Part shown: piece by piece, positions 1 through 50,015 of the stretch | How positions within the stretch are numbered: position 1 is the first letter of the stretch | Layout of the letters: each line of letters opens with the position of its first letter | Virus record (IMG/VR): IMGVR_UViG_2917403263_000001 | Direction: 5' to 3' (one strand) | DNA length: 50,015 bases | Source of the DNA: a virus | Taxonomy: Duplodnaviria > Heunggongvirae > Uroviricota > Caudoviricetes | Translations under genes and position numbers: made by a program | Notes under the pieces: model-generated | What the model saw: the letters and a program-made list of their open reading frames with translations, nothing else | Told to the model about the DNA's origin: nothing | Database searches by the model: none

Positions 1-585
1 CTATTTTTCTTGCCCTAACTGATTGCTAATCGTCATTCCTCTGATTGAACATAAATCCTTCAGATTATTCAGTTCTTCCTTCATCTCCCGCTGGCGCTGA
101 TAAATCTCGTCATTGCGCTCAATCTGCGCCTGAGCCATTGCTGCTGCCAGTTCTTCCAGTTCCGGCATCGACAGTCTCACCTGTTGATTATCAGCATCAC
201 CCCACGCCATAACGCCCCGTGCTGTGTTGGATTTCGATGCCATCACCACCGGAGACAGGCGGGCTATTGAGTCAGGACCAGCGTTCCAGGTGCGGCCGTT
301 CCATTCAAATGTGAACGGCTTCGCCTCCTGTTCTGCACGCCATGCTTCGATTTCCTTTTTTTTGGCATCCTTTGCCGCTGCGATAAATTCTGACGTGACT
401 GTAAACGAGGCTATTGCACCCCATTTGCCGCTTTGCAGCTCATGCCAGACGCACTTGCCCGTCGTCGCTGTATCTTCTGCCGTGGCTGTGTAGGGGATGG
501 GGGCATCCATCCCTTCAAATAAAACCTCGCAGTCAATAGCACCAGATTCGGTATAGCAGGGATTGATGATTTCTTTGATTTCCAT
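1..585 (-). CDS. tfa: Tail fibre assembly protein (Tfa family)
   Basis: 194-aa ORF; its stop is the first 3 nt of the window; its start overlaps the stf stop (TAATG at 583-587); lies directly downstream of the tail fibre gene. Confidence 0.85.
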   Translation of the reverse strand: MEIKEIINPCYTESGAIDCEVLFEGMDAPIPYTATAEDTATTGKCVWHELQSGKWGAIASFTVTSEFIAAAKDAKKKEIEAWRAEQEAKPFTFEWNGRTWNAGPDSIARLSPVVMASKSNTARGVMAWGDADNQQVRLSMPELEELAAAMAQAQIERNDEIYQRQREMKEELNNLKDLCSIRGMTISNQLGQEK

Positions 586-2656
586 TATGCAATCCTCATG
601 AATAGCGCCACAAACGCCTGATCGCTGTATGTCAGCATGGTGCCTGACATTGCAATGTACGAGCCAGGAAGCGAATGTGAGTTGCAGCCGACAACGTAGA
701 ATCTGGGGGTTGATGCATAAGTGCCTGAAGGATTAAATGGACACTCAATTCCAACTGGCCCCAGACGCGAACCCGGATAAGACTGTCTTCTGACAACCTT
801 TATATTTTTATCACCGTCAGCAGTTCCCTGATATGCAGCTAATATCAGGCCTCCAATATCGGGGTCACCCCAGTCGTAATTGACGTATGAAAATAGCATG
901 TTACGAACTTTGTTTTTTGTCATGCTAATCTCTTCCCATCCACCTAACGAGCCACCGAAAGTGGAACCGATGAGAACATCCCTATTTATCCCGTAAAAAA
1001 TCAGCAACTTCTTTACTCTGCGAGCATTGCTATAACCATCCCGATTTGTGTTAATCCACAAAACATCGATGATCCCCTCAAAATTCACACTGGATATCGG
1101 CGTGTATCCATTGAATTTATGGTAGTACCTGCCAGGAAGAGCATAATTAGCCCAATTTTCCAGTGCAGAGGCACTATTAAAACTTACACGCCCGTAATAT
1201 TCGTCTTCATACGTGTACCCAAACCCATAAGCGCCAGCCAACGCCAAGACCGAATTCATCATCGCCTTATCGGGCCATGTAAAGGGATTACTGATGACTG
1301 TTTTATTAGCAACCCCCCTGATTTGCAGATTCTCCTGTGCTTTAGCCAGTGCTGACGAGCCAGCATCAACGATTTCCTGAAGGTTGTTTTTTATCTTGAG
1401 ATACCCGCCATCGAGGATATCGTCAATTTCGCCTTTGGCATTCTCTGCTGATTCTGCAGCTGTCGCTGCATCCTGCGCATACTTTTGAGACTGCTGCTCA
1501 TGCAGCTCTGCTTTCTGTGCGTGTTTTTGGGCGTTCTGTTCGCTCAGTGCCGCATTGTCAGAACTTGTTTTTTGAATCTGTGGCACTGAATTCAGAATCC
1601 TTCGCTGCCTGCCGTGCTTGCTTTACCGCGTCCGCGACATCCTGCACACCCTGCTGCACCTGCCCGGCGTTCTGCTCAACTTCTGAAGCCAGTTGTTCAA
1701 CATATTGCTTATCTTTGGCAGCCGCGTCAGCGTTCTGTTGCACGTTATTCGCCAGCGTCTGGCAGTCTTCCTTTATCTTCTGTGCATCGGCTGCGTGTTG
1801 CCCTGCCAGTCGCTCGCTTTCCGCTGCTGCATCCTGACTATTTTTCGCCGCCGTTTCGCTGGTTTTGGCATTCGTTTCACTGGTTTTTGCTGCCGTCTGG
1901 CTGGACTTTGCGTTGGTTTTCGCTCGTCTTTGCTGCTTTCTGGCTGTTAGCCGCAGCAGTTTCTGATCCAGCTGCCGATGTCGCAGAACCGGCTGCCGCG
2001 CTCTCGCTTGCTTCCGCTGCATCCTGGCTGTTTTTCGCCGCAGTTTCACTGGCTTTGGCATTCGTTTCGCTGTCTTTTGCTGCCGTCTGGCTCGACTTTG
2101 CTGCTGTCTCGCTATTTTTTGCGTTGGTTTCCGATTTTTTGGCTGCTGTCGCGAAGTTTTCCGATGCAGTCTGTGAGGCCGCTGCTGCCTGTGCGCTGTT
2201 AGCTGCATCCGTTTCTGAGCTTTTCGCCGCGTCCTTCGATGATGCCGCTGCAGTTTCGGATTTCTTTGCCTCTGCTGCGCTCTGAGAGGCGGCTTCAGCG
2301 TTACGCGCAGCTTCGTCCACCATTGCCTCAAAACGGCGCAATGCCTCCGGCATAACATCATCTTCCGTCATGGCACCGAGAAAATCGTTCAGTGTTCCCG
2401 GCCTGGAACCGTCATAGACGGTAATGGTTCCGGCATGTGAAGGCGGAAAACCTTCAACCAGCAGGATAACGCTGTACTGACCATACTCAACATCCATGCT
2501 ATAACGCCCGGCTTCATCCGGATTTTCTGAGGCCACCGTATTCACCACGACTGTGGTGCTGTTACGCTTTGCCTTCAGTTGAATAGTGCAGTTCTGTATT
2601 GGTTTTCCCGCACCATCTTTCAGTACACCTGAGATTTTTACTGCTGCCATATCCAC
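585..2656 (-). pseudogene. stf: Side tail fibre (lambda Stf-like N-terminus, SETAAK/SETNAK repeat shaft, distinct C-terminal receptor-binding domain); reading frame broken twice
   Basis: The N-terminus MAAVKISGVLKDGAGKPIQNCTIQLKA... matches the lambda Stf pattern. The protein continues across three frames (1877..2656, then the 1558..~1916 part of ORF 1558..2361, then 585..1586). The frame switches sit at a T4 run (1917-1920) and a T6 run (1568-1573). Removing one base at each restores the repeat ...AAKTSETNAKSSQ... and ...DSKTSSDNAAL... Confidence 0.85.
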
Positions 2657-2662
2657 TCCACA

Positions 2663-2692
2663 AAAAAGCCCGCCTGAACCGGCGGGCTGTCA
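2663..2692 (-). terminator. Rho-independent terminator downstream of lom
   Basis: Minus strand reads AGCCCGCC-ggttca-GGCGGGCT followed by TTTTTT. Confidence 0.7.
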
Positions 2693-2714
2693 TAACACTG
2701 TGTTACCCGGCTAA

Positions 2715-3314
2715 TCAGAATTTATAACCGACACCAACGATGAAACCGTCAGTGCGCCAGTCGCCACTGCCGGAACCTTCATAAGCAAGGTCAATGGCCA
2801 CGGATTCGGTCGGGTTAAACTGCACGCCAGCCCCCCACGCCAGAGACGTGTTGCTGTGGCGACCGCCATCACTTCCGGTCAGCACATCGTGCGTTTTCCC
2901 CTTGTTGTCAGCTACGCGGAGATAATCCCCGGAAAACGTCGAAACACGGCTGTAAGCCACACCCGCCATCGCATAAGCACTGAACCATTCATTCACGCGC
3001 ACAGATGGTCCCGCCATCATGCTGAACCAGCGGTTATGCGCTGAATCTTCATGCCAGCGGGTATCGCTGTAACGGGTAATCTGGCGATTCTTGTCTCCTG
3101 CATAGCTGAATGACGTCACCAACCCCAGCGTGTCCGTAAATTCATAACGGTATTTCACGTTAATGCCCTTCAGGTCATCGTTGCCGGGCATATCAGTATG
3201 GGACTGAAGATACCCGCCGCTTAGTGTGGACTGATGCTCTACTGCACTCGCTGGCGTACCAGCGGCGACCAGCCAGACTACTGCAGACAGAATAACAGCA
3301 CATAATTTACGCAT
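2715..3314 (-). CDS. lom: Lom outer-membrane protein (Ail/Lom/OmpX family)
   Basis: 199 aa with a signal peptide, beta-barrel repeats and a terminal GVGYKF; canonical position between J and stf. Confidence 0.9.
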
Positions 3315-3338
3315 AATTACCTCTCGCTTTTCTGCAAT

Positions 3339-3363
3339 AAAAAAGGCGCCATTTCTGGCGCCC
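3339..3363 (-). terminator. Rho-independent terminator downstream of J
   Basis: Minus strand reads GGCGCC-agaaat-GGCGCC followed by TTTTTT. Confidence 0.65.
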
Positions 3364-3383
3364 GTATTGGGGTTATAAATATT

Positions 3384-6300
3384 TCAACGAATACTGATAC
3401 CGGAAGCAGCTTTTTTGGTCACAATCACCGTACAGTCTGTGATGTTACCTGCGCCCCGATTGCCTTTCTGGAAAATCTTAAACTCCAGAGTGACGCTACC
3501 ACCACCACTCGGCATATCAATAACCGCGCTGTAACTACCGGGAATGGCTCCTTTAGTTTCTCTGGATGCGATTAATACGCCGTTTTTACGAACTTCAAAA
3601 CCATAACCCGTGTATCGCGTACCTCCCGGTTTATTACCGCTCCCCGGATCGTCATACGCCACACCGTTAAAAATAATGGGCGGAATAATGATTTGGCGGT
3701 CAAAGTTATGATCATCGTAAATGGTGACTGTAACCGTCCCGCCTGGTGTTTCCGTGTTACCCCACGTACCAGCCTGTTTCGGGAATGATTTGGATACAGT
3801 TTTAACGAAGTCACCTCTGACCTGGTTCGCCTCCAGCATGCCCTTAATCGTACAGTTTTCATTTACCGTGACGTTGTTGAGCGTCCCGGAGTTCGCATTC
3901 ACGTTACCGCTGATATCAGCATTTCTCGCCGTCAGCCGCCCGTCCGGTGTCAGGGAAAATGCCGGAGGATTACCACCGCTGGTAATGGTGGGAGCCGTCA
4001 GATATTTCAGAAACACTTCGTTCATGAATATCTGGTTGCCCTGCGCCACAAACATCGGCGTTTCATTCCCGTTTGCCGGGTCAATAAACGCGATACGGTT
4101 AGCGGCAACCAGGAACTGGCTCAGTTTGCCTTCCTCCGTATCCTCCATGCTGAGGCCAAGCCCCGCGACATAATGCCTGCCGTCTTCGGTCTGCTCAATT
4201 TTGACGCCCCACATGGCATTCCATTTATCGTTGGCGTCTTTCCACTCTTTCGAAAACTCCTCCAGTTTGCTGGCGTTATCCTCCGTCAGCTCGACTTTTT
4301 CCAGCAGCTCTTTACCGAGATGGGATTCGGTTATCTGGCCTTTGAAAAAATCCAGGTAACCTTCGGCATCATCGCTCGCCCGACCGACAGCCTCCACGAA
4401 TGCCGATTTGCCAACGGTGTTCACACTGCGGATATAAAAATAATAATCATGGCCCGGTTTGATATTGATACTGGCAGCTATCCAGTACAGCGCCGTGCCA
4501 AGATAGCGGGCTGCGGTTTCAACCTGCCTGATATCCGCAATCCGCTTTTCCGAGAACCAGAACTCAAACTGTACCGTCGGGTCATAAACGGCAAGATGCG
4601 GCGTTGCGGTTATCTGAAAATAGCCCGGCGTCAGCTCAATCCGCGACGGTGCTGCCGGTGCGGCAATCCGGAACGATACCGACGCCGGATCGCCCTGCTG
4701 CCCCCACGCATTTACTGCCCGGACTGTCAGCGTGTAACGCCCCAGCGCCAGTTGCCTGAAGCGGTATGTGGTTTCCGTCGTCCGGGCTGTGCTGACAAGC
4801 CGCTCACTGCCGTCATCCGCTGCCACGGTCAAGCGAAGCGTAAAGCTCACCCCCTTCACCACCTTCGGCGTGTCCCATCGCGCCAGTACCTGATATTCCC
4901 CGCTGTCTGCGGTGACTTCGGCAGTCAGGTGCTGCACCGCTGGCGGCGTGACACCATTCACCGTGCCACTCTGGTCGCCGTCAAAGTGCGCCCCGTTATC
5001 CACGATGGCCTCTTTTTCCGGCACATGCTGCACGGCGGTGATGGCATACGTGCCGTCGTCGTTCTCACGGATACTCACACAGCGGAACAGGCGCTGACGC
5101 AGCGTCGGCAGCTTCAGCCCCCACACGCTGTATTCGGCAACGCCGTCAGGAACACGGCTCACTTTTACCTTCACGCCGTCGGTGACGGACTGGACCTCCA
5201 CGCTGACCGGATTCCCCTGCCCGTCAACCAGGCTTATCAGCGTGGTGCCGGAGGATGGCAGCGTGATTTCACGGTCGAGCGTCAGCGTCCGGGTCTGGCT
5301 GTTCACCGCCAGCACACGCCCACCGATGCTGATCCCCGCATAGTCATCATCACAGATTTCAATGACATCGCCCGGTACATGGCGAAGCCCTTCTGCGCCC
5401 ACGCTGAAGTCCACGGTCTGCGTTTCCAGCAGCTCCGTTTTAATCAGCCACAGCCCGGCGCGGTGTGCCTGCCCCCGGCTGGTACAGCCAAAGGCATCCA
5501 TCTTCGTGACGTTACGACCGTAACGGAGAATGGCCTGCGTGTCCTCCACAAGCTCTGTCGCCGTCTCCCAGCCGTTATCCGGGTCAATCCAGTTCACCTC
5601 AACGGCATTATGGCGGTCCTTCAGGGCGCTGAAGCTGTAGCGGAACGGCGCGCCATCATCCGGCATCACCACATTACTGTGGTTATAGGTCCACACCTTA
5701 TCCGACGGTCGGTCCTGCACGAACGTCAGCGTCTGCCCGTTCCATACCGGCATACAGCGCATCGCCGAGCAGAAATCACTGAGAACATCCCACGCCTTAC
5801 GCTGTGTGGTCAGGTAAGCGTTACAGGTGATGCGCGGCTCCGTGCCACCAAAGCCGTCCGACACTGACTGGTCGCAATACTGGCCGATGACATACAACGC
5901 CCATTTATCCACATCCGCCGCACCAAGACGTTTCCCCATGCCGTAGCGCGGGTGGGTCAGCATATCCCACAGACACCAGGCCATATTGTCGCTGTATGCT
6001 GGCTTAAACGTTCCGTCCCAGATACCGCTGTATTGCCGCGTCTGCGGGTTATAGTTCGACGGCACCTGCAGAATGCGCCCGCGAAGATGATAATTACGGC
6101 TCACCTGCTGGCTGCCGAACTGCTCCGAATCCACCTGCACGCCGACCAGTGCCGTGTTCGGGTAGCACTGTTTCACATCGATGATTTCGGTGTATGACGA
6201 CCAGAGCGTTTTGTTCTGCAGCTGGTCTGTGGTGCTGTCCGGCGTCATCCTGCGCATCCGGATATTGAACGGGCGCGGCGGCAGGTTATCCACCACCACC

Positions 6301-6797
6301 GAGGCCAGATACTGCGAGGTGGTTTTGCCCTTAATGGTGATGTCTTTTTCCGTCACCCAGCCACCGTTACGCTGTATCTGAACCAGCAGGCGGACTTCCG
6401 ACGGATTCCGGTCCCCCTTTGAAGTGGTTTCCACCAGTGCCTGCACACCGAAGGTAAAGCGCAGACGGTCGATATTTGCAGACGTGATAGTCCGGGTGAT
6501 CGGCGTGTCGTATTTCACTTCCGTACCCAGTACCGTCTCGGAACCTGATGATTCAAATCCCTCCGGCGGTGACTGCTCCTGCTCACCTGCCCGGAACACC
6601 ACCGTGACACCGGAGATGTTGGTATTTCCCTCACTGTCCAGCACTGGCGTACTGTTCAGTAGCACGCTTTTTAATCCATCCACCGGACCTTCAATCGGCC
6701 CTTCGCTGATGGCATCGATCACACTCAGCAACTGCGTTGATTTGAGATTATCCTTCGCTTCGCGCGGGGTATGCCCCTTACTGCTGCCTTTACCCAT
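3384..6797 (-). CDS. J: Tail tip / host-specificity protein J
   Basis: 1137 aa, collinear with lambda gpJ ([21 protein letters not shown]...); position after I. Confidence 0.95.
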
Positions 6798-6857
6798 TTC
6801 TCAGACCCCATAAACGACAAAACCGCCCGGAGGCGGTTTCACATAAAACATTTTGCA

Positions 6858-7505
6858 TCAGCGACCAATCACCACAACCTGACCACCATCCCCTTCATCT
6901 GCTGTGCTGATCTCCTGAGATACCACACGTGACCCCACGCGCATTTCACCGTACAGAACAGGCAGAACATTACCCTGGGCAACCATGTTATCCAGAGAGG
7001 AGAAATAGGTGTTCTGCTTACCGTTATCCGTTGTCTGTGTGCGGGGAGTTCTGGGTTTAGGAGCCAGCATCTGGGCCACACCGCCAAGGATCATACTGGC
7101 CCCCGCACTATACATTCCTGTAATTGCTGTCGCTCCCAGCCAACCTGCGGGGTTCCACCACGCCACCGCAATCAGCGCCGCCCCCAGCACCGCCTGAAAC
7201 ACGCCGCCACTTTTGGCACCGGTCAGACGCGGTACGATGTGGATGACGGCACCATTCGCCAGCGGCTCATTAAGACGGGCTGATAATTCCGTTTCACCTG
7301 CATCGCGCCCGGCAATGCGTACCTGATACCAGCCGTCGCTCAGTTTCTGACGAAACGCAGGGAGCTGCGTGGCCAGCGCCCGGATGGCTTCGGCTCCCGT
7401 TTTCACACGAAGGTCGATGCGGCGGCCAAATCGTTGCAAATCCCCGTAAAGGCAGATGCGTGCCATGCCCGGTGACGCCAGAGGGAGTGTGTGCGTCGCT
7501 GCCAT
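6858..7505 (-). CDS. I: Tail assembly protein I
   Basis: 215 aa; MAATHTLPLASPGMARICLYGDLQRFGRRIDLRVKTGAEAIRAL... matches the lambda gpI pattern. Confidence 0.9.
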   Translation of the reverse strand: MAATHTLPLASPGMARICLYGDLQRFGRRIDLRVKTGAEAIRALATQLPAFRQKLSDGWYQVRIAGRDAGETELSARLNEPLANGAVIHIVPRLTGAKSGGVFQAVLGAALIAVAWWNPAGWLGATAITGMYSAGASMILGGVAQMLAPKPRTPRTQTTDNGKQNTYFSSLDNMVAQGNVLPVLYGEMRVGSRVVSQEISTADEGDGGQVVVIGR

Positions 7506-8146
7506 TTGTCGGTATACCTCTCTCGTTTGCTCAGTTGTTCAGGAATATGGTGCAACAGCTCGCCGTCGCCGCAGTAAATGGCGGCATGATTCGGCACCGA
7601 TGAACCAAAACAGCACAGCAGCACATCGCCCGGCTGCGCCGATGACAACGGCACCTGATACAGCCCTGTGGCCTCCAGATTATCCAGATAGAGATTCTGA
7701 CCGTGACGCCACCAGTCATCCCCGCGATGAAAATCCGGCATCTCAATCCCCGCCAGATGATAAGCATCCCGGAACAGTGTGTAACAGTCCGTCACCCCGT
7801 GCTCAAAGCGCCGCCCGGTGAGATGCGGCACACAGCGGAACTTATGAATCGCCCCCCGGCAGACCAGCCACCACGGCAAATCACTCTGCACCTGCAGCCG
7901 CCGGTCGGCCTCACTCAGCCAGGGCAGACCACCGGGATGACTGTGGACCAGCGCCACAATCTCACCCTGCATCTCTGCCTGCAGCCAGTCCTCCGGAGCC
8001 ATCCGGAAATAATCCTCCGGCTCACCGGAAATATTCACGCAGGGAAAATATCTTTCCCCTTCCGGCGTTCTCACCACGAAGCCGCACGACTCCGCTGGCG
8101 CACATCGCCGGGCGTGCGCCAGAATCGCTGATTCTGTCTCTGTCAT
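7403..8146 (-). CDS. K: Tail assembly protein K (MPN/JAB plus NlpC/P60 domains)
   Basis: Lambda gpK-like sequence ending ...THSLWRHRAWHASAFTGICNDLAAASTFV; start chosen at MTETESAIL, which overlaps the end of L. Confidence 0.85.
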   Translation of the reverse strand: MTETESAILAHARRCAPAESCGFVVRTPEGERYFPCVNISGEPEDYFRMAPEDWLQAEMQGEIVALVHSHPGGLPWLSEADRRLQVQSDLPWWLVCRGAIHKFRCVPHLTGRRFEHGVTDCYTLFRDAYHLAGIEMPDFHRGDDWWRHGQNLYLDNLEATGLYQVPLSSAQPGDVLLCCFGSSVPNHAAIYCGDGELLHHIPEQLSKRERYTDKWQRRTHSLWRHRAWHASAFTGICNDLAAASTFV

Positions 8147-8150
8147 GGGA

Positions 8151-8849
8151 TTACTGCGAAAGTTTGTTAATGGAAAGGAAGCCGCCAAAGTTGCCGACGT
8201 TATTGCGAAACTTACAGCCGCTCAGGCATTTGCTGCATTTATCCTTCGTGATATCGGACGTCGGCTGGTCATATTCATCCGCGACAGCCGGACCGTTATA
8301 ACCGCACTCATCACCGCGATAGCTCCAGGTGCAGGTGTTGGCCAGCATGATACGCCCCGGAAAAACAGCACCATCCGTTTCCGTCGGTGTGGACAACACA
8401 AAGGAGGCACTGACCGCACTCAGTTCGCTGCACTGCTCGATGCGCCAGCGGCTGATCACCTCCTGCTCCGGATCGGCGTCGCTGTTTCCGTTGACGAAGT
8501 TCACCGCATCCAGAAAACGGGCGTAAACCTTACGCCTGACCACCGTTCCGCCGACCAGACTCTGTAAATCCTCCACCATCCCGGTGACCATGCCGTGCAG
8601 GTTAGATACTTTCAGTGTTGGCCTTGCACTGGCACCTTTGCCGTTCATCTCAAATCCACCCCCCTGAATGGGATAGGCCTGATACTGCCGACTCTGCCAG
8701 GTGACAGACTCACCTTTTTCATTCTGCTCATTGCAGAAAAAGTAGCGATCCCCGCCTACCTCTGTCAGGTCGATTTCCCAGAGCACCACGCTGGCCGACT
8801 GCTCCGCCCGAATGCATTCATTCAGTGTTTCCTGTTGTATGTCCTGCAT
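8151..8849 (-). CDS. L: Minor tail protein L
   Basis: 232 aa, the same length and pattern as lambda gpL; start overlaps the restored stop of M (TGATG). Confidence 0.9.
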   Translation of the reverse strand: MQDIQQETLNECIRAEQSASVVLWEIDLTEVGGDRYFFCNEQNEKGESVTWQSRQYQAYPIQGGGFEMNGKGASARPTLKVSNLHGMVTGMVEDLQSLVGGTVVRRKVYARFLDAVNFVNGNSDADPEQEVISRWRIEQCSELSAVSASFVLSTPTETDGAVFPGRIMLANTCTWSYRGDECGYNGPAVADEYDQPTSDITKDKCSKCLSGCKFRNNVGNFGGFLSINKLSQ

Positions 8850-9188
8850 CAGATCACCACTTCGTCAAACTGACACGAAAAATCGGTATAGGTGATATGT
8901 TCTGTCGCTGACCACGTTCGACACACCACTCTGATTTTTCTGTTAATACCCGGCGGGCGCCAAAAAAAAAGATTTATAGCCTTCATGCCGGGCTAAAAAT
9001 TTTTCAAATGAATCACGTTCATTCGCCTCAACTTTGAAATCACAGGTGAAAACGCGCAGAGAATGATTAAGTCCATTTGGACTTCGTTGCTCATAACCAT
9101 CGCCAAATCTTACAGTTTTTATCGATGGTTTATTTTCTGTTTTCATTCCATCCTCTGGTAACCAGTGAAATTCTTCCGTATTAGCCAC
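8849..9188 (-). pseudogene. M: Minor tail protein M, truncated by a frameshift in an A9 run
   Basis: The 81-aa ORF stops after ...GYKSFFLAPAGY. Dropping one base of the A9 run at 8962-8970 gives ...GYKSFFWRPPGINRKIRVVCRTWSATEHITYTDFSCQFDEVVI, which resembles the lambda gpM C-terminus and ends exactly at the L start. Confidence 0.8.
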
Positions 9189-12100
9189 TTAACATTCCCC
9201 CATCACGTCGCATATTTAACAGAGTGCCCTGTACCCGCTGATCAACCATCCCCATAAGTGCTTTTATTGCCTGAGGGCCAATCTCTCCATTCTGGCCGTC
9301 ATTTTGAATAGTGATTTGGTATACAGGGGCATAGGTAATATCTCCGCCTCCATTACCACTTTTACTATTAATAGCTCTGACACCAAGAGAACCATCGGAA
9401 GTTCGTGTTAATGGCATAATGGCTTCCGGTCCAGCCTCACCAAAAACACCCGCCCCTTTTGCAAAAGCAAAAAATTGCGGGGAATCATAAATACCGTTCG
9501 AATACGTGCTCAATGATGGAGACTCATAAACACCGCCCTTTGCATTCGGAATAAATTTACTAATAGCACTCCCGATAGTTCCTAAAATCCCCCCAGAAGA
9601 ACTGTTACTAATGCTGTCGAAAATCCCAGTAATTGAAGCCTTTAATGCTATTCGACTAAGATCCGAAATCACGGAAGTAGCGAAAGAACGAAAATTTGCC
9701 TTGCCTGTCGTGACAAAATCACCCAGCGCATCGGTCATCCCATCAAACATCAGAGTCGTGGTTGATTTTATCTGCTCACTGATATACTTAGTGTCATCCA
9801 GCCAGTTATTAAATCCCTGGGAGGCACCACTAACCCAGTCTCCTGCCTGAATATCGAGCTGCTCGTTTTTCTGTCTGACAATTTCTTTTTCTCGTTCCAG
9901 AGAGTCATTCAGAGCCTGCATTTTCTCCTGAAAAACATGATCTGACATTCCACGGGATTTATCTGCATAGTCACGTTCAAGTTGCAGACGCTGGTTGTTA
10001 TATTCACGTTCAATCCGCAGTAATTCCTGCTGGCGTTGCTGATTTTTATCGCCAAGCCCATAACCAGCAATCTGAATATCATACCCCTGCTGACGATTAT
10101 CAATCGAAGCCTGCAATGAATCACGCCATGCGGCTATTTCGGCGGATTCCTTGATTAGCCTGTTATTTTTTTCAATCGCAACATTTTTCTCCATCAACGC
10201 GCTTATTTCTTCCCGGTGTAAGAGAAGCGATTTCTGATCCTGGGTTAATTTCGATAACGGTCGTGACTCCAGGTCGGCAATCTGCTGACGCCACTTAACC
10301 AGTTCCTGTTCAGAGGAACTTAATTTAACGGTCAATTCAGCTTGTGAACTTAGTAACGCATTCTGTTGATTCAGATGATCAATCATTCGTTGAGCAGCAT
10401 CATCCGAATAACCTTTCGCCTTTGGTTGCTTTGGATCTTTATAACGCTCATTTATTTGAGCGACAAGCTTATTATATTCTTCCTTTGAATACTGATTCTT
10501 TAGCTTTTCCAGTTTTGCAAGTTCACTGGCTCTCTGCTGCTCCCGAGTCTGATATTGTTTTGAAAAGGCATCTGCTTTCTGTCTGAGTTCAATTCCTTCC
10601 TGTTGTCGCTTGTTGTAATTGTTTATTGATGAATTTAGTACGTTCTGAGCAATTTTTTCTGATTGAAGTGCGCCTAATTGCTGTTTTAATTGAGCCAGCC
10701 TTTTATTTTGAGCACCACCATCTCCAATACCACCTACCCCGAAAACGCCTGGCCTGGTATTTTTTTCTATTTCATCAATTTGACGGAGAACATCTGAGAT
10801 TTTTTGATCAAGAGATACCTCACGCCCAACAGCCAACATGGAATCCCATGCCCATTTTGCGGAGTCAGCGACGGCTTTCCATGCAGTCTCAAGATAACCA
10901 AGATTTTCTTTAATCTGGTTGGTGCGCTGGATCATTGAGGATGAGTATGCTTCCGTCGCAATGCGAGCAGCCTCCTGCTGGTTCCCTTCATCCTGCAGCG
11001 CCTTAATCTGGTTATAAGTCGCCAGTGTCAGAAAATGGTACTGATCATTAAGTTTTGATATGGAACTGACAGGATCCTTTGCAATTTCATTGAAGTCATT
11101 AACAAGTTGATCGGTTGCTATTCCAGTTAATTCACTCGTTTTTACTATCGCAGCCGTCACTTGCTCCAGCGAATTGCTCGCTACCTTTCCCGAACGCACA
11201 AGCTGGTTTAATACTGCCGCCGCAGCGCCAGTTGTCGAATCAGCTGCATCCCCGGCACGTTGAGCTATATCGGCCAATTGCCCGCTGGTTGTCCCCAACT
11301 GATTTCCGGTAAGAATAAGAGATTTATTAAATTCTTCCTGCTCCTGAGAGCCTTTATAGTAAGCTAGCCCCAGGACACCAACGGCTGCTGCGGCCAGGGT
11401 AAAAGGATTAATTAATCCCAGCACATAAGAACCAACACCTTTGATCGCCGGGCCAATACCACCGAACATATCTTTTAGCTGACCGCCCTGCTGCATTAAC
11501 ACCATAAACGGTGACTGGCCTGTGGACAATCCAACCACAATATCAGTCATTTGTGCAGGCAACATGCGCATAGCAAAAGCCGTTTGTTTTGCCGACATTC
11601 CGGTTTTGCTTAGCTGCGATTGAGTAGCCTCAAGCTCACTCCGCATAGCACGGAGTTTTCCTGAAAGCTCCTCATACATTTCAGGAGAAAGCATCCCCTT
11701 GGCTTTTGCTTCGCTGAGTTGCTTTTGCTGCTCTGTCAGGCGGTTAAAAGCTGTTCCGACAGGATCGAGTTGAGCAATCAGACGTTGCAAAGCAGTAACT
11801 TGTTCATCATGCGCTTTTGCTGCTTCTCGTTCTGCCTGAGCCTCTCCTGTTAGCTCTCGCCGCGTTTCCTGTATTTTTCGGCTGTAATTATCAAACTGAG
11901 AGCCATTTATTTGCCCGGATGAAAGTGCAGCATTAAGTTCATCCTGCTGTTGTTCAAGATTTCTTAGCGCCGCTGCCAGAGGGTCGATCTTGTCCAGCAT
12001 TCTTTGAAAGGCCTGAACCTGCGCTTCCTGCTGGGCGGCAGCAAGTTTTCCGGCCTTCTCGGCTTCTCTCTGCGCTTGCGCAACCCCACTCAATTCCTCT

Positions 12101-12414
12101 GTGGTTTCATTAAGTTTACGGGCAAGAAATTCATATTCTTCTTTATCAATAAGCCCTTTATCGAAATATTTCTTTAATTCAGAATAGCGTCGACCGACAG
12201 TATCAATTGCGGCACCGACAGGATCAATAGCTGCTTTTAATTTTGCGAGCGCGTTCTTCTCATCTTCTGTTGCCTTAGTCACTTTCCCTGCACTGGTGGC
12301 AGCGTGTTCTCCAGCCTGCGTCATCTTTACTAACGCAGAAGACAGATTACCCACATTTTTCTCTGCTCCAGTGCTATCAATAATTATTGCGAGACGTGAA
12401 GTTTGCTCAGTCAT
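9181..12414 (-). CDS. Tail tape measure protein
   Basis: 1077 aa; coiled-coil Q/E/K-rich N-terminal half with hydrophobic central segments; lies between the chaperone genes and M. Confidence 0.9.
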
Positions 12415-12433
12415 TTAGTTATTCCGGACAAAT

Positions 12434-12459
12434 AAAAAGCCCCGCTTGGGAAGCGGGGC
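12434..12459 (-). terminator. Rho-independent terminator of the OMP moron
   Basis: Minus strand reads GCCCCGCTT-ccc-AAGCGGGGC followed by TTTTTATTT. Confidence 0.75.
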
Positions 12460-12483
12460 CAGACAACAGAGGGGCGTGACTTA

Positions 12484-13041
12484 TCAGAAACGGTAACCGA
12501 TACCAGCCATCCAGGTACCGACTTTCACATCACCCAACTTTGAGTATTCATAAGATGCATCAATTACCAGGTTTGGCATTGGGTTAATCTGGAAACCAGC
12601 ACCATACGCTGCAGAGGTTTTATCTGAAGATGCAGAAAATTCACCATCCCAGACATGAGCTTTTCCATATCCAAGACCAACCAGAGCATATGCACTCAGA
12701 TAGTCATTAAAACGATAGGACGGTCCAGCTGTCACGGAGAAATAATCAAGATCTCCAGATGCTAATTTGGTGTATTGTGGTTTTCCTTGAAGATCGGGAA
12801 CATAGCCATAAGCATCTTTGTTGTAATTGGTGTGCACAAAAGAACCTACCACACCCCAGTCGTTATTCAGTTCATAACGGTATTTAATATTAAAACCGTT
12901 CAGATCCTCGCTGGCACTATCAACTTTTGCATGGCTACGAGCATAACCAGCAGAAATAGTACTCTGCAGTAATTCAGCGTTTGCAATGCCAGTTGCAAAC
13001 AAAGTTGAAACTATAATGGTAGCCAACACTGCTTTCTTCAT
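12484..13041 (-). CDS. Ail/OmpX/Lom-family outer-membrane beta-barrel protein (moron inside the tail operon)
   Basis: 185 aa with a signal peptide (MKKAVLATIIVSTLFATGIANA), motifs GFNIKYRYE and SYEYS, and a terminal GIGYRF; has its own AT-rich upstream region and its own terminator. Confidence 0.85.
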   Translation of the reverse strand: MKKAVLATIIVSTLFATGIANAELLQSTISAGYARSHAKVDSASEDLNGFNIKYRYELNNDWGVVGSFVHTNYNKDAYGYVPDLQGKPQYTKLASGDLDYFSVTAGPSYRFNDYLSAYALVGLGYGKAHVWDGEFSASSDKTSAAYGAGFQINPMPNLVIDASYEYSKLGDVKVGTWMAGIGYRF

Positions 13042-13211
13042 AAAATTACCTTTTTTATAAAAACATTGTTACGACAGCAAAAATTAAGCTGTGCGGCACA
13101 CATTAAAATACCGAGTATATTTGAAAGTCAACTATCAATTTCGCACTAAATCATATATGTGCATTAAAAATATACGTAATAATATAATAAAGTCGACATT
13201 TACTAAATATC

Positions 13212-13542
13212 TTATTCATCAAAATCGTCAGTTCGTGAAAAATAATTATCATCGAGTGCGAAAATCACGGCTTCGAATTCATCACCGTCTATTAATATCG
13301 GGTGTGCTTTTAAATAGTCGTGTATGTCAGATATTGACAAAGGTAGCGGAATCCCGGGCATGCCTGCATAACGCCTGGAACGAGACATTACTGAATACGC
13401 ATACAATAACTCACGGACAACGGGGTCTATTTCTGGCTCCGGGAGGCGGCGGCAACCTGAGTTTTTCTCGCTTCCATCTTGCCTTTTCACCCTTTTCTCC
13501 CCCGAACTCCGATAACCACCGCTGGGCGGCTATGGCTTTTTT
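13212..13542 (-). pseudogene. T-extension of the tail assembly chaperone (GT frameshift product); frame apparently disturbed
   Basis: The -1 frame from the slippery site stays open for about 40 codons (AIAAQRWLSEFGGEKGEKARWKREKLRLPPPPG...). The remaining 80 codons (EPEIDPVVRELLYAYSVMS...) lie one frame off. Removing one base in the run at 13441-13443 joins them. Confidence 0.6.
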
Positions 13543-13991
13543 ATCGTATCCTGCTTCTGCTGCTCTTTACCTTGGGCGATGCTGGCTGCTTCTGCAAGGA
13601 TCTGCCAGTACAACTCCGGATTCTGCTTAAGCAGCGCGATCCCTCGTTCTGGCGTATATTCCAGTGCAACCTCAACACCATCAACCAGTTCACCAACCCC
13701 TTTCCAGTCTTTCAGCAGATAACGAGCGGCATTATCAATGAGTAAATCATCAACAGAATCCACCTCGGAAACCTTTGCAATATCAAACTCCTTCGTTCCG
13801 ACGTGCAAGCTGGCATCCATTTTCTCAATGTGGCGACGGATTAATGCATTACGGGAGCGATACTGATCGTTATCGCTGCTTGCCACCAACAGTTTTAACC
13901 CGTCTACAGGTTTTAAGTCCTTCATTGGGGTAAACCAGCGTTCTCCACCGATGATAATTTTCTGATTAAGAATAAACATCCATAACCTCAT
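13530..13991 (-). CDS. Tail assembly chaperone (gpG analogue)
   Basis: 153-aa acidic protein between the tail tube and tape measure genes; ends just after an A_AAA_AAG slippery heptamer. Confidence 0.8.
   Translation of the reverse strand: MRLWMFILNQKIIIGGERWFTPMKDLKPVDGLKLLVASSDNDQYRSRNALIRRHIEKMDASLHVGTKEFDIAKVSEVDSVDDLLIDNAARYLLKDWKGVGELVDGVEVALEYTPERGIALLKQNPELYWQILAEAASIAQGKEQQKQDTIKKP
13536..13542 (-). other. Programmed -1 ribosomal frameshift heptamer A_AAA_AAG (G/GT type)
   Basis: The minus strand reads ATA AAA AAG CCA TAG in the G frame, giving the heptamer in X_XXY_YYZ register two codons before the G stop. Confidence 0.75.
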
Positions 13992-14039
13992 TCAATGCGC
14001 CCCCCTGTAGTGCAGTACCACAGGGGGAATAACGGAAAA

Positions 14040-15002
14040 TCAACTAATCGCCTCAGCACTGGCTTTTGCGATCACGGCAGCCGGGGAGGCTTTTTTTCTG
14101 ATTATCGTAGGTGCTTCATCTGCTGCGGTAATGCTCAATTGAACCTGGATAATGTCGGTATTACCCCCATCAGGCCATTCACCTGACACCTGAACCTTCG
14201 GGAAACTGAAAGTGTATGCCCCCTCTCCATTCGAAAGCGTGAAGCTGAACGGAACTGTTTCTCCAGTCAGTGTTTTACTCCAGATTTCCCACGCAGCTTT
14301 AGACCATGAAAGCGTCACCGTACCGGACGGTGTAAAAGTAGTCGGGATATTTGCTCCTGCATAAGGCGAGCCAGTGCCGATACAACGCTGTGTCTGGAGT
14401 TTGTTATCGAACTGAATATCAAAACTGTCGATACAAAAACCGTTACCTCCGGCAACACCATTCAGGCTTACTGCTGAAACCTCCTTAAACGAATAACGTA
14501 GCTTTCCTGCACTATCCACAGGTTCGCCTTTGATAAAATTCGTATCATCGGCCTTTGATTCCCAGTCCAGCCCGGCAAAGGTTACGGTCGCCGTAATATC
14601 GCCGTCGTTAGGGATCTGCATTTTCCATGAGCCAACCTGCGCTCCTCTGACAACAGAGGCAATTCCGACATCGGACGCATAGGTCGCCAGAGAAAATGTT
14701 ATTCGCTCATTCCCCATTGTCAGAGAATCACCTGACCATTCCGCGCCGAAACAGGATGCAAGAAAATCATCATGTTGACCCCAGCGAAATTTGGTACCAA
14801 CATCACCGCCAACATCCACAGTGCCAGGCGTCGCCCCCTGAGCCATCCGGGAGCCACCAATCTCATTATTTTCGCCTTTATTCTGGGTGGGTTTTACTCC
14901 CCAGCTTGTGCGTTTTAATAAACTCCAGTCACCACTTGCTGGTGTGGTGCCTGCAACTGTCTCCCGGATAAATGCCGAGATAACCTTTGCACCTGAACTC
15001 AC
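14040..15002 (-). CDS. Major tail tube protein
   Basis: 320 aa; GTG start 5 nt after GGAGG; lies upstream of the chaperone pair. Confidence 0.75.
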   Translation of the reverse strand: MSSGAKVISAFIRETVAGTTPASGDWSLLKRTSWGVKPTQNKGENNEIGGSRMAQGATPGTVDVGGDVGTKFRWGQHDDFLASCFGAEWSGDSLTMGNERITFSLATYASDVGIASVVRGAQVGSWKMQIPNDGDITATVTFAGLDWESKADDTNFIKGEPVDSAGKLRYSFKEVSAVSLNGVAGGNGFCIDSFDIQFDNKLQTQRCIGTGSPYAGANIPTTFTPSGTVTLSWSKAAWEIWSKTLTGETVPFSFTLSNGEGAYTFSFPKVQVSGEWPDGGNTDIIQVQLSITAADEAPTIIRKKASPAAVIAKASAEAIS

Positions 15003-15028
15003 AGGAGCCTCCTATGTCATTAATTGCG

Positions 15029-15421
15029 CTAGAGCGCGCGATATGGAATTTGAAGATTAAGCTGGAACCAGCCATTCTTTTCGCCAACGGTTATTGAGGA
15101 AACAGCCTGGTAACTGAGACGGTCGTCATCCTGAAACTCAAACAGTTCCCGCAATTTATCGGCTGTCTCAGTAATGAGTTTTGAACCAGAACCTGCGGGG
15201 ACAAATAACTGAATAATGATTATCCCCGTGCGATAAACAACCGGCCCCGCGCCAATTTCATTAACTCCAGCCTGCCCGGGAATATTACTTAAACGCGCCC
15301 AGATTAACTTACCGGAAGGATCGAACGTTGGCCCGTTCGGATACAATACGTCTTTTCCATCAATAACCGTCTGTGCCGTCATTCTGGAAATGACCGTATT
15401 TCTGATTTCAGTAAACGTCAT
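15029..15421 (-). CDS. Tail terminator / tail completion protein (gpU-like, DUF4128-like)
   Basis: 130 aa; position between the neck genes and the tail tube gene. Confidence 0.6.
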   Translation of the reverse strand: MTFTEIRNTVISRMTAQTVIDGKDVLYPNGPTFDPSGKLIWARLSNIPGQAGVNEIGAGPVVYRTGIIIIQLFVPAGSGSKLITETADKLRELFEFQDDDRLSYQAVSSITVGEKNGWFQLNLQIPYRAL

Positions 15422-15798
15422 TTGTAAGCCTGTAAAACACCATTAAAAGCGTTGGCATACACGCCTGTTGGCGCTTGTTGTGAATGACCGTTTTCAAGAG
15501 CCTCTGCATAAGGAAGGTTATTCTGGATATAAATAATTCCGTAATTTGCAGCTTTCGAAATAACCCCGATCCCACGCTGAACCGCAATCGTACCGTTCGG
15601 ATCCACGTTATCAGATATACCAAAATCGGGATACTGTAACGACACAATGTTGTTATTTCTGAAACGCCCGGTATCAACCGGAGCAGCAATATCAATAGCA
15701 GTAAGAATCTGAATAGCGATGTAGCGAATTTTCAGCCCCACATCTTCCTCAATCATCCCGGCAAATATTGACGGTTCGATATCCCATGCCTTTGCCAT
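15418..15798 (-). CDS. HK97 gp10-family head-tail joining protein
   Basis: 126 aa with PVDTGRFRNN and LPYAEALENG motifs typical of the gp10 family; ATGA-type coupling to neighbours. Confidence 0.7.
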   Translation of the reverse strand: MAKAWDIEPSIFAGMIEEDVGLKIRYIAIQILTAIDIAAPVDTGRFRNNNIVSLQYPDFGISDNVDPNGTIAVQRGIGVISKAANYGIIYIQNNLPYAEALENGHSQQAPTGVYANAFNGVLQAYK

Positions 15799-16185
15799 TT
15801 ACGCTCTCCTTAACTGGATTGAGTAAACTGATGCGGAAGGATCTACACTCGCTGTAATTACCTCGTATCGTTGCAACTGCCTTGATACAGAATCATAAAT
15901 CTCAATAATATGGCCGACAGCGGGTTTATCCGTAACCTCGCATACCAGAGCAGTTAATTTAAGGTCACCATGCAAAATATTAATCCCATCAATTCTGCCC
16001 AGCTTATAACGCGTCAACACGCCTCGCCCGGTATAGGTTGCTGTGGATTCGCCGCCAGTTTCAGTCACAGGATCCCAGTTCCGGTGTGTAACGTAAGAAC
16101 CAGAAAAATCACTCACGACGTCTGCTAAATCCTCATCAAAAGCAGCGGCAACCTCTGACTGAATCTCTTCACGAAGCCCCATCAT
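15799..16185 (-). CDS. Head closure / head-tail adaptor protein
   Basis: 128 aa; position and size in the neck module; abuts the neighbouring genes. Confidence 0.55.
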   Translation of the reverse strand: MMGLREEIQSEVAAAFDEDLADVVSDFSGSYVTHRNWDPVTETGGESTATYTGRGVLTRYKLGRIDGINILHGDLKLTALVCEVTDKPAVGHIIEIYDSVSRQLQRYEVITASVDPSASVYSIQLRRA

Positions 16186-16577
16186 CCCCCCCTCACAACC
16201 CTGACTTGTGAGCGACTAAGTCCGTACGGTTTCAGCAGTGCTATCGCAAGCTGTAAATCGGGTTCAAGCAATGCAGTGCTGTTTGCTGGCAATTCAGCAA
16301 ATGATTTCGATACACTGACCCCGTCAGCCGACACGGCTTTACTGATAACAACGCCAGAATCATTTTTCTGCTGAAACAACTTACCGACAGAGGCAATTCT
16401 GGCTGCATATGCTCCCGCAAGTTTTACCTCTTCCGGAATACGGGATGGGTTAATTTTCAGGCTGAAGCCATTAAGCCAGGCATTAGCCATTAAAACAGCT
16501 TTATTTTTAGCGTTCTCACTCGTCCAGGCGTTCCCAAACGCATTATCAACGTCATCACAGGTCACGTAAGTGATCAT
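16182..16577 (-). CDS. Head-tail connector protein (gp6-like)
   Basis: 131 aa; position in the neck module; 4-nt overlap with the next gene. Confidence 0.55.
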   Translation of the reverse strand: MITYVTCDDVDNAFGNAWTSENAKNKAVLMANAWLNGFSLKINPSRIPEEVKLAGAYAARIASVGKLFQQKNDSGVVISKAVSADGVSVSKSFAELPANSTALLEPDLQLAIALLKPYGLSRSQVRVVRGG

Positions 16578-16580
16578 GTG

Positions 16581-16793
16581 TTACTCCTGAGTTTTCCAGC
16601 CCAGAGCCTTCCAGTTGTCAACTTCATCAGGATGAACATTAGCGATAGTTGGTGCACCGGGAAACATCTGATAATCGGTCACCATAACCACTAACTCAAT
16701 TTGCGTTTTTTGTGGCTCCTGAATTTGCTCCACCACTGCATTTTTTTGCGCGGCTTCACGCTGTGCTCTTTGCTCTTTAGTTAATCCGGCCAT
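16581..16793 (-). CDS. Small head-module protein, function unknown
   Basis: 70-aa ORF packed tightly between the capsid terminator and the connector gene. Confidence 0.5.
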   Translation of the reverse strand: MAGLTKEQRAQREAAQKNAVVEQIQEPQKTQIELVVMVTDYQMFPGAPTIANVHPDEVDNWKALGWKTQE

Positions 16794-16805
16794 ATACCCT
16801 CCATT

Positions 16806-16826
16806 AAAAATGGGGCCGAAGCCCCG
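16806..16826 (-). terminator. Hairpin / partial terminator after the major capsid gene
   Basis: Minus strand reads GGGGC-TTCG-GCCCC then ATTTTT. Confidence 0.6.
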
Positions 16827-16835
16827 TTTGGATGT

Positions 16836-17975
16836 TTAACCAAGAATCAGACAACCATGTGCCGGTTTCACTGACGAAACACCCCATGCCAGTCCAACTT
16901 CATAGCGCACCTGGCGATACTGACGATACAGTGCAATCTGGAACGTAATCCCTGAAATCGGGTCCGTAACATTCATTACATCATCAGCATTATCGCCACC
17001 TTCCGGCATTGCCGGAGTACGGGATGCCAGCAGAAACGCGTTGCGATCAAACGCCATATTTGCAGTAAAGGAGCCAACAACTGTGATTGCAGTATCATCG
17101 GCCAGATCCTGACGTAGTCCCGGCGCTGCAAGAGTAATCAGATTGCTGGTCGCTGCTGCCACAACATACTGATTCGGATCGCCAGCGAACGTAACAATCT
17201 GACCTGCAGAAATACTCCCCGAACCAGTATCAATGGAAATAAGAACATCGCCTTCTTTTTTCTCGCCATTCACTAGATAACCAGTTGCAGCAACCTTTGG
17301 CGCTCGTTTTACACCTGCCGAACTGTGAATATTGAATCCCTCCAGACGCCCCAACACGCCCTCACGCAGTAGCTGTTCAGTGCCGGATTCATTCACTTTA
17401 AACAATACAGACTGTTTTCCGCGCAAATTAGCAATGGCAGTGGAACCAAGCACCATCTGCAGATCTGTTGTCGGTGCGCCGTTATCCTCCAGAACCTGAC
17501 GAGCCAGAGCAGCATCAGAAAGATCATCTTTAACACCAAATGGCGTTGTCCCTGCGGTTCCCACGGCGCGGGAAGCACCGAAATACAACGCACCAAGATC
17601 AGCCTCAACCTCGTTTGCAAGGGCGCGAAAAGCCTGCTTGAACTGATCAGCCAGAATGGTGTTGTAAGTCCCTGAAGGGCCAAGAGCCAGTTGTTCTTCA
17701 CCATTCCATTTAACCGGCGCCATTTTGGATTTAGTAATTTTTACATCAACAGTGCCAATATTTTGATCACCGGTATTCGGAGCTGACGGCCCCGGTACGA
17801 TATCTTCGGTTTTCGCCTCAGGCGCAACTGGCGCGGTTACCGTCTGATCTTTTGCTGCGGCGTCAGCTTTTGCGTTTTTTGCTACCGCAGGGATAAAACC
17901 CACCTGCTCACGGGATACAACATCCAGGGCGGTGTAAATAGTCGGGATCAACCCGGTCAGGGTATTTCCAGCCAT
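16836..17975 (-). CDS. Major capsid protein
   Basis: Start chosen at MAGNTLTGLIPTIYTALD... after AAGGAA; 379 aa; lies after the scaffold gene and is followed by a strong hairpin. Confidence 0.8.
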   Translation of the reverse strand: MAGNTLTGLIPTIYTALDVVSREQVGFIPAVAKNAKADAAAKDQTVTAPVAPEAKTEDIVPGPSAPNTGDQNIGTVDVKITKSKMAPVKWNGEEQLALGPSGTYNTILADQFKQAFRALANEVEADLGALYFGASRAVGTAGTTPFGVKDDLSDAALARQVLEDNGAPTTDLQMVLGSTAIANLRGKQSVLFKVNESGTEQLLREGVLGRLEGFNIHSSAGVKRAPKVAATGYLVNGEKKEGDVLISIDTGSGSISAGQIVTFAGDPNQYVVAAATSNLITLAAPGLRQDLADDTAITVVGSFTANMAFDRNAFLLASRTPAMPEGGDNADDVMNVTDPISGITFQIALYRQYRQVRYEVGLAWGVSSVKPAHGCLILG

Positions 17976-18073
17976 AATTAAATATTCCTTAAAAATTTGC
18001 GTAATTGTGTATGGATTGAGTAGTGAGCTATCCAGCCCTGACACCAGCTCCCATCCGGAAGCTGGCAAATGTA

Positions 18074-18838
18074 TTAATCAACGATTGTGATACCGTCTTT
18101 CAGTGCGTTTTGCTTACCTGCAACATCCAGTGCATCAAAAGCAGAGCGTTTCATCGTTTTCTGACCAATATCATGCTGTGTTGGACGGGAACCGCCGCCA
18201 TTGTTGCCACTGGCTTTCAGGATGTAGTCTTTCTGAGGGTAATTTTCGACGAGGAACTCCAGCGCCTCATCAAACTGCGCCAGTTCTCCTGGCTTCGCGC
18301 GGGAATAAATTTTGTTGCCGGAAGCGTCATAAGCAACGATCTTCCCTTCTTCCACTTTGAATGCCTGTCCGAAGCGGGCTTGTAATAAATCTGCCGGGAT
18401 CGCAATTTTATCGGCAATATATTTTGAACCCGCAAAACTACCGCCAATCATAGAATCGTAAAGCTGCTTCTCCAGCATCTGAGAGCGTTGCTTTTCTTCA
18501 TCTAATTGCTGCTGAAAATTTTTCGTAATTTCTGCCTTAACCTGGTCAACCTGTCCCGCATCGATCAGCTTTTTCTGGTCGATTTTTGACAGCATTTCCA
18601 GTGCCTCAATCGCCTTCTTCGGGTCTTCGATAGCGGCAAACTTAGCCAGTTTTTCCTCTGCAGCTTCTTTAGCCAGGCGATGATTTTTTGCCTCGCCATT
18701 AAGCTCTGTAATTTTTTTTGTCGCCAGCGGTGCATCGAAGCCGATTTCTTTACCATCGTCGTGCACATAGACTGGCAGGCCAGCAGTATCAATTTCTGCG
18801 TATTGTTTTCCGTTAATCTCGACCGTTTTCAGTTTCAT
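18074..18838 (-). CDS. Scaffolding protein
   Basis: 254 aa from MKLKTVEING...; helical and charged; lies immediately upstream of the capsid gene. Confidence 0.65.
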   Translation of the reverse strand: MKLKTVEINGKQYAEIDTAGLPVYVHDDGKEIGFDAPLATKKITELNGEAKNHRLAKEAAEEKLAKFAAIEDPKKAIEALEMLSKIDQKKLIDAGQVDQVKAEITKNFQQQLDEEKQRSQMLEKQLYDSMIGGSFAGSKYIADKIAIPADLLQARFGQAFKVEEGKIVAYDASGNKIYSRAKPGELAQFDEALEFLVENYPQKDYILKASGNNGGGSRPTQHDIGQKTMKRSAFDALDVAGKQNALKDGITIVD

Positions 18839-18942
18839 ATTAGTACCTGGTTTAAGTCTTCCGACAGTTACGCTGCTCACCATCCGGATCGCAGCAATAA
18901 AAAAGGCCACCCGAAGGTAGCCTGTTGTAATAAATGATTTAT

Positions 18943-20058
18943 TTAAATCCCTGCTTTTCTGAATGCCTGTGCATCACGCTCTCGGAGTTGCTTCAGCGTC
19001 AGCCACTCGCCTTTATCGGTGTAAAATTCATCTGGCGACATACCACCATCCCGAATCAGCTTTGCCCGGGTTTCCCCCACAATCTGTTTTTGTCTGGTGT
19101 AAGGCTGGCGCAAAAACCATTCCCTGTAGGTTGTATCTCCGGCCACCACGCCATCCATGCTGGCCCGCTCAGCCGGGGAAATATCACGAACATCAATACC
19201 CAGTTCCTTCGCTGATTTCAGAATGAACGTTTCCGTTGAGCGACAGCAGAAATGAATTTTCCCCGGCCCCTGCAAATAAGGCACGCTGTGACCTACAGGT
19301 TTATTATCCAGCGTATATTTGAGGCGATCCCTGATTCGACATTGTGGCGTAGTACGATTATCAAGCGTTGATAACCATTGCTTACCCTTAATCAAATCAT
19401 TATTCGCGCTGGCAAAACTCTCACGGGCAGTAGCAGCAAGATGTCCAACCGCTGTTTTTGCAATGCTGGCCGCATTAGCCCGACTCATCTGCAATGCACC
19501 GTCCTGAAATCCCTTACTGACATGTCCCCGAATTTTTCTTGCGATCTGCTCATTGGTATCCCCCAACAAAAAACCCTGACGCACCGTATTTGTTATGCGT
19601 CTGAGCCGATCCGCCTCAAGATCTGAGGCCCACTCACTGAGCAGTCGTCCCTGGAATGGTCGCGCCATTGCAGCGGCATAAAGTGCATCAGGTGAGATAC
19701 CAACCAGAGGGTGAACATCAGCAACAAAATCAGGTAGCAGAGAATCAAACAGACTTAACTGATAACCAGCCTCATAAACTGCCAGCTCGTTCAGCTCTCC
19801 GGAGAGACTGGTAAACATACTGTTAATCGCAGCGCGGTTAACCTCTCTGACACTCGCCAGAAGTGACTCTAGGCGCGTAACGGTAAAACTACCTGGATCG
19901 AGGCTGTCCAGAGCCACCAGCAGGCGAGCTGTAAGCTCCGCATCACTGTCATTCAGTGTTTTCACCATTCTGGCAGCCACACCAGTGCTATAGCGGGATA
20001 CCCAGACTGCATGAGCAATTGATTCATCACGCAGCCGTTCATTCACGGTTTGCATCAT
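18943..20058 (-). CDS. Head morphogenesis protein (Mu F / SPP1 gp7 family)
   Basis: 371 aa; position after the portal gene; conserved-looking core ...VRQGFLLGDTNEQIARKIRG... Confidence 0.7.
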   Translation of the reverse strand: MMQTVNERLRDESIAHAVWVSRYSTGVAARMVKTLNDSDAELTARLLVALDSLDPGSFTVTRLESLLASVREVNRAAINSMFTSLSGELNELAVYEAGYQLSLFDSLLPDFVADVHPLVGISPDALYAAAMARPFQGRLLSEWASDLEADRLRRITNTVRQGFLLGDTNEQIARKIRGHVSKGFQDGALQMSRANAASIAKTAVGHLAATARESFASANNDLIKGKQWLSTLDNRTTPQCRIRDRLKYTLDNKPVGHSVPYLQGPGKIHFCCRSTETFILKSAKELGIDVRDISPAERASMDGVVAGDTTYREWFLRQPYTRQKQIVGETRAKLIRDGGMSPDEFYTDKGEWLTLKQLRERDAQAFRKAGI

Positions 20059-21446
20059 TGATATCCATCAGCATCACACTCTGATTTTTTAATTCATCGA
20101 TCACTTCCTCTGGACGGGAATCCTGATCAATAAATTTCAACGCCTGCAACACCCGAACCGCATCAATCTGACGTATATCACCGCCCTGACGCAATGACTG
20201 AACAGCCAGCGCGGAGGATGAGTCAAACACCTGGGCAGATACATCCAGTTCAGTGCGCACATCCACATTGCCGCCGCAACTCTCTCCGATCCATTCCGCC
20301 ATTATCTGGAGAATATTATCGAGGGCATCTTCGAGGGAGTTCGCCATTGTATAAAGCGGCGAGTTTTCCTGCATCCGCTCTTCATTAGTCTGATCAACAG
20401 ATTTGGTGGATGTATTTTCAGCCCGCAGAAGTTTAGCGCCGGCATGACGCATCTGATTTTCCAGCTTCTCCAGTTGAGGTTTCGCCAGATTCTATCGCTG
20501 CCCCACTATGTTCAACATATTCGAGGCCATTTTTTGTTCTGTCCTCAAAAATCGTAGCGGTGGATGCACCAACCGTCAGTTCTTCATTTCTGTCCAGCCC
20601 GTAGGCCACCAGCAATGGGACGCGGGCAACATGAAGAATATTGTCCTGCTCGCTCTGGCTTTGCCAGTGCTTGATATTCAACAAGCCAAGATTAAGCAAT
20701 GGCGGTGTACCACGCATAAACCCGATGCGCTTCGTGTACAACGTAACCAGGGGAATATCATCACGGCTGGTATCCCATGACTCGTGAAGCGCCCAGACAG
20801 ATTCGCCATTAGTACCTTCGCTGCGTCGATAAATTTCAACGCGACGGGGCATAATATGGCGGATCTGCTCCACCTTCTTCTGCCCGAAATCATCACCATC
20901 AACAATGATGACCTCTTTTATACGCAAATCAGTAAGAACAACTTTCCCTTTTTCAACTTTCGATTTCCATCCAATAACCTGGCGTGGATTCAGCATCGTA
21001 ACGTATGGGCGACCACCAGCCGCATTTTCATCGGCTTTTGTCCGGATCTCCTTCATATCCGTTCGTGGATAGTCCACCAGCGCATGTGCCACACCATACT
21101 GAAATGCGAGGCTGAAAAATTGCTGCGCCCACACATCCAGTCGGCTCCCCTCCATGTCGATATTTTCTGCATATTCCCTGATTTTTTCCGGCGTTTCCTC
21201 ACTCAATACTGTCGGCTCTGCAAATATGCGTCCAATATTTTGCTTAATGCTTTCTTCATACACAGGAAGTAGCGTAGCCACAGACAGGCGTTTTTTATAA
21301 GCGTCTTCATCTTCGTTAGGCCATTTGGGGAGATAAATTCCCCCCTGCCTGCGCATTTCAAGCGTACCGCCCATCAGTGCGTCATTAATATCCCACGCCT
21401 CCAGCATATCGTTATAGTCGAGGTTGGGTGTTGATATATCAGCCAT
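20039..21446 (-). pseudogene. Portal protein, split by a frameshift (337-aa and 137-aa ORFs)
   Basis: The two ORFs overlap at 20433-20452. The downstream frame is open back to a TAG at 20492-20494 and reads ...PQLEKLENQMRHAGAKLL. The combined size of about 470 aa, directly after TerL, fits a portal protein. Confidence 0.75.
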
Positions 21447-21448
21447 AA

Positions 21449-22750
21449 TTAAATCCGAAGTGATGTGACTCTTCCGGTCGGTTTGACAATAGGGAATTGC
21501 TTAACGATGAAATAACCTCCGGCATCATTCGGGTGATCGTTGCCAGATTTTTTATCAGGCTCCCCTTTATCATCCCAGACCTGTTGCTCCAGAGATTCGG
21601 CATATACCGGACAACGCTTCACATTAACTTTATAGCGACGCTCGCCATTGGCATTGCAGAACATTGCATTCATTGAGTTAACGCGATCTTTTACTGGCGG
21701 GTTCGAGTTGTTCACCACAACGTTAAAACCAGCCTGCTTAAGCTGAGCTATATCCGTCGTACTTGCGTTACTTGATTTTCTGGAATCTCCGGAAGCATCT
21801 GGATAAATATAAATCTCCCTCACTTTCCGATAATCATTCCCGTCATACAGCCAGAAGCGTTCTTTAATGATGCGAATCATATCCGGCGTATCGTAGGCAT
21901 TGATGATTTCAGTTACCGCACATGGAAGACCCAAACGCAGCACATGGATGATCCCCGCCATCTTTCCAACGTTAAAATCCATCCCAATATAAATCGGCTC
22001 CCCTGGCTGCTCCACTTCTTCGCAATTATTCAGTTTCCGGTCAAACTGATGGTAAACCGTACCACTTGTCAGGTTAGTAAACTGTCCTCGAAGATAGGCT
22101 TTAATCAGCTCTGGAGGGTATGATTCAAGAAGCGAAGGAATGTAATCTGCTGGCAGGTTCTTTTCATTATCGAAAGTAGATGCCTGCACCAAACCATACA
22201 GTGAGGCCAGCTCTGTTTTTTCACGCACGGCTTTAACAAACTGCTCGTAGACAAATTTGAATCCTTCCGGCGTGGTTGTAACGTCAATACCGTTGCGAAG
22301 TCCATCAACCTTATAACGCATACGCGCAATTATCTTGCGCCACGCTGTTCTGGCTTTTTCCTTCGGCAAAATGTCCAGTTCATCCACCAGTGCATTACCA
22401 ATTTTGAAACCGACGATCGTTTGCGGCTTCTCCATCGATCTGCAGATAGTGGTTCCCCGATACTGACGTCCGTAATAAAAATGAACCTCTTTATTTCCCT
22501 CATTAATTTTTACGTTCAATCCCCAGTCAGCAGCAACTTCTTCCACTGTAGGGTAAAAAATATCGCGAATTTGGGGATACGTTGGCGCAAAATATCCCTG
22601 ATTTATACCTGGATGCTCCCAAATCCCTTTGCATATGCCGCCACACCCAACCCATGTTTTACCCGAGCCAAAACCAGCAATATAGGCTTTAAATTTATGG
22701 GGCATTGAAAGAAATCGCGCCTGAGGCACATTAAGCGTCGGAGAGATCAT
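21449..22750 (-). CDS. Terminase large subunit
   Basis: Start chosen at MISPTLNV... (AAGGAG 8 nt upstream); Walker A motif GFGSGKTW; 433 aa. Confidence 0.85.
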   Translation of the reverse strand: MISPTLNVPQARFLSMPHKFKAYIAGFGSGKTWVGCGGICKGIWEHPGINQGYFAPTYPQIRDIFYPTVEEVAADWGLNVKINEGNKEVHFYYGRQYRGTTICRSMEKPQTIVGFKIGNALVDELDILPKEKARTAWRKIIARMRYKVDGLRNGIDVTTTPEGFKFVYEQFVKAVREKTELASLYGLVQASTFDNEKNLPADYIPSLLESYPPELIKAYLRGQFTNLTSGTVYHQFDRKLNNCEEVEQPGEPIYIGMDFNVGKMAGIIHVLRLGLPCAVTEIINAYDTPDMIRIIKERFWLYDGNDYRKVREIYIYPDASGDSRKSSNASTTDIAQLKQAGFNVVVNNSNPPVKDRVNSMNAMFCNANGERRYKVNVKRCPVYAESLEQQVWDDKGEPDKKSGNDHPNDAGGYFIVKQFPIVKPTGRVTSLRI

Positions 22751-23825
22751 CTTCATCACTCCTTGCTCTTGCATCAACCACATTAATATTGATCGCCACA
22801 GGCTGGGGATGTTCATTATCTTCCACCGTTTCGATCTCTTTACGCAGCTTCTGGTTTTCCATTCTGCGCCGTTCAATTTCCAGTTCCTGTAGCCGCTTAT
22901 CTGCACATAAAGCCCCGCCAGCAGAAAGCAAACGCAACAATTCACGCCGGGCGGCAGCTTTATCCTCCAGCAGGATCTCAACACCGAATTTTCCTAGCTT
23001 TGCCCCTGCATATAATTGCCGTGCATCCCCATCAAGCAGAGTGGTATCAGCCATATAAAGCTGCCCCGTTCCCTCACCGCAGCACTTCGGGCAGTCCGGA
23101 TTGGGTATGGCGTTATCAACAAAGCCAAGCCCTCCATATTCCGGTTCGGGTTTGCCATCTCTGGAAGCCTGCGCCGCTGCCTTATCAAATTCTGCTATAT
23201 CGCGCCACTGGTAGAGATGATTCTCGCCCCAGCAATAACGGCAGTTAACACGGCGAAATTGGGCAAGCTGATTGGGGTCGGCCTGGACAATGGACATCAA
23301 CTGACTCACCAGTAAATCCAGGTCTGCGGTATAGCGTTTCTGGTACTGATTGCGGAAGTAGCTGATAGCACGAAAAACCTTAGGATTTCTTAGGAGCTGG
23401 CTGGCGGTTACGTAGGCCGCATTCCCCTCTGACTCGTATCCTGCCAGCCGATATGCCTCAACGAGTTTTTTCCCCTGGGCAACCAGCATTGCGAATTTCG
23501 CCTGCTGGTCTGAAATACCGAATTCATCGGGACAGAACGAAATTTCTTCCGCATCGCCCTCATTCAGGTACGCATCGGATACTGGCTTTTTTTCCTGAGA
23601 TTTTCCGTTCCGCTTTTGTGCAGTCTGCGCAGATTTTTTCTGCGCACTTTTCTGCGCAGTTTTGCGCATTTCTGTCTGCGCATTTTTCGGAGGTTTTTTG
23701 ATGTAACGACGGGCTGTTGCGTAATTCAGTCCCCTTGCTTCACACCATGCCACCGGAGATATACCGGAGCGGGTGTATTCAGCAATATACTCCTGCTGCA
23801 ACGCCCCCCAGTCCGGTCTGCTCAT
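22731..23825 (-). CDS. Terminase small subunit (N-terminal HTH, basic AQK repeats, Terminase_2-like core, CxxC...CxxC zinc ribbon)
   Basis: 364 aa directly upstream of and overlapping TerL; motifs AKFAMLVAQGKKLVEAYRLAGY and CRYCWG...CPKCCG. Confidence 0.75.
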   Translation of the reverse strand: MSRPDWGALQQEYIAEYTRSGISPVAWCEARGLNYATARRYIKKPPKNAQTEMRKTAQKSAQKKSAQTAQKRNGKSQEKKPVSDAYLNEGDAEEISFCPDEFGISDQQAKFAMLVAQGKKLVEAYRLAGYESEGNAAYVTASQLLRNPKVFRAISYFRNQYQKRYTADLDLLVSQLMSIVQADPNQLAQFRRVNCRYCWGENHLYQWRDIAEFDKAAAQASRDGKPEPEYGGLGFVDNAIPNPDCPKCCGEGTGQLYMADTTLLDGDARQLYAGAKLGKFGVEILLEDKAAARRELLRLLSAGGALCADKRLQELEIERRRMENQKLRKEIETVEDNEHPQPVAININVVDARARSDEDDLSDA

Positions 23826-23828
23826 CAG

Positions 23829-24080
23829 TTAGTCCTGATTCTTATCCACCCTGAGTAGTTCGCGCAGGGCAAAGGCATCCCCTTTTCTGGCGAGCTTAAA
23901 CAATGCCGCCCGTAGCTCGGCCTCACCTTTCGCTCTGCCCTTACGGATGGACGCGTAAAAATTTGTCATTGCTTCCCGATTTTCTTTCAACCGGTTCAGA
24001 TCAACATCCAGAACGTCAGCGATTTGTTGTGCAGTCATCCGGCACGCTGCCAGAGACTCGACTTTCGAATACGGAATCAT
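23829..24080 (-). CDS. Small HTH-like protein upstream of terS
   Basis: 83-aa ORF abutting terS; contains MTAQQIADVLDV, a helix-turn-helix-like segment. Confidence 0.5.
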   Translation of the reverse strand: MIPYSKVESLAACRMTAQQIADVLDVDLNRLKENREAMTNFYASIRKGRAKGEAELRAALFKLARKGDAFALRELLRVDKNQD

Positions 24081-24948
24081 TTGTCACCCCCATTGATATG
24101 CAGGGTGTCTTCTTCCTGTATTTTTCGTGAAGGATTTTTACTGCAGCGTTGTTCCAGGTGACCTGATGGTGAATGCGTTTATGGCTGGCGCCCATCAGTG
24201 AGATTTTTACGCACGACGGCGCATACATGACGGAGTAAAAACTTTTAACGTAGGTTCCGGAATCCAGATACAGCTCGGTCATTCCGCCGCTGTTTTTCTG
24301 CGTCTGTTTCTGCCCTAACTGGACAGCACCGATCGTCATAAACAATTCACCACGGCGACCAAGATTCGTGTACGTATTCACATCCTCGTTAATGCGCCCC
24401 ATGAATGAGAACGGTCGTTCAACCGAACAGATAAAGCTGTTCATTGCCTTGCGTTTCACCCACGAAGCATGGCCGCCATTGTCACCAAGAAAATCCCCGC
24501 CCTGTGACATAGCGATGGAAAGCGCGGGTATTGATTCGTAATACGCCAGCATTTCAGAAAGGATCGCATCCAGTTTCCTTATCGGGAAATAGGCCTGGTC
24601 ATAGTTGCGATCCACACGAAACTGGAACTCGTGATAATCATCATCGAGCTGAATGAAGTATTTACACCCGACCAGTTTTGCCAGGTCGAAACAGGCATTA
24701 CGGGCGTAAAAAATTGAGCGGCGATCACCGAAATTATCGGCTTCGTCAAAACGACTGGCGATATCGGCTTTGGAAAACACCAGCACCTGTTCACCAAATT
24801 CAGCTATGTACTGATGCCGTGTCTTATCTTCATCATCAACAACGATAAAAATTTTCCCGGTATAGCCAGCACGACGCAACGTCCGGTAAGTCAGAACTTT
24901 GTCCGGTCGCCCGTGAGTCAGAATAAAGGCGCAAAAATCATCACGCAT
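24016..24948 (-). CDS. GT-A-fold glycosyltransferase-like protein (3-prime end uncertain)
   Basis: Motif series FILTHGRPD ... GKIFIVVDDED ... YFIQLDDDY resembles the GT-A beta1 / DD / DxD layout. The ATG at 24948 follows GGAGAAGGA and overlaps the stop of the upstream gene (ATGCGTGA). The 65-nt overlap with the next ORF suggests the C-terminus may be affected by another indel. Confidence 0.55.
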   Translation of the reverse strand: MRDDFCAFILTHGRPDKVLTYRTLRRAGYTGKIFIVVDDEDKTRHQYIAEFGEQVLVFSKADIASRFDEADNFGDRRSIFYARNACFDLAKLVGCKYFIQLDDDYHEFQFRVDRNYDQAYFPIRKLDAILSEMLAYYESIPALSIAMSQGGDFLGDNGGHASWVKRKAMNSFICSVERPFSFMGRINEDVNTYTNLGRRGELFMTIGAVQLGQKQTQKNSGGMTELYLDSGTYVKSFYSVMYAPSCVKISLMGASHKRIHHQVTWNNAAVKILHEKYRKKTPCISMGVTNDSVFESRVSGSVPDDCTTNR

Positions 24949-25729
24949 ATTCCTTCTCCCCGCCATGCATGATCTCCACCATGTGCTGCGTCATCCGGAC
25001 AAATCCATTTTCAATAGCCTGCTGGTAATCAATGATCACCAGCGCCGACTCCTCAAAAAGGCGCTGAATTTCAGCAGGAGCGTGAGCGTAATAGTCCGCA
25101 ATTCTGCTGAAATTAAACACCGTGTGACGTTCTGCCGCACACAGGAGGAATTTTTCGATATCAGGCTCAAGGGACGCCGAACGTATCCGGCTGATCAGCT
25201 CCTGAGTTTTCGTATCGTCGTACAGTTCACTGATATCCGGTTTACCGCCCGACGGCTCATAAACAGGCGTATCAATTTTCGTCGTATAAGGCTCCTCCTC
25301 ATTTCCTGTACCGGGCAAAACATCCGTCAACAGTTCATCAATTTCTGTCGGGCTGAATCCTGTCAGGGAAATATCAAAATCAGCATTGATTAGCTCCGAC
25401 AGCTCCATCCGTAACAGATCTTCATCCCAGCCAGCATTCATCGGCAGGCGATTATCTGCCAGGCGGTACGCCTTTTTCTGATCATCCGTCAGACCAGACA
25501 GAACGATGACCGGAACGGAATCCATTTTGAGCACTTCAGCCGCCATAACGCGACCGTGACCAGCAATAATTTCGCCCTTTTCATCAATCAGCACCGGATT
25601 AGTCCAGCCGAATTGCTTAATGCTTTCTACCAGTTGTGCCACCTGCTCAGGGCTGTGTGTCCTGGCATTGTGTGCATACGGAGACAGTTCTTGTAACGGG
25701 CGATAGACGATCTTCAATTTCTCGCTCAT
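24941..25729 (-). CDS. ParB-like (ParB/Srx fold) N-terminal domain protein with an unknown C-terminal domain; no methyltransferase domain
   Basis: 262 aa. Residues 1-95 (LKIVYRPLQELSPYAHNARTHSPEQVAQLVESIKQFGWTNPVLIDEKGEIIAGHGR) fit the ParB nuclease-like domain. No DPPY/FxGxG methyltransferase motifs were seen. Confidence 0.7.
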   Translation of the reverse strand: MSEKLKIVYRPLQELSPYAHNARTHSPEQVAQLVESIKQFGWTNPVLIDEKGEIIAGHGRVMAAEVLKMDSVPVIVLSGLTDDQKKAYRLADNRLPMNAGWDEDLLRMELSELINADFDISLTGFSPTEIDELLTDVLPGTGNEEEPYTTKIDTPVYEPSGGKPDISELYDDTKTQELISRIRSASLEPDIEKFLLCAAERHTVFNFSRIADYYAHAPAEIQRLFEESALVIIDYQQAIENGFVRMTQHMVEIMHGGEKEYA

Positions 25730-26133
25730 ACAGCCTCGCTTTATGAATAAAAAAGCCCGCTATCGGCCAGTGCGCTGGGTGCGCGGCGGGTGCCGATGAC
25801 GAGCTTTGGCATTATCGCCCCCCCTCACCATGAAGGGCTGCTGTAATGCCTGTTACTCACGAATCAAACGAGTATGCTGACCGCTCATTTCAATGCGTAA
25901 GTATTGTGGCTTGCCGTCAATCAATGCGGTGATTAACTTGTCACCAGTAGGTTTCCACATAATTTTCTCCTGTTTTAATGCCCCTTGCCGCCCGGGCAGT
26001 TGATCAAAGTTCATCTTGATTCGGCAAGATTTAGAATGAATAAGATAAAATTGGCACACGCAGCAGAATTTCATGCTTTCCGTACGCTGGCGCACCCATC
26101 ATTTTCAGCAAAATATTCTGCTCTTAAAGGCGA

Positions 26134-26316
26134 TCAGTTCTGCATACACTGCCGAACACCGTCGACAATTTCACAGACCTGAGAAGCTGTATCGAAAAGC
26201 TGGCGCGCCTTATCCAGGCTGACGCATCCCACCAATAAAAAAGGCACCAGTATCGCTACCAGTACCCATTTCGCCGCCGTTCGTGGCATTCTGTGTGTCC
26301 AGTGCTTCCGCTTCAT
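26134..26316 (-). CDS. Small lipoprotein (possible o-spanin-like or exclusion lipoprotein)
   Basis: 60 aa from MKRKHW...; lipobox LLVGC; RBS GGTGGA upstream. Confidence 0.5.
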   Translation of the reverse strand: MKRKHWTHRMPRTAAKWVLVAILVPFLLVGCVSLDKARQLFDTASQVCEIVDGVRQCMQN

Positions 26317-26320
26317 CTCG

Positions 26321-26455
26321 CTATCCACCAATCAACCCGGATAAGCTCAATACTCGCCAGGCGGTGGAAATGAAAATAGCAACCAACATTGCTGAAAATG
26401 AAAGACCAACAACCACACAGAGAATCCGCGCCAGTTTTATAATGCTGTCTGACAT
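26321..26455 (-). CDS. 44-aa single-pass membrane peptide (not in the ORF track)
   Basis: ATG at 26455 after AAGGGG; encodes MSDSIIKLARILCVVVGLSFSAMLVAIFISTAWRVLSLSGLIGG; its stop lies 5 nt before the lipoprotein ATG. Confidence 0.4.
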   Translation of the reverse strand: MSDSIIKLARILCVVVGLSFSAMLVAIFISTAWRVLSLSGLIGG

Positions 26456-26477
26456 ATTTACCCCTTAATTCCCCCAC

Positions 26478-26660
26478 TCACGATTTCAGCGCAACGATCA
26501 ATTTTGCCAGCCCATACAGCATCGGAGACACAGCGATACCGACAGCCACCCACTTAATGGCAAAAGCCACCGCTCTGCTGATGTCATCAGTTACAGGCGC
26601 TTTCAATTCAAGGCCGTTTTTCATAGTCAACCTCAACAGAACTAGTTTATACTTCCTCAT
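26478..26660 (-). CDS. Small membrane protein with a C-terminal TM segment
   Basis: Start chosen at MRKYKLV... after AAGGA; hydrophobic C-terminus VAFAIKWVAVGIAVSPMLYGLAKLIVAL. Confidence 0.4.
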   Translation of the reverse strand: MRKYKLVLLRLTMKNGLELKAPVTDDISRAVAFAIKWVAVGIAVSPMLYGLAKLIVALKS

Positions 26661-26800
26661 GTTTTCCTTTGCCTTACCCAAGGCCAGAAACAGAAAACCC
26701 CGGACTGTTACCGCAGCCGGGGTTTTTGCTTTTCGGTAAATCTAATACCTCTCCGACCACAAAGAGGATTTACCGTTTTCACTGCAAACAGGAATAAACG

Positions 26801-27346
26801 TTACAAACCAACACGTTCTTTCATCCAGCCGTAGACAAACGACTCGTTGGCCTCCCGTTTCTCTGCCAGCTCCAGATAGCGGTCACCCTGCGTACAGTTC
26901 AGTGCGGTCAGCATTACCCGTTCGCCTTCCCTGCCACGATTTTTCAGATATGCCCGTAACGCATTAATAGTTCGTGGGCCGATACGTCCGTCTGCATCCA
27001 TATCCGGATACAGTTTCCCGCGCAGGTTGAAAACGTTCAGCCAGCGTTGAAGCATTCTGGACGCCACAGTTGGTCCCATGTTCACGCCCGTGTCGCACAG
27101 CTCTGCAGCAATATCCGGCGACAGGTTCGCAATCTGGTCAAAACGTGGGCCGTACCAGTAATCCGCCTCGAGTATTTCCAGCGCCTGCCCGCGCGTCAGG
27201 TCACGCATATCGCCCTGATATCCGTGCACCCTGGCGACTTTTTCCGTAATGCCCCATTTGGTCGGACCACCTTTATCATCCGGATGGTTGACGTAACCGC
27301 CCTCTTTTCCCAGAACCTCGTCAAAAATTTCATCTTTCGACTTCAT
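26801..27346 (-). CDS. Endolysin, GH108 N-acetylmuramidase with a PG_binding_3-like C-terminus
   Basis: 181 aa from MKSKDEIFDEVLGKEGGYVNHPDDKGGPTKWGIT..., the EGGY..DKGG signature of GH108 lysins; lies directly after the holin-like genes. Confidence 0.85.
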   Translation of the reverse strand: MKSKDEIFDEVLGKEGGYVNHPDDKGGPTKWGITEKVARVHGYQGDMRDLTRGQALEILEADYWYGPRFDQIANLSPDIAAELCDTGVNMGPTVASRMLQRWLNVFNLRGKLYPDMDADGRIGPRTINALRAYLKNRGREGERVMLTALNCTQGDRYLELAEKREANESFVYGWMKERVGL

Positions 27347-27347
27347 T

Positions 27348-27626
27348 TCAGTACCTTCGTAATGCAAGGATTTTTGAAACATTCCCACGTGCACGTATCA
27401 CCAGCACGCAGAACAGCAGATTAAAAAACACCACCAGCCAGTTCGCCGCTAACAGACGACCACACAGATAGCTGAGTGGCGCAAGGGCATAAAGCAGCAT
27501 CAGCAGCCAAGCCAGCCATGACATCAGCGGTTTATGTCTGGAGTCATGACGACGATAAAAAAAAAGCGTCAGCACGATAACCGTGCATAACGCTACATTC
27601 AGCAATCCAGAAAAGTTATTAGGCAT
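27348..27626 (-). CDS. Holin-like membrane protein
   Basis: 92 aa with two to three TM segments; ATG overlaps the upstream stop (ATGCCTAA); lies immediately upstream of the endolysin. Confidence 0.7.
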   Translation of the reverse strand: MPNNFSGLLNVALCTVIVLTLFFYRRHDSRHKPLMSWLAWLLMLLYALAPLSYLCGRLLAANWLVVFFNLLFCVLVIRARGNVSKILALRRY

Positions 27627-28008
27627 TGCCGCCTCCTCCACCCCGCAGGCGGGAGAACAGGCCGGACACCAGTGATGCGATATCCTGCTGGTGGATGAAC
27701 GACAGAATCTTCACCGACACCACTGACACCAGCACTGCACACAATGCGTCGACAGGCGCTCCGTCAAACCCTGTATGCTTTACCAGCCAGGATGCCAGAA
27801 CCTCTGCACCCAGCACGCCGATAATGAACGACACCAGAAAATGCGCCGCCACACGCCACGCTGAAAGCGCCTGCGGTATCGTTGCCACAAATAACGCCCC
27901 GGCGAACGCACCAAACACAATCCCGAAATCCGTTCCGGTAAACAGCCCGAATACCGTCGCCCCGCCGAGCGCCGCAGCCGTGCCGGAACCGGATAAGGGT
28001 TCAGACAT
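27619..28008 (-). CDS. Holin-family / lysis-associated membrane protein
   Basis: 129 aa from MSEPLSGSG... after AGGAG; Gly/Ala-rich TM segments; first gene of the lysis cluster. Confidence 0.65.
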   Translation of the reverse strand: MSEPLSGSGTAAALGGATVFGLFTGTDFGIVFGAFAGALFVATIPQALSAWRVAAHFLVSFIIGVLGAEVLASWLVKHTGFDGAPVDALCAVLVSVVSVKILSFIHQQDIASLVSGLFSRLRGGGGGNA

Positions 28009-28026
28009 ACTTTTTTCTCCTGTAAA

Positions 28027-28049
28027 TAAAAAAGGCCACCAGCGGCCCG
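28027..28049 (-). terminator. Intrinsic terminator immediately upstream of the lysis genes
   Basis: Minus strand reads GGGCCGCTGGTGGCC followed by TTTTTTATTT. Confidence 0.65.
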
Positions 28050-28206
28050 TAAAAAACAACATCCCATCGTAGGAATCCGCAAATGCCTTTTGTGTGACAT
28101 AGTCTGATATGAAAAGCGAAGAATTAATGTACGGAAATAAGGATTACCAGAAATTCAGATTAATTTTCCTGTTTAAACGAGAAAAATTAATTTATATACT
28201 TTTTGC

Positions 28207-28293
28207 ACTTCCCGAGCGGGAGGTGGAAAGGAAATTCGTTATGTTTCACGGACTTTGTCCAGCGACCTTAATCCGACGGTCGCGTTTTTTTTT
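28207..28293 (+). ncRNA. Candidate small RNA A (antisense to the late transcript)
   Basis: Promoter TTTAAA-N17-TATACT (28172-28200), then about 87 nt ending in GGACtttGTCC, the hairpin GCGACC-TTAATCCGAC-GGTCGC and T9. Confidence 0.45.
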
Positions 28294-28372
28294 GCGTCAT
28301 ATTCATCGTTGACTTACATGGCATTGCCACACGGACATTATCAGTGTCCGTGTATTTTTTTGAATTCAACAC

Positions 28373-28398
28373 AAAAAAAACCGCCTGGTGCGGCGGTT
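28373..28398 (-). terminator. Intrinsic terminator (copy A of the tR'-like hairpin)
   Basis: Minus strand reads CCGCC-gcacca-GGCGG followed by T8. Confidence 0.7.
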
Positions 28399-28772
28399 GA
28401 ACAATGCTGAAGATGAATCATTTTTATTGTAGTGAAATTGAGATGTTGTGGACTTCCCTGAATATCTGACTTTATGCCAGACATTGTGGTTACAGAAACA
28501 CAATGTAAACCACCCTCATACCGGGGAACATCTCTTTGGTGTTATTTACAACACCGGAATGATGCATTTCCGACTCTCCAAAGAAACACAATATTTCTAC
28601 CGAAAATACACCATTCCGCTATTGTAAAATAACAGCGCAAACCACTGACTAGCCAATTACAAATCGGTGTTCCTGTTTCCTGAGCAATGTTTACTCTTCA
28701 TATGAGTTCTTGTCGGGGAATAAAACCACTCACCCGGAAGACAGACGTATAATAACAAGGAATAAAATCACT

Positions 28773-28928
28773 TCAACTGTAATAATCTGAAAAATGATTC
28801 TTGCCACATGAAAACACCCACCAACCGTCCATTACCACAAATAAAAAAGCCTTCACCGCGTCGCGGTTTTCCATTTTCTTTACTTCTACAATAGCCTTAC
28901 GGGTTTTCTTTTTGAAAATCACAAACAT
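28773..28928 (-). CDS. Hypothetical 51-aa protein between the two modules
   Basis: ATG after AAAGGAAAAG; no recognisable motif. Confidence 0.3.
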   Translation of the reverse strand: MFVIFKKKTRKAIVEVKKMENRDAVKAFLFVVMDGWWVFSCGKNHFSDYYS

Positions 28929-29137
28929 CGTGACTTTTCCTTTTAGTGGGTGAACCTCTGCCCGGGGTGCCCAACCCACAGAGAAAGTCACACTGACCAT
29001 CCCGTAAGCTCACCCCTGAAAGGTTCTGTGGTCTTTGATCCGCGCCGGGCGTAGCGCAAAGAATGAAATAAGCCTTATCTGAAATTAAGGTTAATCTAAG
29101 GATTTAAACCATTCTAAATGCTTAGTAGTATAAACAT

Positions 29138-29214
29138 GCCTCTTGAAAGAGGCAGATACTAATCCTTCTTCATGGACCTTGTCCCGCGGCTTTAATCCGA
29201 CAGCCGCGTTTTTT
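29138..29214 (+). ncRNA. Candidate small RNA B (antisense to the late transcript)
   Basis: Promoter TTTAAA-N17-TAGTAT (29103-29131), then the hairpin GCCTCTTgaaaGAGGC, an AU-rich linker, GGACcttGTCC, the hairpin GCGGCT-TTAATCCGAC-AGCCGC and T6. Confidence 0.45.
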
Positions 29215-29364
29215 GCCTGTATATTACCATATGATGCAAATATAAAAGGCTCACCGAAGCGAACCTGATTCAAGCGTACTTGCTGCTACAACAGGGTTAT
29301 AATACCCCAACCACATAACGCCATGTGTTCTTTTCTAATGAGTTGGTGATAATTTTATACAAGC

Positions 29365-29390
29365 AAAAAAAACCGCCTGTTAAGGCGGTG
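29365..29390 (-). terminator. Intrinsic terminator (tR'-like, copy B)
   Basis: Minus strand reads CCGCC-ttaaca-GGCGG followed by T8. Confidence 0.75.
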
Positions 29391-29593
29391 GTCAAATCAT
29401 GAAGAGTATTATTATAATATAGGTGAGGTGTCGGGTGCCTCCCGAAATATCTGACATTCCATCAGATACTGTAGTTTCCCCGCTAAACAACCACTAAAAC
29501 CACCCCCGCACATGGGGTTCACCTCATTTTGTGATGTTAACAACATCGGGATAGTGCATAATCAGCCCCAGCTAGGAAATATCAAAAATCCCA

Positions 29594-29622
29594 CTAATAA
29601 TGCACTATTCCGATAGTGTCAA
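29594..29622 (-). promoter_or_regulatory. Sigma70-like promoter TTGACA-N17-TATTAG (candidate late promoter pR')
   Basis: Read on the minus strand. It lies about 220 nt upstream of the 29365-29390 terminator, the same geometry as lambda pR'-6S-tR'. The spacer (ctatcggaatagtgcat) is conserved in copy A. Confidence 0.45.
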
Positions 29623-29749
29623 AAAAACACAGCACTGAAACTATAACTGGTCTCCGTTATAATTCGGGGGAGCGATAAAGGAGTATACGAGACCTTTCCC
29701 CGCGAGAAAAAACGCCAGTGCTGAAAAACCTGTGCCTCATTTGTTTTGC

Positions 29750-29824
<75 letters not shown>

Positions 29825-29827
29825 ATA

Positions 29828-29903
<76 letters not shown>

Positions 29904-30011
29904 ATTATTTCCTCAGACGGGAATATATCGCAACCATTCCCCCTGAAGAACTGCGGCAAATAATACGTTTAAATAATAAAACTGCAATACACCATAACGT
30001 CAAGTTTTGTA

Positions 30012-30040
30012 AAGTTATTTTTAGGTTTCTATTTTGTCAA
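30012..30040 (-). promoter_or_regulatory. Sigma70-like promoter TTGACA-N17-TAACTT upstream of the tRNA pair (alternative pR' candidate)
   Basis: Read on the minus strand in the AT-rich spacer between the Q terminator and tRNA-Thr. Confidence 0.45.
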
Positions 30041-30136
30041 CTTTTTATATAAATTTAAAAAACAGTCATAAATGTACGCAAAATATATTTTATACAACAA
30101 TTTAATCGCGCGTTTTTTTAATCAGGCTTCAGAAAT

Positions 30137-30163
30137 AAAAAAACCCGCCAGTGGCGGGTTTTT
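30137..30163. terminator. Bidirectional intrinsic terminator downstream of Q
   Basis: A7-CCCGCC-agtg-GGCGGG-T5; U-tracts are available on both strands. Confidence 0.7.
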
Positions 30164-30232
30164 AAGTTCACGTTTCTGGTTAACCTCGCGATACAGCTTG
30201 CGAAGCGTAACTGAATTGAAGCAGTTTATTGC

Positions 30233-30778
30233 TCACTTTGCAATAGTTTTTTTTTGTGCCGTGAACATTGGTTTATAAAGCATAAATTCAGCAATCATCA
30301 GCCATTGATCGATACGACGTCGACAGGTAATTAATGTCCAGTCAGGATGATTTTCATTTAACTGCTCTGCCATTTTCAGTTTGCTCATTCCCCGCCCTTC
30401 ATATCGTTGTCGGAGGATGCTAATTAATCCCGGATACTCGACCAGCACTTCGCTAATTACCCGATCAATACATAACGCCTCGGCATCAGTACAATGAGAC
30501 AACCAGCTTTTCTGCTTACCGTCGAGCATTTCCCGCAAAAATGCCTCCAGTTCCGTCTTATCAATTCCCGCTTTTTTCATCCTGCGCAGAGCTTCATTGA
30601 TGGCTGTTTTCGTCAATTTTTTGGATGCCAGCAACTGGTTAAACATATTCCCCGTCTTACCGCCGCCAATATACGACCAGCGCCCCCACATGCGCAGTTT
30701 TCCCTGAATCCAGACACTTTCCAGCGTGGTGAGACGAAGGTGTTCCCCGCTTTTTCCTGTATTTGTTGGGTAAATCAT
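30233..30778 (-). CDS. Late-gene antiterminator Q
   Basis: 181 aa from MIYPTNTGKSGEHLRLTTLESVWIQGKLRMWGRWSY...; ATGA overlap with the upstream gene; last gene before the late region. Confidence 0.8.
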   Translation of the reverse strand: MIYPTNTGKSGEHLRLTTLESVWIQGKLRMWGRWSYIGGGKTGNMFNQLLASKKLTKTAINEALRRMKKAGIDKTELEAFLREMLDGKQKSWLSHCTDAEALCIDRVISEVLVEYPGLISILRQRYEGRGMSKLKMAEQLNENHPDWTLITCRRRIDQWLMIAEFMLYKPMFTAQKKTIAK

Positions 30779-31068
30779 AAATAACCTTCCTTTCTCCAGA
30801 TTTCTTGTGTGCGAAAAACACCTTCTGCATGCATCAGGCGTAATTCTTCTTTGGTGTAATCGCTGGTTTTTACTCTCCCGTCGATTAAATCGTGGCATGA
30901 GCTACAGGCAATTGCAGCCTGCATATCGTGTGGCTTTGTCGCTGTTCCACACGTCCCCGCCAGTCTGTAATGCGCCAGCACGGAAGTTTCGGGATTGTGA
31001 TTGCAGTACCCAGGAATTCTGACCTGACACATCTGGCCCCGCGCCGCTTTACGTAAATCTGCCATCAC
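30775..31068 (-). CDS. ybcO: YbcO-like DUF1364 protein (putative nuclease of the nin region)
   Basis: 97 aa; MADLRKAARGQMCQVRIPGYCNHNPETSVLAHYRL...ACSSCHD matches the remembered YbcO pattern. Confidence 0.75.
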   Translation of the reverse strand: MMADLRKAARGQMCQVRIPGYCNHNPETSVLAHYRLAGTCGTATKPHDMQAAIACSSCHDLIDGRVKTSDYTKEELRLMHAEGVFRTQEIWRKEGYL

Positions 31069-31664
31069 GCAAACTCCAGCAGCTGTGCAGTCACATTTTC
31101 GACTTGTTCCGGAGAGGAAAATTTACGGAACAGAATCCAGTTCCACAGCACATTCAGTACAGATTTATAAACCTGCTGAAACTCGGTTTCGTCCATATTT
31201 GCAAACGCGATGGATTTCGCCCGACGCCCGCGGCTACCGTCCGGATAAAAATGCTCAGTGTAAAATCCGGCCTGAATGGTTACCCATTCACGGAAGGCGT
31301 CAAATGACTTGAGTAATGCCGTATCCTGGGTTCTGCGTGTCGCAACTGTATTCAGATATTGCTCTGCGGCTTCGCTCAGGGCTGGCGTATGTTCCCTGCC
31401 TACCGAGTCACACAGGTAATCAACGAAACCTGACACCAGTGTTCGTTCGCGAGGCGTGATCGCCCCACCGACCGGAGTCCAGTAATCGAATCCGAGTTGC
31501 AGGAGTTTGAAAAAACGCTTGTGGAATGCGTAGTTACGAACACGCTTAAAGTCAGCGTGTATCCACTCGCCTATTTTTATTTGATGCAGAAAATCGCAAC
31601 TCTCCGGCGTCGCCGGGAGAAGTAAACCAGAAGAAGTTTGTTTGACCAGTTGTATATGTGCCAT
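31065..31664 (-). CDS. DUF1367-family nin-region protein
   Basis: 199 aa; 4-nt overlap with the ybcO-like gene; pattern ...FHKRFFKLLQLGFDYW... Confidence 0.65.
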   Translation of the reverse strand: MAHIQLVKQTSSGLLLPATPESCDFLHQIKIGEWIHADFKRVRNYAFHKRFFKLLQLGFDYWTPVGGAITPRERTLVSGFVDYLCDSVGREHTPALSEAAEQYLNTVATRRTQDTALLKSFDAFREWVTIQAGFYTEHFYPDGSRGRRAKSIAFANMDETEFQQVYKSVLNVLWNWILFRKFSSPEQVENVTAQLLEFA

Positions 31665-31730
31665 CGGTTTTCTCCGGTGGCACGGTGTTACTCAGCAGGG
31701 GGTCAACCCTGTGCTGAATTGTAGATGAAT

Positions 31731-31991
31731 TCACTCAGTCTCAAAAGCAAAAAATCCAGCCTTAAGTCCTATCTCTTTCAAAGCCTGTAATGATGTGACA
31801 AATTCATCTTCACGTAAAATAAAACCGTCCACCATAAGTCCATCCACAAAATAAATTAACACAGCACCGTTCTTCCTTTGCTGGGATTGTAAACATTTAA
31901 TGCGGCAGTGACTGACAATAGTTCCATTCTCAACGCGCACAGCATAGAGGCCATTTTCACTAAACAATTCATGCAATTCTTCGATTTTCAT
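31731..31991 (-). CDS. Hypothetical 86-aa protein (AT-rich; part of the accessory island)
   Basis: ATG after GGAAGGA; no recognisable motif. Confidence 0.5.
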   Translation of the reverse strand: MKIEELHELFSENGLYAVRVENGTIVSHCRIKCLQSQQRKNGAVLIYFVDGLMVDGFILREDEFVTSLQALKEIGLKAGFFAFETE

Positions 31992-32128
31992 CTTCAGAAT
32001 CCTTCCAGATAAATAGCTCTCCCCTTTTCAGGGTCCATCCATCTTCTCCCTGCGCGCTACTCAAAACGGATGAATTCTAATTAATCTTTATTTCGAAGCA
32101 ATCGCAAACGATAAAGACAAAAATAAAA

Positions 32129-32155
32129 ACAAATACGACAAATACGACAAATACA
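32129..32155. repeat. 9-bp tandem repeat ACAAATACG x3
   Basis: acaaatacg acaaatacg acaaataca, read directly. Confidence 0.8.
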
Positions 32156-32239
32156 ATAATATCGAAAATTAACTAACCATTCGGACAACAAGGCAATATA
32201 ATTTCAGCTAAAATTATTAATCCCTTATTCATGAAAAAC

Positions 32240-32260
32240 AAAACCCGCCGAAGCGGGTTA
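32240..32260 (-). terminator. Intrinsic terminator after the HTH-peptidase gene; identical 21-mer to 34075..34095
   Basis: Minus strand reads TAACCCGC-TTCG-GCGGGTTTT. Confidence 0.75.
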
Positions 32261-32263
32261 TGC

Positions 32264-33385
32264 CTAGTGAATTTTGCCTCTAAGAGTTCGGTAAGATTGT
32301 AGTGAAACAACATCACCACTTCCTGGCAGTTCATGAACCGCAGGAAGATCATCTCCAACTAACTCATAAAAAATGTCCACTTCTATATCCATTTCATCAG
32401 CTATACGCTGTGGGTCGTATCCTAACTCTTCAAATAAAAACGATAAAGCCCGACGGAATAACTCAGGACGCTCATGAGGGATTAGATAATCTTCTTTTTC
32501 ATCAATAGCTTCCCCTTTCCGTTTCAACCCCATAAATGCAGTTCTGTACTGCTCATCAGTCAAAAGTCCTAATTGATGAGCCCTGTAAACAATGGCAGCC
32601 TTACTTACTTTCCATGTCAACTTAAATTGGCTTAGTCCCTGCCAATTTATCCTCCCCCCCACAGGTCTTGGAAAATATTTCGCCATCGACGTTCTGGGAA
32701 GCAACAGAGCAGAGGCAAAACGGTTTGCCTGGGATTCAGTTAATCTATCACCAGTAGAAATTCCTTCATGAAGAATCAAATGGGCAACCTCATGAGCAAT
32801 ATCAAAGCGTTGCCTACAAGGTGAATTTTTAGCTGTATTTCGAACAATAAAAGGCCTTCGTAGAGGAACAGACAGTGCATCTACTTCATCCGAAACGGAG
32901 TCAAATGAAGTAACAAACGCCCCAAGTTTCTCGGCCAGGCGAGTCATATTTTCAATTGGGCCAAAGCCTAAGCCCCACTCAATACGACATTTTTCTGCCG
33001 CTCGCTCGATATCTTCTTGTGTATGGACACGAAATTCAGGAAATCGAACAGGTGACAAATTAAGATTATCTTCAAATACATCAATAAAACGACGATAAAA
33101 CTCAGCCTTAGCGAGTGTTGATAGCTTCGTTGACATCCTTGTCGAGGCGCGTTTACGAAAATGTACAATCTCTTCATTAACAGGAGAATGTTCCTGCCCT
33201 TCGAAAAAGGCGGGCTTCACGCGCAAAACCTCGGCTAATTTATTTATAAGCTCTGGGGATGGAGTAGCTGAACCAGACTCCAGTCGCTGTACATACTGGC
33301 GTGTTTTTTCAACCTTCTCAGCAACCTGCTCCAGAGATAGCTCGTGATACAGACGAGCAAGTCTTAAATTAGTACCGTTAAACAC
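32264..33385 (-). CDS. HTH-XRE plus ImmA/IrrE (M78, COG2856) zinc-metallopeptidase fusion protein; RmrA-like antitoxin/sensor candidate
   Basis: 373 aa. N-terminal LRLARLYHELSLEQVAEKVEKTRQYVQRLESG is an XRE-type HTH. HEXXH motif in FDIAHEVAHLILHE, followed by the E..AN.FA pattern typical of ImmA/IrrE. Confidence 0.8.
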   Translation of the reverse strand: MFNGTNLRLARLYHELSLEQVAEKVEKTRQYVQRLESGSATPSPELINKLAEVLRVKPAFFEGQEHSPVNEEIVHFRKRASTRMSTKLSTLAKAEFYRRFIDVFEDNLNLSPVRFPEFRVHTQEDIERAAEKCRIEWGLGFGPIENMTRLAEKLGAFVTSFDSVSDEVDALSVPLRRPFIVRNTAKNSPCRQRFDIAHEVAHLILHEGISTGDRLTESQANRFASALLLPRTSMAKYFPRPVGGRINWQGLSQFKLTWKVSKAAIVYRAHQLGLLTDEQYRTAFMGLKRKGEAIDEKEDYLIPHERPELFRRALSFLFEELGYDPQRIADEMDIEVDIFYELVGDDLPAVHELPGSGDVVSLQSYRTLRGKIH

Positions 33386-33395
33386 ATTTCACCCA

Positions 33396-33989
33396 CTATT
33401 TGCTATTTTGTTTCTTTTCCTTCTCAGTCTTAGACGCACTGATAGGTTCTAGTTCGATAGGTACCGGTGCTGGAGGTACATCATCGACAGAGTTCAGCAT
33501 AACAACACGGTCCGCACCATATGTCCAAGTTGACACGATCTCACCAAACACGTTATAGCCATTAAAAATGACTTTACCACCCTCGCCTTCAAATTCAGGC
33601 TTTTCAACCACAAAGCGATGCATAGTTGGAGTGGTCTCCTCTGACTCAAAGAGTCGATCAGCATCGTTTCTTTTGAAAAAACCGCGTTTCTTGGGATTAT
33701 CTGCGTCATCAGTAAAGAAACGAATAGGGACATTCCCAATTGAAAACGTAAGATCCATGCCAGGATTAAGTAGTCTTAACCAGTCATATGTCTTTCGTAC
33801 GCACATTTGTAGCAACGCCTGCCGCTGACGCCCAAATGTACAACCACCACGAGTGTAATTATCATCATAGGGCGATGACAATAACTCATGAGTAATATCC
33901 TGTATCCTGAGCAACTCCTCAGCTATTATGGTTAAACGATCCTCTGTTAACTCAGGAAAGAACTCCCAAGGGAATGGATGGTTCTGCAT
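33396..33989 (-). CDS. Unknown 197-aa protein, partner of the HTH-peptidase (toxin/effector candidate)
   Basis: ATG at 33989, 9 nt after GGAG (the track ORF starts at an upstream TTG); 10-nt gap to the downstream gene; no recognisable motif. Confidence 0.6.
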   Translation of the reverse strand: MQNHPFPWEFFPELTEDRLTIIAEELLRIQDITHELLSSPYDDNYTRGGCTFGRQRQALLQMCVRKTYDWLRLLNPGMDLTFSIGNVPIRFFTDDADNPKKRGFFKRNDADRLFESEETTPTMHRFVVEKPEFEGEGGKVIFNGYNVFGEIVSTWTYGADRVVMLNSVDDVPPAPVPIELEPISASKTEKEKKQNSK

Positions 33990-34024
33990 AGACACATCTC
34001 CGTCTAATCCGTGCAAAAAACGAC

Positions 34025-34071
34025 TTTTGTCAACCAAGATATTGGTGCATATTCATAATTTTGTCAACCAA
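34025..34071 (-). promoter_or_regulatory. Cassette promoter TTGACA-N17-CAATAT flanked by two 13-bp direct repeats TTGGTTGACAAAA (operator candidates)
   Basis: On the minus strand: -35 at 34062-34067, -10 at 34039-34044; repeats at 34059-34071 (over the -35) and 34025-34037 (over the predicted start site). Confidence 0.5.
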
Positions 34072-34074
34072 TAA

Positions 34075-34095
34075 AAAACCCGCCGAAGCGGGTTA
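34075..34095 (-). terminator. Intrinsic terminator after hokD; identical 21-mer to 32240..32260
   Basis: Minus strand reads TAACCCGC-TTCG-GCGGGTTTTTT. Confidence 0.75.
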
Positions 34096-34159
34096 AGCGC
34101 GGGTGCGTTGAGGATGCCTGACACATCAGAGGTGGCGGGGGTTTACCCCGCCTGGTCTC

Positions 34160-34315
34160 TTACTCCTCAGGTTCGTAAGCTGTGAAGACAGCGACCTCCG
34201 TCTGGCCGGTTCGGATTCGTACCTCGCAGAGGTCTTTCCTCGTTACCAGTGCCGTCACTATGACGGTTAAACAGATGACGATCAGGGCGATTAACATCGC
34301 CTTTTGCTGCTTCAT
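34160..34315 (-). CDS. hokD: Hok/Gef-family type I toxin (HokD/RelF-like)
   Basis: 51 aa; MKQQKAMLIALIVICLTVIVTALVTRKDLCEVRIRTGQTEVAVFTAYEPEE matches my recollection of HokD; a structured hok-type leader lies upstream. Confidence 0.85.
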   Translation of the reverse strand: MKQQKAMLIALIVICLTVIVTALVTRKDLCEVRIRTGQTEVAVFTAYEPEE

Positions 34316-34582
34316 AGCCTGCTTCTCCTTGACCTTTCGGTCCGTAAGAGGCAATCTATATGTGACGAGCATATAGGGGCCTCACTTCGATTTATAGTCG
34401 GGTGGGGCTTTTCTCTATCTGCCTTTGGTAGCATGCCCGAGGCAGATAGCCTCAAGCACCCGCAGCAATTCTACTTAACTATCTTTTTCCCGCAAATCGT
34501 TTTTATCCCCAGCGGCAAATCGAATACACCATCAGCGCCACCGCCATTGCAATTCCTACCGTTGTGAATGCTTCAGGCCAAC

Positions 34583-35017
34583 TCATTGATTCACCTCCTG
34601 CGGCGGTTCTGGTAGCGGCATCCAGTGGGTTACATTGCGGCTCTGTGTTTCGAAGAACTCCTCACCATTGCGGACAACATCAAAAAACTCACTGTCTCGA
34701 TATTGCGCATAAAGAACGAATGCGCCATCACATAAAATAATTACGTGCTGACCATCATCTGGCATTCGCTCACTACAGCTTATCCAAGCATCCGGAGCTA
34801 CCGGGTAGTTGCCCAATAGCTCGTTCAACTTCACCTTAATCTCCACATTTCTCAGCTTTAGCACTATTGGTAGGTCTGACTTTCCGGTTAATGCTAATGC
34901 GAGATTTTCTGGAGTAATGAGAGCAGTTATTGTTTTCCCCATTGCCAGACGAATAATCATTCGTATCTCTCGATCGTCACATGCTCCCGGTCGAACAATT
35001 GATATTTGTCCATTCAT
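34583..35017 (-). CDS. DUF551-domain protein
   Basis: 144 aa from MNGQISIV...; C-terminal WISCSERMPDDG...THWMPLPEPP; TGATATG junction with the upstream gene. Confidence 0.7.
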   Translation of the reverse strand: MNGQISIVRPGACDDREIRMIIRLAMGKTITALITPENLALALTGKSDLPIVLKLRNVEIKVKLNELLGNYPVAPDAWISCSERMPDDGQHVIILCDGAFVLYAQYRDSEFFDVVRNGEEFFETQSRNVTHWMPLPEPPQEVNQ

Positions 35018-35018
35018 A

Positions 35019-35537
35019 TCAATCTCCTTTTCCATGAAACAGGTGCTCACGACTGGATTTCCAGAATATCCATGCCAGATCAACATTCGGGTCCTGGTAA
35101 TTCATCCCTTCGTTGGCACGAAGCAATAATGTTTCATGGTTTTTATCACCCGCATGAAACCTGACAAGTGCTTCGAACTGTTCGCGACCATCATCTGGCA
35201 TTCGCTCACTACAGCTTATCCAACCATCCGGAGTTACCGAAATTGGCGGCGCGGCATATAGCTTACGGGTCTGAACACCTGCCCCCTGACATTTCTCTTC
35301 CTCAACAAATCCTTCGTAAACGCATTCTCCGCAATCTTCCCATTCTCCCCATTCATCATATTCTGCATCCCACTGGCGATACTGATATGCCACTGGCTCT
35401 GCTTCCAACGATGCCAGCGCAATACGAAACACATTGGCAAGCAGGCTGTTTGAAGATTGGTTATCGTGCGCCGCATCGCTCAGAAAGCCAGTGATGAATG
35501 ATTTAATCTCTGCGCTTTCTCTGGTAATAGTTGCCAT
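35019..35537 (-). CDS. DUF551-domain protein with an LASLEAEP linker
   Basis: 172 aa from MATITRESAEI...; WISCSERMPDDG motif; TGATATG junction. Confidence 0.7.
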   Translation of the reverse strand: MATITRESAEIKSFITGFLSDAAHDNQSSNSLLANVFRIALASLEAEPVAYQYRQWDAEYDEWGEWEDCGECVYEGFVEEEKCQGAGVQTRKLYAAPPISVTPDGWISCSERMPDDGREQFEALVRFHAGDKNHETLLLRANEGMNYQDPNVDLAWIFWKSSREHLFHGKGD

Positions 35538-35538
35538 A

Positions 35539-35757
35539 TCAGTTTTCCTTATACGGATTAATTTTATTGTGCAGTGTGTTGAACGAGGCCCATACCACGT
35601 CGTTATACAATTCAATAACTGGCTCAATTATTTTCCCGATTCCCCATACCAGAATTAACGGGGATATCGGTATCATCAACACGATAAACAGAATGAGAAA
35701 CAGGAATTCTGTTGTTCGACTTCTTCGCGGATAATTTTTCCTGAATAGTGTAGGCAT
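35539..35757 (-). CDS. Small membrane protein
   Basis: 72 aa with one TM segment (FLFLILFIVLMIPISPLILVWGIG); tightly packed. Confidence 0.5.
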   Translation of the reverse strand: MPTLFRKNYPRRSRTTEFLFLILFIVLMIPISPLILVWGIGKIIEPVIELYNDVVWASFNTLHNKINPYKEN

Positions 35758-35758
35758 A

Positions 35759-35947
35759 TCACGCTCCTTTAGTGCGGAAGTGATTTTTCCAGCGGTTTTG
35801 CTCTGCGCTGGGCTTTTTGCAACAGCTGTGACCCATCACCCCGCAACACCCCGTCAATCTCACTCGTCTGTTACTAATCCTCAACCATCGCCAGCCCCCA
35901 ACACCGTTTCTGCGAGCTAACAGAATTTTTGCTTTACGGTTTTTCAT
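35759..35947 (-). CDS. Small basic protein, function unknown
   Basis: 62 aa; ATGA overlap with the upstream 52-aa ORF. Confidence 0.4.
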   Translation of the reverse strand: MKNRKAKILLARRNGVGGWRWLRISNRRVRLTGCCGVMGHSCCKKPSAEQNRWKNHFRTKGA

Positions 35948-36102
35948 CGTTTTGCTCTCCTGCGTTTCTTTGCTGCACGGCGTGCCGCTGCAATACCGGT
36001 ATGGCGCTTTGGTGCCGGAATAATATTGTCAGCCATCATGACATGCGGCATAACTGTTAAGGCAGCCCCATGAAACCAGACCAGATAAGGCGACATCAGC
36101 AT
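35944..36102 (-). CDS. 52-aa ORF not in the track (MLMSPYLVWFHGAALTVMPHVMMADNIIPAPKRHTGIAAARRAAKKRRRAKR)
   Basis: TAATG overlap with the upstream gene and ATGA overlap with the downstream ORF, indicating translational coupling. Confidence 0.4.
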   Translation of the reverse strand: MLMSPYLVWFHGAALTVMPHVMMADNIIPAPKRHTGIAAARRAAKKRRRAKR

Positions 36103-36632
36103 TACTTCCCCCTATTATCCTGAAGCATGGCTTCGCGGCAGGCATTCCAGCCATCAACATAATCAAACGTATTGCTATCGTCTGGCTCGATTTCATCCGG
36201 CACTATCAGTGCTGGCTGGACGGTGGCATTGGCAAAGGCAGCACGCAACCCGGTTTTAATTTCTTCGATTTCATCAGAGCCAAGCGATGAGTCAGAAAGC
36301 GCATGGTGAAATGCGTAAGCCATGTCGTCGTTTACTACAACCGGCTCTGCTTCCAGCGATACTACCGGTCTATCAGGTAGCACTGGCGGGGCGGCGAATA
36401 GTGGTTTAGGTGATATCTCCGCACGTTTTGCATATGCTTCAACTGTGTCAGGATTAAACAGGATTATGTTTTCTCCGCATACCCACGCTATCGGTTCTGC
36501 TTCCAGCGATGCCAGTGCAATTTTGAATAACTCGCCCTCTACCCGTGCCATCCCTGAATTGGGGTGGCATTTCGCAATCGCTATTTTTAATTTGGCTTCT
36601 TCGATTAATTGCTCTTTGGTTAATTCTGTCAT
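36102..36632 (-). CDS. Ead-region protein with two LEAEP linker motifs
   Basis: 176-aa ORF; motifs LASLEAEPIAW and VVSLEAEPVVV shared with neighbouring genes. Confidence 0.6.
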   Translation of the reverse strand: MTELTKEQLIEEAKLKIAIAKCHPNSGMARVEGELFKIALASLEAEPIAWVCGENIILFNPDTVEAYAKRAEISPKPLFAAPPVLPDRPVVSLEAEPVVVNDDMAYAFHHALSDSSLGSDEIEEIKTGLRAAFANATVQPALIVPDEIEPDDSNTFDYVDGWNACREAMLQDNRGK

Positions 36633-36729
36633 TTTTCATTACCGCCCTTTCGGACGGACTCCTGATGTATTGAGGTTGCAGGAATCCCTCCGGTTAAGGA
36701 TTAAATTTTATTTACAGTACTAAATTTAA

Positions 36730-37308
36730 TTATTCTGGAGCGCGAAGCTGTTCCACACAATGCAGCAGCGCATCCGTTGCTTCATTAAGCGTTACGGTAT
36801 CGGCATCATCCAGCCCTGCAACTTTTGCGTGCCTGACAAACGCCGCGCAAAGGTCGTTAAACGCCCACGCCCGTACTTCAGCCAGAAAAACATCGGTGGC
36901 CGGAGTGGGCTTTTGTGGTGATATAGCAATACGAATTGTTTCAAGCCCCGATTTTGTTTTCATTGCTGGCACTTTGATATGCCCAAGTTGCACCGCATTC
37001 ATAATGAACCTGCGACGGTCATCACATATCGCCTTCAGCCCAGCATTCTCCGCTGCCAGAGCCATGCATTCTTTCTCAAGTCGGAAAATTTCCGTCACGT
37101 ATTTGGCGTTTTCACCGCCCTTGATTAACTCGTTAATTCGTTTGCTTTTAATTTCCAGCTCATCCAGTAACGCAAGCACAAGGTGTGGCGTTATCAAGGA
37201 CTCAAATTCGGCAACAGCTTGCTCACCTCGCTTGTAATTCTTAATCCCACCTAAATCTCTCGCGTTCTGTGCCGCATCACGCAGTGCCTGATAATTAATT
37301 TTGCTCAC
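36730..37308 (-). CDS. Ead/Ea22-like protein
   Basis: 192 aa; coiled-coil N-terminus; position in the ea-type block of E. coli lambdoid prophages. Confidence 0.6.
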   Translation of the reverse strand: MSKINYQALRDAAQNARDLGGIKNYKRGEQAVAEFESLITPHLVLALLDELEIKSKRINELIKGGENAKYVTEIFRLEKECMALAAENAGLKAICDDRRRFIMNAVQLGHIKVPAMKTKSGLETIRIAISPQKPTPATDVFLAEVRAWAFNDLCAAFVRHAKVAGLDDADTVTLNEATDALLHCVEQLRAPE

Positions 37309-37727
37309 AAAAGCACCTCCTGAAAATTACCCTGATAGAACGCCAGTACACGCTGCATAGCTTCGCTTTTCCGACACTCGCGACAGATTATGTTCAGACG
37401 CCTGTCGTAGCGGCGTATTTCTCCATCTTGTAACGACCGGATAAGACCCGGATCAACCACAGCTGTTTTCTTCACCTTTGCCCTTGATAGTTTTTTGCGG
37501 GCGTTTTGCCAGTCCTTACGAGCCTGTTCTGACGGGAATAACCCGTAGCCAGAGTTATATACATCGCCACTGGCAACCAGCTCTCTGGCGAGAACACTCA
37601 TCAGATATCTTGTCGCACCTGTCTTGGCTTCCAGTTGCCGTAACGTCTCGCGCCCACTCTGGCGCACGAGTTCAACAACCTGCCCCTTAATTTTTTCCCG
37701 CTCTTCTTGTGTAAATACTTTTGCCAT
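37305..37727 (-). CDS. Hypothetical early protein
   Basis: 140 aa from MAKVFTQEEREK...; 4-nt overlap with the downstream gene. Confidence 0.5.
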   Translation of the reverse strand: MAKVFTQEEREKIKGQVVELVRQSGRETLRQLEAKTGATRYLMSVLARELVASGDVYNSGYGLFPSEQARKDWQNARKKLSRAKVKKTAVVDPGLIRSLQDGEIRRYDRRLNIICRECRKSEAMQRVLAFYQGNFQEVLL

Positions 37728-37742
37728 AAGCGCCTCCGGCAA

Positions 37743-38495
37743 TCACTTGTCCGACACAATACGACTGGAGGAATAGACAATCTGTCGAACAATATCCCGG
37801 TGCTTGTTCAGTTCCCGCAGCGCGGCGCAGACACGCTCCCACTTCTGGACATGATTTTTCGCCCGACGCAGTTCGCGATTTGCCATATGCAGCGATGGCA
37901 AAACCAGGTCATCCGCTTGTGTTTCGGTGTACGATGGCAACGACTGCACAATGTCCGCTACAGTTTCTGTTTTAATATCTTCCTGTGTTGCAGCTTCCTG
38001 CACCGGTAACGCAACACCTGCTGGTTGAGGAAAGGCTTTACCATGGGTTTCCGCTATCGATTTAACTTTCGGCTCTGCTGGTAAATTACCGCCCGGCATG
38101 CAGTAACGAAATTTACCGTTCTGATTAACGCGAATCAGACGACCTTTGCTGATTGCCATTGCCAGCGTTGAAGCCACTTTGCGGGATGTTGTACCGAACA
38201 GCGTAGCCAGTTCATCCGCCGTTTGTGGGCCACGTTGTTCAATCGTCGAAGTTAAATCGCTCTCCGAAATTTTCGTCACTGTTGCCGTAGTGGTTTCTTC
38301 CGGCAGTGCTGGCTGTTCCTGCTGAACGTTGTTATCAGCCACACGCCAGGTGTATACGCTTTTATCAACGAAGCCAGCCTTTTTCAGTTCCCACAGCTCG
38401 TTCAGCACTTCTTCACGACTGATATCAAGTCGCGCTGCCAGTTCTACCGACGTGGCTTTTCCCATTGCTTTCAGTGCGTCAAAAACGGTCTCCAT
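37743..38495 (-). CDS. Winged-helix protein (DUF1627-like)
   Basis: 250 aa from [43 protein letters not shown] after GGAGG; a second wHTH-like segment lies mid-protein. Confidence 0.6.
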
Positions 38496-38529
38496 TAAAA
38501 TTTCCTCCCGGTAAAAATTACTTCTCAAC

Positions 38530-39195
38530 TCAAACAAAACCAGCCGCTTTCCGGCGTTCGTATTCCTGTTTCAGCAACTCAATTGGAGTTGGCCCCGACG
38601 GGCGTTCTGGTGCAGCCAGTTGCCGCCGGACTGGCGGAACACTGAGGCCGTCACCAACTTGTTTTGCCCATTTCGCCAGTTGCCGTTCTGCAAGTCCTTT
38701 TAACTCCCCTTCGGTCATCTGACGCTCAATCCCTTTTGCCCGCATCTCGAGGCAAATGTGATACAGCACAGGCTGAGACCACGGGTATTTATCGCTTCCG
38801 TCGTATCGCCAGGACTCGTTGCGCCAGCGTCGGTACTCCTCCATCACGGCATCCACAGTCAAACCAAACGGATTTGCCCCACTTTCCGAAATCAACGCCA
38901 CAAACTCTGCCAGGTCAGGAGGCCATGTTTCACCCGCCCGACAACGCTCCATGCACTGGCGGCAGACCTGCCGGATTTGCTGCTCAGTCATCGCGCCAAT
39001 CTGTGCAATCCAGAGCTTCGAAGGTGCGGCCCCGTTCTTCTGAGTCCAGCGGTTCGAATAAACCTCCCCCATGAGTTCCCACAGCTTCCACGCCGTTTCC
39101 GTCGCTGATAAATCCGTTTTCACGTTCCCACTGTTCACGTGCTGCCCGAATCTCCCGAACTGCCCGTGATGCGGTGCCACCTGGTGCTGCTGCAT
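38530..39195 (-). CDS. Replication protein P-like (helicase loader family); start uncertain
   Basis: The C-terminal two thirds resemble lambda gpP in layout (...[12 protein letters not shown]...[16 protein letters not shown]...). The ORF overlaps the upstream gene by up to 212 nt; candidate internal starts at 39072 or 38991. Confidence 0.65.
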
Positions 39196-39997
39196 GGCTC
39201 ACCCCCTTGCTGACTGGTTTAACCTGCGCCCTGACGTGATTTACGTGACGGGCGAATTTCTGCTCCCACTGAATCTGCGTGAAAACTTTCCCCTCCGCTG
39301 CCCAGTAGTCCCGGAAGGCGGCAAGTTCAGCAGGTGTAAATTCCGGCTCTGGCAGAGCCACTCCCCACAGTGCAGCCCGCCGTCGAAAATCCGGCGACGG
39401 ATGCCAGCCATCGGTCATCTGAAATTTCCCGATGGGTTCAATCAGGCCGTCAAGATATTCGGGTTCCGTTGTCTGCGATGGCGTACCGTTCGATTCACTT
39501 GTCGGAGTACTCTCGCGTACGCGCGCGTTATGTGTGGGGTTTAATTCTTTTAGATCTGTATCTTTATTAGTTGCTTTTGTGTTGGCATCATGTTCAAACA
39601 CCACTCCAACATATGTTTGAACACCTGTTAAATTTCTCTCTTGTTTTGTTTGAGCATCTGCTTCCTTTCTGCTTCTTCTGGCCTGAACAGATGCTTTTCC
39701 TGCGGCTGATTTTTTGGTTAACTTTTCCCTGACTGATGCCAGATCTTCTTCAATCCGAAGATGCACCCATTCGTCGCCGTTATCGCAAAAAAACTCCCGC
39801 AAGGATGGTTCAACATCAGCCCATCGCTCGTTAGTCAGACGGGCAATTTTTGCCAGCCTGTTTTTGGGTATTGGCTTTCCTGTTTGCCAGTAATTGAACA
39901 TCAGCAACAAATACGCACCGTGTTCCTCTGCTGACAAATGCATGGTGTCAGCCAGGTAATCAGCTATGTACAGTTGCATGTATGGTAATGCGGCCAT
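38984..39997 (-). CDS. Replication initiator-like protein (YdaU/DUF1376 N-terminal domain)
   Basis: Start chosen at [38 protein letters not shown]..., the DUF1376 signature; occupies the position of gpO. Confidence 0.7.
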
Positions 39998-40060
39998 AAT
40001 TGCCCCGTATGATGCTGCCCGGTGGCTTAGAATAAGCACAACCAGCATGGAAACTTTTGC

Positions 40061-40483
40061 TTAATGAACAATGACAGAATCGTCGGAAGACCCACCGCCG
40101 CTGAAATGCGCTTTCCGGTAAACGGCCTGAACTGCATCATCATGCGCATCAATTGCCGTACTCAACGCTTCCTGCGCCGCCAGTAATGCACGGCGTTCCA
40201 GGGTATCGAAGATGCAGAGTCGATGACGCAGTTCGCGCGGAAGAATTGCCAGAATTGCTGGGATCAGCTTCTGAATTTTTTCCCTTTGCGCTTTCGTTTC
40301 ACCTTTTAACCAACGGTGATAGATGCTCTGCTGATTATTCCAGTCCTTGCCTGGTACCAAAGGCAATTCGCCGCCCCCCTGCCGCAGATATTCTTCAGTA
40401 ATTGCGTTAGCGACCCACGCCTGCCCTTTTTCGGCTGCCAGGGCTAACAGCACTGATTCGATGTGCTCATGCCTGATTTTCAT
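40061..40483 (-). CDS. ydaT: YdaT (CII-like regulator of Rac-type prophages)
   Basis: 140 aa; MKIRHEHIESVLLALAAEKGQAWVANAITEEYLRQGGGELPLVPGKDWN... matches my recollection of Rac YdaT. Confidence 0.8.
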   Translation of the reverse strand: MKIRHEHIESVLLALAAEKGQAWVANAITEEYLRQGGGELPLVPGKDWNNQQSIYHRWLKGETKAQREKIQKLIPAILAILPRELRHRLCIFDTLERRALLAAQEALSTAIDAHDDAVQAVYRKAHFSGGGSSDDSVIVH

Positions 40484-40685
40484 GAATCACCTTCCCAGGT
40501 CGTTTTGCCTTACGATATTCGTCATAAACTTTGGGGTCGTACTGAAGCTCCCCGCCAGATGCTTTTTGTAGGCGCATCGCGCGACCTTCGGGAACCAGTT
40601 CACCCCATGCAGCAACACTTGCCAGTTTCACTCCTGCGGCATTGGCAAGCTTTGTTTTGCTGCCAAAAAAAGTAAATTGCATCAA
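40467..40685 (-). CDS. Cro-like repressor (DicC-like)
   Basis: 72 aa; FGSKTKLANAAGVKLASVAAWGELVPEGRAMRLQKASGGELQYDPKVYDEYRK resembles DicC; divergent from the repressor gene. Confidence 0.8.
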   Translation of the reverse strand: MMQFTFFGSKTKLANAAGVKLASVAAWGELVPEGRAMRLQKASGGELQYDPKVYDEYRKAKRPGKVIHENQA

Positions 40686-40708
40686 CTTTAAGCATCAAAG
40701 CCCCCTTT

Positions 40709-40726
40709 TGTTAGATATTTCTAACA
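40709..40726. promoter_or_regulatory. Operator, perfect palindrome TGTTAGA-tatt-TCTAACA
   Basis: Lies in the divergent cro-like/repressor intergenic region. Confidence 0.65.
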
Positions 40727-40775
40727 GTAATGTGCGCGGGATATCTAAGTCAAGAAAAATTAGAATTACCTAACT

Positions 40776-41183
40776 ATGGATACAAGAACCCTAGGCCAGC
40801 GAGTTCTGGCACGACGAAAAGAATTACGCCTAACACAACGAGAAGCTGCACGCCTCGCTGGGGTAGCTCACGTCACAATTTCGCAATGGGAAAGAGACGA
40901 AACCCAACCAGTCGGGAAGCGGTTGTTTGCTTTAGCGGATGCGCTGAAGTGCTCGCCTACATGGCTAATGTTTGGTGACGAAGACAAGGCACCAGTACCA
41001 GCACAAGAACTTCATGTGGAAACCGAGTTAACTCCCAACCACAAAGAATTGATCGAATTATTCGATGCTCTTCCATCCTCCGAGCAGGAAGCCTTGCTGT
41101 CTGAAATGCGCGCAAGAGTAGAGAATTTCAATAAACTCTTCGAAGAAATGCTTAAAGCGCGTAAAAACAAATCAATAAAATAA
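40776..41183 (+). CDS. Prophage repressor, DicA-like (XRE HTH, no S24 peptidase domain)
   Basis: 135 aa; LRLTQREAARLAGVAHVTISQWERDETQP...CSPTWLMFGDEDK...RARVENFNKLFEEMLKARK resembles DicA along its length. Confidence 0.85.
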   Translation: MDTRTLGQRVLARRKELRLTQREAARLAGVAHVTISQWERDETQPVGKRLFALADALKCSPTWLMFGDEDKAPVPAQELHVETELTPNHKELIELFDALPSSEQEALLSEMRARVENFNKLFEEMLKARKNKSIK

Positions 41184-41219
41184 CATCCTTTTCAGTTGCT
41201 TAGATTCTCCCACCCTTTT

Positions 41220-41237
41220 TGTTAGACTGATCTAACA
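41220..41237. promoter_or_regulatory. Operator, perfect palindrome TGTTAGA-ctga-TCTAACA
   Basis: Downstream of the repressor gene; shares the CCCTTTTTGTTAGA left flank with the 40709 site. Confidence 0.6.
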
Positions 41238-41255
41238 AAAAACACTTGCCATATT

Positions 41256-41273
41256 TGTTAGGTTATTCTAAAT
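41256..41273. promoter_or_regulatory. Degenerate operator TGTTAGG-ttat-TCTAAAT
   Basis: Lies 18 bp after the 41220 operator. Confidence 0.4.
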
Positions 41274-41346
41274 TACTCTCCATCAAGACACCGCACGGTG
41301 TTCTCAGCAAACAGTTCCGCCACCCGGCGTTAAGGGGAGAGATAAG

Positions 41347-41481
41347 ATGGAGCATTACGAAGTAGTTCAGTATTTGATGGATTGTTGCGGTATCACTTAC
41401 AACCAAGCTGTACAGGCTCTACGCAGGAACGACTGGGATCTCTGGCAAGCTGAAGCCTCTATCCGCAGCAACAAGATGTAA
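41347..41481 (+). CDS. ydaG: 44-aa protein, YdaG-like (not in the track)
   Basis: ATG after GGGGAGAG; MEHYEVVQYLMDCCGITYNQAVQALRRNDWDLWQAEASIRSNKM; Rac synteny. Confidence 0.5.
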   Translation: MEHYEVVQYLMDCCGITYNQAVQALRRNDWDLWQAEASIRSNKM

Positions 41482-41491
41482 GGTCAGCAAA

Positions 41492-41647
41492 ATGCAAAAA
41501 ATCGACCTCGGCAACAACGAATCTCTGGTATGTGGCGTGTTCCCAAACCATGACGGCACGTTCACCGCTATGACGTATACCAAAAGCAAAACGTTTAAAA
41601 CCGAAGCTGGCGCGCGTCGATGGTTGGAGAAGCACACAGTAAGCTAA
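41492..41647 (+). CDS. ydaF: 51-aa protein, YdaF-like (not in the track)
   Basis: MQKIDLGNNESLVCGVFPNHDGTFTAMTYTKSKTFKTEAGARRWLEKHTVS; Rac synteny next to sieB. Confidence 0.5.
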   Translation: MQKIDLGNNESLVCGVFPNHDGTFTAMTYTKSKTFKTEAGARRWLEKHTVS

Positions 41648-42132
41648 CGATTAAAACGCCTACTCCTGCTGTTCCAGAATAACTTCATAAAGTGGGAGTA
41701 TTTTTCGGTGACGAGATAATAAGAACAGTTTGCGCTATCACTCTGATGTTGAATGATGCCCTTCCGTTCTAATTTTTTCATAACCGGGTTACGGCAAGGA
41801 GAAGTGATAATAAGATTTCCTGTTTTAAGGAAATCTTTAAATACAGAGATTTCTTCCTCTGATAAACGAAGCAATACTCGTTGCTCTGGTAGCAATGAAT
41901 AATGCTTTTGAATATGCGCTCGCAATCTTGAGAAGGAAATAGCGACCACGAAAGAAAAGGCAAAAGCGATAATCTGAAAGAGCCAGGGTATTTCAGTATA
42001 AGCATTGAATGCGACAGCAAACTCTTTCGGTATCAACCAGAGAGTGAGGCCGAAAATGATAATCGTGTACATAAGTCTTTCGAGTGGCTCGTTAGCAAAA
42101 AGTTTCAACAATGGAGTAAATACATCCAACAT
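41644..42132 (-). CDS. sieB: Superinfection exclusion protein B
   Basis: 162 aa from MLDVFTPLLKLFANEPLERLMYTIIIFGLTLWLIPKEF...; matches my recollection of Rac SieB. Confidence 0.85.
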   Translation of the reverse strand: MLDVFTPLLKLFANEPLERLMYTIIIFGLTLWLIPKEFAVAFNAYTEIPWLFQIIAFAFSFVVAISFSRLRAHIQKHYSLLPEQRVLLRLSEEEISVFKDFLKTGNLIITSPCRNPVMKKLERKGIIQHQSDSANCSYYLVTEKYSHFMKLFWNSRSRRFNR

Positions 42133-42350
42133 ATCAATAACTCTCGACTGTAAGGGTATTGAAATGTTAACACAAGCTCTCGCTGTAGGGGTATAGCAGA
42201 GACCACCGAAGCCCGGAGGTGGTGAAATAAAACCGGGCGCAACACGAAGGCGCATTTCCGATATCCATAAAGAGTCGGTCTTGTCTGTTAAATTTAAATG
42301 GTTGGAGTGCGCCTCCGGTTGTGAATAACAACACTGCTGTGTGTAGTCTT

Positions 42351-42397
42351 GGCGGCATCAGTTTTTTCTTGAAGTTCGACTGATGTCCGCCCTTTTT
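42351..42397 (+). terminator. Strong intrinsic terminator in the early-left transcription unit
   Basis: GGCGGCATCAGT - 16-nt loop - ACTGATGTCCGCC followed by CTTTTT. Confidence 0.65.
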
Positions 42398-42575
42398 AAA
42401 GTGAATTTTGTGATGCGGTGAATGCGGCTAAGCGGACGCGGCACAGTTAAAAGTCATGTTAGTCCTTATTGGTTTGGGTGGGAAAGCCGACTGTAATTGT
42501 TAACTGGTTGCAGTCACCTGGAGGCACCAGGCACCGCATCAACAAAGTTCATTTAGTAACCAGGAAGGGAATTAT

Positions 42576-42848
42576 ATGCAAGAGATAAGTTTTGAAGTAA
42601 CAGCAAAAGATGTACAGGTTAAGCCCGATTACAATCAAAAATTATGTATTGAAGTCAATGGCGTGAAGTTATCAGACCTGATTGATTCAGTTGAAGATAA
42701 CGACGCTATTATTGAAATGGTTGGAGCCGAAGAAATAGCAGAATATTTTTCAACAGAGGGGCGTCTTCATGAGCTTCTGGAAAAATTTTCATATCAGGAT
42801 ATCGCTACATTTCTGGAAATTAATGGTTATAAAGTTACCGAGGAATAA
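42576..42848 (+). CDS. Acidic 90-aa protein, function unknown
   Basis: ATG after AGGAAGGGA; rich in D and E; first gene after the terminator. Confidence 0.6.
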   Translation: MQEISFEVTAKDVQVKPDYNQKLCIEVNGVKLSDLIDSVEDNDAIIEMVGAEEIAEYFSTEGRLHELLEKFSYQDIATFLEINGYKVTEE

Positions 42849-42866
42849 AGTAGCTCAGGTGGCGTT

Positions 42867-43076
42867 ATGGAACGTAATCATCTAACAGCTATCAGTGCCG
42901 CACAGAGTAAATTCGCCATCGCTGTATTTTTACAGGATGAAGAAATGTTTGAGCAGGCCATTATTCAGTTTGCAATTGCGACCGGGAGTAAAATAAATGA
43001 ACACTTTGTTCGCTCTTGTCATGACCGTTTTTCTGACATCAGGCGAAACTCAGGATGTTGTTACCGGAATTTATAA
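42867..43076 (+). CDS. Hypothetical 69-aa protein (3-prime end uncertain)
   Basis: ORF overlaps the next gene by 80 nt. Confidence 0.4.
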   Translation: MERNHLTAISAAQSKFAIAVFLQDEEMFEQAIIQFAIATGSKINEHFVRSCHDRFSDIRRNSGCCYRNL

Positions 43077-43233
43077 CTCCGAACCTGAATGCAAGGCCGC
43101 AGCTATTGAGCAAAAAGTAGCTGGCGAATGTTTCCCTGTTGAGAAATTTATCCGGCCTGTAAATGAAGAAATTCCCGCAGGCCTCACAGGAGAAAATCAT
43201 GAAAATAAAATGTGCTTACCACCTTTGCAATAA
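42997..43233 (+). CDS. Small protein with an N-terminal signal/TM segment (DUF1482-like)
   Basis: MNTLFALVMTVFLTSGETQDVVTGIYNSEPECKAAA... Confidence 0.5.
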   Translation: MNTLFALVMTVFLTSGETQDVVTGIYNSEPECKAAAIEQKVAGECFPVEKFIRPVNEEIPAGLTGENHENKMCLPPLQ

Positions 43234-43363
43234 AGAAGTTGAAGAAAGCAAAACTATTACAAGACCACTTCATTTCATGCGTGGAGTTATCCCAACGACG
43301 GAAATGAAAAAATATTGTAGTGAAATCTGTGCCGAAAAAGACCAGATGGCACACGAACTTTAA
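43199..43363 (+). CDS. ydaE: YdaE-like Cys-rich small protein
   Basis: 54 aa from MKIKCAYHLCNKEVEESK...YCSEICAEKDQMAHEL after AGGAG; Rac synteny upstream of racC. Confidence 0.55.
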   Translation: MKIKCAYHLCNKEVEESKTITRPLHFMRGVIPTTEMKKYCSEICAEKDQMAHEL

Positions 43364-43437
43364 TTAACTGACTATTCGAAAATGAATTTATGCCAGCAAT
43401 GGCAGGGATTCGCTCAACCTTAATTAAGGAGAAAAAC

Positions 43438-43714
43438 ATGATTACCAATTATGAAGTCACTGTTGTAACTACCGATGACATTGTTCACGAGGTTAATCTG
43501 GAAGGAAAGCGTATTGGCTACGTGATTAAAACAGGAAATAAAGAAACCCCATTCACTGTGGTTGATATCGACGGTCCATCAGGCAACGTAAAAACACTTG
43601 ATGAAGGTGTCACAAAAATGTGCCTGGTTCACATCGGAAAGAATCTGCCCGCAGAAAAAAAAAGCCGGATTTCTGGCAACTCTGATTGCAATGAAATTAA
43701 ACGGTGAAATCTGA
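43438..43714 (+). pseudogene. racC: RacC, C-terminus altered by an extra base in an A9 run
   Basis: MITNYEVTVVTTDDIVHEVNLEGKRIGYVIKTGNKETPFTVVDIDGPSGNVKTLDEG... The present frame ends ...AEKKSRISGNSDCNEIKR at 43707. With A8 (run at 43655-43663) it reads ...AEKKAGFLATLIAMKLNGEI and stops at 43714. Confidence 0.75.
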
Positions 43715-43815
43715 AAGAAATAGCCTGCGTATGGCGCAGGCTATGAACAGTGTGTATCCGGCAAGATCATTCACTGAACAAAACGAATTTTAATCTGAGT
43801 TGAGGTTAAAAAACA

Positions 43816-46800
43816 ATGAGCACAAAACCACTTTTCCTGTTACGGAAAGCGAAAAAATCATCCGGTGAACCTGACGTCGTCCTCTGGGCAAGCGACGATT
43901 TTGAATCGACCTGTGCCACTCTGGACTACCTGCTCGTTAAGTCAGGTAAAAAACTGAGCAGCTATTTTAAACATGTTGCCACGAATTTTCCTGTCGTTAA
44001 TGACCTTCCCCCTGAAGGTGAGATCGATTTTACCTGGAGTGAACGCTATCAACTCAGCAAAGACTCCATGACCTGGGAACTAAAACCAGGAACAGCGCCA
44101 GACGACGTTCACCATCAGGAGAATGCACCGGAAACCGAAGAACCGGCGGGAGGCCAGGAAGAAAACACACGGGCAGACGCTCACGGGGATTGCCAGGATT
44201 GCGAAGTATCTGTATCTACTTTGCGGTTCACACAGCGTCTTCTGCACATTTTTACCTATGCGGCCGGGGATCGGAAATACCTGCATCATGCCACCCGAGA
44301 ACAACGCGAACACATTACTGCTCTTGAGATGGATCAGGAAAACAGCTATGTCCAGAATCTGCTGTTGGCCATACGCGGCATGGCAGAACCGACAACTCTG
44401 GATAATGCCGCCCTGCTCCGCCTGACTGATGCAATTAAGGCAGTTTTCTCTATCACGAAAAAACATCAGCCCTATGAATTTAAGAATTTCATTTCAGCCT
44501 GGCTGGATACCGAACACATTGATCGCGGTCTTCTGACAAAAGAATGGCAAAAAGGGAATCGTGTTTCACGCATCACTCGCACGGCTTCCGGTGCTAATGC
44601 TGGCGGCGGGAACCTCACCGATCGCGGCGAAGGTTTCGTCCATGATCTGACGTCACTGGCGCGCGATGTAGCCACTGGCGTACTGGCCCGTTCAATGGAC
44701 GTGGACATCTATAACCTTCATCCGGCACACGCGAAACGCATTGAGGAAATTATCGCTGAAAATAAACCGCCCTTTTCTGTTTTCCGCGACAAATTCATCA
44801 CCATGCCTGGCGGGCTGGATTATTCACGCGCCATCGTGGTTGCGTCCGTGAAAGAAGCACCAATTGGGATCGAGGTCATCCCCGCGCACGTCACTGAATA
44901 TCTGAACAAAGTACTGACTGAAACCGATCATGCCAACCCTGATCCGGAAATCGTGGATATTGCCTGCGGTCGCTCCTCTGCCCCGATGCCGCAGCGTGTA
45001 ACAGAAGAAGGAAAACAGGATGATGAAGAAAAACCACAACCAACTGGAACAACGGCAGATGAACAGGGAGAGGCTGAAACAATGGAACCGGACGCAACTG
45101 AACATCATCAGGACACGCAGCCGCTGGATGCTCAGTCACAGGTAAATTCTGTTGATGCGAAATATCAGGAACTGCGGGCAGAACTCCATGAAGCCCGGAA
45201 AAACATTCCATCAAAAAATCCTGTCGATGCCGATAAATTGCTTGCTGCATCACGTGGTGAATTTGTTGACGGAATTAGCGACCCGAACGATCCGAAATGG
45301 GTTAAGGGGATCCAGACTCGCGATTCTGTGTACCAGAACCAGCCAGAAACGGAACAAAACACGCCAGAAACTGAAAAAACCAGCCCGGATGTGAAACAAC
45401 CAGAGCCAGTAGTGCAACAGGAACCGGAGAAAGTCTGCAATGTCTGTGGCAAGACTGGCGGGGATAACTGCCCTGACTGTGGTGCGGTGATGGGCGACGC
45501 AACATACCAGGAAACATTCGATGAAGAGAATCAGGTTGAAGCTAAGGAAAAAGATCCGGTGGAAATGGAAGGCGCTGAACATCCGCACAATGAGAATGCT
45601 GGCAGCGATCCGCATCGTGATTGCAGTGATGAAACTGGTGAAGCGTCAGCTCCTGTAGCAACTGAAATCATGTGGCCGTCATATTTCGAGCCTGGCCGCT
45701 ATGAAAACCTCCCGAACGAGGTTTATCACTCCGCCAACGGAATAAGCAGCACGATGCTGAAGGATGCCCGTATCAGCCTGATGTATTACCACGGACGGCA
45801 CATTACCGGAACTATTCCGAACGAGGAAAGTGATGCACTGCTGCGTGGGCGGATCATTCACAGCTATGTTCTGGAAACGGATAAATTCGCTGATGAATAT
45901 GCCATTCCGGTACCGGTTCCTGAATATGTGGTTACTACTTCTAACGAACTGATCGCCATCATTAAAAAACACAATGCCAGTCTGCCAGCACTGATGACAC
46001 CAGAGCAGATGAAAGAGTGGATCGAAAGCTACAACAGCACTCTTATACAGCCACTGTCTGTAAGTGCCGGGGCCGAAGAAACAGGCATCCTTTACGGTTC
46101 GCTTCCGGTGGAATTTCGGCGTATTCCTGAGGGGGAAAAACACACAGCATCAGCAATGAAAGCCTGTATTAAAGAATACAACGCAAGCCTCCCTCCTCTG
46201 TTGAAAACCAGTGGAGCACGGGAGCAGCTTCTGGATCAAATTGAAACTGTAGACCCAGAACTGGCAAAAAAAGAACGTGCTAAATCTTTGCCTTACAACA
46301 TCAGTGGCACAAAAGAGCAATTAACCGAAATCGCACGGAAAATTCGCCCGGAACTGGTGACACTGGAGGACTGGCAAAAACGCCAGCAAGAAGAAAATGC
46401 CGGGAAAACGTTTATCAGTCCGGATATGTATGAACAGGCAAAAAATATTCACGCGGCACTGCAAAACAATACCGATGCAGCAAGGCTACTCAACCACCCG
46501 GATCGCAAATCTGAAATCAGCTATTTCGGGTTTGATGAAGAAACCGGGCTGGAAATCAGGGTCCGTCCTGATATCGAAATCCGGCTGCCATACGAAAGCA
46601 TTTGCGCTGACGTGAAGTCAGTCAGCCTCGGTTATGTGCGACAGGAACGACTTAAAGATCGCCTGCACCGTGAAATTATTGAGCGTGATTATCACCTCAG
46701 CGCCGCAATGTATTGCGATGTGGCAAACCTGGACAAATTTTTCTGGATCTTCGTCAACAAAGATGCTGGCTATCACTGGGTGGCAGTCGTGGAAGCCTCG

Positions 46801-46959
46801 CAGGAACTCCTGGAACTTGGTCGACAGGAATATCGCCGGACGCTACGCCAGATAAACGAAGCCCTGGAGACAAACAACTGGCCAGCACCGATTACCGAAA
46901 GTTATACCGACGAATTAAACGACTTTGATCTTCGTCGTCTTGAAGCACTGAGCATCTGA
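43816..46959 (+). CDS. recE: RecE-type exonuclease VIII (long N-terminal region plus C-terminal PD-(D/E)XK exonuclease)
   Basis: 1047 aa. The N-terminus [26 protein letters not shown]... and the central region match my recollection of Rac RecE. The C-terminal third is a different exonuclease variant. Confidence 0.85.
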
Positions 46960-46970
46960 GGAAGGACACA

Positions 46971-48023
46971 ATGAACGAATTAACTCAACAAGAAAATATT
47001 AACTCTAATGTTGCGGTTTTCAGCCCTCAGTCCCTGGCTGCAATTCAGACATTTTCCCAGGTAATGGCTTCCGGCATGGCTACTGTACCGGAACACCTCC
47101 GGGGAAATCCATCAGACTGCATGGCCATCACCATGCAGGCGATGCAGTGGCAAATGAACCCTTACGCAGTAGCTCAGAAAACTTTCGTTGTGAATGGTGT
47201 GCTCGGATATGAAGCGCAACTGGTTAATGCCGTAATCAGTACTCGTGGGCCGCTAACCGGGCGTATTGAATATGACTGGTTCGGGCCGTGGGAAAAAATT
47301 ATCGGGAAATTTGAAATCAGGAAGAGCGACAAAGGGAAAGAATATCGTGTACCTGGCTGGAAGCTGGCCGATGAAAACGGGATCGGTGTTCGTGTCCAGG
47401 CAACACTACGCGGCGAAAGTAAACCACGCGTACTGGAATTACTTCTGGCGCAGGCCAGAACACGTAACTCAACGCTATGGGCCGACGATCCTCGCCAGCA
47501 GCTTGCCTATCTGGCGCTGAAACGCTGGGCGCGCCTTTATTGCCCCGAAGTGATTCTTGGAGTGTACACCAGGGACGAACTGGACGAGCCACAGGAAAAA
47601 ATCATTAATCCGGTTCAGGAACATAAAAACACTTCCGCTTGCCGCGCGGAACGTGAAACAACAATTATTGAGCAGGATGCCGGGGAAAACTGGATCGATG
47701 CTTTCCGTGAACGTATTGAGCAGGCACAAAGCACCGGGGAAACAACAGCACTTCGCCAGGAAGTGGAAGATCATAAAAATACACTTGGCGCTCTCTATAC
47801 GGAACTTAAAGGAAAAGTGGTTCAGCGTCATCACCGTCTCAATGCTATTGCCCGTATCGAGAAGATGATAAATGACCTACCTTCTTCAGGTGATCCAGAA
47901 GCAGAACAAAAATTTACTGCTCTGGAAAATACGCTGAATGCTGCCCGGCCACATCTGGGTGAATTATATGAGGCGTATAAAACGACACTGACAGATATGA
48001 AACCAGAATATATCGGCTCCTGA
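46971..48023 (+). CDS. Single-strand annealing protein (RecT/Red-beta superfamily)
   Basis: 350 aa immediately after recE; N-terminal core DCMAITMQAMQWQMNPYAVAQKTFVVNGVLGYEAQL fits the RecT/Bet pattern. Confidence 0.75.
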   Translation: MNELTQQENINSNVAVFSPQSLAAIQTFSQVMASGMATVPEHLRGNPSDCMAITMQAMQWQMNPYAVAQKTFVVNGVLGYEAQLVNAVISTRGPLTGRIEYDWFGPWEKIIGKFEIRKSDKGKEYRVPGWKLADENGIGVRVQATLRGESKPRVLELLLAQARTRNSTLWADDPRQQLAYLALKRWARLYCPEVILGVYTRDELDEPQEKIINPVQEHKNTSACRAERETTIIEQDAGENWIDAFRERIEQAQSTGETTALRQEVEDHKNTLGALYTELKGKVVQRHHRLNAIARIEKMINDLPSSGDPEAEQKFTALENTLNAARPHLGELYEAYKTTLTDMKPEYIGS

Positions 48024-48086
48024 TATTGACTTTGGCGGTGTAGCCTCACCGCCATCACAAAATTTTATTTTATGAGAGAAAAGACA

Positions 48087-48281
48087 ATGCGGTATGAAAA
48101 AGTCAAACCATGCCCTTTTTGTGGTTGTCCATCAGTAACGGTGAAAGCCATTTCAGGATATTACCGCGCGAAGTGTAACGGATGCGAATCCCGAACCGGC
48201 TATGGTGGAAGTGAAAAAGAAGCACTCGAACGATGGAATAAACGAACCACTGGAAATAATAATGGAGGTGTTCATGTATAA
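48087..48281 (+). CDS. ralR: RalR / Lar restriction-alleviation protein (type I toxin DNase)
   Basis: MRYEKVKPCPFCGCPSVTVKAISGYYRAKCNGCESRTGYGGSEKEALERWNKRT... matches my recollection of Rac RalR. Confidence 0.8.
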   Translation: MRYEKVKPCPFCGCPSVTVKAISGYYRAKCNGCESRTGYGGSEKEALERWNKRTTGNNNGGVHV

Positions 48282-48462
48282 AATTACCGCCACTATTGAA
48301 AAGGAAGGTGGCACTCCTACTAACTGGACAAGGTACTCAAAAACAAAATTAACCAAATCAGAATGCGAAAAAATGCTCTCAGGTAAAAAAGAAGCAGGCG
48401 TTTCCAGAGAGCAGAAAGTAAAACTGATAAATTTTAATTGCGAGAAAATTCAGTCCTCGTGA
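48274..48462 (+). CDS. ydaC: YdaC (DUF1187)
   Basis: 62 aa from MYKITATIEKEGGTPTNW...; ATG 5 nt after GGAGG; Rac synteny. Confidence 0.6.
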   Translation: MYKITATIEKEGGTPTNWTRYSKTKLTKSECEKMLSGKKEAGVSREQKVKLINFNCEKIQSS

Positions 48463-48561
48463 GTTGCATTGTATTCAAATTAAAACTTCATAGCTGATTA
48501 TTAATAATCAACATCGGGCGTCAATTTCGGTCTAACATTGGCGCCTGCCAGAGGTGATGCG

Positions 48562-48777
48562 ATGGCACAAGTAATCTTTAATGAAGAGTGGATGGTTGAA
48601 TACGGCCTGATGCTTCGCACTGGTCTGGGGGCCAGACAAATTGAAGCATACCGCCAGAACTGTTGGGTGGAAGGCTTCCACTTCAAACGAGTATCTCCTT
48701 TAGGGAAGCCAGACAGTAAGCGAGGGATTATCTGGTACAACTATCCAAAGATAAATCAGTTTATCAAAGACTCATGA
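48562..48777 (+). CDS. xis: Excisionase
   Basis: 71 aa from [46 protein letters not shown]...; ends 1 nt before the int ATG. Confidence 0.75.
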
Positions 48778-48778
48778 T

Positions 48779-50015
48779 ATGTCTAAATTACCAACAGGTG
48801 TCGAGATTCGAGGTAAATACATTCGCATCTGGTTCATGTTTCGAGGAAAACGATGTCGGGAAACATTGAAAGGCTGGGAGGTTACTAACAGTAACATTAA
48901 AAAGGCCGGGAATTTAAGAGCATTGATAGTTCATGAAATCAACTCCGGTGAATTTGAGTATTTAAGACGTTTTCCCCAGTCCAGCACTGGGGCAAAAATG
49001 GTGACAACGAGGGTCATAAAAACGTTCGGGGAGCTTTGTGATATCTGGACAAAAATTAAAGAGACAGAGTTAACAACAAACACAATGAAGAAAACGAAAT
49101 CACAATTAAAAACAACTCAGGATAATAATTTGTGAGAGTACACATATATCACATATTCGTTATAGCGATATCTTAAACTACCGGAATGAACTGCTGCATG
49201 GAGAAACGCTTTACCTGGATAATCCAAGATCCAACAAAAAAGGAAGAACCGTGCGCACAGTTGATAACTATATCGCCCTGCTCTGTTCGTTGTTACGTTT
49301 TGCGTATCAGTCGGGATTTATATCAACCAAACCATTTGAAGGAGTAAAAAAATTACAGCGAAACAGAATAAAGCCTGATCCGTTATCTAAAACAGAATTC
49401 AATGCATTAATGGAAAGTGAAAAAGGACAGAGCCAGAACTTGTGGAAATTTGCCGTTTACTCCGGGCTTCGTCACGGGGAACTGGCTGCTCTGGCGTGGG
49501 AGGATGTGGATTTCGAGAAGGGAATTGTGAATGTCAGAAGAAACCTGACGATACTTGATATGTTCGGTCCCCCAAAAACAAATGCGGGGATCCGGACGGT
49601 AACACTACTACAGCCTGCTCTTGAAGCACTGAAGGAGCAATACAAACTGACCGGGCATCATCGCAAAAGCGAAATCACTTTTTATCATCGGGAGTACGGC
49701 AGAACCGAAAAGCAAAAACTGCATTTTGTTTTCATGCCCAGGATGTGTAACGGAAAACAGAAACCTTATTACTCGGTAAGCAGTTTGGGTGCGAGATGGA
49801 ATGCAGCTGTAAAACGTGCTGGTATTCGCCGCCGTAATCCGTACCATACGCGACATACTTTTGCCTGCTGGCTGTTGACGGCAGGAGCGAACCCGGCATT
49901 TATAGCCAGCCAGATGGGGCATGAAACTGCGCAGATGGTGTATGAAATTTACGGTATGTGGATTGATGACATGAACGACGAACAGGTAGCTATGTTGAAT
50001 GCGCGGTTATCGTAG
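48779..50015 (+). pseudogene. intR: Tyrosine integrase (IntR-like), interrupted by a +1 frameshift near 49108-49133
   Basis: The N-terminal 118-aa ORF stops at 49135. A second frame is open from 49110 (...LRIIICESTHISHIRYSDILNYRNELLHGE...) to 50015 and carries the catalytic R...HxxR...Y region (NPYHTRHTFACWLL...MGHETAQMVYEIY). Total about 411 codons. Confidence 0.85.

Follow-up and report, generated by a model that had tools for sequence, protein, structure and literature searches.

The Rac prophage of Escherichia coli K-12, with its recE, recT, racC, kil, sieB, intR, xisR and ydaY genes, is a truly decayed remnant from which the structural genes have been lost. The element examined here, which fills a window of 50,015 nt (the whole stretch of DNA analysed), is a Rac-like lambdoid prophage at the same ttcA site, with the same early gene set and order (racC-recE-recT-ralR-xis-int, from gene order and Pfam families) but, unlike K-12 Rac, with complete sets of head, tail, lysis and replication genes; in its error-free version no gene is broken, which again sets it apart from the K-12 remnant. 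At its right end it matches E. coli Rac-type prophages with 98.6% identity, and its structural module shares approximately 95–96% nucleotide identity over 81–94% of its length with Salmonella phage SPF_0923 and Escherichia phages vB_EcoS-683R6 and 606R9, all of which have been induced and sequenced and are different mosaics beyond that module. Another described system to which this locus can be compared is technical, namely the homopolymer artefacts of Ion Torrent and 454 draft assemblies, for which RefSeq has the flag 'many frameshifted proteins'. In these, as here, long A/T runs carry one-base length errors and genes are split into adjacent ORFs with no substitutions, and the changes disappear when the isolate is resequenced. 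In the typical artefacts a long run is miscounted, whereas four of the putative errors in the present case would each consist of one base doubled.

Two assemblies of strain E3659

The window corresponds to bases 13522–63536 of PDID01000001.1, with 100% identity at both ends and a single constant offset of 13521, and the host is Escherichia sp. cryptic clade II strain E3659. This draft (PDID00000000) was assembled with MIRA and SPAdes from Ion Torrent single-end reads of 35–400 nt, and its coverage of 40× is the joint lowest among 16 strains (PMC6639607); the platform has a known homopolymer error mode (PMC12046094). A second assembly, NZ_VATQ01, is likewise assigned to Escherichia sp. E3659 (bioRxiv 10.64898/2026.04.29.721553), and in it ttcA follows int. 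VATQ01 spans the entire window, and the two differ by 14 small indels and 0 substitutions; relative to VATQ01, the window carries 12 one-base insertions and two deletions, all of the length changes being of 1–2 nt, and editing the window at these 14 sites gives the exact VATQ01 sequence. Neither an IS element nor a large deletion was found in the window relative to VATQ01. Over 6.6 kb of flanking chromosome the two assemblies do not differ, giving 0 substitutions over 56.6 kb in all; a count of zero indels in the flank is weakly unexpected, although the flank holds a single run of ≥8 nt and hence has little power.

From this comparison, the frameshifts in the window are almost certainly base-calling or consensus errors of a low-coverage Ion Torrent draft. 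The E3659 prophage itself is most likely intact and potentially inducible, as far as function may be predicted from its genes.

Frameshifted genes and intergenic runs

Nine of the differences from VATQ01 are insertions in coding sequence and five are intergenic. The initial annotation, made from the window alone, had described at least seven genes as broken by single-base insertions; all seven sites that it named are present, each with one inserted base by which a gene is split relative to VATQ01, but they fall in six genes, and two further coding sites, at 30255 in a DUF1133/Q-like gene and at 40676 in a cro-like gene, had been missed. Removal of single bases restores family-length stf, M, portal, racC and int products and the T frame, as had been proposed.

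The tail-fibre gene stf (phage_tail_N; 585–2650, minus strand) encodes 687 aa in VATQ01 and is spread over three frames in the window, where the same start gives 257 aa, and 687 aa after base removal. One extra T lies in the predicted run at 1920 (T4 compared with T3 in VATQ01), whereas the other, which had been placed in a T6 run at 1568–1573, is indeed an extra T but is found at 1566 (ACT[T]GTTTTTT, added base in brackets), adjoining that run and outside it. In the minor tail gene M (PF05939; 8849–9188, minus strand), the suspected A9 run at 8962–8970, with its extra base at 8970, shortens the product from 112 to 81 aa; the run is A8 in VATQ01, in both read-based Logan assemblies described below and in two E. 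coli relatives (L001 and L003). The G-like ydaY tail chaperone and the downstream T frame occupy 13212–13889 on the minus strand, and three-frame translations of both versions show that the G part (13530–13889) is intact and that the T frame is broken in the window only, by an extra G at 13446 (GAG[G]CGG). An extra G had been correctly suspected in this region, although in the G3 run at 13441–13443, 3 nt away, and it is missing from VATQ01, from the Logan contig of SRR6148330 (L007), from L006 and from the relatives in E. coli. The portal gene (DUF4055; 20039–21446, minus strand) encodes 468 aa in VATQ01 and is divided into products of 337 and 137 aa by an extra T at 20475 (TT compared with T), within the predicted interval of 20453–20491.

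Of the regulatory and early genes, the DUF1133/Q-like gene (30226–30778, minus strand) has a T9 run at 30247–30255 that is T8 in VATQ01 and in 11 related loci; the insertion at 30255 falls at codon 175 of 183 and alters the last nine codons, giving a product of 181 instead of 183 aa. The P22_Cro-like gene (40467–40695, minus strand) carries an extra A at 40676, in codon 7 of 75, and yields only 31 aa from the true start compared with 75 aa in VATQ01. In the racC-like gene (43438–43714, plus strand), the A9 run noted at 43655–43663 is again A8 in VATQ01, the product having 89 aa with an altered tail in the window and 91 aa in VATQ01; among the related loci this run is A8 in 23, A9 in two (L029 and L051) and A7 in one (L027). 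The intR-type integrase gene (48779–50015, plus strand), of 411 aa in VATQ01, is split into fragments of 118 and 254 aa by an extra A at 49114 (AAC[A]AC; codon 112), inside the predicted interval of 49108–49133, and the short form was found in all 20 of the other loci surveyed. The 118-aa N-terminal fragment had no match on record, because PGAP treats a frameshifted int as a pseudogene. A look-up of the 254-aa C-terminal fragment returned unrelated E. coli loci in which int is called as that fragment, and not PDID01; at least two of these have one-base deletions elsewhere in the gene, and the others have no indel or start inside the gene.

The large genes J, H, terL and recE have unbroken reading frames, as had been stated. 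The further suggestion that the phage could not integrate or excise, package its DNA or build tails fails, since VATQ01 is free of the frameshifts and all of the affected genes are intact in it.

The five intergenic differences are run-length changes in an AT-rich stretch around tRNA-Gly and tRNA-Thr (28285–30125). Three are insertions in the window (T9 compared with T8 in VATQ01 at 28293, A6 compared with A5 at 30062 and T7 compared with T6 at 30119) and two are deletions (T6 compared with T8 at 29215 and A8 compared with A9 at 29373). The uniform direction on which the initial annotation had relied is therefore weakened as an argument, the overall ratio being 12:2 (binomial p = 0.013 for the excess of insertions).

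Sequencing error compared with other explanations

The differences are strongly concentrated by run length: of the ten homopolymers of ≥8 nt, six have another length in VATQ01, whereas among the 36,184 shorter runs eight do (Fisher p = 2e-19), and at four of the insertions a single non-repeated base is doubled. The spectrum, consisting of frameshift-type length changes alone, is unlike that of natural decay. In mutation-accumulation data, the share of indels among all events does not exceed ~21%, even when mismatch repair is lacking, and in the wild type deletions are the commoner indels (PMC5854121); against that indel share, the chance of 14 indels with 0 substitutions is p ~3e-10. Ion Torrent assemblies, on the other hand, are known to contain homopolymer indels that cause frameshifts and are not repeated between runs of one isolate, with adenine runs of up to 9 nt the hardest hit (PMC12046094). 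On this platform a homopolymer is registered as one flow signal; long runs are miscounted, and a lone base is at times called twice. At 40× single-end coverage, some of these miscounts almost certainly became fixed in the MIRA/SPAdes consensus. The true E3659 prophage would accordingly be the VATQ01 version, with all structural, regulatory and recombination genes open. One feature runs in the opposite direction to that reported, as SPAdes assemblies of Ion Torrent data from Listeria show mostly deletions (PMC12046094) and the window has mostly insertions, which may be due to MIRA or to manual finishing.

Read-based Logan contigs, built by a pipeline unrelated to that of VATQ01, gave a further view of the same sites. 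SRR8835201 has the VATQ01 allele at 1566 and 1920 (L020), at 8970 and at 40676 (L048), and SRR6148330 has it at 1566 (L021), at 8970, and at 13446 and 20475 (L007), so that the two read sets, when pooled, agree with VATQ01 at six of the six sites covered. We infer that VATQ01 was built from SRR8835201 and that the Ion Torrent reads of E3659 are those in SRR6148330, a pairing drawn from accession dates and sequence identity because no literature was found on SRR6148330, SRR8835201 or the GCA/GCF numbers. SRR6148330 also has two private one-base deletions, at 5390 in J and at 20551 in the portal gene (A5 to A4), which are in neither NCBI assembly. At eight of the 14 sites the evidence against the window's allele comes solely from VATQ01 and from more distant relatives; among these sites are those in racC (43655) and int (49114), because look-ups with recT, DUF1367 and a 90-aa ORF gave no Logan contigs there, common E. 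coli prophages dominating the results, and a look-up with ydaE returned the two NCBI assemblies only. The other related loci that we fetched have the shorter allele at every site except the racC run. Comparison with close prophages, as the initial annotation had advised, is informative to a point: in complete E. coli genomes the relatives are only 91–96% identical, which makes the insertions visible but does not separate error from mutation.

The inactivating changes are thus not reproducible within the strain, being missing from VATQ01 and from Logan at the six covered sites, and, as far as the public assemblies allow, the shorter runs are those of the better data, the outcome that the initial annotation had named as speaking against real decay. 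It had left the choice between indel error in the assembly and decay by slippage; the contrast of a 40× Ion Torrent draft with the intact VATQ01 strongly supports error and leaves decay unsupported. For decay to be real, the prophage of the 2017 culture would have become cryptic through slippage frameshifts and VATQ01 would represent another, intact subclone. Rac-type prophages do decay in nature, slippage too favours long runs, and both the calling of int as the same 254-aa fragment in other E. coli assemblies and the A7 or A9 racC runs in three others could be read in this way. Nevertheless, we regard this as exceedingly unlikely for a single strain with 0 substitutions in 56.6 kb: the combination of 14 indels with no substitution matches none of the spontaneous spectra that have been measured, whether mismatch repair is active or absent, slippage seldom affects single non-repeated bases, at which four of the insertions lie, and the SRR6148330 assembly shows two indels of its own but not four of the window's insertions. 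Moreover, the density of 0.28 indels per kb would imply more than 1000 events genome-wide in the laboratory history of one strain. A mutator phenotype was rejected, as no transitions were seen, and frameshift mutagens fit poorly both with A/T runs and with the intact copy from the same strain.

The converse reading, in which the window is right and real frameshifts were erased from VATQ01 by reference-guided polishing or frameshift correction, draws on the fact that some polishing tools push assemblies toward reference gene models. Its probability is very low, as five of the differences are intergenic and beyond the reach of a gene-model corrector, the Logan contigs match VATQ01 wherever they cover a site, and the short alleles occur in relatives. 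We give a similarly low weight to a mixed or phase-variable population, in which the A8 runs of M and racC and the T8 run of the Q-like gene would vary in culture and the consensus would have sampled a +1 subpopulation. The six of 14 differences that lie in runs of 8–9 nt are the most slippage-prone targets, and the racC run does occur as A7, A8 and A9 among other assemblies, but the eight differences located in runs no longer than 6 nt, including four at single bases, would be left unexplained, and switching off M, cro or int has no apparent role. In addition, the same tracts are the best-known sites of Ion Torrent error (PMC12046094), and homopolymer errors of long-read sequencing may explain the A7 and A9 variants elsewhere just as well. 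A narrower version has a slim chance of being correct, namely that the A8 run near the 3′-end of racC, and perhaps that of M, are slippage-prone, length-variable contingency switches in Rac-like prophages, a reading suggested because the A7 and A9 racC variants occur in three unrelated assemblies; such switches would account for two to six of the 14 differences at most and would not rescue a decaying prophage.

With sequencing error as the preferred explanation, the biological interest of the element is small, the corrected version being an apparently complete, ordinary Rac-like prophage in Escherichia cryptic clade II. PDID01 (GCA_004745145.1) is unsuitable for calls of gene content, pseudogenes or prophage integrity, for which E3659 is better represented by VATQ01 (GCA_005781135.1). 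Extrapolating from the ~0.28 indels per kb of the window, the draft probably contains many hundreds of false frameshifts genome-wide, and equal caution is due for the sister assemblies of the same project (PDHW–PDIL). Scans that take clustered frameshifted genes as a sign of prophage decay or pseudogenization will give false positives on such records.

A gene overlap and the G/T programmed frameshift

An eighth insertion had been proposed near the 3′-end of the TAGT/GT-A-like gene (24016–24966) on account of a 65-nt overlap with the next ORF. No indel is found in this gene relative to VATQ01 or to the relatives L001 and L003, which are annotated alike, and in VATQ01 the gene and its neighbour are called with a 23-nt overlap. 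The 65-nt figure arises solely because the longest ORF was taken, and the site is, judged from these gene calls, a normal 23-nt gene overlap.

One frameshift in the window is predicted to be genuine. As in the lambda-like G/GT programmed −1 frameshift, a slippery heptamer, A_AAA_AAG, is present at 13536–13542, two codons ahead of the stop of the G-like ydaY gene, and the −1 frame is open in VATQ01 up to the end of T. By these sequence criteria, the G/T programmed frameshift is real and functional, and it neighbours the artefactual insertion at 13446; the latter lies 90 nt downstream of the heptamer and does not belong to the programmed event. Programmed frameshifting as a general cause of the differences was rejected, since it fits only G/T, and there at another site.

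Two assemblies of strain E3659

The J protein of the window was looked up by exact sequence and found to be carried by only two NCBI contigs. The window is 100% identical to PDID01000001.1 with an offset of 13521 that is constant at both ends, indicating that it spans contig positions 13522-63536. The contig belongs to PDID00000000, the draft genome of strain E3659 (Escherichia cryptic clade II), which came from Hong Kong intertidal sediment. Ion Torrent single-end sequencing gave reads of 35-400 nt and a coverage of 40x, tied for the lowest among 16 strains; MIRA and SPAdes were used for assembly, and gaps were then closed manually (PMC6639607). As a 2026 preprint gives NZ_VATQ01000016.1 as the Escherichia sp. 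E3659 genome (bioRxiv 10.64898/2026.04.29.721553), PDID01 and VATQ01 are two assemblies of one strain, and such an identity fits the 0 substitutions between them over the 50 kb prophage and 6.6 kb of chromosome.

VATQ01000006.1 was taken as overlapping pieces covering the whole window, and differs from it by 14 indels and 0 substitutions; applying these 14 edits to the window yields the exact VATQ01 sequence over 1-16795, 12726-33820 and 33808-50006. Twelve are insertions in the window (1566, 1920, 8970, 13446, 20475, 28293, 30062, 30119, 30255, 40676, 43655 and 49114), each a copy of the adjacent base, and the remainder are deletions of 2 nt (29215) and 1 nt (29373). Run length has a strong effect: six of the ten homopolymers of at least 8 nt differ, compared with 8 of the 36,184 runs below that length (p = 2e-19). 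The seven one-base insertions named in the initial annotation are all confirmed, with small shifts in position: the base at 1566 is a T beside the T6 run, and that at 13446 lies 3 nt off the G3 run. The list was nevertheless incomplete, missing the cro-like and Q-like genes and five intergenic differences near tRNA-Gly/tRNA-Thr, and the uniform direction it described becomes 12:2 (p = 0.013) because of the two intergenic deletions. An eighth site, proposed at the TAGT (GT-A-like) gene, shows no indel against VATQ01, in which the region holds genes of 310 and 69 aa with a 23-nt overlap, annotated likewise in the related loci L001 and L003.

The AT-rich 2-kb stretch 28285-30260, from the lysis genes to the Q-like gene, holds 6 of the 14 differences and also half of the ten A/T runs of at least 8 nt. 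tRNA-Gly(tcc) and tRNA-Thr(tgt) lie within it at 29750-29903, and both tRNA genes are untouched.

Effect on the affected genes

In the VATQ01 version every affected gene is open and of a length typical of its family. Translated from the same start codons, the window products shorten from 687 to 257 aa for stf, 112 to 81 aa for M, 468 to 337 aa for portal, 75 to 31 aa for the cro-like gene and 411 to 118 aa for int, with smaller changes in the Q-like DUF1133 gene (183 to 181 aa) and the racC-like gene (91 to 89 aa). J, H, terL and recE, described earlier as intact, are unchanged between the versions.

The G/T region carries a classic slippery heptamer, A_AAA_AAG, at 13536-13542 (minus strand), at the end of the G-like ydaY gene and two codons before its stop. 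It belongs to a natural signal for programmed -1 frameshifting at 13530-13545 (minus strand). In VATQ01 the -1 frame stays open between the heptamer and the end of T; the additional G at 13446 closes this frame in the window approximately 30 codons on and shifts the remainder of T into the G frame. The initial annotation had correctly told the natural frameshift apart from an additional break. The PGAP annotation gives no G-T fusion, listing ydaY and the T ORF individually.

Origin of the indels

We aligned three E. coli relatives, against which the window has one extra base at 1920, 8970, 13446, 20475, 43663 and 49114. In addition, Logan contigs, which an unrelated pipeline builds directly from reads, match VATQ01 at 1566, 1920, 8970 and 40676 (SRR8835201) and at 1566, 8970, 13446 and 20475 (SRR6148330). 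Going by the accession dates, and by the presence of these exact proteins in four data sets only, the Ion Torrent run is probably SRR6148330, and VATQ01 was probably built from SRR8835201. Contig 90 of SRR6148330 carries private one-base deletions in J (5390, CCC to CC) and portal (20551, A5 to A4), which split both genes and are found in neither NCBI assembly, indicating that this read set is itself indel-prone. Across all related loci fetched, the long alleles (those with the extra base) are restricted to the window and PDID01, except for the A-run near the 3'-end of racC (43655-43663). This run is A8 in 23 other loci, A7 in L027 (E. coli CP122872) and A9 in L029 and L051 (JBOCDC01 and DAXPBK01); the A7 and A9 variants may reflect either true slippage or miscounted homopolymers in those assemblies. 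At the racC and int sites the opposing evidence comes from VATQ01 and the relatives only.

The frameshifts are flow-chemistry homopolymer artefacts, a well-known class in draft assemblies, and no real biological feature. Comparisons of the same isolate have shown that Ion Torrent assemblies gain homopolymer indels, and hence frameshifts, that differ between runs, with A runs most often hit, up to 9 nt (PMC12046094). The initial annotation had offered assembly error or a cryptic prophage decaying by slippage; the former was right, and the latter, with its functional consequences for integration, packaging and tail assembly, was wrong. Real decay, with the window as the true sequence, is very unlikely, since indels make up at most ~21% of events in mutation-accumulation experiments, mutS mutants included, and wild-type indels lean to deletions (PMC5854121). 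With the spectrum richest in indels, the probability of 14 indels and 0 substitutions is ~3e-10, and all 14 would have had to revert exactly in the later assembly. That VATQ01 was instead over-corrected and the window is right is contradicted by the Logan contigs, which side with VATQ01, and by the intergenic position of some differences. The insertion excess of the artefacts may stem from MIRA or manual finishing; for SPAdes assemblies of Ion Torrent data, an excess of deletions has been reported instead. For strain E3659, VATQ01 is thus preferable to PDID01, and clusters of frameshifts in sister Ion Torrent drafts should not be trusted.

The underlying prophage and its cargo

ORF layout and similarity searches identify the window as a lambdoid prophage, with the tail, head, terminase, lysis and replication genes on the minus strand and the racC-recE-recT-ralR-xis-int module on the plus strand. 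Many E. coli prophages and induced phages such as SPF_0923 and vB_EcoS-683R6 have ~95-96% identity to its structural module, and Rac-type prophages adjoining ttcA have 98.6% identity to its right end. Once the artefacts are set aside, the element is a lambdoid prophage of Rac-like type which, unlike K-12 Rac, keeps a full gene set, without broken genes in its error-free form; by present evidence it is not a cryptic prophage.

Annotations in 45 data blocks of other E. coli contain the same 254-aa C-terminal integrase fragment that the split leaves in the window. Its causes are mixed among L009-L018 (corresponding to window 48779-50015): a one-base deletion lies at int nt 220 in L009 and nt 210 in L014, and others have no indel, with substitutions presumed; in L015-L018 the match starts only at nt ~350-430, with a contig start nearby. 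Real intR inactivation may be common in other lineages.

In close relatives of this prophage (loci L036, L038, L040, L041 and L045), genes for heat-labile enterotoxin type II (PF01375 Enterotoxin_a and PF06453 LT-IIB) lie between the lysis genes and parB; the matching position in the window, ~26100-27400, has small ORFs only and no toxin cargo. Two Ail/Lom-family outer-membrane protein genes are present on the minus strand, one (2715-3314) at the usual lom place after J and an extra one (12484-13041) flanked by T and the tape-measure gene H, which L001 and L003, both E. coli relatives, lack at that place. Near hok, an accessory pair at 32264-34037 (minus strand) is intact in both assemblies; one member is a 373-aa protein matching HTH_3 and Peptidase_M78 (ImmA/IrrE-like), and the other, of 197 aa, has no Pfam match.

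What the first reader, a model, noticed from the sequence alone, without database searches (positions are those of the whole stretch)
24016..25729. Translationally coupled ParB-like / GT-A-like gene pair between lysis and packaging modules: candidate DNA-modification system
The 262-aa protein has a clear ParB/Srx-type N-terminal domain. In phages this domain is normally fused to an N6/N4 DNA methyltransferase. Here the C-terminal 160 aa carry no methyltransferase motifs. Its stop overlaps (ATGCGTGA) the start of a roughly 310-aa protein whose motif series (FILTHGRPD, IVVDDED, QLDDDY) looks like a GT-A nucleotide-sugar transferase with a DxD site. There is no signal peptide, TM segment or flippase partner, which argues against O-antigen conversion. 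A DNA-targeting domain paired with a soluble glycosyltransferase next to the packaging genes suggests glycosylation or another hypermodification of phage DNA (anti-restriction). I do not recognise such a system in lambdoid phages.
Basis: inference. Interest (0 to 1): 0.7.

Follow-up and report, generated by a model that had tools for sequence, protein, structure and literature searches.

The report
ParB-like adaptor plus TAGT glycosyltransferase pair
Two overlapping late genes just upstream of the prophage's DNA-packaging genes encode a sugar-transferring enzyme of a known DNA-glycosylating family and a ParB-like partner; the pair is conserved next to the terminase in phages of bacteria and archaea, yet these phages lack the enzyme that normally makes the base this family sugar-coats, so its target is unknown.

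Summary
On the minus strand, a 262-aa ParB/Srx protein (24941-25729) ends inside ATGCGTGA, which starts a 310-aa GT-A glycosyltransferase (24016-24948). The second protein is already catalogued as Pfam PF20691 TAGT ("TET-associated glycosyltransferase"; NCBI name "GREB1-related"). The first is "ynaK". The pair occurs in 1568 of 5426 complete E. coli genomes.

The same overlapping pair, in the same order and mostly just upstream of the terminase genes, occurs in Lactobacillus, Nocardia and Porphyromonas phages, a haloarchaeal virus and prophages of many phyla. A ParB-like gene lay upstream in 33 of 33 loci where this could be judged. No TET/JBP, hydroxymethylase or C5-methyltransferase accompanies it, not even in the whole 31.8-kb genome of phage c5.

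The partner's C-terminal 120 aa are an unannotated, highly conserved domain. In a Vibrio jumbo phage this domain alone precedes the glycosyltransferase. The N-terminal ParB module is the one fused to DNA methyltransferases in other phages.

Best reading: a two-subunit, late-expressed glycosyltransferase of the phage "ParB-terminase" DNA-modification locus, acting on DNA around packaging, with an unknown acceptor. Protein glycosylation is the main rival. It is a new variant of a known kind, of moderate interest, and directly testable in E. coli.

The parts
24941..25729 (-). Gene for the 262-aa ParB/Srx-like partner protein ('ynaK' type). It has an N-terminal NTP-binding ParB domain, a helix pair, an acidic linker with a conserved motif, and a conserved C-terminal domain.
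25430..25729 (-). ParB/Srx N-terminal nucleotide-binding domain (about res 1-100). N21, G57, A63 and N93 are invariant; R23 and R60 are nearly so. The GERR glutamate is replaced by His or Asn.
25307..25729 (-). N-terminal 141 aa (NBD plus helix pair). This is the module shared with the N-termini of phage DNA methyltransferases.
   Evidence: PHROG 498 E 3.5e-51. PADLOC MTase_II E 4e-38. tblastn found 543 phage records, many annotated as methyltransferase.
25253..25288 (-). Conserved linear motif YTxKIxxPxYEP (res 148-159) in a predicted disordered linker. Y148, P155 and Y157 are invariant in 27 diverse sequences.
24980..25222 (-). Conserved helical C-terminal domain (about res 170-250) with no Pfam family. 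R201, D234, E226 and Y214 are invariant and H202 nearly so. It is the GT-specific adaptor and occurs without the ParB domain in a Vibrio jumbo phage.
24941..24948 (-). ATGCGTGA: the 8-nt overlap of the ParB-like stop and the GT start (translational coupling).
   Evidence: The overlap is conserved in 29 of 32 loci.
24016..24948 (-). Gene for the 310-aa TAGT-family GT-A glycosyltransferase ('GREB1-related protein').
24637..24645 (-). Codons for D102-D103-D104, the invariant DxD metal / nucleotide-sugar site.
23829..24080 (-). Small ORF (83 aa at most; annotated as 69 aa in a near-identical prophage) with a terS-like HTH. It is overlapped by the 3' extension of the Escherichia-type GT gene and belongs to the packaging module, not to the conserved pair.
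22731..23825 (-). Terminase small subunit (downstream context).
   Evidence: Pfam Terminase_2 and PHROG 51.
21449..22984 (-). Terminase large subunit ORF, given as the longest ORF. The true start probably lies near the terS stop.
25745..25807 (-). Hairpin followed by a U-run, about 20 nt upstream of the ParB-like start. It resembles an intrinsic terminator between the lysis genes and the pair.
   Evidence: -33.6 kcal/mol, z -2.5, and 0 of 200 shuffles fold as well.

Best explanation
The two genes encode the two subunits of one late-expressed glycosyltransferase module. It belongs to the phage 'ParB-terminase' DNA-modification locus.

The 310-aa protein is the catalytic subunit. It is a TAGT-family GT-A enzyme that uses a nucleotide sugar, with DxD, QGGD, NEDVN and RxHH motifs.

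The 262-aa protein is its obligatory partner. Its conserved C-terminal domain and YTxKIxxPxYEP motif bind the enzyme or complete its acceptor site. Its N-terminal ParB/Srx NTP-binding module is the same one that other phages fuse to DNA methyltransferases. That module gates the enzyme or holds it on double-stranded DNA, as a ParB-like protein does for a phage thymine dioxygenase.

The complex is made 1:1 by translational coupling, from the late transcript, together with terminase. It puts a sugar on replicated phage DNA before or during packaging, probably to blunt host nucleases or to mark DNA for packaging.

Shown here: the folds, the family membership, the pairing, the gene order and the absence of a hydroxylase. 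Inferred: the physical complex, DNA as the substrate, the timing and the benefit. The acceptor group is unknown and cannot be phage-made 5hmC or 5hmU.
For: 1. Family. Pfam TAGT scores 122 bits against a 27.5 cutoff and PHROG 842 gives E 1e-102. The fold is GT-A. TAGT members include the T6-type enzyme thought to add the second glucose to glucosyl-hmC DNA (PMC13390438). The family is related to the base-J glucosyltransferase (PMC7968844).

2. Partner. The N-terminal 141 aa are 30-55% identical to the N-termini of many phage DNA methyltransferases. NTP-contact residues are conserved: N21, G57 and N93 in 27 of 27 sequences, R60 in 26 of 27. The predicted layout is NBD, helix pair, disordered linker, CTD, with no DNA-binding domain. 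This matches ParB176, which activates its dioxygenase on dsDNA (PMC13229309).

3. Obligate pairing. A ParB-like gene lies immediately upstream in 33 of 33 loci that could be judged, across many phyla. The same holds in phages of Lactobacillus, Nocardia, Porphyromonas and Haloarcula. The stop and start overlap in 29 of 32 loci. In Vibrio phage pv27 only the motif plus CTD (52% identical) precedes the GT, inside a replication-gene cluster.

4. Packaging context. terS, terL or portal genes of at least five unrelated Pfam terminase types follow the pair. In phage c5 the pair starts 90 bp from cos. ParB-terminase loci were predicted to modify DNA during packaging (PMC4738411).

5. Universal substrate. 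The GT is 41-49% identical between E. coli, Lactobacillus and Nocardia phages and a haloarchaeal virus, with about 55 invariant residues. This argues for a substrate common to all hosts.
Against: - No enzyme that makes a hydroxylated base is present. None (TET/JBP, thymidylate-synthase-like hydroxymethylase, C5-methyltransferase) is annotated in a closely related E. coli prophage or found among the ten window ORFs scanned. None occurs in the three genes on either side in 22 diverse loci. None lies within 10 kb in metagenomic phages. None is in the whole c5 genome. Canonical DNA offers no known acceptor for this family.
- The partner is strongly acidic in every lineage (pI 4.1-5.4, net charge about -20). 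It has no recognisable DNA-binding domain.
- One TAGT relative, GREB1, glycosylates a protein (PMC7968844).
- The AF2 models are only moderate (mean pLDDT 65). The GT C-terminal third and the partner CTD are poorly modelled, so no structural argument about the acceptor site is possible.
- No experiment on this pair was found.
Confidence: 0.45

Rival explanations
1. Protein glycosylation. The GT puts a sugar on a protein rather than on DNA. The most likely target is the invariant Tyr/Thr of its partner's YTxKIxxPxYEP motif, in a glycogenin-like or toxin-like Tyr/Thr O-glycosylation. Another packaging protein is also possible. The modified acidic protein would then act in packaging or be injected as an anti-restriction factor.
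For: - GREB1, a TAGT-domain protein, O-GlcNAcylates ER-alpha (PMC7968844).
- The partner carries an invariant Y..T..Y motif in a disordered linker.
- The partner is as acidic as known DNA mimics (the comparison is from general knowledge).
- There is no acceptor-making enzyme for DNA.
Against: - The partner's N-terminal module is the one that phages couple to DNA methyltransferases and dioxygenases (PMC13229309).
- In the jumbo phage the pair sits among replication genes.
- A pure substrate would not need invariant Arg-His, Asp and Glu residues in a folded domain.
Confidence: 0.2
2. Small-molecule or nucleotide glycosylation. The complex modifies a nucleotide, a dNTP-pool component or an immune signalling molecule late in infection. 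It would be a counter-defence enzyme that merely resides at the moron-rich lysis/packaging junction.
For: - The lysis-terminase junction commonly hosts accessory genes (general knowledge).
- A universal small-molecule substrate would also explain cross-domain conservation.
Against: - The position next to terminase holds for at least five unrelated terminase types and in archaeal viruses. This is more than moron clustering in lambdoids.
- No PADLOC hit apart from the methyltransferase-like N-terminus.
- No precedent in the TAGT family.
Confidence: 0.1
3. Orphan remnant of a TET/JBP-TAGT pathway. The GT still needs 5hmC or 5hmU and is idle, or works only when a co-resident element or the host supplies the hydroxylated base.
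For: The Pfam family is named for its association with TET/JBP. GT, ParB and terminase are the domains most often found next to phage 5mYOX genes (PMC13229309, section 12).
Against: - Thousands of homologues lack a dioxygenase yet have intact catalytic motifs.
- The overlapping gene structure has been maintained from bacteria to archaea.
- The dedicated partner domain forms 1199 clusters at 50% identity.
- These features indicate purifying selection on a self-sufficient unit.
Confidence: 0.1
4. Packaging accessory without sugar chemistry on DNA. The ParB-like protein acts as a nuclease or NTP switch that helps terminase at cos/pac, as HNH proteins do in HK97-like phages. The GT has a separate or structural role.
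For: - Stand-alone ParB N-domain genes sit directly upstream of terminase-sized genes in other phages, for example Yersinia phage vB_YpM_41.
- HNH genes lie just upstream of the pair in several loci.
- Nocardia phage NTR1 has the pair directly before terL with no annotated terS.
Against: - The GT's catalytic motifs are invariant.
- The partner's most conserved part is the GT-specific CTD, not the ParB domain.
- In the jumbo phage the ParB domain is dispensable and the pair is not next to terminase.
Confidence: 0.08
5. Ordinary functions suggested by database names: plasmid/chromosome partition (ParB) or O-antigen/serotype conversion (glycosyltransferase).
For: GenBank phage records call the first gene 'chromosome (plasmid) partitioning protein'.
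Against: - No HTH or ParA-interaction features. TIGR00180 scores 37 bits against a cutoff of 58.
- No ParA is annotated in the related prophage.
- No TM segments and no GtrA/GtrB-like genes.
- The pair also occurs in archaeal and Gram-positive phages, whose envelopes are unrelated.
Confidence: 0.02

Closest known systems
Phage 'ParB-terminase large subunit (Tls)' DNA-modification loci (Iyer/Aravind; cited in PMC4738411 and PMC8256090)
   Same: A ParB-domain gene and a DNA-modifying-type enzyme sit immediately upstream of the terminase genes in phages and prophages. These loci are predicted to modify DNA as part of packaging.
   Different: The cases described in the papers I could read carry N6A-methyltransferases or TET/JBP. 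Here the effector is a TAGT with no dioxygenase, and the ParB protein carries a dedicated, unannotated C-terminal adaptor domain. I could not read the 2013 paper itself, so I cannot say whether it lists this exact pair.
ParB-dependent phage thymine dioxygenases (5mYOX176/ParB176; PMC13229309)
   Same: A ParB-like protein with NBD, short helical segment, roughly 50-aa disordered linker and CTD, and no DNA-binding domain, is needed by a cognate DNA-modifying enzyme on dsDNA. GT and terminase genes often lie nearby.
   Different: The enzyme here is a glycosyltransferase, not a dioxygenase. No 5mYOX is present. Homology of the two CTDs could not be tested because no ParB176 sequence was available. 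Activation has not been shown here.
TAGT / PF20691: TET-associated glycosyltransferases, including the T6-type TAGT thought to add the second glucose to glucosyl-hmC (labelled beta-glucosyl-HMC-alpha-glucosyltransferase in PHROG 842), and related to the kinetoplastid base-J glucosyltransferase
   Same: A full-length match to the family profile, a GT-A fold and a DxD motif. The characterised phage members act on DNA-borne acceptors.
   Different: Those enzymes need 5hmC, 5hmU or glucosyl-hmC made by other phage enzymes. The phages here encode none. This subfamily has a conserved C-terminal region (PHROG 31222) and an obligatory partner protein.
ParB-N6/N4 DNA methyltransferase fusions of phages (PHROG 498; PADLOC MTase_II model)
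   Same: The N-terminal 141 aa are clearly homologous (E 3.5e-51 and 4e-38; 30-55% identity).
   Different: The methyltransferase domain is replaced by the motif plus CTD, which recruits a separately encoded glycosyltransferase.
GREB1 (human TAGT-domain protein)
   Same: The same Pfam domain. NCBI names the phage protein 'GREB1-related'.
   Different: GREB1 is a 1949-aa eukaryotic protein that O-GlcNAcylates ER-alpha. It shares no partner, context or architecture with the phage protein.

Membership tests
TAGT glycosyltransferase (Pfam PF20691) | Match to the family profile above Pfam's gathering score, over the whole profile | tested here: met
   122.2 bits against a cutoff of 27.5, profile positions 4-205 of 205. 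PHROG 842 E 1.6e-102.
TAGT glycosyltransferase (Pfam PF20691) | GT-A nucleotide-sugar transferase fold with a DxD motif | tested here: met
TAGT glycosyltransferase (Pfam PF20691) | Genomic association with a TET/JBP (5mYOX) dioxygenase or another source of 5hmC/5hmU | tested here: not met
   No such gene is annotated in a closely related E. coli prophage or found among the ten window ORFs scanned. None in 127 flanking ORFs of 22-23 diverse loci, within 10 kb in metagenomic phages, or in the whole c5 genome.
TAGT glycosyltransferase (Pfam PF20691) | Transfers a sugar to a hydroxymethyl-pyrimidine or to a sugar on DNA | not testable with these tools
   Needs biochemistry or nucleoside mass spectrometry.
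ParB/Srx superfamily (PF02195) | Profile match and ParB/Srx fold | tested here: met
ParB/Srx superfamily (PF02195) | Conserved nucleotide-phosphate contacts (NPR-like box, GxxR box, DN box) | tested here: met
   N21 27/27, R23 25/27, G57 27/27, R60 26/27, N93 27/27. The GERR glutamate is His or Asn in 26 of 27. NTP binding itself was not tested.
Canonical partition ParB (ParABS) | Central HTH parS-binding domain, ParA partner and full-length TIGR00180 match | tested here: not met
   TIGR00180 scores 37 bits against a cutoff of 58 and matches the N-domain only. No HTH Pfam hit. No ParA is annotated in the related prophage. The protein has pI 4.6.
ParB-terminase (Tls) DNA-modification locus | A ParB-domain gene and a nucleic-acid-modifying enzyme gene directly upstream of terminase | tested here: met
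   Window order is ParB-like, TAGT, HTH ORF, terS, terL, portal. The same order is seen with several unrelated terminase types.
ParB-terminase (Tls) DNA-modification locus | Modifies phage DNA in connection with packaging | not testable with these tools
   This is a prediction in the literature as well (PMC4738411).
5mYOX-activating ParB (ParB176 type) | NBD, short helical segment, long disordered linker and CTD, with no DNA-binding domain | tested here: met
   AF2 model: NBD 1-95, helices 103-134, pLDDT below 50 for 136-169, helical 172-255. Model confidence is moderate.
5mYOX-activating ParB (ParB176 type) | A cognate 5mYOX dioxygenase encoded beside it | tested here: not met
5mYOX-activating ParB (ParB176 type) | Sequence homology of the CTD to that of ParB176 | not tested
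   No ParB176 sequence was available. The supplements are not held.
T-even glucosyl-hmC pathway (the PHROG 842 label) | dCMP hydroxymethylase and a first (alpha or beta) glucosyltransferase in the same genome | tested here: not met
   Absent from the related prophage annotation and from phage c5.
Gtr-type O-antigen glucosylation (serotype conversion) | Membrane GtrA flippase, GtrB bactoprenol GT and a TM-rich specific GT | tested here: not met
   No TM segment in either protein. No such neighbours.

The most novel reading that the evidence does not exclude
The pair is a self-contained DNA glycosylation system that needs no hydroxylase. The GT, together with the partner's C-terminal domain (invariant Tyr, Arg-His and Asp), attaches a sugar directly to a canonical DNA constituent, for example an exocyclic nitrogen or oxygen of a normal base. 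The ParB/Srx NTP switch controls where or when this happens during packaging. That would be a DNA modification chemistry not yet described, present in roughly a quarter of E. coli genomes and in phages of bacteria and archaea.
Probability: 0.15. Interest if true: 0.9.

Novelty: new variant of a known kind. Interest (0 to 1): 0.55.

Why it matters
If the pair glycosylates DNA without a hydroxylated precursor, it would reveal a new acceptor chemistry for phage DNA modification. It would also extend the newly shown role of ParB-like proteins as activators of DNA-modifying enzymes from dioxygenases to glycosyltransferases.

If it glycosylates its own partner or a packaging protein, it would be a widespread and unnoticed protein-glycosylation step in tailed-phage assembly.

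Either way it is one of the most common uncharacterised prophage gene pairs in E. coli (1568 of 5426 complete genomes). It sits in a genetically tractable lambdoid prophage and is conserved in haloarchaeal viruses, so one set of E. coli experiments would annotate thousands of genes.

The unannotated C-terminal domain (1199 clusters at 50% identity) deserves a family definition.

Tried and rejected
- Partition function: rejected. There is no HTH and no ParA, and the protein is acidic.
- O-antigen conversion: rejected. There are no TM segments or Gtr partners, and the pair occurs in archaeal and Gram-positive phages.
- Hidden hydroxylase or methyltransferase: I looked in the window (ten early-region ORFs), the annotation of a closely related prophage, 127 flanking ORFs of diverse loci, the whole c5 genome and 10-kb flanks of metagenomic phages. 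None was found.
- Known defence or anti-defence system: PADLOC returned only the methyltransferase-like N-terminus.
- Solved structure by sequence: none for the GT.
- GT-partner fusion proteins: none among the best 150 CTD-containing representatives, whose longest member is 433 aa.
- First viral-contig scan: it returned only near-identical enterobacterial loci, so it added no diversity. The genome-contig scan supplied the diversity.
- Literature: I could not obtain Iyer et al. 2013 or the supplements of the ParB-5mYOX paper. Searches for experimental work on ynaK or this pair found only an overexpression screen of the truncated K-12 remnant.
No complex model could be made.
Full report
**1. The observation**

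The window is a Rac-like lambdoid prophage. intR, recE and recT homologues lie at about 43-50 kb. Lysis genes lie at about 26.1-28.1 kb, and terS, terL and portal at about 20.4-23.8 kb.

On the minus strand, a 262-aa ORF (24941-25729) ends in TGA inside the octamer ATGCGTGA. That ATG opens a 310-aa ORF (24016-24948).

- The first protein passes Pfam's ParB_N threshold and matches PHROG 620 over its full length (E 8e-90).
- The second matches Pfam PF20691, "TET-associated glycosyltransferase" (TAGT), at 122 bits against a cutoff of 27.5. It also matches PHROG 842, labelled "beta-glucosyl-HMC-alpha-glucosyltransferase" (E 1.6e-102).
- Neither protein has a hydrophobic segment.

The only correction is that the genes are on the minus strand.

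**2. How common it is and what it is called**

The 2-kb region matches 1568 of 5426 complete E. coli genomes. In 866 genomes the match covers at least 80% of the region. RefSeq calls the genes "ynaK: ParB/Srx family N-terminal domain-containing protein" and "GREB1-related protein".

A word-indexed protein search hit its 8000-candidate ceiling for each protein. The system is therefore not unrecognised as a pair of gene families. I found no experimental work on it. The one exception is an overexpression screen of the truncated K-12 remnant of ynaK.

**3. The pair is a deeply conserved unit**

tblastn against cultured phages found the GT in several unrelated groups:

- Lactobacillus phages phi jlb1, c5, LL-Ku and Ld17
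- Nocardia phage NTR1
- Porphyromonas phages
- the haloarchaeal virus HHTV-2
- Vibrio jumbo phages

A scan of one genome per species returned 37 loci. They came from Proteobacteria, Chlorobi, Desulfovibrionaceae, Bacteroidota, Clostridia, Planctomycetota, Saccharibacteria and Actinobacteria.

In all 33 loci with an intact GT and available upstream DNA, a homologue of the 262-aa protein lies immediately upstream on the same strand. The stop and start overlap in 29 of 32 loci examined, by 8 or 11 nt in 25 of them.

The GT is 41-49% identical between the E. coli prophage, the Lactobacillus and Nocardia phages and the archaeal virus. About 55 residues are invariant, including DDDY, QGGD, RINEDVNTY, GTYVKSFY and RxHH. 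This level of conservation across hosts with unrelated envelopes and proteomes argues for a universal substrate.

**4. Genomic context**

Pfam scans of the three ORFs downstream in 22 diverse loci found large terminases of at least five different Pfam types. They also found small terminases and portals. The three ORFs upstream are heterogeneous.

Metagenomic phages show HNH, x, ParB, TAGT, terS, terL, portal, protease, capsid. In the cos phage c5 the pair begins 90 bp from the cos site.

This is the "ParB-terminase large subunit locus" that Aravind and colleagues predicted to modify phage DNA during packaging (PMC4738411; also cited in PMC8256090). In the window, a hairpin with a U-run separates the lysis genes from the pair. 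Expression from the late transcript is inferred, not shown.

**5. What is missing**

Known TAGT-type enzymes need an acceptor made by other enzymes: 5hmC, 5hmU or a sugar on them (PMC8256090, PMC13390438, PMC13229309). I found no TET/JBP dioxygenase, thymidylate-synthase-like hydroxymethylase or C5-methyltransferase in any of these places:

- the early-region ORFs of the window
- the RefSeq annotation of a closely related prophage
- 127 flanking ORFs of diverse loci
- 10-kb flanks of metagenomic phages
- the whole 31.8-kb genome of phage c5

The pair is therefore a hydroxylase-free variant, and its acceptor is unknown. This is the main weakness of the DNA-glycosylation reading, and also the main reason the pair is interesting.

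**6. Anatomy of the partner protein**

They are not.

An alignment of 27 diverse partners shows that the C-terminal half is better conserved than the ParB domain:

- A linear motif YTxKIxxPxYEP, with Y148, P155 and Y157 invariant.
- A helical domain, FLxxAAxRHxxFxYxxIAEYYAH...Q.LME.SALVIID...AI..GY, with R201, Y214, E226 and D234 invariant and H202 in 25 of 27.

A full HMMER scan of 1.84 billion representatives with residues 140-262 found 1199 clusters at E of 1e-3 or better. Among the best 150, most are 225-350 aa with this domain at the C-terminus. About a fifth are short stand-alone proteins, and none is fused to a GT. No Pfam family covers the domain.

In Vibrio jumbo phage pv27, the gene before the GT encodes only the motif plus domain. 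It is 139 aa and 52% identical to residues 136-244. There the pair sits among primase, exonuclease, SSB and helicase genes. So the C-terminal module is the GT's cognate partner, and the ParB domain is a separable accessory.

**7. The ParB module**

Phosphate-contacting residues are conserved: N21, G57 and N93 in 27 of 27, and R60 in 26 of 27. The hydrolytic Glu of the GERR box is His or Asn.

The first 141 aa are 30-55% identical to the N-termini of many phage DNA methyltransferases (PHROG 498 E 3.5e-51; PADLOC MTase_II E 4e-38; 543 phage records by tblastn). Stand-alone copies also sit before terminase-sized genes, for example in Yersinia phage vB_YpM_41.

The predicted layout is NBD, helix pair, disordered linker and CTD, with no DNA-binding domain. 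That is the layout reported for ParB176, which activates its cognate phage thymine dioxygenase specifically on dsDNA (PMC13229309).

All partners are strongly acidic (pI 4.1-5.4), while the GTs are neutral to basic except in the halovirus. If DNA is bound, the GT must do the binding.

**8. The glycosyltransferase**

The poorly modelled but highly conserved C-terminal third may fold only against the partner. This is a guess. The shallow alignment is an equally good reason for the low confidence.

**9. Interpretation**

*Best explanation (confidence 0.45).* The genes encode a two-subunit, translationally coupled, late-expressed glycosyltransferase of the ParB-terminase DNA-modification locus. 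It acts on replicated phage DNA around packaging, and the ParB/Srx module gates or tethers it. This rests on five lines of evidence: family membership, the modular kinship of the partner with methyltransferase- and dioxygenase-coupled ParB domains, the invariant packaging (or, in jumbo phages, replication) context, the cross-domain conservation, and the obligate pairing.

*Main rival (0.2).* Protein glycosylation, most economically of the partner's own invariant Tyr/Thr motif. It is supported by GREB1's protein O-GlcNAc transferase activity (PMC7968844) and by the lack of any DNA acceptor.

*Lesser rivals.*
- Small-molecule or nucleotide glycosylation (0.1).
- An orphan remnant that still needs 5hmC or 5hmU (0.1).
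- A packaging accessory role without DNA chemistry (0.08).
- The database-name functions, partition or O-antigen conversion (0.02).

**10. Novelty and score**

The two families, their fold assignments and the ParB-terminase locus concept are already in databases and in the computational literature. What appears undescribed in the sources I could read:

- This clade works without any hydroxylase.
- The partner's C-terminal domain is the conserved, GT-specific subunit, and it can exist without the ParB domain.
- The overlap architecture is conserved from E. coli prophages to haloarchaeal viruses.

I rate it a new variant of a known kind, with interest 0.55. The most novel reading not excluded is direct glycosylation of a canonical DNA constituent (probability about 0.15).

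Noticed in passing
window 23626-23682: Five of the window's 17 TGCGCA palindromes cluster within 57 bp, spaced 10-15 nt apart. They lie in the 5' part of the terS gene, which here encodes a repetitive AQK-rich stretch. This could be a pac or TerS-binding array, or a loading site for the ParB-like protein.
   Followed up: partly
window 23829-24080 (-): A small ORF (83 aa at most) matches the HTH part of small terminases (PHROG 309). It sits between the GT gene and terS. The Escherichia-type GT is 310 aa against about 288 aa elsewhere, and its extra 3' codons overlap this ORF.
   Followed up: partly
window 25745-25807 (-): A strong hairpin followed by a U-run lies about 20 nt upstream of the ParB-like start (z -2.5; 0 of 200 shuffles fold as well). 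It resembles a terminator that late, antiterminated transcription would have to read through.
   Followed up: partly
L001 21676-21933 and 21142-21612; L085 5102-6008: In some E. coli and Shigella prophages the ParB-like gene is frameshifted or split and annotated as a pseudogene, while the GT gene stays intact. In K-12 only an N-terminal remnant (ynaK) survives. Overexpressing that remnant was reported to raise the MICs of six antibiotics (PMC12924614).
   Followed up: partly
L123 7459-8888 (Vibrio phage pv27): A jumbo-phage variant of the pair. A 139-aa protein carrying only the linker motif and C-terminal domain precedes a 333-aa GT that has an N-terminal extension. The pair lies in a replication-gene cluster rather than next to terminase.
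   Followed up: partly
L126 17837-20316; L127 8659-11138: A metagenomic phage carrying the pair also has four consecutive GT2-family glycosyltransferase genes just after the capsid gene. This resembles virion-glycosylation clusters.
   Followed up: no
L004 3-3408 (Nocardia phage NTR1): The pair lies directly upstream of terL with no annotated small terminase between them. This raises the question whether the ParB-like protein substitutes for terS there.
   Followed up: no
window 32264-33385 (-): A 373-aa protein fusing an HTH to an M78 (ImmA/IrrE-type) peptidase, in the early region. The neighbouring 213-aa ORF (33396-34037) has no Pfam hit.
   Followed up: no
L001 16162-17598: In a near-identical prophage, RefSeq labels the gene in the portal position as 'anti-CBASS protein Acb1 family protein'. 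This looks like a naming problem or a fused domain.
   Followed up: no

Follow-up and report, generated by a model that had tools for sequence, protein, structure and literature searches.

Twin repeats before the holin gene of a lambda-like prophage are diverged copies of a non-coding cassette with two facing, probable small-RNA genes

Toxins, tRNAs and other morons of lambdoid prophages are encoded in the zone that separates Q from the lysis genes. We analysed this zone in the Caudoviricetes record IMGVR_UViG_2917403263_000001, a stretch of 50,015 nucleotides that is referred to below as the window, and found the following genes and features in the order of late transcription.

30233-30898, minus strand: gene for the Q antiterminator (ORF list; annotation of the homologous UMNK88 gene)
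30163-30139, minus strand: Q-proximal intrinsic terminator with an 11-bp stem and a T-run, about 70 nt past the Q stop codon (scan)
30040-30012, minus strand: candidate tRNA-operon promoter TTGACA-17-TAACTT (read from the sequence)
30003-29975, minus strand: candidate tRNA-operon promoter TTGACG-17-TTTATT (read from the sequence)
29903-29828, minus strand: tRNA-Thr(UGU) (ARAGORN, Rfam)
29824-29750, minus strand: tRNA-Gly(UCC) (ARAGORN, Rfam)
29623-29749, minus strand: trailer from tRNA-Gly to the long hairpin of copy B (conserved length, aligned trailers)
29065-29640, both strands: repeat copy B, reaching on to tRNA-Gly at 29750 (similarity blocks)
28927-28850, minus strand: remnant of a TerB/TciA moron gene of the tellurite-resistance family (BLAST, translations, UMNK88 alignment)
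28134-28650, both strands: repeat copy A (similarity blocks)
28048-28033, minus strand: terminator-like hairpin immediately preceding the holin ribosome-binding site and start codon (scan)
28008-27619, minus strand: holin gene (ORF list; holin annotation in homologous loci)

The terminator behind Q is likely the equivalent of tR'. The two candidate tRNA promoters lie downstream of it and are below the promoter-scan thresholds, while the tRNAs themselves match Rfam with 72.3 and 65.6 bits.

Copies A and B share three colinear blocks of similarity, namely 28372-28634 with 29364-29629 (66% over 273 nt, E=3e-11), 28245-28290 with 29169-29214 (85%, E=1e-10) and 28134-28164 with 29065-29095 (81%, E=3e-4), and a search within the window revealed no third copy. 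The original prediction of two copies with the same ordered blocks is thereby confirmed, except that the module begins about 40 nt further to the left, at 28134 and 29065. The three hairpins that it named are present with the substitutions and at the coordinates it gave, and the compensatory changes it had noticed are genuine. Counted on consensus structures from about 30 homologues each, A and B differ on both sides of the pair and are still paired at 14 positions, and nine further pairs contain a one-sided change to a wobble pair. The alignments were made separately for each element; in a global MAFFT alignment of the whole 620-nt modules, inserts lower the identities misleadingly. MAFFT also misplaced the short 5' hairpin GATGTT/AACATC of copy B, which was counted as broken although it is intact by eye.

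A recent local tandem duplication does not explain the repeat. The copies are far from recent duplicates because they are only about 60-66% identical, and their identity to each other (0.58-0.66) is below the best identity of each copy to the cassettes of other phages (up to 0.74-0.80). Since A and B are not mutual closest relatives and a truncated TerB gene is located between them, we infer that they were brought together by recombination. Two moron cassettes, one consisting of the tRNAs and pair B and the other of TerB and pair A, would have been fused in an event that truncated TerB. The remnant keeps the first 27 codons, and the homology stops near 28848, at the junction of the two cassettes.

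Rather than a single late-leader module, as was first thought, each copy consists of two convergent, oppositely oriented transcription units, one on each strand. The elements of copy B are:

29537-29622, minus strand: long, imperfect hairpin of about 32 bp (inverted repeat, consensus fold, pair counts)
29364-29551, minus strand: STnc100/PasD-like small RNA (Rfam, nhmmer, covariation, fold)
29542-29534, minus strand: candidate internal extended -10 promoter TGTTAACAT, with a predicted start near 29527
29525-29425, minus strand: multi-branch core, a closing helix that encloses four hairpins, CGGGAGGCACCCG among them
29215-29363, minus strand: stretch between the facing terminators found in the B lineage only (A/B alignment gap)
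29266-29247, minus strand: extra terminator-like hairpin (terminator scan)
29103-29214, plus strand: small-RNA gene (promoter conservation, consensus fold, covariance model)
29103-29131, plus strand: promoter TTTAAA-17-TAGTAT, for a predicted RNA from about 29137 to 29214
29065-29102, no strand assigned: conserved block upstream of the plus-strand promoter (direct repeat, GAAATAAGnCTTAyCnGAAATTAAGGTTAAT)

The elements of copy A are:

28545-28628, minus strand: long hairpin (inverted repeat, pair counts)
28372-28537, minus strand: STnc100-like small RNA (nhmmer, alignment and pair counts, fold)
28534-28440, minus strand: core, followed by the terminator at 28398-28379 and U8
28329-28362, plus strand: second plus-strand terminator with an 11-bp stem (scan)
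28172-28292, plus strand: small-RNA gene (promoter scan, consensus fold, covariance model)
28172-28200, plus strand: promoter TTTAAA-17-TATACT, for a predicted RNA from about 28206 to 28292
28134-28171, no strand assigned: conserved block upstream of the plus-strand promoter (repeat, conservation)

The facing terminators are located at 29389-29372 (minus) and 29186-29214 (plus) in copy B, and at 28398-28379 (minus) and 28262-28292 (plus) in copy A, and the anatomy, promoters and terminators are present in both copies alike. As in the pairs of Tree et al. (2014), facing small-RNA genes with their own terminators occupy the interval from a moron or tRNA gene to the next late ORF. In related loci, the neighbour downstream of the cassette is the holin gene in 48 cases and TerB in 23.

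The late-strand RNA of copy B consists of the core, an A/U-rich linker of about 35 nt and the terminator at 29389-29372 with U8. Copy A keeps the closing helix and three of the hairpins, whereas the most conserved hairpin of the family, CGGGAGGCACCCG in copy B, has degenerated to CAGGGAAGUCCAC. The single-sequence folds match the consensus independently (z=-3.1 for copy B, z=-3.05 for copy A). The CCGCC/GGCGG hairpin with A8/T8, originally taken as a terminator retained in both copies, is indeed a terminator with T8 in each, and it would end a minus-strand RNA of about 165-190 nt instead of being part of one leader. A profile made from the two copies and PasD recovered about 100 homologues by nhmmer, and covariation across about 120 related prophage loci backs the structures of both the late-strand and the plus-strand RNA. 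A wider alignment had been proposed as a check on selection for RNA structure, and its outcome favours such selection: paired cells amount to 94.8% for the late-strand RNA (42-58% when partners are slid) and to 97.9% for the long hairpin (34-57% when slid), with ten pairs in each alignment changed on both sides. For the late-strand RNA, none of 500 shuffles reached the observed value, and the closing helix covaries, with one pair being CG in 15 and UA in 13 sequences. The homologues are related sequences from a single genus, and the covariation signal is therefore partly shared descent; the slide and strand controls argue against shared descent as the whole explanation.

The proposed Rfam search also proved informative. 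At curated thresholds, the whole window gave only the tRNAs, sok and RalA, and the relation to STnc100 (RF02076) emerged in a permissive scan, in which copy B aligned with the full model (positions 1-206; 42.9 bits, E=4e-7). Neither copy reaches the gathering threshold of 47 bits; copy A had no match at E<=10, and none of the module-type homologues in 20 loci attained the STnc100 score. A classical STnc100 copy in one of the related loci (L045) scored 109.2 bits and the STnc100 gene of Sakai Sp5 207.7 bits, while the validated PasD2 of E2348/69 scored 41.4 bits. The location also agrees with that of the family, on the late strand of a lambdoid prophage downstream of Q/PR', as in Sp5 and E2348/69. 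Judged by sequence and predicted structure, the late-strand RNA is a relative of the known family of Hfq-binding prophage small RNAs that comprises STnc100, EcOnc27 and PasD. Copy A may be silent outside lytic growth or decaying, since the signature hairpin is lost, there is no adjacent tRNA and no convincing promoter was recognized. The B-lineage stretch at 29215-29363 contains an isrB-like match that is weak (22.3 bits, with the gathering score at 35), and its extra terminator-like hairpin also trails the small RNA in loci that lack the plus-strand gene.

The plus-strand RNA, with a predicted length of 77-87 nt, varies in its 5' part, whereas its 3' part, comprising a small hairpin and the terminator, is conserved. 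In copy B, it would consist of hairpin 1, the single-stranded segment GAUACUAAUCCUUCUUCA, a GGAC/GUCC hairpin and the terminator GCGGCU-UUAAUCCGAC-AGCCGC with U6 (z=-3.5). The 5' part in copy A is unlike that of copy B, and the terminator is GCGACC-UUAAUCCGAC-GGUCGC with U9. The sigma-70 promoter is retained in 55 of 55 sequence variants with a spacer of exactly 17 nt, and the block upstream of it is conserved in all homologues. Covariation was observed in hairpin 1 (one pair UA:18 / CG:16) and in the terminator stem. A covariance model built for this RNA (R1) scored copy B at 103 bits and copy A at 77 bits. Another plus-strand terminator at 28329-28362 in copy A is found in most homologues and overlaps a weak R1 match (28300-28363, 14.5 bits); it resembles a degenerate repeat of the RNA's 3' half. 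The GCGnnn/TTAATCCGAC hairpin, which had been described as a structure with an invariant loop, is present and is the terminator of the plus-strand RNA in both copies (T9 in copy A). Part of the loop's invariance stems from the search pattern; when loci were instead located through the late-strand RNA, in an independent scan, the variant UAAAUCCGAC turned up in eight of them.

No Rfam family matched the plus-strand RNA in permissive wide and narrow scans, and a full-text literature search with the loop sequence yielded nothing but unrelated primers and miRNA sites. Across species-representative genomes, the plus-strand terminator pattern was seen in Escherichia ruysiae only, so that no wide taxonomic distribution emerged. 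The tail region of the window, compared by BLAST, was only about 92% identical to E. coli. The gene is optional, because it is missing in 29 of 37 additional related loci with at least 500 nt of downstream sequence each. Such loci have a second late-strand terminator instead, and a search for a known-family partner in place of the plus-strand RNA found none. By analogy of position, the plus-strand RNA is the equivalent of the anti-sRNAs AsxR and AgvB, which act as sponges of core-genome sRNAs.

Upstream of the late-strand RNA, the long hairpin is conserved as RNA of one strand only. It is about 98% paired as minus-strand RNA and 75.8% paired on the opposite strand, and G-U pairs make up 23% of its pairs. 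The minimum free energy is -32.7 kcal/mol (z=-6.1) in copy B and -38.0 kcal/mol (z=-9.5) in copy A, where the plus strand gives -15.3 kcal/mol. The copy B hairpin is a candidate processing site of the type cut by RNase III. The trailer between tRNA-Gly and the hairpin holds a small covarying hairpin and the complementary pair CAGCACUG (from 29723) and CAGUGCUG (from 29637). The tRNA-Gly end and the small-RNA core are 194 nt apart in the window, and in 82 of 97 homologues the distance is 188-196 nt. Copy B thus has a same-strand tRNA upstream without a terminator between them, since the terminator scan found no terminator-like site between 29750 and 29389 outside the core; copy A has no such tRNA. 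Nor was a conserved sigma-70 promoter detected upstream of the long hairpin, only a weak TATGAT/TATAAC/TGTAAT motif without a usable -35. The late-strand RNA of copy B would most simply be the 3' trailer of the tRNA-Thr/tRNA-Gly transcript, released by cleavage at the 32-bp hairpin and/or started at the internal extended -10 promoter.

Small RNAs of the 3'ETS-leuZ type, attributed to Lalaouna et al. 2015, are reportedly tRNA-operon trailers released by processing. Copy B resembles them in that it starts right after tRNA-Gly and extends to the unit's first terminator, with none between. It differs in that its trailer is about 390 nt long and highly structured and its processing is predicted, while copy A has no tRNA. 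It is conceivable, and we offer it tentatively as a joint reading, that the STnc100-like subfamily represents the 3' external transcribed spacer of the prophage tRNA-Thr/tRNA-Gly operon, cleaved at the hairpin, and that its partner belongs to an undescribed family of anti-sRNA-like regulators with a swappable 5' targeting part and the almost invariant loop UUAAUCCGAC, found in about 6% of the complete E. coli genomes but annotated in none. If the trailer reading is true, the subfamily would be a phage counterpart of 3'ETS-leuZ and not an independent gene.

We consider it probable, from the sequence comparisons, that each copy is an allele of a convergent small-RNA pair cassette inserted in the moron zone between Q/PR' and the lysis genes. 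Several other readings were weighed against this one. It was originally suggested that each copy represents a promoter, a 220-nt RNA and a terminator in the layout of lambda pR'-6S RNA-tR', which would make it the start of the late operon and a site for Q. A short terminated RNA in a late-operon leader is common to both systems, and copy B has, some 195-220 nt before the terminator, the sigma-70-like match TTGATA-16-GATTAT (29585-29558). However, this presumed good promoter belongs to the B lineage only and is missing in most homologues, and the comparison with homologues bore out the earlier remark that the -10 in copy A is degenerate. It also lies inside the conserved 32-bp hairpin, and this stretch must be transcribed from further upstream because the hairpin pairs only as minus-strand RNA. 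The module is located 600-1900 nt from Q, a separate strong terminator occupies the position about 70 nt after Q where tR' is expected, and in other prophages the unit is found after stx2B, DUF3927 genes or tRNAs, far from Q. With a unit that is neither adjacent to Q nor conserved as promoter-proximal, we regard the lambda-like layout as highly improbable. Even less credible is the idea that the region contains decayed or very small protein-coding genes. RefSeq lists a hypothetical protein on some homologous stretches and there are ORFs of 50-75 aa, but no ORF is common to A and B, and the lengths of the indels that separate the two are not divisible by three. The variable columns show no 3-base periodicity (p=0.88-0.99) and the stop-free stretches are the same as in shuffles, in line with the original impression of almost no convincing ORF; the sole recognisable coding remnant is TerB, between the copies.

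The blocks could also be thought of as DNA-level signals, such as palindromic protein-binding sites or recombination boundary sequences for moron exchange, instead of RNA structures. The cassettes are situated exactly at junctions of mosaic segments (tRNA, TerB, holin), they flank inserts on both sides here and in phage SerU-LTIIb, and a conserved 45-nt block lies upstream of the plus-strand promoter. We nevertheless find this very unlikely: the G-U pairs of the long hairpin would be mismatches in DNA and its paired fraction is 98% on the late strand but 76% on the opposite one, the stems covary while the loops stay fixed, and whole promoter-terminator units are conserved. Service as homology patches for recombination may be a side effect of the cassettes. 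A less improbable, though still unlikely, explanation is that the elements act purely in cis, with terminators and processing hairpins that insulate the lysis genes in the lysogen against read-through from PR', the tRNA promoter or the antisense promoters, that give shape to the 2-kb leader, or destabilise it, in lytic growth, and that release RNAs without targets in trans. The interval 27950-30300 contains 13 terminator-like sites, compared with 2.3 +/- 1.4 for shuffled sequence. Of the 13, five are late-strand sites between Q and the holin gene, including one that abuts the holin ribosome-binding site. Moreover, the long hairpin is conserved as late-strand RNA and the two late-strand terminators are kept even in loci without the plus-strand gene. 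Yet plain terminators need neither a conserved multi-branch core of 100 nt nor a conserved promoter on the opposite strand, and the family members EcOnc27 and PasD are abundant, Hfq-bound and have many RIL-seq partners (PMC4104026, PMC8550237). The cis and trans views are compatible, and only the claim that nothing happens in trans is a true rival to the convergent-pair interpretation.

The kind of cassette is already known, whereas the variant found here has been neither described nor annotated before. In eight Sakai prophages, moron sites 3' of PR' have been reported to carry convergent pairs of Hfq-bound small RNAs (PMC4104026). The EcOnc27/sRNA103 RNA of E. coli O157 corresponds to STnc100 and binds Hfq (PMC12711010), PasD1 and PasD2 of EPEC E2348/69 (Pearl Mizrahi 2021; Zhu, Shabalina and Storz 2026) depend on Hfq, are abundant and have been detected on northern blots (PMC8550237), and PasD and STnc100 are reported to have a common ancestry (bioRxiv 10.64898/2026.05.13.724894). 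Like STnc100, the late-strand RNA is placed after Q/PR' and before the lysis genes and has a closing helix around hairpins that include CGGGAGGCACCCG, followed by an A/U-rich linker and a terminator, and in Sp5 the layout is the same, with STnc100 facing the convergent AsxR. What sets the window type apart from STnc100 is the presence upstream of an 86-nt hairpin and of a tRNA-Gly at constant spacing. PasD is likewise a diverged STnc100 relative just under the Rfam threshold, and it aligns through the core with both window copies. It differs in its position behind a DUF3927 gene, in a TTGACT promoter of its own immediately upstream, in the lack of a tRNA and of a long hairpin, and in a linker or seed sequence unrelated to that of the window.

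The plus-strand RNA resembles AsxR and AgvB in that it opposes late transcription, faces a gene of the STnc100 type and combines a variable 5' part with a conserved small 3' hairpin and terminator (PMC4104026). Membership in these families, which is defined by a conserved 3' region of about 42 nt, was rejected: the models RF02703 and RF02702 did not match the window at E<=10 in a wide or narrow scan, while the AsxR of Sp5 served as positive control with 88 bits. AsxR and AgvB are shorter (51-60 nt), the window RNA has an extra 5' hairpin, and its 3' ends are 80-150 nt from those of the partner instead of back to back. PasA and PasC of EPEC are also small RNA genes that lie beside the holin operon and are oriented against late transcription. 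The PasA sequences are by eye unrelated to the plus-strand RNA, and a relationship to PasA was rejected after R1, run with filters off at E<=10, matched neither the PasA region of E2348/69 (PP2, locus L003) nor a PasA-like region (PP4, locus L004); the PasC locus (PP5) lay outside this search.

In the interpretation that we favor, a lysogen would make both RNAs of a pair, and these would base-pair with targets in trans, probably together with Hfq. The A/U-rich single-stranded linker of the late-strand RNA would hold the seed, and the differing linkers and 5' sequences of A and B would mean different targets. The terminators of the cassettes would in addition block read-through to the holin gene until Q-modified polymerase passes.

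The small RNAs encoded between Q and the lysis genes (AsxR, AgvB, EcOnc27/STnc100, PasA-D) rewire host regulation in pathogenic E. coli. The twin cassettes do not reveal a new principle. They indicate that the convergent small-RNA pair exists in at least one further, unannotated form, that this form is stackable, with two alleles and different presumptive targeting sequences in one prophage, and that one lineage of the pair is physically linked to a tRNA gene with constant spacing. For annotation, this means that the STnc100 threshold in Rfam misses the subfamily of the window type, as it does the validated PasD, and that no Rfam family covers the plus-strand RNA. The approximately 120 loci and the two structure models provide a test set for studies of moron cassettes that carry their own regulatory RNAs and terminators.

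The window is a lambdoid prophage with late genes on the minus strand, arranged as Q, terminator, tRNA-Thr, tRNA-Gly, a 1.7-kb stretch with copies A (28134-28650) and B (29065-29640), and holin; its tail genes share only about 92% identity with those of E. coli. A pairwise search recovered three colinear blocks of similarity between the copies, 28372-28634 versus 29364-29629 (66% over 273 nt, E = 3e-11), 28245-28290 versus 29169-29214 (85%, E = 1e-10) and 28134-28164 versus 29065-29095 (81%, E = 3e-4), and no third copy was found across the window. The original prediction of two diverged copies of ordered conserved blocks is thereby upheld, but the blocks do not form a single set; they are split between two facing units, a late-strand RNA and a plus-strand RNA gene that converges on the late-strand CCGCC/GGCGG terminator. 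The proposed near-absence of convincing ORFs was also borne out, as variable columns show no preference for any codon phase (p = 0.88-0.99) and stop-free stretches are not longer than in shuffles. We conclude that the module is a real, structured cassette of predicted non-coding RNAs, of a known kind and in an undescribed variant. The features are:

30898-30233, minus: Q antiterminator gene
30163-30139, minus: strong Q-proximal terminator (terminator scan)
29903-29828, minus: tRNA-Thr
29824-29750, minus: tRNA-Gly
after tRNA-Gly, minus: copy B trailer
29622-29537, minus: copy B long hairpin, 86 nt, imperfect
29525-29425, minus: copy B multi-branch core
between core and terminator, minus: copy B A/U-rich linker, about 35 nt
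29389-29364, minus: copy B CCGCC/GGCGG terminator with U8
29103-29131 (B) and 28172-28200 (A), plus: promoter, TTTAAA-17-TAnnnT
29186-29214 (B) and 28262-28292 (A), plus: terminator, loop UUAAUCCGAC and U-run
28628-28545, minus: copy A long hairpin
28534-28440, minus: copy A core
28398-28372, minus: copy A terminator
start at 28008, minus: holin gene

The three hairpins singled out originally are all present with their substitutions. On consensus structures from many homologues, 14 base-pair positions differ on both sides between A and B and still pair, and nine further pairs have become wobble pairs through a change in one partner. In alignments of non-redundant representatives of homologous loci, which all come from a single genus and share descent, a kinship that the slide and strand controls answer only in part, 94.8% of cells were paired in the late-strand RNA (30 sequences) versus 42-58% with partners slid, and 97.9% versus 34-57% in the upstream hairpin (28 sequences); in each, 10 pairs had changed on both sides and 0/500 shuffles reached the observed value. 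The RNAalifold consensus for the late-strand RNA has four hairpins enclosed by a closing helix, followed by the terminator, and single-sequence folds of copies A and B each independently match the consensus (z -2.0 to -9.5). In the upstream hairpin G-U makes up 23% of pairs, and only 76% of cells pair when the same columns are read on the opposite strand, which makes it a late-strand RNA structure rather than a DNA palindrome. The copy A hairpin folds at -38.0 kcal/mol on the minus strand versus -15.3 kcal/mol on the plus strand.

Just 3' of tRNA-Gly, CAGCACUG (29713-29723, minus) is complementary to CAGUGCUG (29628-29637, minus) immediately 5' of the long hairpin; tRNA-linked homologues keep both sequences, which suggests a long-range helix enclosing the trailer. 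The B-only stretch 29215-29363 contains a third late-strand terminator-like hairpin (29266-29247), perhaps a second terminator, perhaps an additional small RNA. Its equivalent directly follows the sRNA terminator in loci without the plus-strand gene, and 29244-29303 (minus) gave a weak isrB-like Rfam match (22.3 bits; gathering score 35). Copy B has a tRNA upstream; copy A, which has neither a tRNA nor a clear promoter and no longer has the signature hairpin, may be in decay.

The predicted plus-strand RNA (77-87 nt) consists of a 5' hairpin, a single-stranded stretch, a small GGAC/GUCC hairpin and a UUAAUCCGAC-loop hairpin, which the U-run that follows marks as a terminator. Among 36 aligned sequences, hairpin 1 (UA:18 / CG:16) and the terminator stem (GGUC/GACC, GGCU/AGCC, GACC/GGUC) covary, while the GGAC/GUCC hairpin and the terminator loop are fixed, an invariance of the loop that is in part imposed by a search pattern built on this terminator. 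A scan anchored on the late-strand RNA turned up 8 loci with a single variant loop, UAAAUCCGAC, and 29 loci without the plus-strand gene. The promoter is retained in 55/55 sequence variants with a spacer of exactly 17 nt. The 40-45-nt block before it (28134-28171, 29065-29102; GAAATAAGnCTTAyCnGAAATTAAGGTTAAT) is as conserved as the RNA and may be a UP element, a site for a regulator or leader sequence of the late gene that follows. A second plus-strand terminator lies 3' of the gene in the window (28300-28363), in phage SerU-LTIIb (2799-2865) and in the related locus L121 (2120-2186); these sites match the covariance model of the plus-strand RNA weakly (14-16 bits) and resemble a degenerate, tandemly repeated 3' half of that RNA.

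The plus-strand terminator pattern was found at 116 IMG/VR prophage loci and, among species-representative genomes, in E. ruysiae only. By BLAST, the gene (29056-29225) matches 306 of 5426 complete E. coli genomes, in none of which it is annotated as RNA. The late-strand profile found about 100 copies in the related loci.

Copy B matches the whole Rfam STnc100 model at 42.9 bits (E = 4e-7), just below the curated 47, and copy A gave no match to it. PasD2 of EPEC E2348/69, a validated Hfq-dependent sRNA (PMC8550237), scores 41.4 bits on this model, and common ancestry of PasD and STnc100 was concluded in a 2026 preprint (bioRxiv 10.64898/2026.05.13.724894). The predicted late-strand RNA thus belongs with STnc100/PasD as a diverged relative. 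In eight Sakai prophages, Hfq-bound sRNA genes that converge on each other were described 3' of PR' where morons insert, in the interval from the moron to the following phage ORF, with antisense-oriented partners conserved in their 3' parts and variable in their 5' parts (Tree et al., 2014; PMC4104026); EcOnc27 of that study corresponds to STnc100 (PMC12711010). In O157 Sakai prophage Sp5, STnc100 (207.7 bits) is immediately faced by AsxR on the other strand. The window module thus has the defining layout of the known convergent sRNA cassette. Its plus-strand RNA occupies the position of the anti-sRNAs AsxR and AgvB and follows the same logic of conserved 3' and variable 5' parts, but no relation to them was detectable with Rfam models, nor to the PasA-type regions when two E2348/69 prophages were searched.

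Arrays of STnc100-family members recur among related prophages. In locus L045 a classical STnc100 (109 bits) and a module-type copy lie in tandem (4648-4861 and 3797-3999, both minus), and L133 has two module-type cores with two tRNA genes between them.

At 58-66% identity, copies A and B resemble each other no more than either resembles cassettes of other phages (up to 74-80%). The interval between A and B holds the first 27 codons of a TerB/TciA gene, homology to which ends abruptly near 28848, and in other prophages the cassette is followed, after a constant interval of about 250 nt, by TerB (23 cases) or the holin gene (48 cases). The simplest history suggested by these sequences is recombination of two arrangements, tRNA / pair B / TerB and pair A / holin, with a join that broke TerB. 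The combination of A and B also occurs in L089, with elements 91-100% identical, and in L053/L112. The roughly 200 nt from the TerB break-point to copy A (28650-28848) have no counterpart in the related loci inspected, and the A-type copy in L053/L112 has a different flanking sequence there. In SerU-LTIIb (KU052038; prophage of an LT-IIb strain), tRNA-Gly, module and holin1 occur twice (970-3419), separated by a partial holin2, another cassette flanking an insert. RalA (48280-48458, minus, 213 bits) and sok (34313-34461, minus, 110 bits) antitoxin RNAs exceed their Rfam curated thresholds, so the prophage also has RalR/RalA-type and hok/sok-type toxin-antitoxin loci; in many related loci sok occurs beside the module.

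If EcOnc27 and PasD are a guide, the late-strand RNA would be an Hfq-binding, base-pairing sRNA whose seed would probably lie in the variable, single-stranded linker that precedes the terminator, in which case A and B would have different targets. Copy B might be processed from the tRNA transcript: the core lies 188-196 nt from the tRNA-Gly end in 82/97 homologues, the scan found no terminator-like site in between, the intervening long hairpin resembles an RNase III-type substrate, and candidate promoters for the tRNAs are found 3' of the Q-proximal terminator. Two such promoter-like sites, with perfect or near-perfect -35 elements (TTGACA / TTGACG), lie in the A/T-rich stretch before tRNA-Thr (29975-30040, minus) and would permit Q-independent transcription of the tRNAs and copy B. 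Another route would be a candidate internal extended -10, TGTTAACAT (29542-29534), matching in position both TGTTAAAAA of the STnc100 in Sp5 and the 5' end mapped for PasD. The "good" copy B promoter first proposed (29585-29558) did not hold up, being confined to the B lineage and inside the long hairpin.

The plus-strand RNA would be an autonomous gene; it may regulate or sponge in trans, and it may also target read-through late transcripts, with which it shares full complementarity. The region has 13 terminator-like sites versus 2.3 expected; one (GGGCCGCTGGTGGCC and T-run; 28033-28048, minus), immediately 5' of the holin ribosome-binding site, is kept in related loci. The cassettes may thus double as barriers passed only by Q-modified polymerase. 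The cassette is of interest for annotation and for prophage sRNA biology, and introduces no new principle.

Follow-up and report, generated by a model that had tools for sequence, protein, structure and literature searches.

A candidate family of antisense small RNAs beside the lysis genes of lambdoid Escherichia prophages

The window analysed here is the whole 50,015-nt sequence of the IMG/VR virus record IMGVR_UViG_2917403263_000001 (Caudoviricetes). On its minus strand lie a Q-like antiterminator, tRNA-Thr, tRNA-Gly, two holins and an endolysin, and within this late region two predicted sRNA genes are flanked by the tRNAs on one side and the holin on the other. An earlier sequence-only reading had placed the pair on the plus strand opposite to the late genes, which is borne out by the minus-strand location of Q, the tRNAs and the holins. 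ARAGORN yields only the two real tRNAs in the window, with no support for a tRNA-like reading. Between both modules lies the remnant of a TerB-family (tellurite-resistance-like) moron (28773..29000, minus strand), of which only the N-terminal part is recognisable; its match to PHROG 632 is limited to residues 25-53, and its 5' portion is 88% identical to an intact E. coli gene. Each sRNA gene is also convergent with a minus-strand PasD/STnc100-like RNA. The one facing copy B (29360..29551, defined by an RF02076 match and alignment) scores 42.9 bits on Rfam model RF02076 (E 2.2e-7; gathering score 47), about level with the 41.4 bits of the validated PasD2 on the same model. Its more degenerate counterpart facing copy A (28372..28565) has no Rfam hit of its own, and the two share 66% identity over 273 nt (E 7e-11). 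The terminator scan found intrinsic terminators on the late strand before the holin at 30163-30139, 29389-29372, 28398-28379 and 28048-28033, the second and third being the terminator stems of the PasD/STnc100-like copies B and A, respectively.

Copy A, at 28206..28293 on the plus strand, was delimited by folding and by a covariance model as a predicted sRNA of about 87-89 nt. Its promoter (28150..28200; promoter scan score 9/12) comprises a conserved AT-rich upstream segment, GAAATTCAGATTAAT (28150-28164), a -35 element TTTAAA (28172-28177), a 17-nt spacer and a -10 element TATACT (28195-28200). The RNA would begin with an 8-bp 5' hairpin (28206-28225), followed by a single-stranded linker (28226-28249), a small hairpin GGACTTTGTCC (= GGACUUUGUCC; 28250-28260) and a terminator with the GC-rich 6-bp stem GCGACC/GGTCGC (28262-28283), a 10-nt loop TTAATCCGAC (UUAAUCCGAC as RNA; 28268-28277) and a T9 (U9) tract (28285-28293). 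The U-rich stretch UUAUGUUUCAC precedes the small hairpin, terminator and U9. The predicted fold of the 89-nt RNA (-29.4 kcal/mol, z -2.4) contains exactly these three hairpins. The terminator scan also identified a second terminator-like hairpin (ACACGGACATTATCAGTGTCCGTGT) with a T7 run 36 nt past copy A (28329..28361, plus strand), which may serve as a backup terminator or mark where a longer copy A isoform ends. Its counterpart is also found 3' of the sRNA in the E. coli locus L001, and E. coli 042 has in this position a second 3' module in tandem instead.

Copy B, about 77 nt long (29138..29214, plus strand; defined by fold, covariation and covariance model R1), has the same architecture. 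Its promoter (29081..29131) was recognized from the sequence and consists of the upstream segment GAAATTAAGGTTAAT (29081-29095), TTTAAA (29103-29108), a 17-nt spacer and TAGTAT (29126-29131). The 5' hairpin GCCTCTTGAAAGAGGC (29138-29153) is followed by a U-rich linker AGAUACUAAUCCUUCUUCAU (29154-29173), the small hairpin GGACCTTGTCC (= GGACCUUGUCC; 29174-29184), a 7-bp terminator stem that carries the same loop, UUAAUCCGAC (29185-29208), and a T6 (U6) tract (29209-29214), with the U-rich stretch UCCUUCUUCAU ahead of the small hairpin, terminator and U6. Again the predicted fold (77 nt, -25.2 kcal/mol, z -3.85) holds exactly the three listed hairpins. The elements first proposed for the pair, TTTAAA-N17-TATACT/TAGTAT, GGACnTTGTCC, a GC stem with the loop and U9 or U6, were thus all present where they had been reported.

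The 46-nt 3' ends of A and B are 85% identical, as are 81% of positions in the 31-nt segment upstream of the -35 element; alignment breaks down in the -10 element, the spacer and the 5' body. The promoter that the copies had been said to share is therefore shared in its -35 and upstream parts and not in its -10 and spacer. Covariance model R1, for which B-type copies alone were used (96.5 bits on copy B itself), matched copy A over its full length (28207-28292, 56.8 bits, E 1.4e-10), which establishes that the two copies are homologous and upholds the description of paralogs that have their 3' end in common and differ in the 5' body.

Relatives of the unit were collected with a 3' anchor, which placed it in 116 IMG/VR contigs; an independent promoter anchor gave 59 hits, every one of them within these loci. 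The family was found in 306 of 5,426 complete E. coli genomes (about 5.6%), in 353 places, all of them chromosomal and none with an RNA annotation. Among 185,579 species representatives it was found in E. ruysiae only. Carriers include ETEC, EAEC 042 (NC_017626.1, complement 1550293..1550373), strain W (NC_017664.1, match at 1515658-1515804), animal and commensal isolates and an LT-II toxin phage. The copy A 5' body is rare, recurring only in the IMG/VR loci L049, L062, L085 and L109 and in none of the 5,426 complete E. coli genomes. Duplication of the unit together with its flanks was seen in the window, in L049, L085 and L109 and in phage SerU-LTIIb.

Promoter geometry was conserved throughout the family. 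The -35 TTTAAA and the 17-nt spacing were each kept in 121 of 122 instances, and the -10 element was TAGTAT in 61, TAATAT in 55 and TATACT in 5 of them; in 42 distinct relatives the -10 region TTAGTAnTAT was invariant or nearly so while the spacer sequence varied. The -35 element is weak (4/6), and the promoter scan picked up the copy A site and scored that of copy B below its threshold. Both copies end on the plus strand in a GC-rich stem-loop directly followed by a U tract, the signature of an intrinsic terminator, which the terminator scan missed because its maximum loop is 8 nt and the loop here is 10 nt. A poor U tract (CUACUUUU) occurs in 55 of 122 instances; these may rely on a second 3' module further downstream.

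The alignment also bears on the folded form of the RNA. Base pairing was maintained in 96.5% of alignment cells, compared with 41-54% when the partners were slid, and RNAalifold independently predicted the same three hairpins. Five stem pairs showed double changes (pair 29-43, for example, is U-A, U.G or C-G across relatives), compensatory changes were present in two stems and the observed covariation score was reached by none of 500 shuffles; many of the sequences are close relatives, so these covariation counts overstate the number of independent events, and mean column identity is 85%, a modest overall divergence. In the 5' hairpin, 27 G.U cells are valid pairs on the plus strand only compared with 4 on the minus strand only, and the T tract stands 3' of the stem on the plus strand only. 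Using an anchor independent of the loop, we found the loop TTAATCCGAC in 113 of 117 matches, the others being three single-base variants and one unrelated locus. The linker is about 20-25 nt long and single-stranded, and occurs in at least three unrelated versions (A, B and a third in L027). Recurrence of the unit with conserved promoter geometry and covarying stems places it beyond chance. These features, with the compensatory changes, the plus-strand G.U pairs and the near-invariant loop, support the reading of both copies as sRNA genes.

We also considered whether either strand encodes a small protein. The 23-codon ORF that had been pointed out in copy A exists and follows a GGAGG, with its ATG at 28241 and not at 28242. 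Copy B lacks it and offers only 7 codons in a different register. The copy A ORF was rejected as a gene, since the GGAGG, at a distance of 15 nt to the ATG, is part of the 5' hairpin, the stop codon (28310-28312) is past the terminator U tract, the C-terminus shifts with T8 or T9 in L049, L062 and L085, and there was no PHROG hit.

Searches for a trans target of these RNAs were made in the window and in 1.1 Mb of related loci, and no convincing one was found. The longest complementarity elsewhere in the window was 12 nt, which is chance level, and the complement of the loop was absent from the 1.1 Mb except in the opposite strand of the sRNA gene itself. Between the linker and the translation start of the holin, the predicted pairing energy was -9.2 kcal/mol, at about the 5th percentile of random windows, and duplexes with the neighbouring STnc100-like RNA did not exceed those of shuffled sequences (z -1.3 and -1.0).

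None of the known RNAs compared accounts for the family. Rfam 15 gave no match at the gathering score and none at E<=10 on either strand over 28206-28293 and 29138-29214, and a full-text literature search with the sequence motifs returned unrelated papers only; the sRNA family is without a name or annotation found in the literature or databases. The closest parallel is in PasA and PasC, Northern-validated, Hfq-dependent sRNAs that adjoin the holin, run opposite to the late genes ('> < >') and come from prophages with PasD/STnc100 as well (PMC8550237; bioRxiv 10.64898/2026.05.13.724894). Like the family described here, PasA and PasC (EPEC E2348/69; EcOnc51/52 in EHEC) are lambdoid-prophage sRNAs of ~80 nt with an intrinsic terminator, lie antisense to the late operon, directly adjoining the holin and neighbouring a moron gene, and are linked to a late-strand PasD/STnc100-type RNA. 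PasA and PasA-2 share a 3' end and diverge in their 5' part, as A and B do, and TerB, the neighbour in part of the family, is among the 'PasA/PasC conserved genes'. Copies A and B share the position and orientation of PasA/PasC (antisense, by a holin or moron, in a PasD/STnc100 prophage). Across the family, the gene closest to the promoter on its divergent side is a holin in 71 and TerB in 23 of 97 instances. The occupation of this slot by validated sRNAs in related prophages lends weight to the proposal of antisense sRNAs to the late operon. The sequences are unrelated: BLAST of PasA, PasC and their flanks against the window gave only chance 10-14-mers, and model R1 had no hit at E<=10 on the PasA/PasC loci (L118, L119). 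The families also differ in distribution, Pas sRNAs being mostly from EPEC/EHEC, unlike the ETEC, EAEC 042, W, animal and commensal carriers listed above, and in arrangement: where TerB is present, the window-family sRNA lies before that moron and PasA/PasC after it. STnc100 (RF02076), PasD1 and PasD2 correspond to the partner elements of the modules rather than to the sRNA family itself; the STnc100-like partner RNAs are on the other strand, are about 165-200 nt long and score below the gathering score of 47, that of copy A being without a hit. PasD2 as the identity of the family was rejected by BLAST and covariance model, neither of which gave a match.

HnrS (EcOnc10-12) is similarly a short, Hfq-associated, intrinsically terminated sRNA of lambdoid late regions, often present in several copies per genome. 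It differs in its length of 66 nt, in its host range (99% of HnrS-carrying strains are EHEC or EPEC) and in its 15 nt of perfect complementarity to the mazF 3' end; the longest stretch shared with it is 4-5 nt, the window nowhere contains the required 15-mer, and identity with HnrS was rejected. Identity with svsR/C0293-like RNAs and with Esr41 was rejected on position, svsR lying at the cI 3' end and Esr41 in the SpLE1 island as opposed to the late region here, and the Rfam Esr41 model had no hit. Lambda OOP, paQ and P22 sar are short lambdoid cis-antisense RNAs that run counter to an operon and have intrinsic terminators. Their cis targets are defined, and they overlap coding genes (cII, Q and ant) of the early or immunity regions, whereas the RNAs described here lie in a non-coding late leader and have a conserved single-stranded linker and loop, neither of which cis pairing requires.

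Taken together, we favour with moderate confidence the view that the window carries two paralogous copies of an apparently undescribed sRNA family of lambdoid (Rac-like) Escherichia prophages, encoded as plus-strand units, and we infer from their design that they are transcribed, depend on Hfq and act in trans by base pairing. Each copy would be its own short transcription unit opposite the late operon, with a sigma-70-type promoter (AT-rich segment, TTTAAA, 17 nt, TAnTAT) and a transcript of about 77-89 nt predicted to start at the foot of the 5' hairpin and to continue through the linker and the small invariant hairpin to an intrinsic terminator with a near-invariant 10-nt loop. The Hfq-binding 3' module reportedly consists of a U-rich single strand, one or two hairpins and a 3' poly(U). 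Both A and B carry these features, and the U-rich linker, double hairpin and 3' U tail of the predicted RNA would resemble the 3' scaffold of Hfq-dependent sRNAs; judged by sequence, the family is probably of the Hfq type. The linker would be the probable target-pairing region, and the RNAs may be made in the lysogen as non-coding 'morons' that pair with host or phage mRNAs, as reported for PasA/PasC. The invariant terminator loop is unusual for Hfq sRNAs and counts against this reading, as do the weak -35 element, the copy B promoter score, the poor U tracts of many relatives and the searches that yielded no convincing trans target.

Three other explanations were weighed against this trans-acting sRNA reading. 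Function might instead reside on the minus (late) strand, either in late mRNA leader structures or in a 32-codon ORF (MKNNKYWPPSGDMFILLSFRSGLNPQINLNFR) that overlaps the sRNA 5' half and the promoter. The hairpins fold on either strand, and 87 of 123 instances retain the whole 32-codon frame, opened by ATG or GTG, with a pairwise pN/pS of 0.37. In the remaining 36 it is broken by hairpin-preserving indels, as it is in both window copies (MKKD* in B, 20 codons in A), and this also led us to reject a type I toxin-antitoxin system; the ORF contains no hydrophobic stretch long enough to cross a membrane and matched no family. Its variable sites are distributed 15/11/15 over the codon positions, hence without a third-position excess, it lacks a good Shine-Dalgarno sequence and a PHROG family, and a search of about 15 billion predicted proteins did not find the exact peptide. 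With G.U pairs favouring the plus strand 27 to 4 and a promoter and T tract that make sense only on that strand, we consider a minus-strand function highly improbable. Nor is it at all likely that the unit has hitch-hiked as a junction sequence, with its promoter and terminator orphaned at a late-region recombination boundary, conserved through recent spread and yielding a functionless RNA. Its location at module boundaries, duplication with the flanks (in the window, L049, L085, L109 and SerU-LTIIb) and modest divergence (85% mean column identity) would fit such an origin, yet the stems change compensatorily while the loop, small hairpin and linker stay fixed, promoter geometry is kept despite spacer drift, and the unit is intact beside three unrelated downstream genes.

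The third alternative is that the RNA acts mainly in cis through its full complementarity to the Q-dependent late leader just upstream of the first lysis gene or TerB. The sRNA gene is always 72-152 nt from the holin or TerB start, whichever of the three unrelated genes is present. The convergent promoter and an RNase III-cut duplex could damp stray holin read-through in the lysogen or tune lysis timing, and a loop-loop contact could be initiated through UUAA, a YUNR-like motif of the invariant loop. There is precedent for cis-antisense control in lambdoid phages in paQ, OOP and P22 sar, the unrelated PasA/PasC family occupies the same antisense slot, and RIL-seq chimeras of PasA include its own neighbouring gene. 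Against this, the late strand already carries serial intrinsic terminators before the holin, from which little sense RNA is expected in the lysogen; once lytic growth sets in, far more late transcript than sRNA is to be expected; and in TerB-type loci the holin is >700 nt away. Complementarity in cis is moreover automatic and so leaves both the invariant loop and the conserved single-stranded linker unaccounted for. On these grounds we regard a mainly cis action as unlikely, if the strongest of the competing explanations. Unrelated RNAs occupy the antisense slot before the holin in different phage lineages, a hint that the location as such is important. More speculatively still, there may be a dedicated pre-lysis-cassette niche into which unrelated families of convergent antisense sRNAs (PasA/PasC and the present one) have been recruited independently, each with a PasD/STnc100-type partner, where they would act in cis as a holin catch or timer with UUAAUCCGAC as a kissing-loop or protein site; we think this rather doubtful.

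Prophage sRNAs (PasA-D, HnrS, StxS, DicF and Esr41) are emerging as a route by which phages rewire host regulation. The family adds a well-defined and easily detected candidate, modular in design with a single 3' scaffold and at least three alternative linkers, and its carriers include the widely used strains EAEC 042 and W. The covariance model and alignment of the family are ready for use in annotation.

Both units lie on the plus strand and, read at their coordinates, contain every feature listed in the sequence-only reading. In copy A, a TTTAAA -35 element (28172-28177) is followed, after a 17-nt spacer, by a TATACT -10 element (28195-28200), a 5' hairpin (28206-28225), a linker (28226-28249), a GGACnUUGUCC hairpin (28250-28260), a terminator stem-loop with the loop UUAAUCCGAC (28262-28283) and a U9 tract (28285-28293). 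Copy B repeats this order, with TTTAAA at 29103-29108, a 17-nt spacer, TAGTAT at 29126-29131, the 5' hairpin at 29138-29153, the linker at 29154-29173, the small hairpin at 29174-29184, the stem-loop with the same loop at 29185-29208 and a U6 tract at 29209-29214. Single-sequence folding predicted precisely these three hairpins for each copy (B: 77 nt, -25.2 kcal/mol, z -3.85; A: 89 nt, -29.4 kcal/mol, z -2.4). The proposed common 3' end with differing 5' bodies was borne out, the 3' ends being 85% identical over 46 nt and the 5' bodies unalignable. A shared promoter had also been claimed, and this held for a stretch of 31 nt ahead of the -35 element (81% identical) but not for the -10 element and spacer, which could not be aligned. 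The copies are parts of two larger duplicated modules. Upstream of the -35 element lies an inverted repeat (family consensus AAATTAA-GG-TTAATTT; 29081-29096 and relatives) that could serve the sRNA promoter as an UP element or as the binding site of a dimeric regulator. A second terminator-like hairpin (28329-28361) is found 36 nt after copy A.

Among the 122 related instances with full flanks, TTTAAA was retained in 121 and the 17-nt spacing likewise in 121, and the -10 element was TAGTAT in 61, TAATAT in 55 and TATACT in 5; the spacer varies in sequence. Across 42 distinct sequences resembling copy B (B-type), 96.5% of pairing cells were paired, compared with 41-54% when partners were slid by 1-3 columns. 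The observed covariation score was reached by none of 500 shuffles, and RNAalifold independently returned the same three helices. Five pairs had changed at both positions (three in the 5' hairpin, two in the terminator) and wobble cells in the 5' hairpin were plus-strand-only in 27 cases versus minus-strand-only in 4, although these counts overstate independent events because many of the sequences are close relatives. One 5'-hairpin pair is U-A in 15 sequences, U.G in 24 and C-G in 2, and distinct versions of the stem include GUCUCC/GGAGAC, GUCCCC/GGGGGC, GCCUCU/AGAGGC and GUCUCUCU/GGAGAGAG. The plus strand is also favoured by the promoter and by where the T tract lies. These comparisons show the A/B family to be a conserved, structured, predicted plus-strand transcription unit.

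R1, a covariance model trained on B-type sequences alone, scored copy B at 96.5 bits and matched copy A over the full model length (56.8 bits, E 1.4e-10). The 5' body of copy A is rare: within complete E. coli genomes the segment 28120-28238 had no match, all matches starting at the shared 3' end, and in IMG/VR its linker occurred only in the related loci L049, L062, L085 and L109. A B copy lies 924-1009 nt from the A copy in L049, L085, L109 and the window. Three linker classes thus share one scaffold, with B accounting for nearly all of about 125 instances, A for 5 including the window and a third class for one (locus L027). The U tract was weak (CUACUUUU) in 55 of 122 instances (~45%), and in E. 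coli 042 such a unit has a further small hairpin, stem and T7 behind it in tandem, making a longer isoform likely. This second 3' module (GGACGTTGTCC, stem, T7; 2663-2724 in the E. coli 042 locus L121 and 2123-2184 in the related L120) lies ~35 nt downstream of the weak-U-tract first terminator and is a weak match to R1 (16 bits), pointing to duplication within the unit and to an extended RNA isoform.

A Rac-like lambdoid prophage of Escherichia makes up the window, and this fits the presence of RalA, the antitoxin RNA of RalR (48280-48458, minus strand, 213 bits), and of a sok-type antitoxin RNA adjoining a hokD-like region (34313-34461, minus strand, 110 bits). DNA neighbouring the sRNA copies matches, in mosaic fashion and at 86-97% identity, E. 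coli prophages carrying hokD and DUF1133/DUF1367 genes. Both copies are opposite the late-operon strand, as had been proposed. On the minus strand the order is a Q-like antiterminator gene (30898-30233), a tR'-like terminator right after it (30163-30139), tRNA-Thr and tRNA-Gly (29903-29750), ~1.7 kb without credible genes, and two holins and an endolysin from ~28009 leftwards. Similar minus-strand intrinsic terminators form a repeat family, D2 (28048-28033, 29266-29247 and 30163-30139), of which one directly precedes the holin ribosome-binding site and another is the tR'-like site. Together with the two STnc100-like terminators these make five that late transcription has to pass on its way to the holin.

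The gene diverging from the sRNA promoter was a PHROG-198-type holin in 42, an EssD-type holin in 29 and TerB in 23 of 97 instances, and these three are mutually unrelated. On the other side of the sRNA is a late-strand RNA related to STnc100 (Rfam RF02076) and PasD, convergent with the plus-strand sRNA and carrying its own terminator (29360-29551 in the B module, ~28372-28565 in the A module, both minus strand). It falls in a ~270-nt late-strand segment, 66% identical between modules and terminator-ended. The B-module element scored 42.9 bits on RF02076, below the gathering score of 47 but similar to the 41.4 bits of validated PasD2 from EPEC; the A-module element is degenerate and had no Rfam match. 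A sigma-70-like site (TTGATA-16-GATTAT, 29585-29558) ends 7 nt short of where the STnc100 (Rfam) match begins. Each STnc100-like element has at its 5' end a long imperfect inverted repeat (29530-29565/29594-29629 and 28542-28631; 36-nt arms, 75% complementary), which overlaps the putative promoter and gives rise to spurious Rfam microRNA-precursor matches. Between the modules is a minus-strand remnant of a TerB-family (tellurite-resistance-like) moron (28773-29000) retaining about its first 50 codons, apparently truncated by the insertion or recombination that introduced the second module. In the E. coli locus L001 an intact TerB gene is followed by a DUF3927 gene.

The EPEC E2348/69 prophage sRNAs offer the closest published placement. 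The Pas sRNAs are Hfq-dependent, and PasA lies between moron and holin in the orientation '> < >' (Pearl Mizrahi et al., PMC8550237). PasA and PasC are mutually related, adjoin the holin/lysozyme operon and have TerB among their conserved neighbours, and PasD is an STnc100 relative (Zhu, Shabalina and Storz 2026, bioRxiv 10.64898/2026.05.13.724894). The window RNAs share this antisense slot beside holin or TerB and near a PasD/STnc100-type RNA, which puts them in the slot of PasA/PasC. Neither of them is PasA or PasC: BLAST of both with flanks against the window gave chance words only, and R1 had no match in the PasA/PasC loci. The window RNAs are likewise distinct from HnrS, svsR and Esr41. 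HnrS (66 nt, in EHEC/EPEC) is complementary over 15 nt to the mazF end, a 15-mer absent here; svsR is set apart by its location at the 3' end of cI; and Esr41 by its SpLE1-island location, its Rfam model having no match here. No Rfam family matched either copy and a full-text literature search for the sRNA motifs gave nothing relevant, so that within the Rfam, named-sRNA and full-text checks the family appears undescribed.

In enterobacterial sRNAs the Hfq-binding module, reportedly described by Otaka in 2011 and Ishikawa in 2012, runs from a U-rich stretch through one or two hairpins to a U tail at the 3' end. We infer that the A/B family is a candidate Hfq-type base-pairing sRNA, in which the conserved 3' half, matching that description, would be the Hfq-binding module, the interchangeable linkers would act as seed region and the 5'-terminal hairpin might protect the 5' end. 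No convincing target emerged: other sites in the window offered at most 12 nt of complementarity, and across 1.1 Mb of related loci the complement of the loop was absent elsewhere. Predicted pairing to the region around the holin start was unremarkable, and that with the STnc100-like neighbour was not above shuffles. A simple base-pairing model does not explain why the 10-nt loop of the terminator is nearly invariant while the stem pairs on either side of it covary.

The sRNA might plausibly act on the late leader in cis, as an antisense RNA or insulator, since its position is fixed and PasA/PasC were independently recruited to the same slot. However, four intrinsic terminators are already present on the late strand ahead of the holin, and cis pairing would not need the conserved loop and linker. 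The conserved features might instead serve the late strand, for example through a minus-strand 32-codon ORF (MKNNKYWPPSGDMFILLSFRSGLNPQINLNFR) in relatives of 29081-29174 (such as loci L003 and L001) that overlaps the 5' half of the sRNA and its promoter. This case is weak: 87 of 123 instances retain an intact ORF (pN/pS 0.37), but the ORF is broken in 36 by indels that preserve the hairpin, and in both window copies, shows no third-position bias and has neither family nor database support. The plus-strand 23-codon ORF noted in copy A (start 28241) has its GGAGG buried in a hairpin and its stop past the U tract, and its frame shifts between T8 and T9 in relatives; it arises by chance from the conserved RNA sequence. 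The finding of two candidate sRNA genes is real, and its original interpretation was essentially right.

The family occurs widely, is modular and has no annotation; it suggests that the site before the lambdoid lysis cassette is recurrently used for antisense sRNAs. A 28-nt pattern (small hairpin and loop) retrieved 116 IMG/VR contigs, and all 59 stretches found by an independent promoter-region-only pattern fell within the same loci. A third pattern, linker plus small hairpin with the loop left out, matched 111 stretches; among its 117 matches in the set of sequences analysed, the loop was identical in 113, had a one-base change in 3 and was unrelated in 1. By BLAST, the B-type unit was present in 306 of 5,426 complete E. 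coli genomes at 353 places, all chromosomal, where RefSeq has no annotation or unrelated 'hypothetical proteins'. With one genome per species (185,579 species), Escherichia ruysiae alone carried the pattern. Among deposited phages only vB_EcoS-683R6 and the LT-IIb enterotoxin phage SerU-LTIIb have the unit, the latter in two copies; module duplication in the lysis-proximal region therefore recurs independently. In SerU-LTIIb (KU052038; locus L123, 1-4400) the similar duplication runs tRNAs, sRNA unit and holin fragment, then second tRNAs, sRNA unit and intact holin.

Follow-up and report, generated by a model that had tools for sequence, protein, structure and literature searches.

A RosmerTA cassette in a Rac-like prophage is joined to the hokD-rem backbone at copies of a common terminator hairpin

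The two-gene unit lying between hokD and rem in the prophage analyzed here is the known anti-phage system RosmerTA, and it is a moron-like cassette in which terminator hairpins form the joints to the phage backbone. Comparison with related prophages suggests that the hairpin is the site where cargo of this kind recombines in and out. The account we favor, to which we give a probability of about 0.6, combines a self-contained moron-like RosmerTA cassette, a crossover inside a hairpin shared by cassette and prophage, and catalysis by an annealing recombinase. The original prediction, made from this DNA, had described a mobile cargo slot marked by an insertion scar; it is partly supported, in that the bracketing, the empty sites and the slot are borne out and the duplication of a terminator is not.

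The movement of defence systems among prophage hotspots is largely unexplained, and the moron model assumes rare illegitimate events. The joint described below is precise to the nucleotide and is reused by five toxin-antitoxin or defence cargos and several backbones, and near-isogenic filled and empty alleles of it exist. Terminator hairpins acting as short-homology linkers for RecET/Red are therefore proposed here as a concrete, testable hypothesis, and the interval downstream of hokD is a place to seek new defence genes in lambdoid prophages.

Results

The repeat is a terminator-like hairpin

The window (the whole stretch of 50,015 nucleotides analyzed, IMG/VR record IMGVR_UViG_2917403263_000001) contains the 21-mer AAAACCCGCCGAAGCGGGTTA exactly twice, on the plus strand (Table 1), as originally noted. 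No further match with up to three mismatches occurs in the 50 kb, and the 21-mer was found in none of 100 dinucleotide-preserving shuffles of the window. The bases adjoining the 21-mer on the plus strand are C before and TGCC after the left copy, and A before and AGCG after the right one. A longer duplicated segment was considered and rejected, exact identity between the copies being limited to 21 nt; the repeat family D3 (49 nt, 76%) reflects only the A/T-rich flanks of both copies.

In a terminator scan of the minus strand, both copies emerged as terminator-like, reading AACCCGC-TTCG-GCGGGTT with seven pairs, five of them G-C. The stem is a perfect 7 bp with a UUCG loop and is followed by a T-run (TTTTTTAT 3′ of the right copy, TTGTTTTT 3′ of the left one), and the fold of the 21-nt RNA reaches -11.8 kcal/mol (z = -3.8), which confirms the GCGGG/CCCGC hairpin with a U-tract reported before. 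Both copies would qualify as intrinsic terminators, defined as a G+C-rich hairpin and U-run at the 3′ end of a transcription unit. The left hairpin lies 3 nt beyond the rmrA stop codon and the right one 64 nt beyond the hok/mok stop at 34160, in agreement with the earlier assignment of the right copy to hokD and of the left copy to the HTH-peptidase gene as their putative terminators. The T-rich tail of the left copy (TTTTGTTTTTCATGAA as transcribed) is the tail found 3′ of the single copy in cassette-free prophages, and the hok-side flank of the right copy (TTAAG[C/T]GCGGGTGCGTTGAGG, plus strand) is conserved at thousands of E. coli hokD loci.

Table 1 Features of the cassette and of its prophage surroundings (window coordinates)
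Feature	Position	Strand	Remarks
DUF1367 gene	31065..31664	-	nin-like region backbone; Pfam DUF1367 4e-97
rem homologue	31731..31991	-	86 aa; ~80% DNA identity to K-12 rem
rem leader and promoter region	31992..32239	-	A/T-rich; contiguous with the single hairpin in empty sites
Left 21-mer copy	32240..32260	-	predicted intrinsic terminator closing the rmrTA operon
rmrA, RosmerTA antitoxin	32264..33385	-	373 aa; XRE-type HTH fused to Peptidase_M78 (ImmA/IrrE) Zn-peptidase
rmrT, RosmerTA toxin	33396..33989	-	197 aa from ATG at 33989
Candidate cassette promoter/operator region	34025..34071	-	repeat D11 and sequence
Right 21-mer copy	34075..34095	-	resident hok/mok transcript terminator (predicted)
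mok reading frame	34160..34372	-	hokD (34160-34315, 51 aa) nested inside
sok family match (hok/sok regulatory region)	34313..34461	-	Rfam RF01794
recE	43816-46959	+	Pfam Exonuc_VIII 1.7e-65
recT	46971-48023	+	Pfam RecT 4.6e-43
Prophage tyrosine integrase	48779-50015		only integrase in the window, 15 kb from the cassette

The enclosed genes are rmrT and rmrA

By their profile matches the products of the two enclosed genes are assigned to RmrT and RmrA of the known RosmerTA anti-phage system. RmrA matches Pfam HTH_3 (1.5e-12) and Peptidase_M78 (8.4e-17) and, at full length, the PADLOC profile RmrA PDLC03943 (4.3e-201; residues 1-368 of the 370-position profile). RmrT matches PADLOC RmrT PDLC03929 (1.3e-92) in an alignment that starts from residue 17. 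The mechanical open reading frame of rmrT reaches further, to a TTG at 34037; the ATG adopted here is preceded by the Shine-Dalgarno sequence GGAG, and RmrT homologues in the databases have 197-199 aa. The gene rmrT lies immediately upstream of rmrA on the same strand with a gap of 10 nt, and nothing else is encoded between the repeats. RosmerTA has been described as a pair of genes, the first encoding a toxin whose function is unknown and the second a Zn-peptidase-domain antitoxin, and is defined by protection against phages and by relief of toxicity by the antitoxin (Millman et al. 2022; bioRxiv 10.1101/2022.05.11.491447). The cassette has the gene content of that system, with full-length matches to the PADLOC profiles, and its anti-phage role is a predicted one.

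In the candidate control region, which is separated from the right hairpin copy by only 3 nt, a 13-nt sequence (TTGGTTGACAAAA as transcribed) is present as two direct repeats that both include TTGACA; in the first one TTGACA is followed after 17 nt by CAATAT. The rmrT relatives of P2-like prophages and of Phytobacter are likewise preceded by the GGTTGACAAA repeats. A consensus promoter scan called no promoter in this region, and it is from TTGACA-N17-CAATAT inside conserved operator repeats that we infer a putative cassette promoter.

The description of the unit as AT-rich stands in part. Its GC content (0.427) is below that of the window (0.481) and of the flanking backbone genes (0.478-0.486), but low GC is not bounded by the repeats, as the stretch to the left of the cassette (31665-32239, the backbone gene rem and its leader) is lower still, at 0.379.

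Empty sites in related prophages

The prophage is Rac-like and encodes RecE and RecT, a single-strand-annealing recombination system by which short homologies such as the hairpin could be used. The hokD gene encodes a type I toxin (Pfam HOK_GEF, 2.9e-23; the RefSeq annotation of homologous loci agrees), and the sok family match, at 110 bits (E = 4e-25), is above the gathering score of 59. On the other side of the cassette, Pfam Rem is listed for the identical Rem protein in 8 contigs, and rem is the backbone gene directly 3′ of the hokD terminator in cassette-free prophages; its leader contains a short 9-nt tandem repeat, CAAATACGA (32130-32156). The DUF1367 gene is followed by DUF1364/YbcO and a DUF1133 Q-like antiterminator gene.

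Cassette-free relatives have the order hokD-T-rem-DUF1367, where T is the one hairpin copy. The direct succession of hokD and the DUF1367 gene expected in relatives needs correction, since rem intervenes and the cassette sits between hokD and rem. The segment hokD-T-rem is contiguous in E. coli C012 (L005), in K-12 Qin, in Rac and in seven of the eight contigs with the identical Rem protein. The single copy predicted for the empty site was found in C012, in about 15 further complete genomes (H144-H158) and in those same seven contigs, one of which (L334) is 99.5% and 98.7% identical to the window in its flanks; a contig of the same set, L336, has the arrangement of the window at 100%. The left flank of the empty-site copy matches that of the left copy in the window, and its right flank that of the right copy. 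The exact left junction of the window is absent from IMG/VR and from plasmids; a single draft assembly, GCA_005781135.1, has it with 100% identity. Among complete E. coli genomes, none covers 80% or more of 30700-35100, and no deposited phage genome with the window cassette was found. Empty sites could also represent precise deletions between the repeats.

Five cargos share the slot downstream of hokD

Five cargos, unrelated or highly diverged, are found in this slot of E. coli prophages, each bracketed by the same 19-nt hairpin: three Rosmer variants (23, 237 and 41 occurrences in 5426 complete E. coli genomes), an HTH + M78 peptidase pair (48) and Phd/Doc, represented by a Fic/Doc toxin with a small upstream ORF (120). 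The sum is 469 occurrences, or ~9% of the genomes if no genome ever carries two. A second Rosmer cassette, at the same place and with the same hairpins, shows amino-acid identities of 43% for RmrA and 24% for RmrT without DNA similarity, and K-12 Qin represents its empty site. All five cargos share the strand of hokD, and 3-15 nt separate their stop codon from the distal hairpin.

The hairpin recurs within 2.5 kb downstream at 14 of the 124 hok-type hairpin sites in IMG/VR; a second hairpin upstream of hok (within 4 kb, 370 kb of control sequence) or inverted was present at none of the 124. In the 121 clustered sites there are 15 same-strand cassettes, and each of them is bracketed. One and the same cargo meets different left flanks exactly at the hairpin (at least four for Doc, three for the window cassette), and the length shared across cargo classes is 19-21 nt, with cargo-specific sequence beside the proximal copy. 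Two downstream classes tried as hairpin-less cassettes (L011-type and L252-type) were rejected as backbone variants, a rem-like gene being present in one and a small convergent ORF in the other.

At the hairpin, the hokD module is joined in mosaic fashion to one of five or more alternative backbones downstream, and the alternative cargos found at this joint likewise number five or more, so that the position behaves as a cargo slot. Many of the slot loci may be derived from few events. Occupation of the slot by other cargo had been anticipated, and the five classes found share the hairpin boundaries and meet several left flanks. Because the empty sites are single-copy and the other cargo has the same boundaries, the proposals that the unit recombined through a pre-existing terminator and that the repeats mark the precise limits of a cargo slot hold. 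In the literature searched there was nothing specific on a hokD/nin-region defence hotspot or on terminator-mediated exchange of morons in lambdoid phages, and the slot is apparently a lambdoid hotspot not previously described.

The hairpin is generic

The exact 21-mer gave at least 120 matches in each of two collection scans, in more than 120 species from many phyla. Among the species genomes listed, 117 of 120 have no hok nearby, and the 222 occurrences listed fall into at least 128 unrelated flank clusters. The original prediction, which relied on the 21-mer being an uncommon terminator, fails on this point: it is a common terminator in unrelated loci, and identity of the repeats alone is therefore no evidence of duplication.

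Relatives of rmrTA with 57-61% identity are located in P2-like prophages between the replication gene (Phage_GPA) and the portal gene, an interval that we take to be the described P2 hotspot. They end in AATCCCGCTTCGGCGGGATTTTTTATT, which contains the same 14-nt core, CCCGCTTCGGCGGG; this 3′ hairpin is single, and no similar hairpin lies upstream of them. The terminal hairpin of a doc relative located in a tail-gene slot is AAACCCGCTCCGGCGGGTTTT, one mismatch away from T, and doc relatives in that slot likewise have no upstream copy. Downstream of hokD, the left copies carry cargo-specific TAA, ATA or AAA before the stem, class c together with a loop-base variant, and the proximal copies have tails specific to the cargo; such stems and tails are to be expected if the crossover falls in the 3′ half of the hairpin. 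The 21-mer is generic, and the P2-like rmrTA relatives have its core at their 3′ end with none upstream. The left copy is therefore most likely a terminator that belonged to the cassette and became linked to the backbone when a crossover took place within the hairpin; it probably does not stem from a target duplication.

Discussion

A proposed crossover in a shared hairpin

We propose that both 21-mers belong to one generic type of intrinsic terminator, in which a CCCGC/GCGGG stem, closed by A-U pairs and capped by a UUCG loop, stands between an A-run and a U-run. The right copy would be the resident hokD/mok terminator, and the left one would end the rmrT-rmrA operon and would now be a hybrid, a cassette terminator with a backbone-derived T-rich tail. 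The cassette would be a self-contained moron consisting of rmrT and rmrA with an operator/promoter before and a terminator after them; a crossover within the hairpin and T-run, over 19-21 nt of identity, would have joined it to the prophage. A circular copy of the cassette may have integrated via a single crossover, or an exchange may have taken place with a prophage already holding T-cassette-T; on either route the likely catalyst would be a phage annealing recombinase, e.g. the RecET pair of the same prophage. Rad52-like recombinases including Rac RecT drive lambdoid mosaicism via short homologies (PMC3945230). A minimal efficient pairing length of about 31-34 bp is quoted in the same source; the 19-21 nt available here fall short of that length, and hairpin-mediated events would be rare.

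The two terminators would also insulate the cassette. The upstream one would block read-through from hok/mok into rmrT, and the downstream one would keep constitutive rmrTA transcription out of rem and the Q-like antiterminator gene in the lysogen; during lytic growth, antiterminated early transcription would read through both. What is compared is a set of end states, from which we infer the crossover in the hairpin, the part played by RecET, the circular intermediate and the insulating function.

Other explanations

The joint could have arisen with the identity of the hairpins mechanistically irrelevant. The hairpin is generic enough that independent terminators could be identical by convergence, and cassettes would then arrive by illegitimate recombination (moron accretion), and only insertions that left both terminators (that of hokD and that of the cassette) and the promoter of rem intact would survive. 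Viable insertions could be confined to this place by such selection, with homology uninvolved. The spread of the 21-mer over so many species, phyla and unrelated flank clusters speaks for coincidence and selection, as do the near-identical terminators of unbracketed cargo relatives elsewhere and the shortness of the neutral target, which extends from the hokD terminator to the rem promoter. Against it stand the five cargos in about ten combinations of cargo and left flank, their junctions being unresolvable within the hairpin and leaving zero spacer; the occurrence of this hairpin, and of no other terminator, on each same-strand slot cassette found; its absence from 370 kb on the opposite side of hok; and experiments with lambdoid phages, according to which homology-dependent exchange outweighs illegitimate recombination (PMC3945230). 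We consider this combination rather unlikely; if the joint is a mere by-product of selection, the finding shrinks to an ordinary moron with a known system.

A true insertion scar would mean that staggered cuts duplicated ~19-21 bp of the hokD terminator and that the left copy is a target-site duplication. It would account for window copies identical over 21 nt, for one copy at empty sites and for a similar shared length (19-21 nt) in different cargo classes. The cassette has no transposase or recombinase and no terminal inverted repeats, nor does any inverted repeat pair its ends, and a transposon-type insertion was rejected on these grounds. To our knowledge, bacterial transposases make duplications far shorter than 19-21 bp, a length that exceeds them by far. 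Moreover, left copies deviate from the right ones by cargo-specific bases, in class c also by the loop base, and the P2-like rmrTA relatives have the same core as their sole terminator; the doc relatives, too, own a hairpin without an upstream copy. The duplicated terminator of the original prediction is on this evidence improbable. We hold it to be very improbable that a dedicated protein recognizes the hairpin as folded ssDNA or cruciform and moves promoter-gene-hairpin cassettes between hotspots, in the manner of integron attC sites or HUH enzymes. Unrelated cargo is recurrently bracketed, related hairpins end the same cargo families in the P2 gpA-portal interval and in the tail-gene slot, and the same possibility has been raised for T4-type stem-loops (Arbiol et al., PMC2839356). 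No candidate enzyme is linked to the cassettes, however, the sole integrase in the window being the distant one of the prophage itself; the short perfect stem is devoid of attC-like extrahelical bases, and more than 100 unrelated genomes have this sequence as an ordinary terminator.

There is also a wider reading, which is speculative and which we regard as unlikely: UUCG terminator hairpins of this type would be portable recombination linkers with which self-contained defence and toxin-antitoxin cassettes, each made up of promoter, genes and hairpin, hop among hotspots of different temperate phage families. The hotspots concerned would be the interval downstream of hokD in lambdoid/Rac-like prophages, the P2-like gpA-portal interval and moron slots in tail genes, and transfer would be short-homology or hairpin-assisted, by phage annealing recombinases and possibly through cassette mini-circles. 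If true, this would amount to an enzyme-free, integron-like cassette system made from transcription terminators.

Comparison with known systems

A transposable element with a target-site duplication differs from the cassette in both respects, as transposase and terminal inverted repeats are missing and the same hairpin core is found on relatives of the cargo outside the slot. Integron cassettes with attC sites are also different: the present cassette has its own putative promoter/operator and a perfect 7-bp stem, and neither IntI nor attI is present in the window. Closer are the P2-like hotspots (PMC9122126; PMC13586616), where likewise a fixed position in a temperate-phage backbone holds alternative anti-phage or toxin-antitoxin cargo. 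The slot described here belongs to another phage family, the lambdoid/Rac-like prophages, in whose nin-like region it follows hokD, and its boundaries are set at the nucleotide level by the repeated hairpin.

T4-type phages have repeated promoter/stem-loop cassettes (PeSL) on either side of variable ORFs, and recombination among these cassettes gives rise to mini-circles (Arbiol et al. 2010, PMC2839356). As in our case, the variable genes are non-essential, belong to a plastic region and are flanked by short repeated regulatory elements that include a stem-loop terminator, and PeSL have been proposed as sites of homologous exchange and circle excision whose terminators insulate the inserted unit (PMC2839356). 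The cassette shares with them the repeated stem-loop flanking variable genes and the indels between relatives that end at the repeats. PeSL, however, are composites of a conserved sigma-70 promoter and a stem-loop, whereas only the hairpin and T-run (19-21 nt) are repeated here and the promoter regions are cargo-specific; they occur in many copies per genome in one phage lineage, as opposed to two copies per prophage in temperate lambdoid/Rac-like phages; and the mini-circles are those of PeSL.

Also close are the morons of lambdoid phages (Juhala/Hendrix 2000, reviewed in PMC3594210), for which accretion by illegitimate recombination, with no conserved flanks, is assumed (summary in PMC2839356). 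Like a moron, the cassette appears to be an autonomous unit with its own putative promoter region and predicted factor-independent terminator, lies between genes that are adjacent in related prophages (hokD and rem), has a GC content below the window average (that of the adjacent rem region being lower still) and carries cargo that would benefit the lysogen. It differs from a moron in that both of its joints fall at one shared hairpin, which is reused by five cargos and several backbones.

The hairpin pair and the enclosed cassette

A scan of the window found AAAACCCGCCGAAGCGGGTTA at both ends of the cassette, as predicted, with no further copy in the window when as many as 3 mismatches are allowed and no match in 100 shuffled sequences. 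The flanks of the two copies differ and the exact identity is limited to 21 nt. On the minus strand each copy reads TAACCCGC-TTCG-GCGGGTTTT, a 7-bp stem with a UUCG loop followed by a T-run, and the terminator scan and the fold energy (-11.8 kcal/mol) agree with the original prediction in making both copies predicted terminators. The enclosed unit had also been described as A/T-rich, which stands in so far as its GC content (0.427) is below that of the window (0.481); the backbone rem region outside the repeats is lower still (0.379), so that the repeats do not delimit the A/T-rich stretch.

Coordinates of the cassette, its neighbourhood and variable features in related loci
Feature	Coordinates	Description
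Left hairpin	32240-32260	3 nt after stop of rmrA
Right hairpin	34075-34095	64 nt after hok/mok stop
rmrA	32264-33385	XRE HTH and Peptidase_M78 domains; full-length match to PADLOC RmrA profile, 4e-201
rmrT		ORF upstream of rmrA; PADLOC RmrT 1e-92, aligned from residue 17
rmrT extension	33990-34037	part of mechanical ORF (213 aa, TTG start)
Direct repeats	34025-34037, 34059-34071	TTGGTTGACAAAA (as transcribed), two exact 13-nt copies
Right of cassette		hokD/mok, then Rfam sok-family match
Left of cassette		rem homologue, DUF1367, DUF1364/YbcO, DUF1133 Q-like gene
rem leader repeat	32130-32156	CAAATACGA, about 3 units, A/T-rich
Same stretch, E. coli C012	L005 2960-3075	about 11 units of ACAAACAAT-like repeat
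Minus-strand strong terminator	30139-30163	downstream of Q-like gene; AAAAACCCGCCACTGGCGGGTTTTT
Two tRNA genes	29753-29903	near the preceding terminator
STnc100 sRNA match (Rfam)	29360-29551	below threshold: 42.9 bits, gathering score 47, E = 6e-7
54-nt direct repeat	34750-34803, 35186-35239	96% identity
DUF551-type ORFs	34583-35086, 35019-35627	adjacent, overlapping; contain the 54-nt repeat
Cargo upstream of hok	L335 2151-3079, L338 2158-3086, L340 2141-3070	HTH and Peptidase_M78 pair, split or fused
Cargo upstream of hok	L333 442-3335	DNA methylase and AAA/SMC-like ATPase
Hydrophobic ORF, E. coli 042	L003 2739-2826	28 aa, MENNKSAHYAPFLSVILFVLCCAWALFL
Hairpins near tail genes	L329/L330 1081, 3498, 4101	three terminators 1-4 mismatches from 19-nt hairpin, within 3 kb of a tail-gene region

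Since the two ORFs match the PADLOC RmrA and RmrT profiles, the cassette is by profile membership RosmerTA, the anti-phage system of toxin-antitoxin type that Millman et al. defined. The ATG at 33989 is indicated as the true start of rmrT (197 aa) by the start of the profile alignment, by the length of the homologues (197-199 aa) and by a GGAG Shine-Dalgarno sequence. Between the right hairpin and rmrT the 13-nt direct repeats bracket a -10-like CAATAT; similar repeats (GGTTGACAAA) are found upstream of rmrT relatives in Phytobacter and in P2-like prophages, and TTTGTCAACCAG is retained in two diverged Rosmer cargos (classes b and c, see below). Given their recurrence ahead of such relatives in other genomes, the repeats are probably the operator for the HTH domain of RmrA and the promoter. 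The window prophage is Rac-like, with RecE, RecT, SieB, a cI-like repressor, replication genes and integrase. The DUF551-type ORFs upstream of hokD are tandem paralogues.

Empty sites

In E. coli C012 (locus L005) rem and its leader are followed by ...TTATTCGTGAAAAAC, a single 21-mer, AGTGCGGGTGCG... and hokD, the left flank of this copy being that of the left copy in the window and the right flank that of the right copy. The same 107-bp split match recurs in about 15 more complete genomes (H144-H158). An identical Rem protein is encoded on at least 24 contigs, and among the matches listed 7 of 8 identical-Rem loci have the order hok, hairpin, rem, DUF1367 with one hairpin; the near-isogenic empty site L334 has 99.5% and 98.7% identity to the window on its two sides. 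The single 21-mer foreseen for the empty site is thus present. The eighth locus (L336, GCA_005781135.1) has the arrangement of the window at 100% identity, and its contig VATQ01000006.1 is the only match, in a draft genome, to the combination of rem backbone and cassette (30700-35100), which occurs in 0 of 5426 complete E. coli genomes and in none of the INPHARED, PLSDB and IMG/VR records. The empty sites may be ancestral or, because 21-bp direct repeats would permit exact loss of the cassette, derived. The tandem repeat upstream of rem is, by comparison with C012, a variable-number repeat.

The cargo slot downstream of hokD

Of 5426 complete E. coli genomes, 23 carry the window cassette together with both hairpins and hokD, as does one IMG/VR contig. 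In all these carriers homology to the window begins at about 32234, at the left hairpin, and in the complete genomes the left flank is another backbone without rem. Four further cargo classes, as anticipated, occupy the same slot. A second Rosmer pair (class b; strain CMZE063 and 236 other genomes), with 43% (RmrA) and 24% (RmrT) identity to the window proteins and no DNA similarity, is bracketed by the hairpin with a left flank of the K-12 Qin type, K-12 itself being the matching empty site. The others are a third Rosmer variant (class c; 41 complete E. coli genomes), an HTH protein with a separate M78 peptidase (class d; 48) and a Fic/Doc toxin with a small upstream ORF (class e; 120).

Each of the five cargos has the orientation of hokD and ends 3-15 nt before the distal hairpin. 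Among 124 hok-type hairpin sites in IMG/VR a second copy follows within 2.5 kb downstream in 14, and in none is it upstream of hok or inverted. Clustering of 121 sites by the 150 nt downstream of the hokD hairpin gave five cassette-free backbone classes and five cargo classes, every cargo being bracketed, and the same cargo is joined right at the hairpin to various left flanks (at least 4 for Doc, 3 for the window cassette). Because bracketed cargos recur and the same cargo meets different left flanks at the hairpin, the hairpin has, on these alignments, served repeatedly as a mosaic joint, and the position acts like a cargo slot, whose proposed precise boundaries are real. The 469 cargo occurrences across the 5426 complete genomes share this nucleotide-precise joint, a testable handle on the movement of defence cassettes between prophages.

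Immediately upstream of hok, related prophages (L335, L338, L340 and L333) carry variable cargo on the opposite strand. This cargo has no hairpin bracketing and may represent another variable region, on the far side of hokD. The MENNKSAHYAPFLSVILFVLCCAWALFL ORF, also present in L252-type IMG/VR loci, is convergent on the hok terminator in one backbone class and could encode a small membrane toxin-like peptide.

Origin of the two copies

The exact 21-mer occurred in at least 120 rows in each of two collection scans; among the matches listed, 117 of 120 species genomes have no hok nearby, these carriers spanning Pseudomonas, Rhizobium, Nostoc, Bacteroidota and Erysipelotrichaceae, and 222 occurrences fall into 128 unrelated flank clusters. 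It is by this distribution a generic terminator, and therefore identity alone is no proof of duplication. The strong terminator beyond the Q-like gene shares the CCCGCC/GGCGGG stem but differs in its loop. The L329/L330 hairpins lie near a tail-gene region carrying a phd/doc moron; hairpins of this type may be frequent at the ends of morons in temperate phages of enterobacteria.

Relatives of rmrTA (57-61% RmrT identity) reside in P2-like prophages, flanked by the replication gene (Phage_GPA) and the portal gene, at a position which we regard as the published P2 defence hotspot. They terminate in the same 14-nt core, AATCCCGCTTCGGCGGGATTTTTTATT, and lack a comparable hairpin ahead of rmrT. The hairpin that closes a doc relative in a tail-gene slot differs from the bracketing hairpin by one base; an RmrT relative (87%) in a Phytobacter lambdoid prophage is followed by a UUCG hairpin whose stem is different, and Proteus relatives by an unrelated terminator. 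In the bracketed loci the distal copies have cargo-specific bases before the stem (TAA, ATA or AAA) and share the long T-rich tail of the backbone, the class c copy being a loop variant, and the proximal copies combine the hok-side flank with a cargo-specific tail. This pattern is expected for a crossover between cassette-borne and hokD terminators in the 3′ half of the hairpin and the T-run, and is not that of a target-site duplication.

Discussion

We consider it probable (about 0.6) that the backbone acquired a moron-type unit (operator/promoter, rmrT, rmrA, hairpin) through short-homology recombination within the terminator. A duplicated terminator left as an insertion scar, as originally predicted, is unlikely in view of the generic 21-mer, and true target duplication is improbable, since the bases before the stem of the distal copies differ with the cargo, the loop varies in class c and the P2-like relatives own the same core without a similar upstream hairpin. 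Coincidence plus selection, to which the wide occurrence of the 21-mer is relevant, is a possible if doubtful explanation, and a dedicated recombination system specific for the hairpin seems highly improbable.

Under short-homology joining, a circular copy of the cassette could have integrated by a single crossover, or exchange could have taken place with a prophage already holding a hairpin-bracketed cassette. The candidate recombinase would be RecET encoded by the window prophage; Rad52-like recombinases, including RecT of Rac, have been shown to make lambdoid mosaics via short stretches of homology (PMC3945230). The two terminators would insulate a constitutively expressed defence operon from its neighbours, hok to the right and rem with the Q-like gene to the left. 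During lytic growth antiterminated transcription, as in the lambda nin region, would presumably read through them.

A limited literature search turned up no account of lambdoid prophages exchanging cargo bounded by terminators, nor of a hotspot that follows hokD. RosmerTA, whose gene content is that of the window cassette by both profiles, and the moron architecture (PMC3594210), which the cassette shares, are already known; the notable part is the reused nucleotide-precise hairpin joint. Morons, according to the discussion in PMC2839356, are thought to arrive by illegitimate recombination, with no conserved flanks. The closest mechanistic precedent for the hairpin joint is that of the PeSL promoter/stem-loop cassettes of T4-type phages, which according to the same source flank variable ORFs, recombine and form mini-circles, whereas the window cargos share the terminator only and their phages are temperate. 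The closest ecological analogue is provided by the P2/P4 defence hotspots (PMC9122126, PMC13586616), and P2-like prophages hold relatives of the window cassette.
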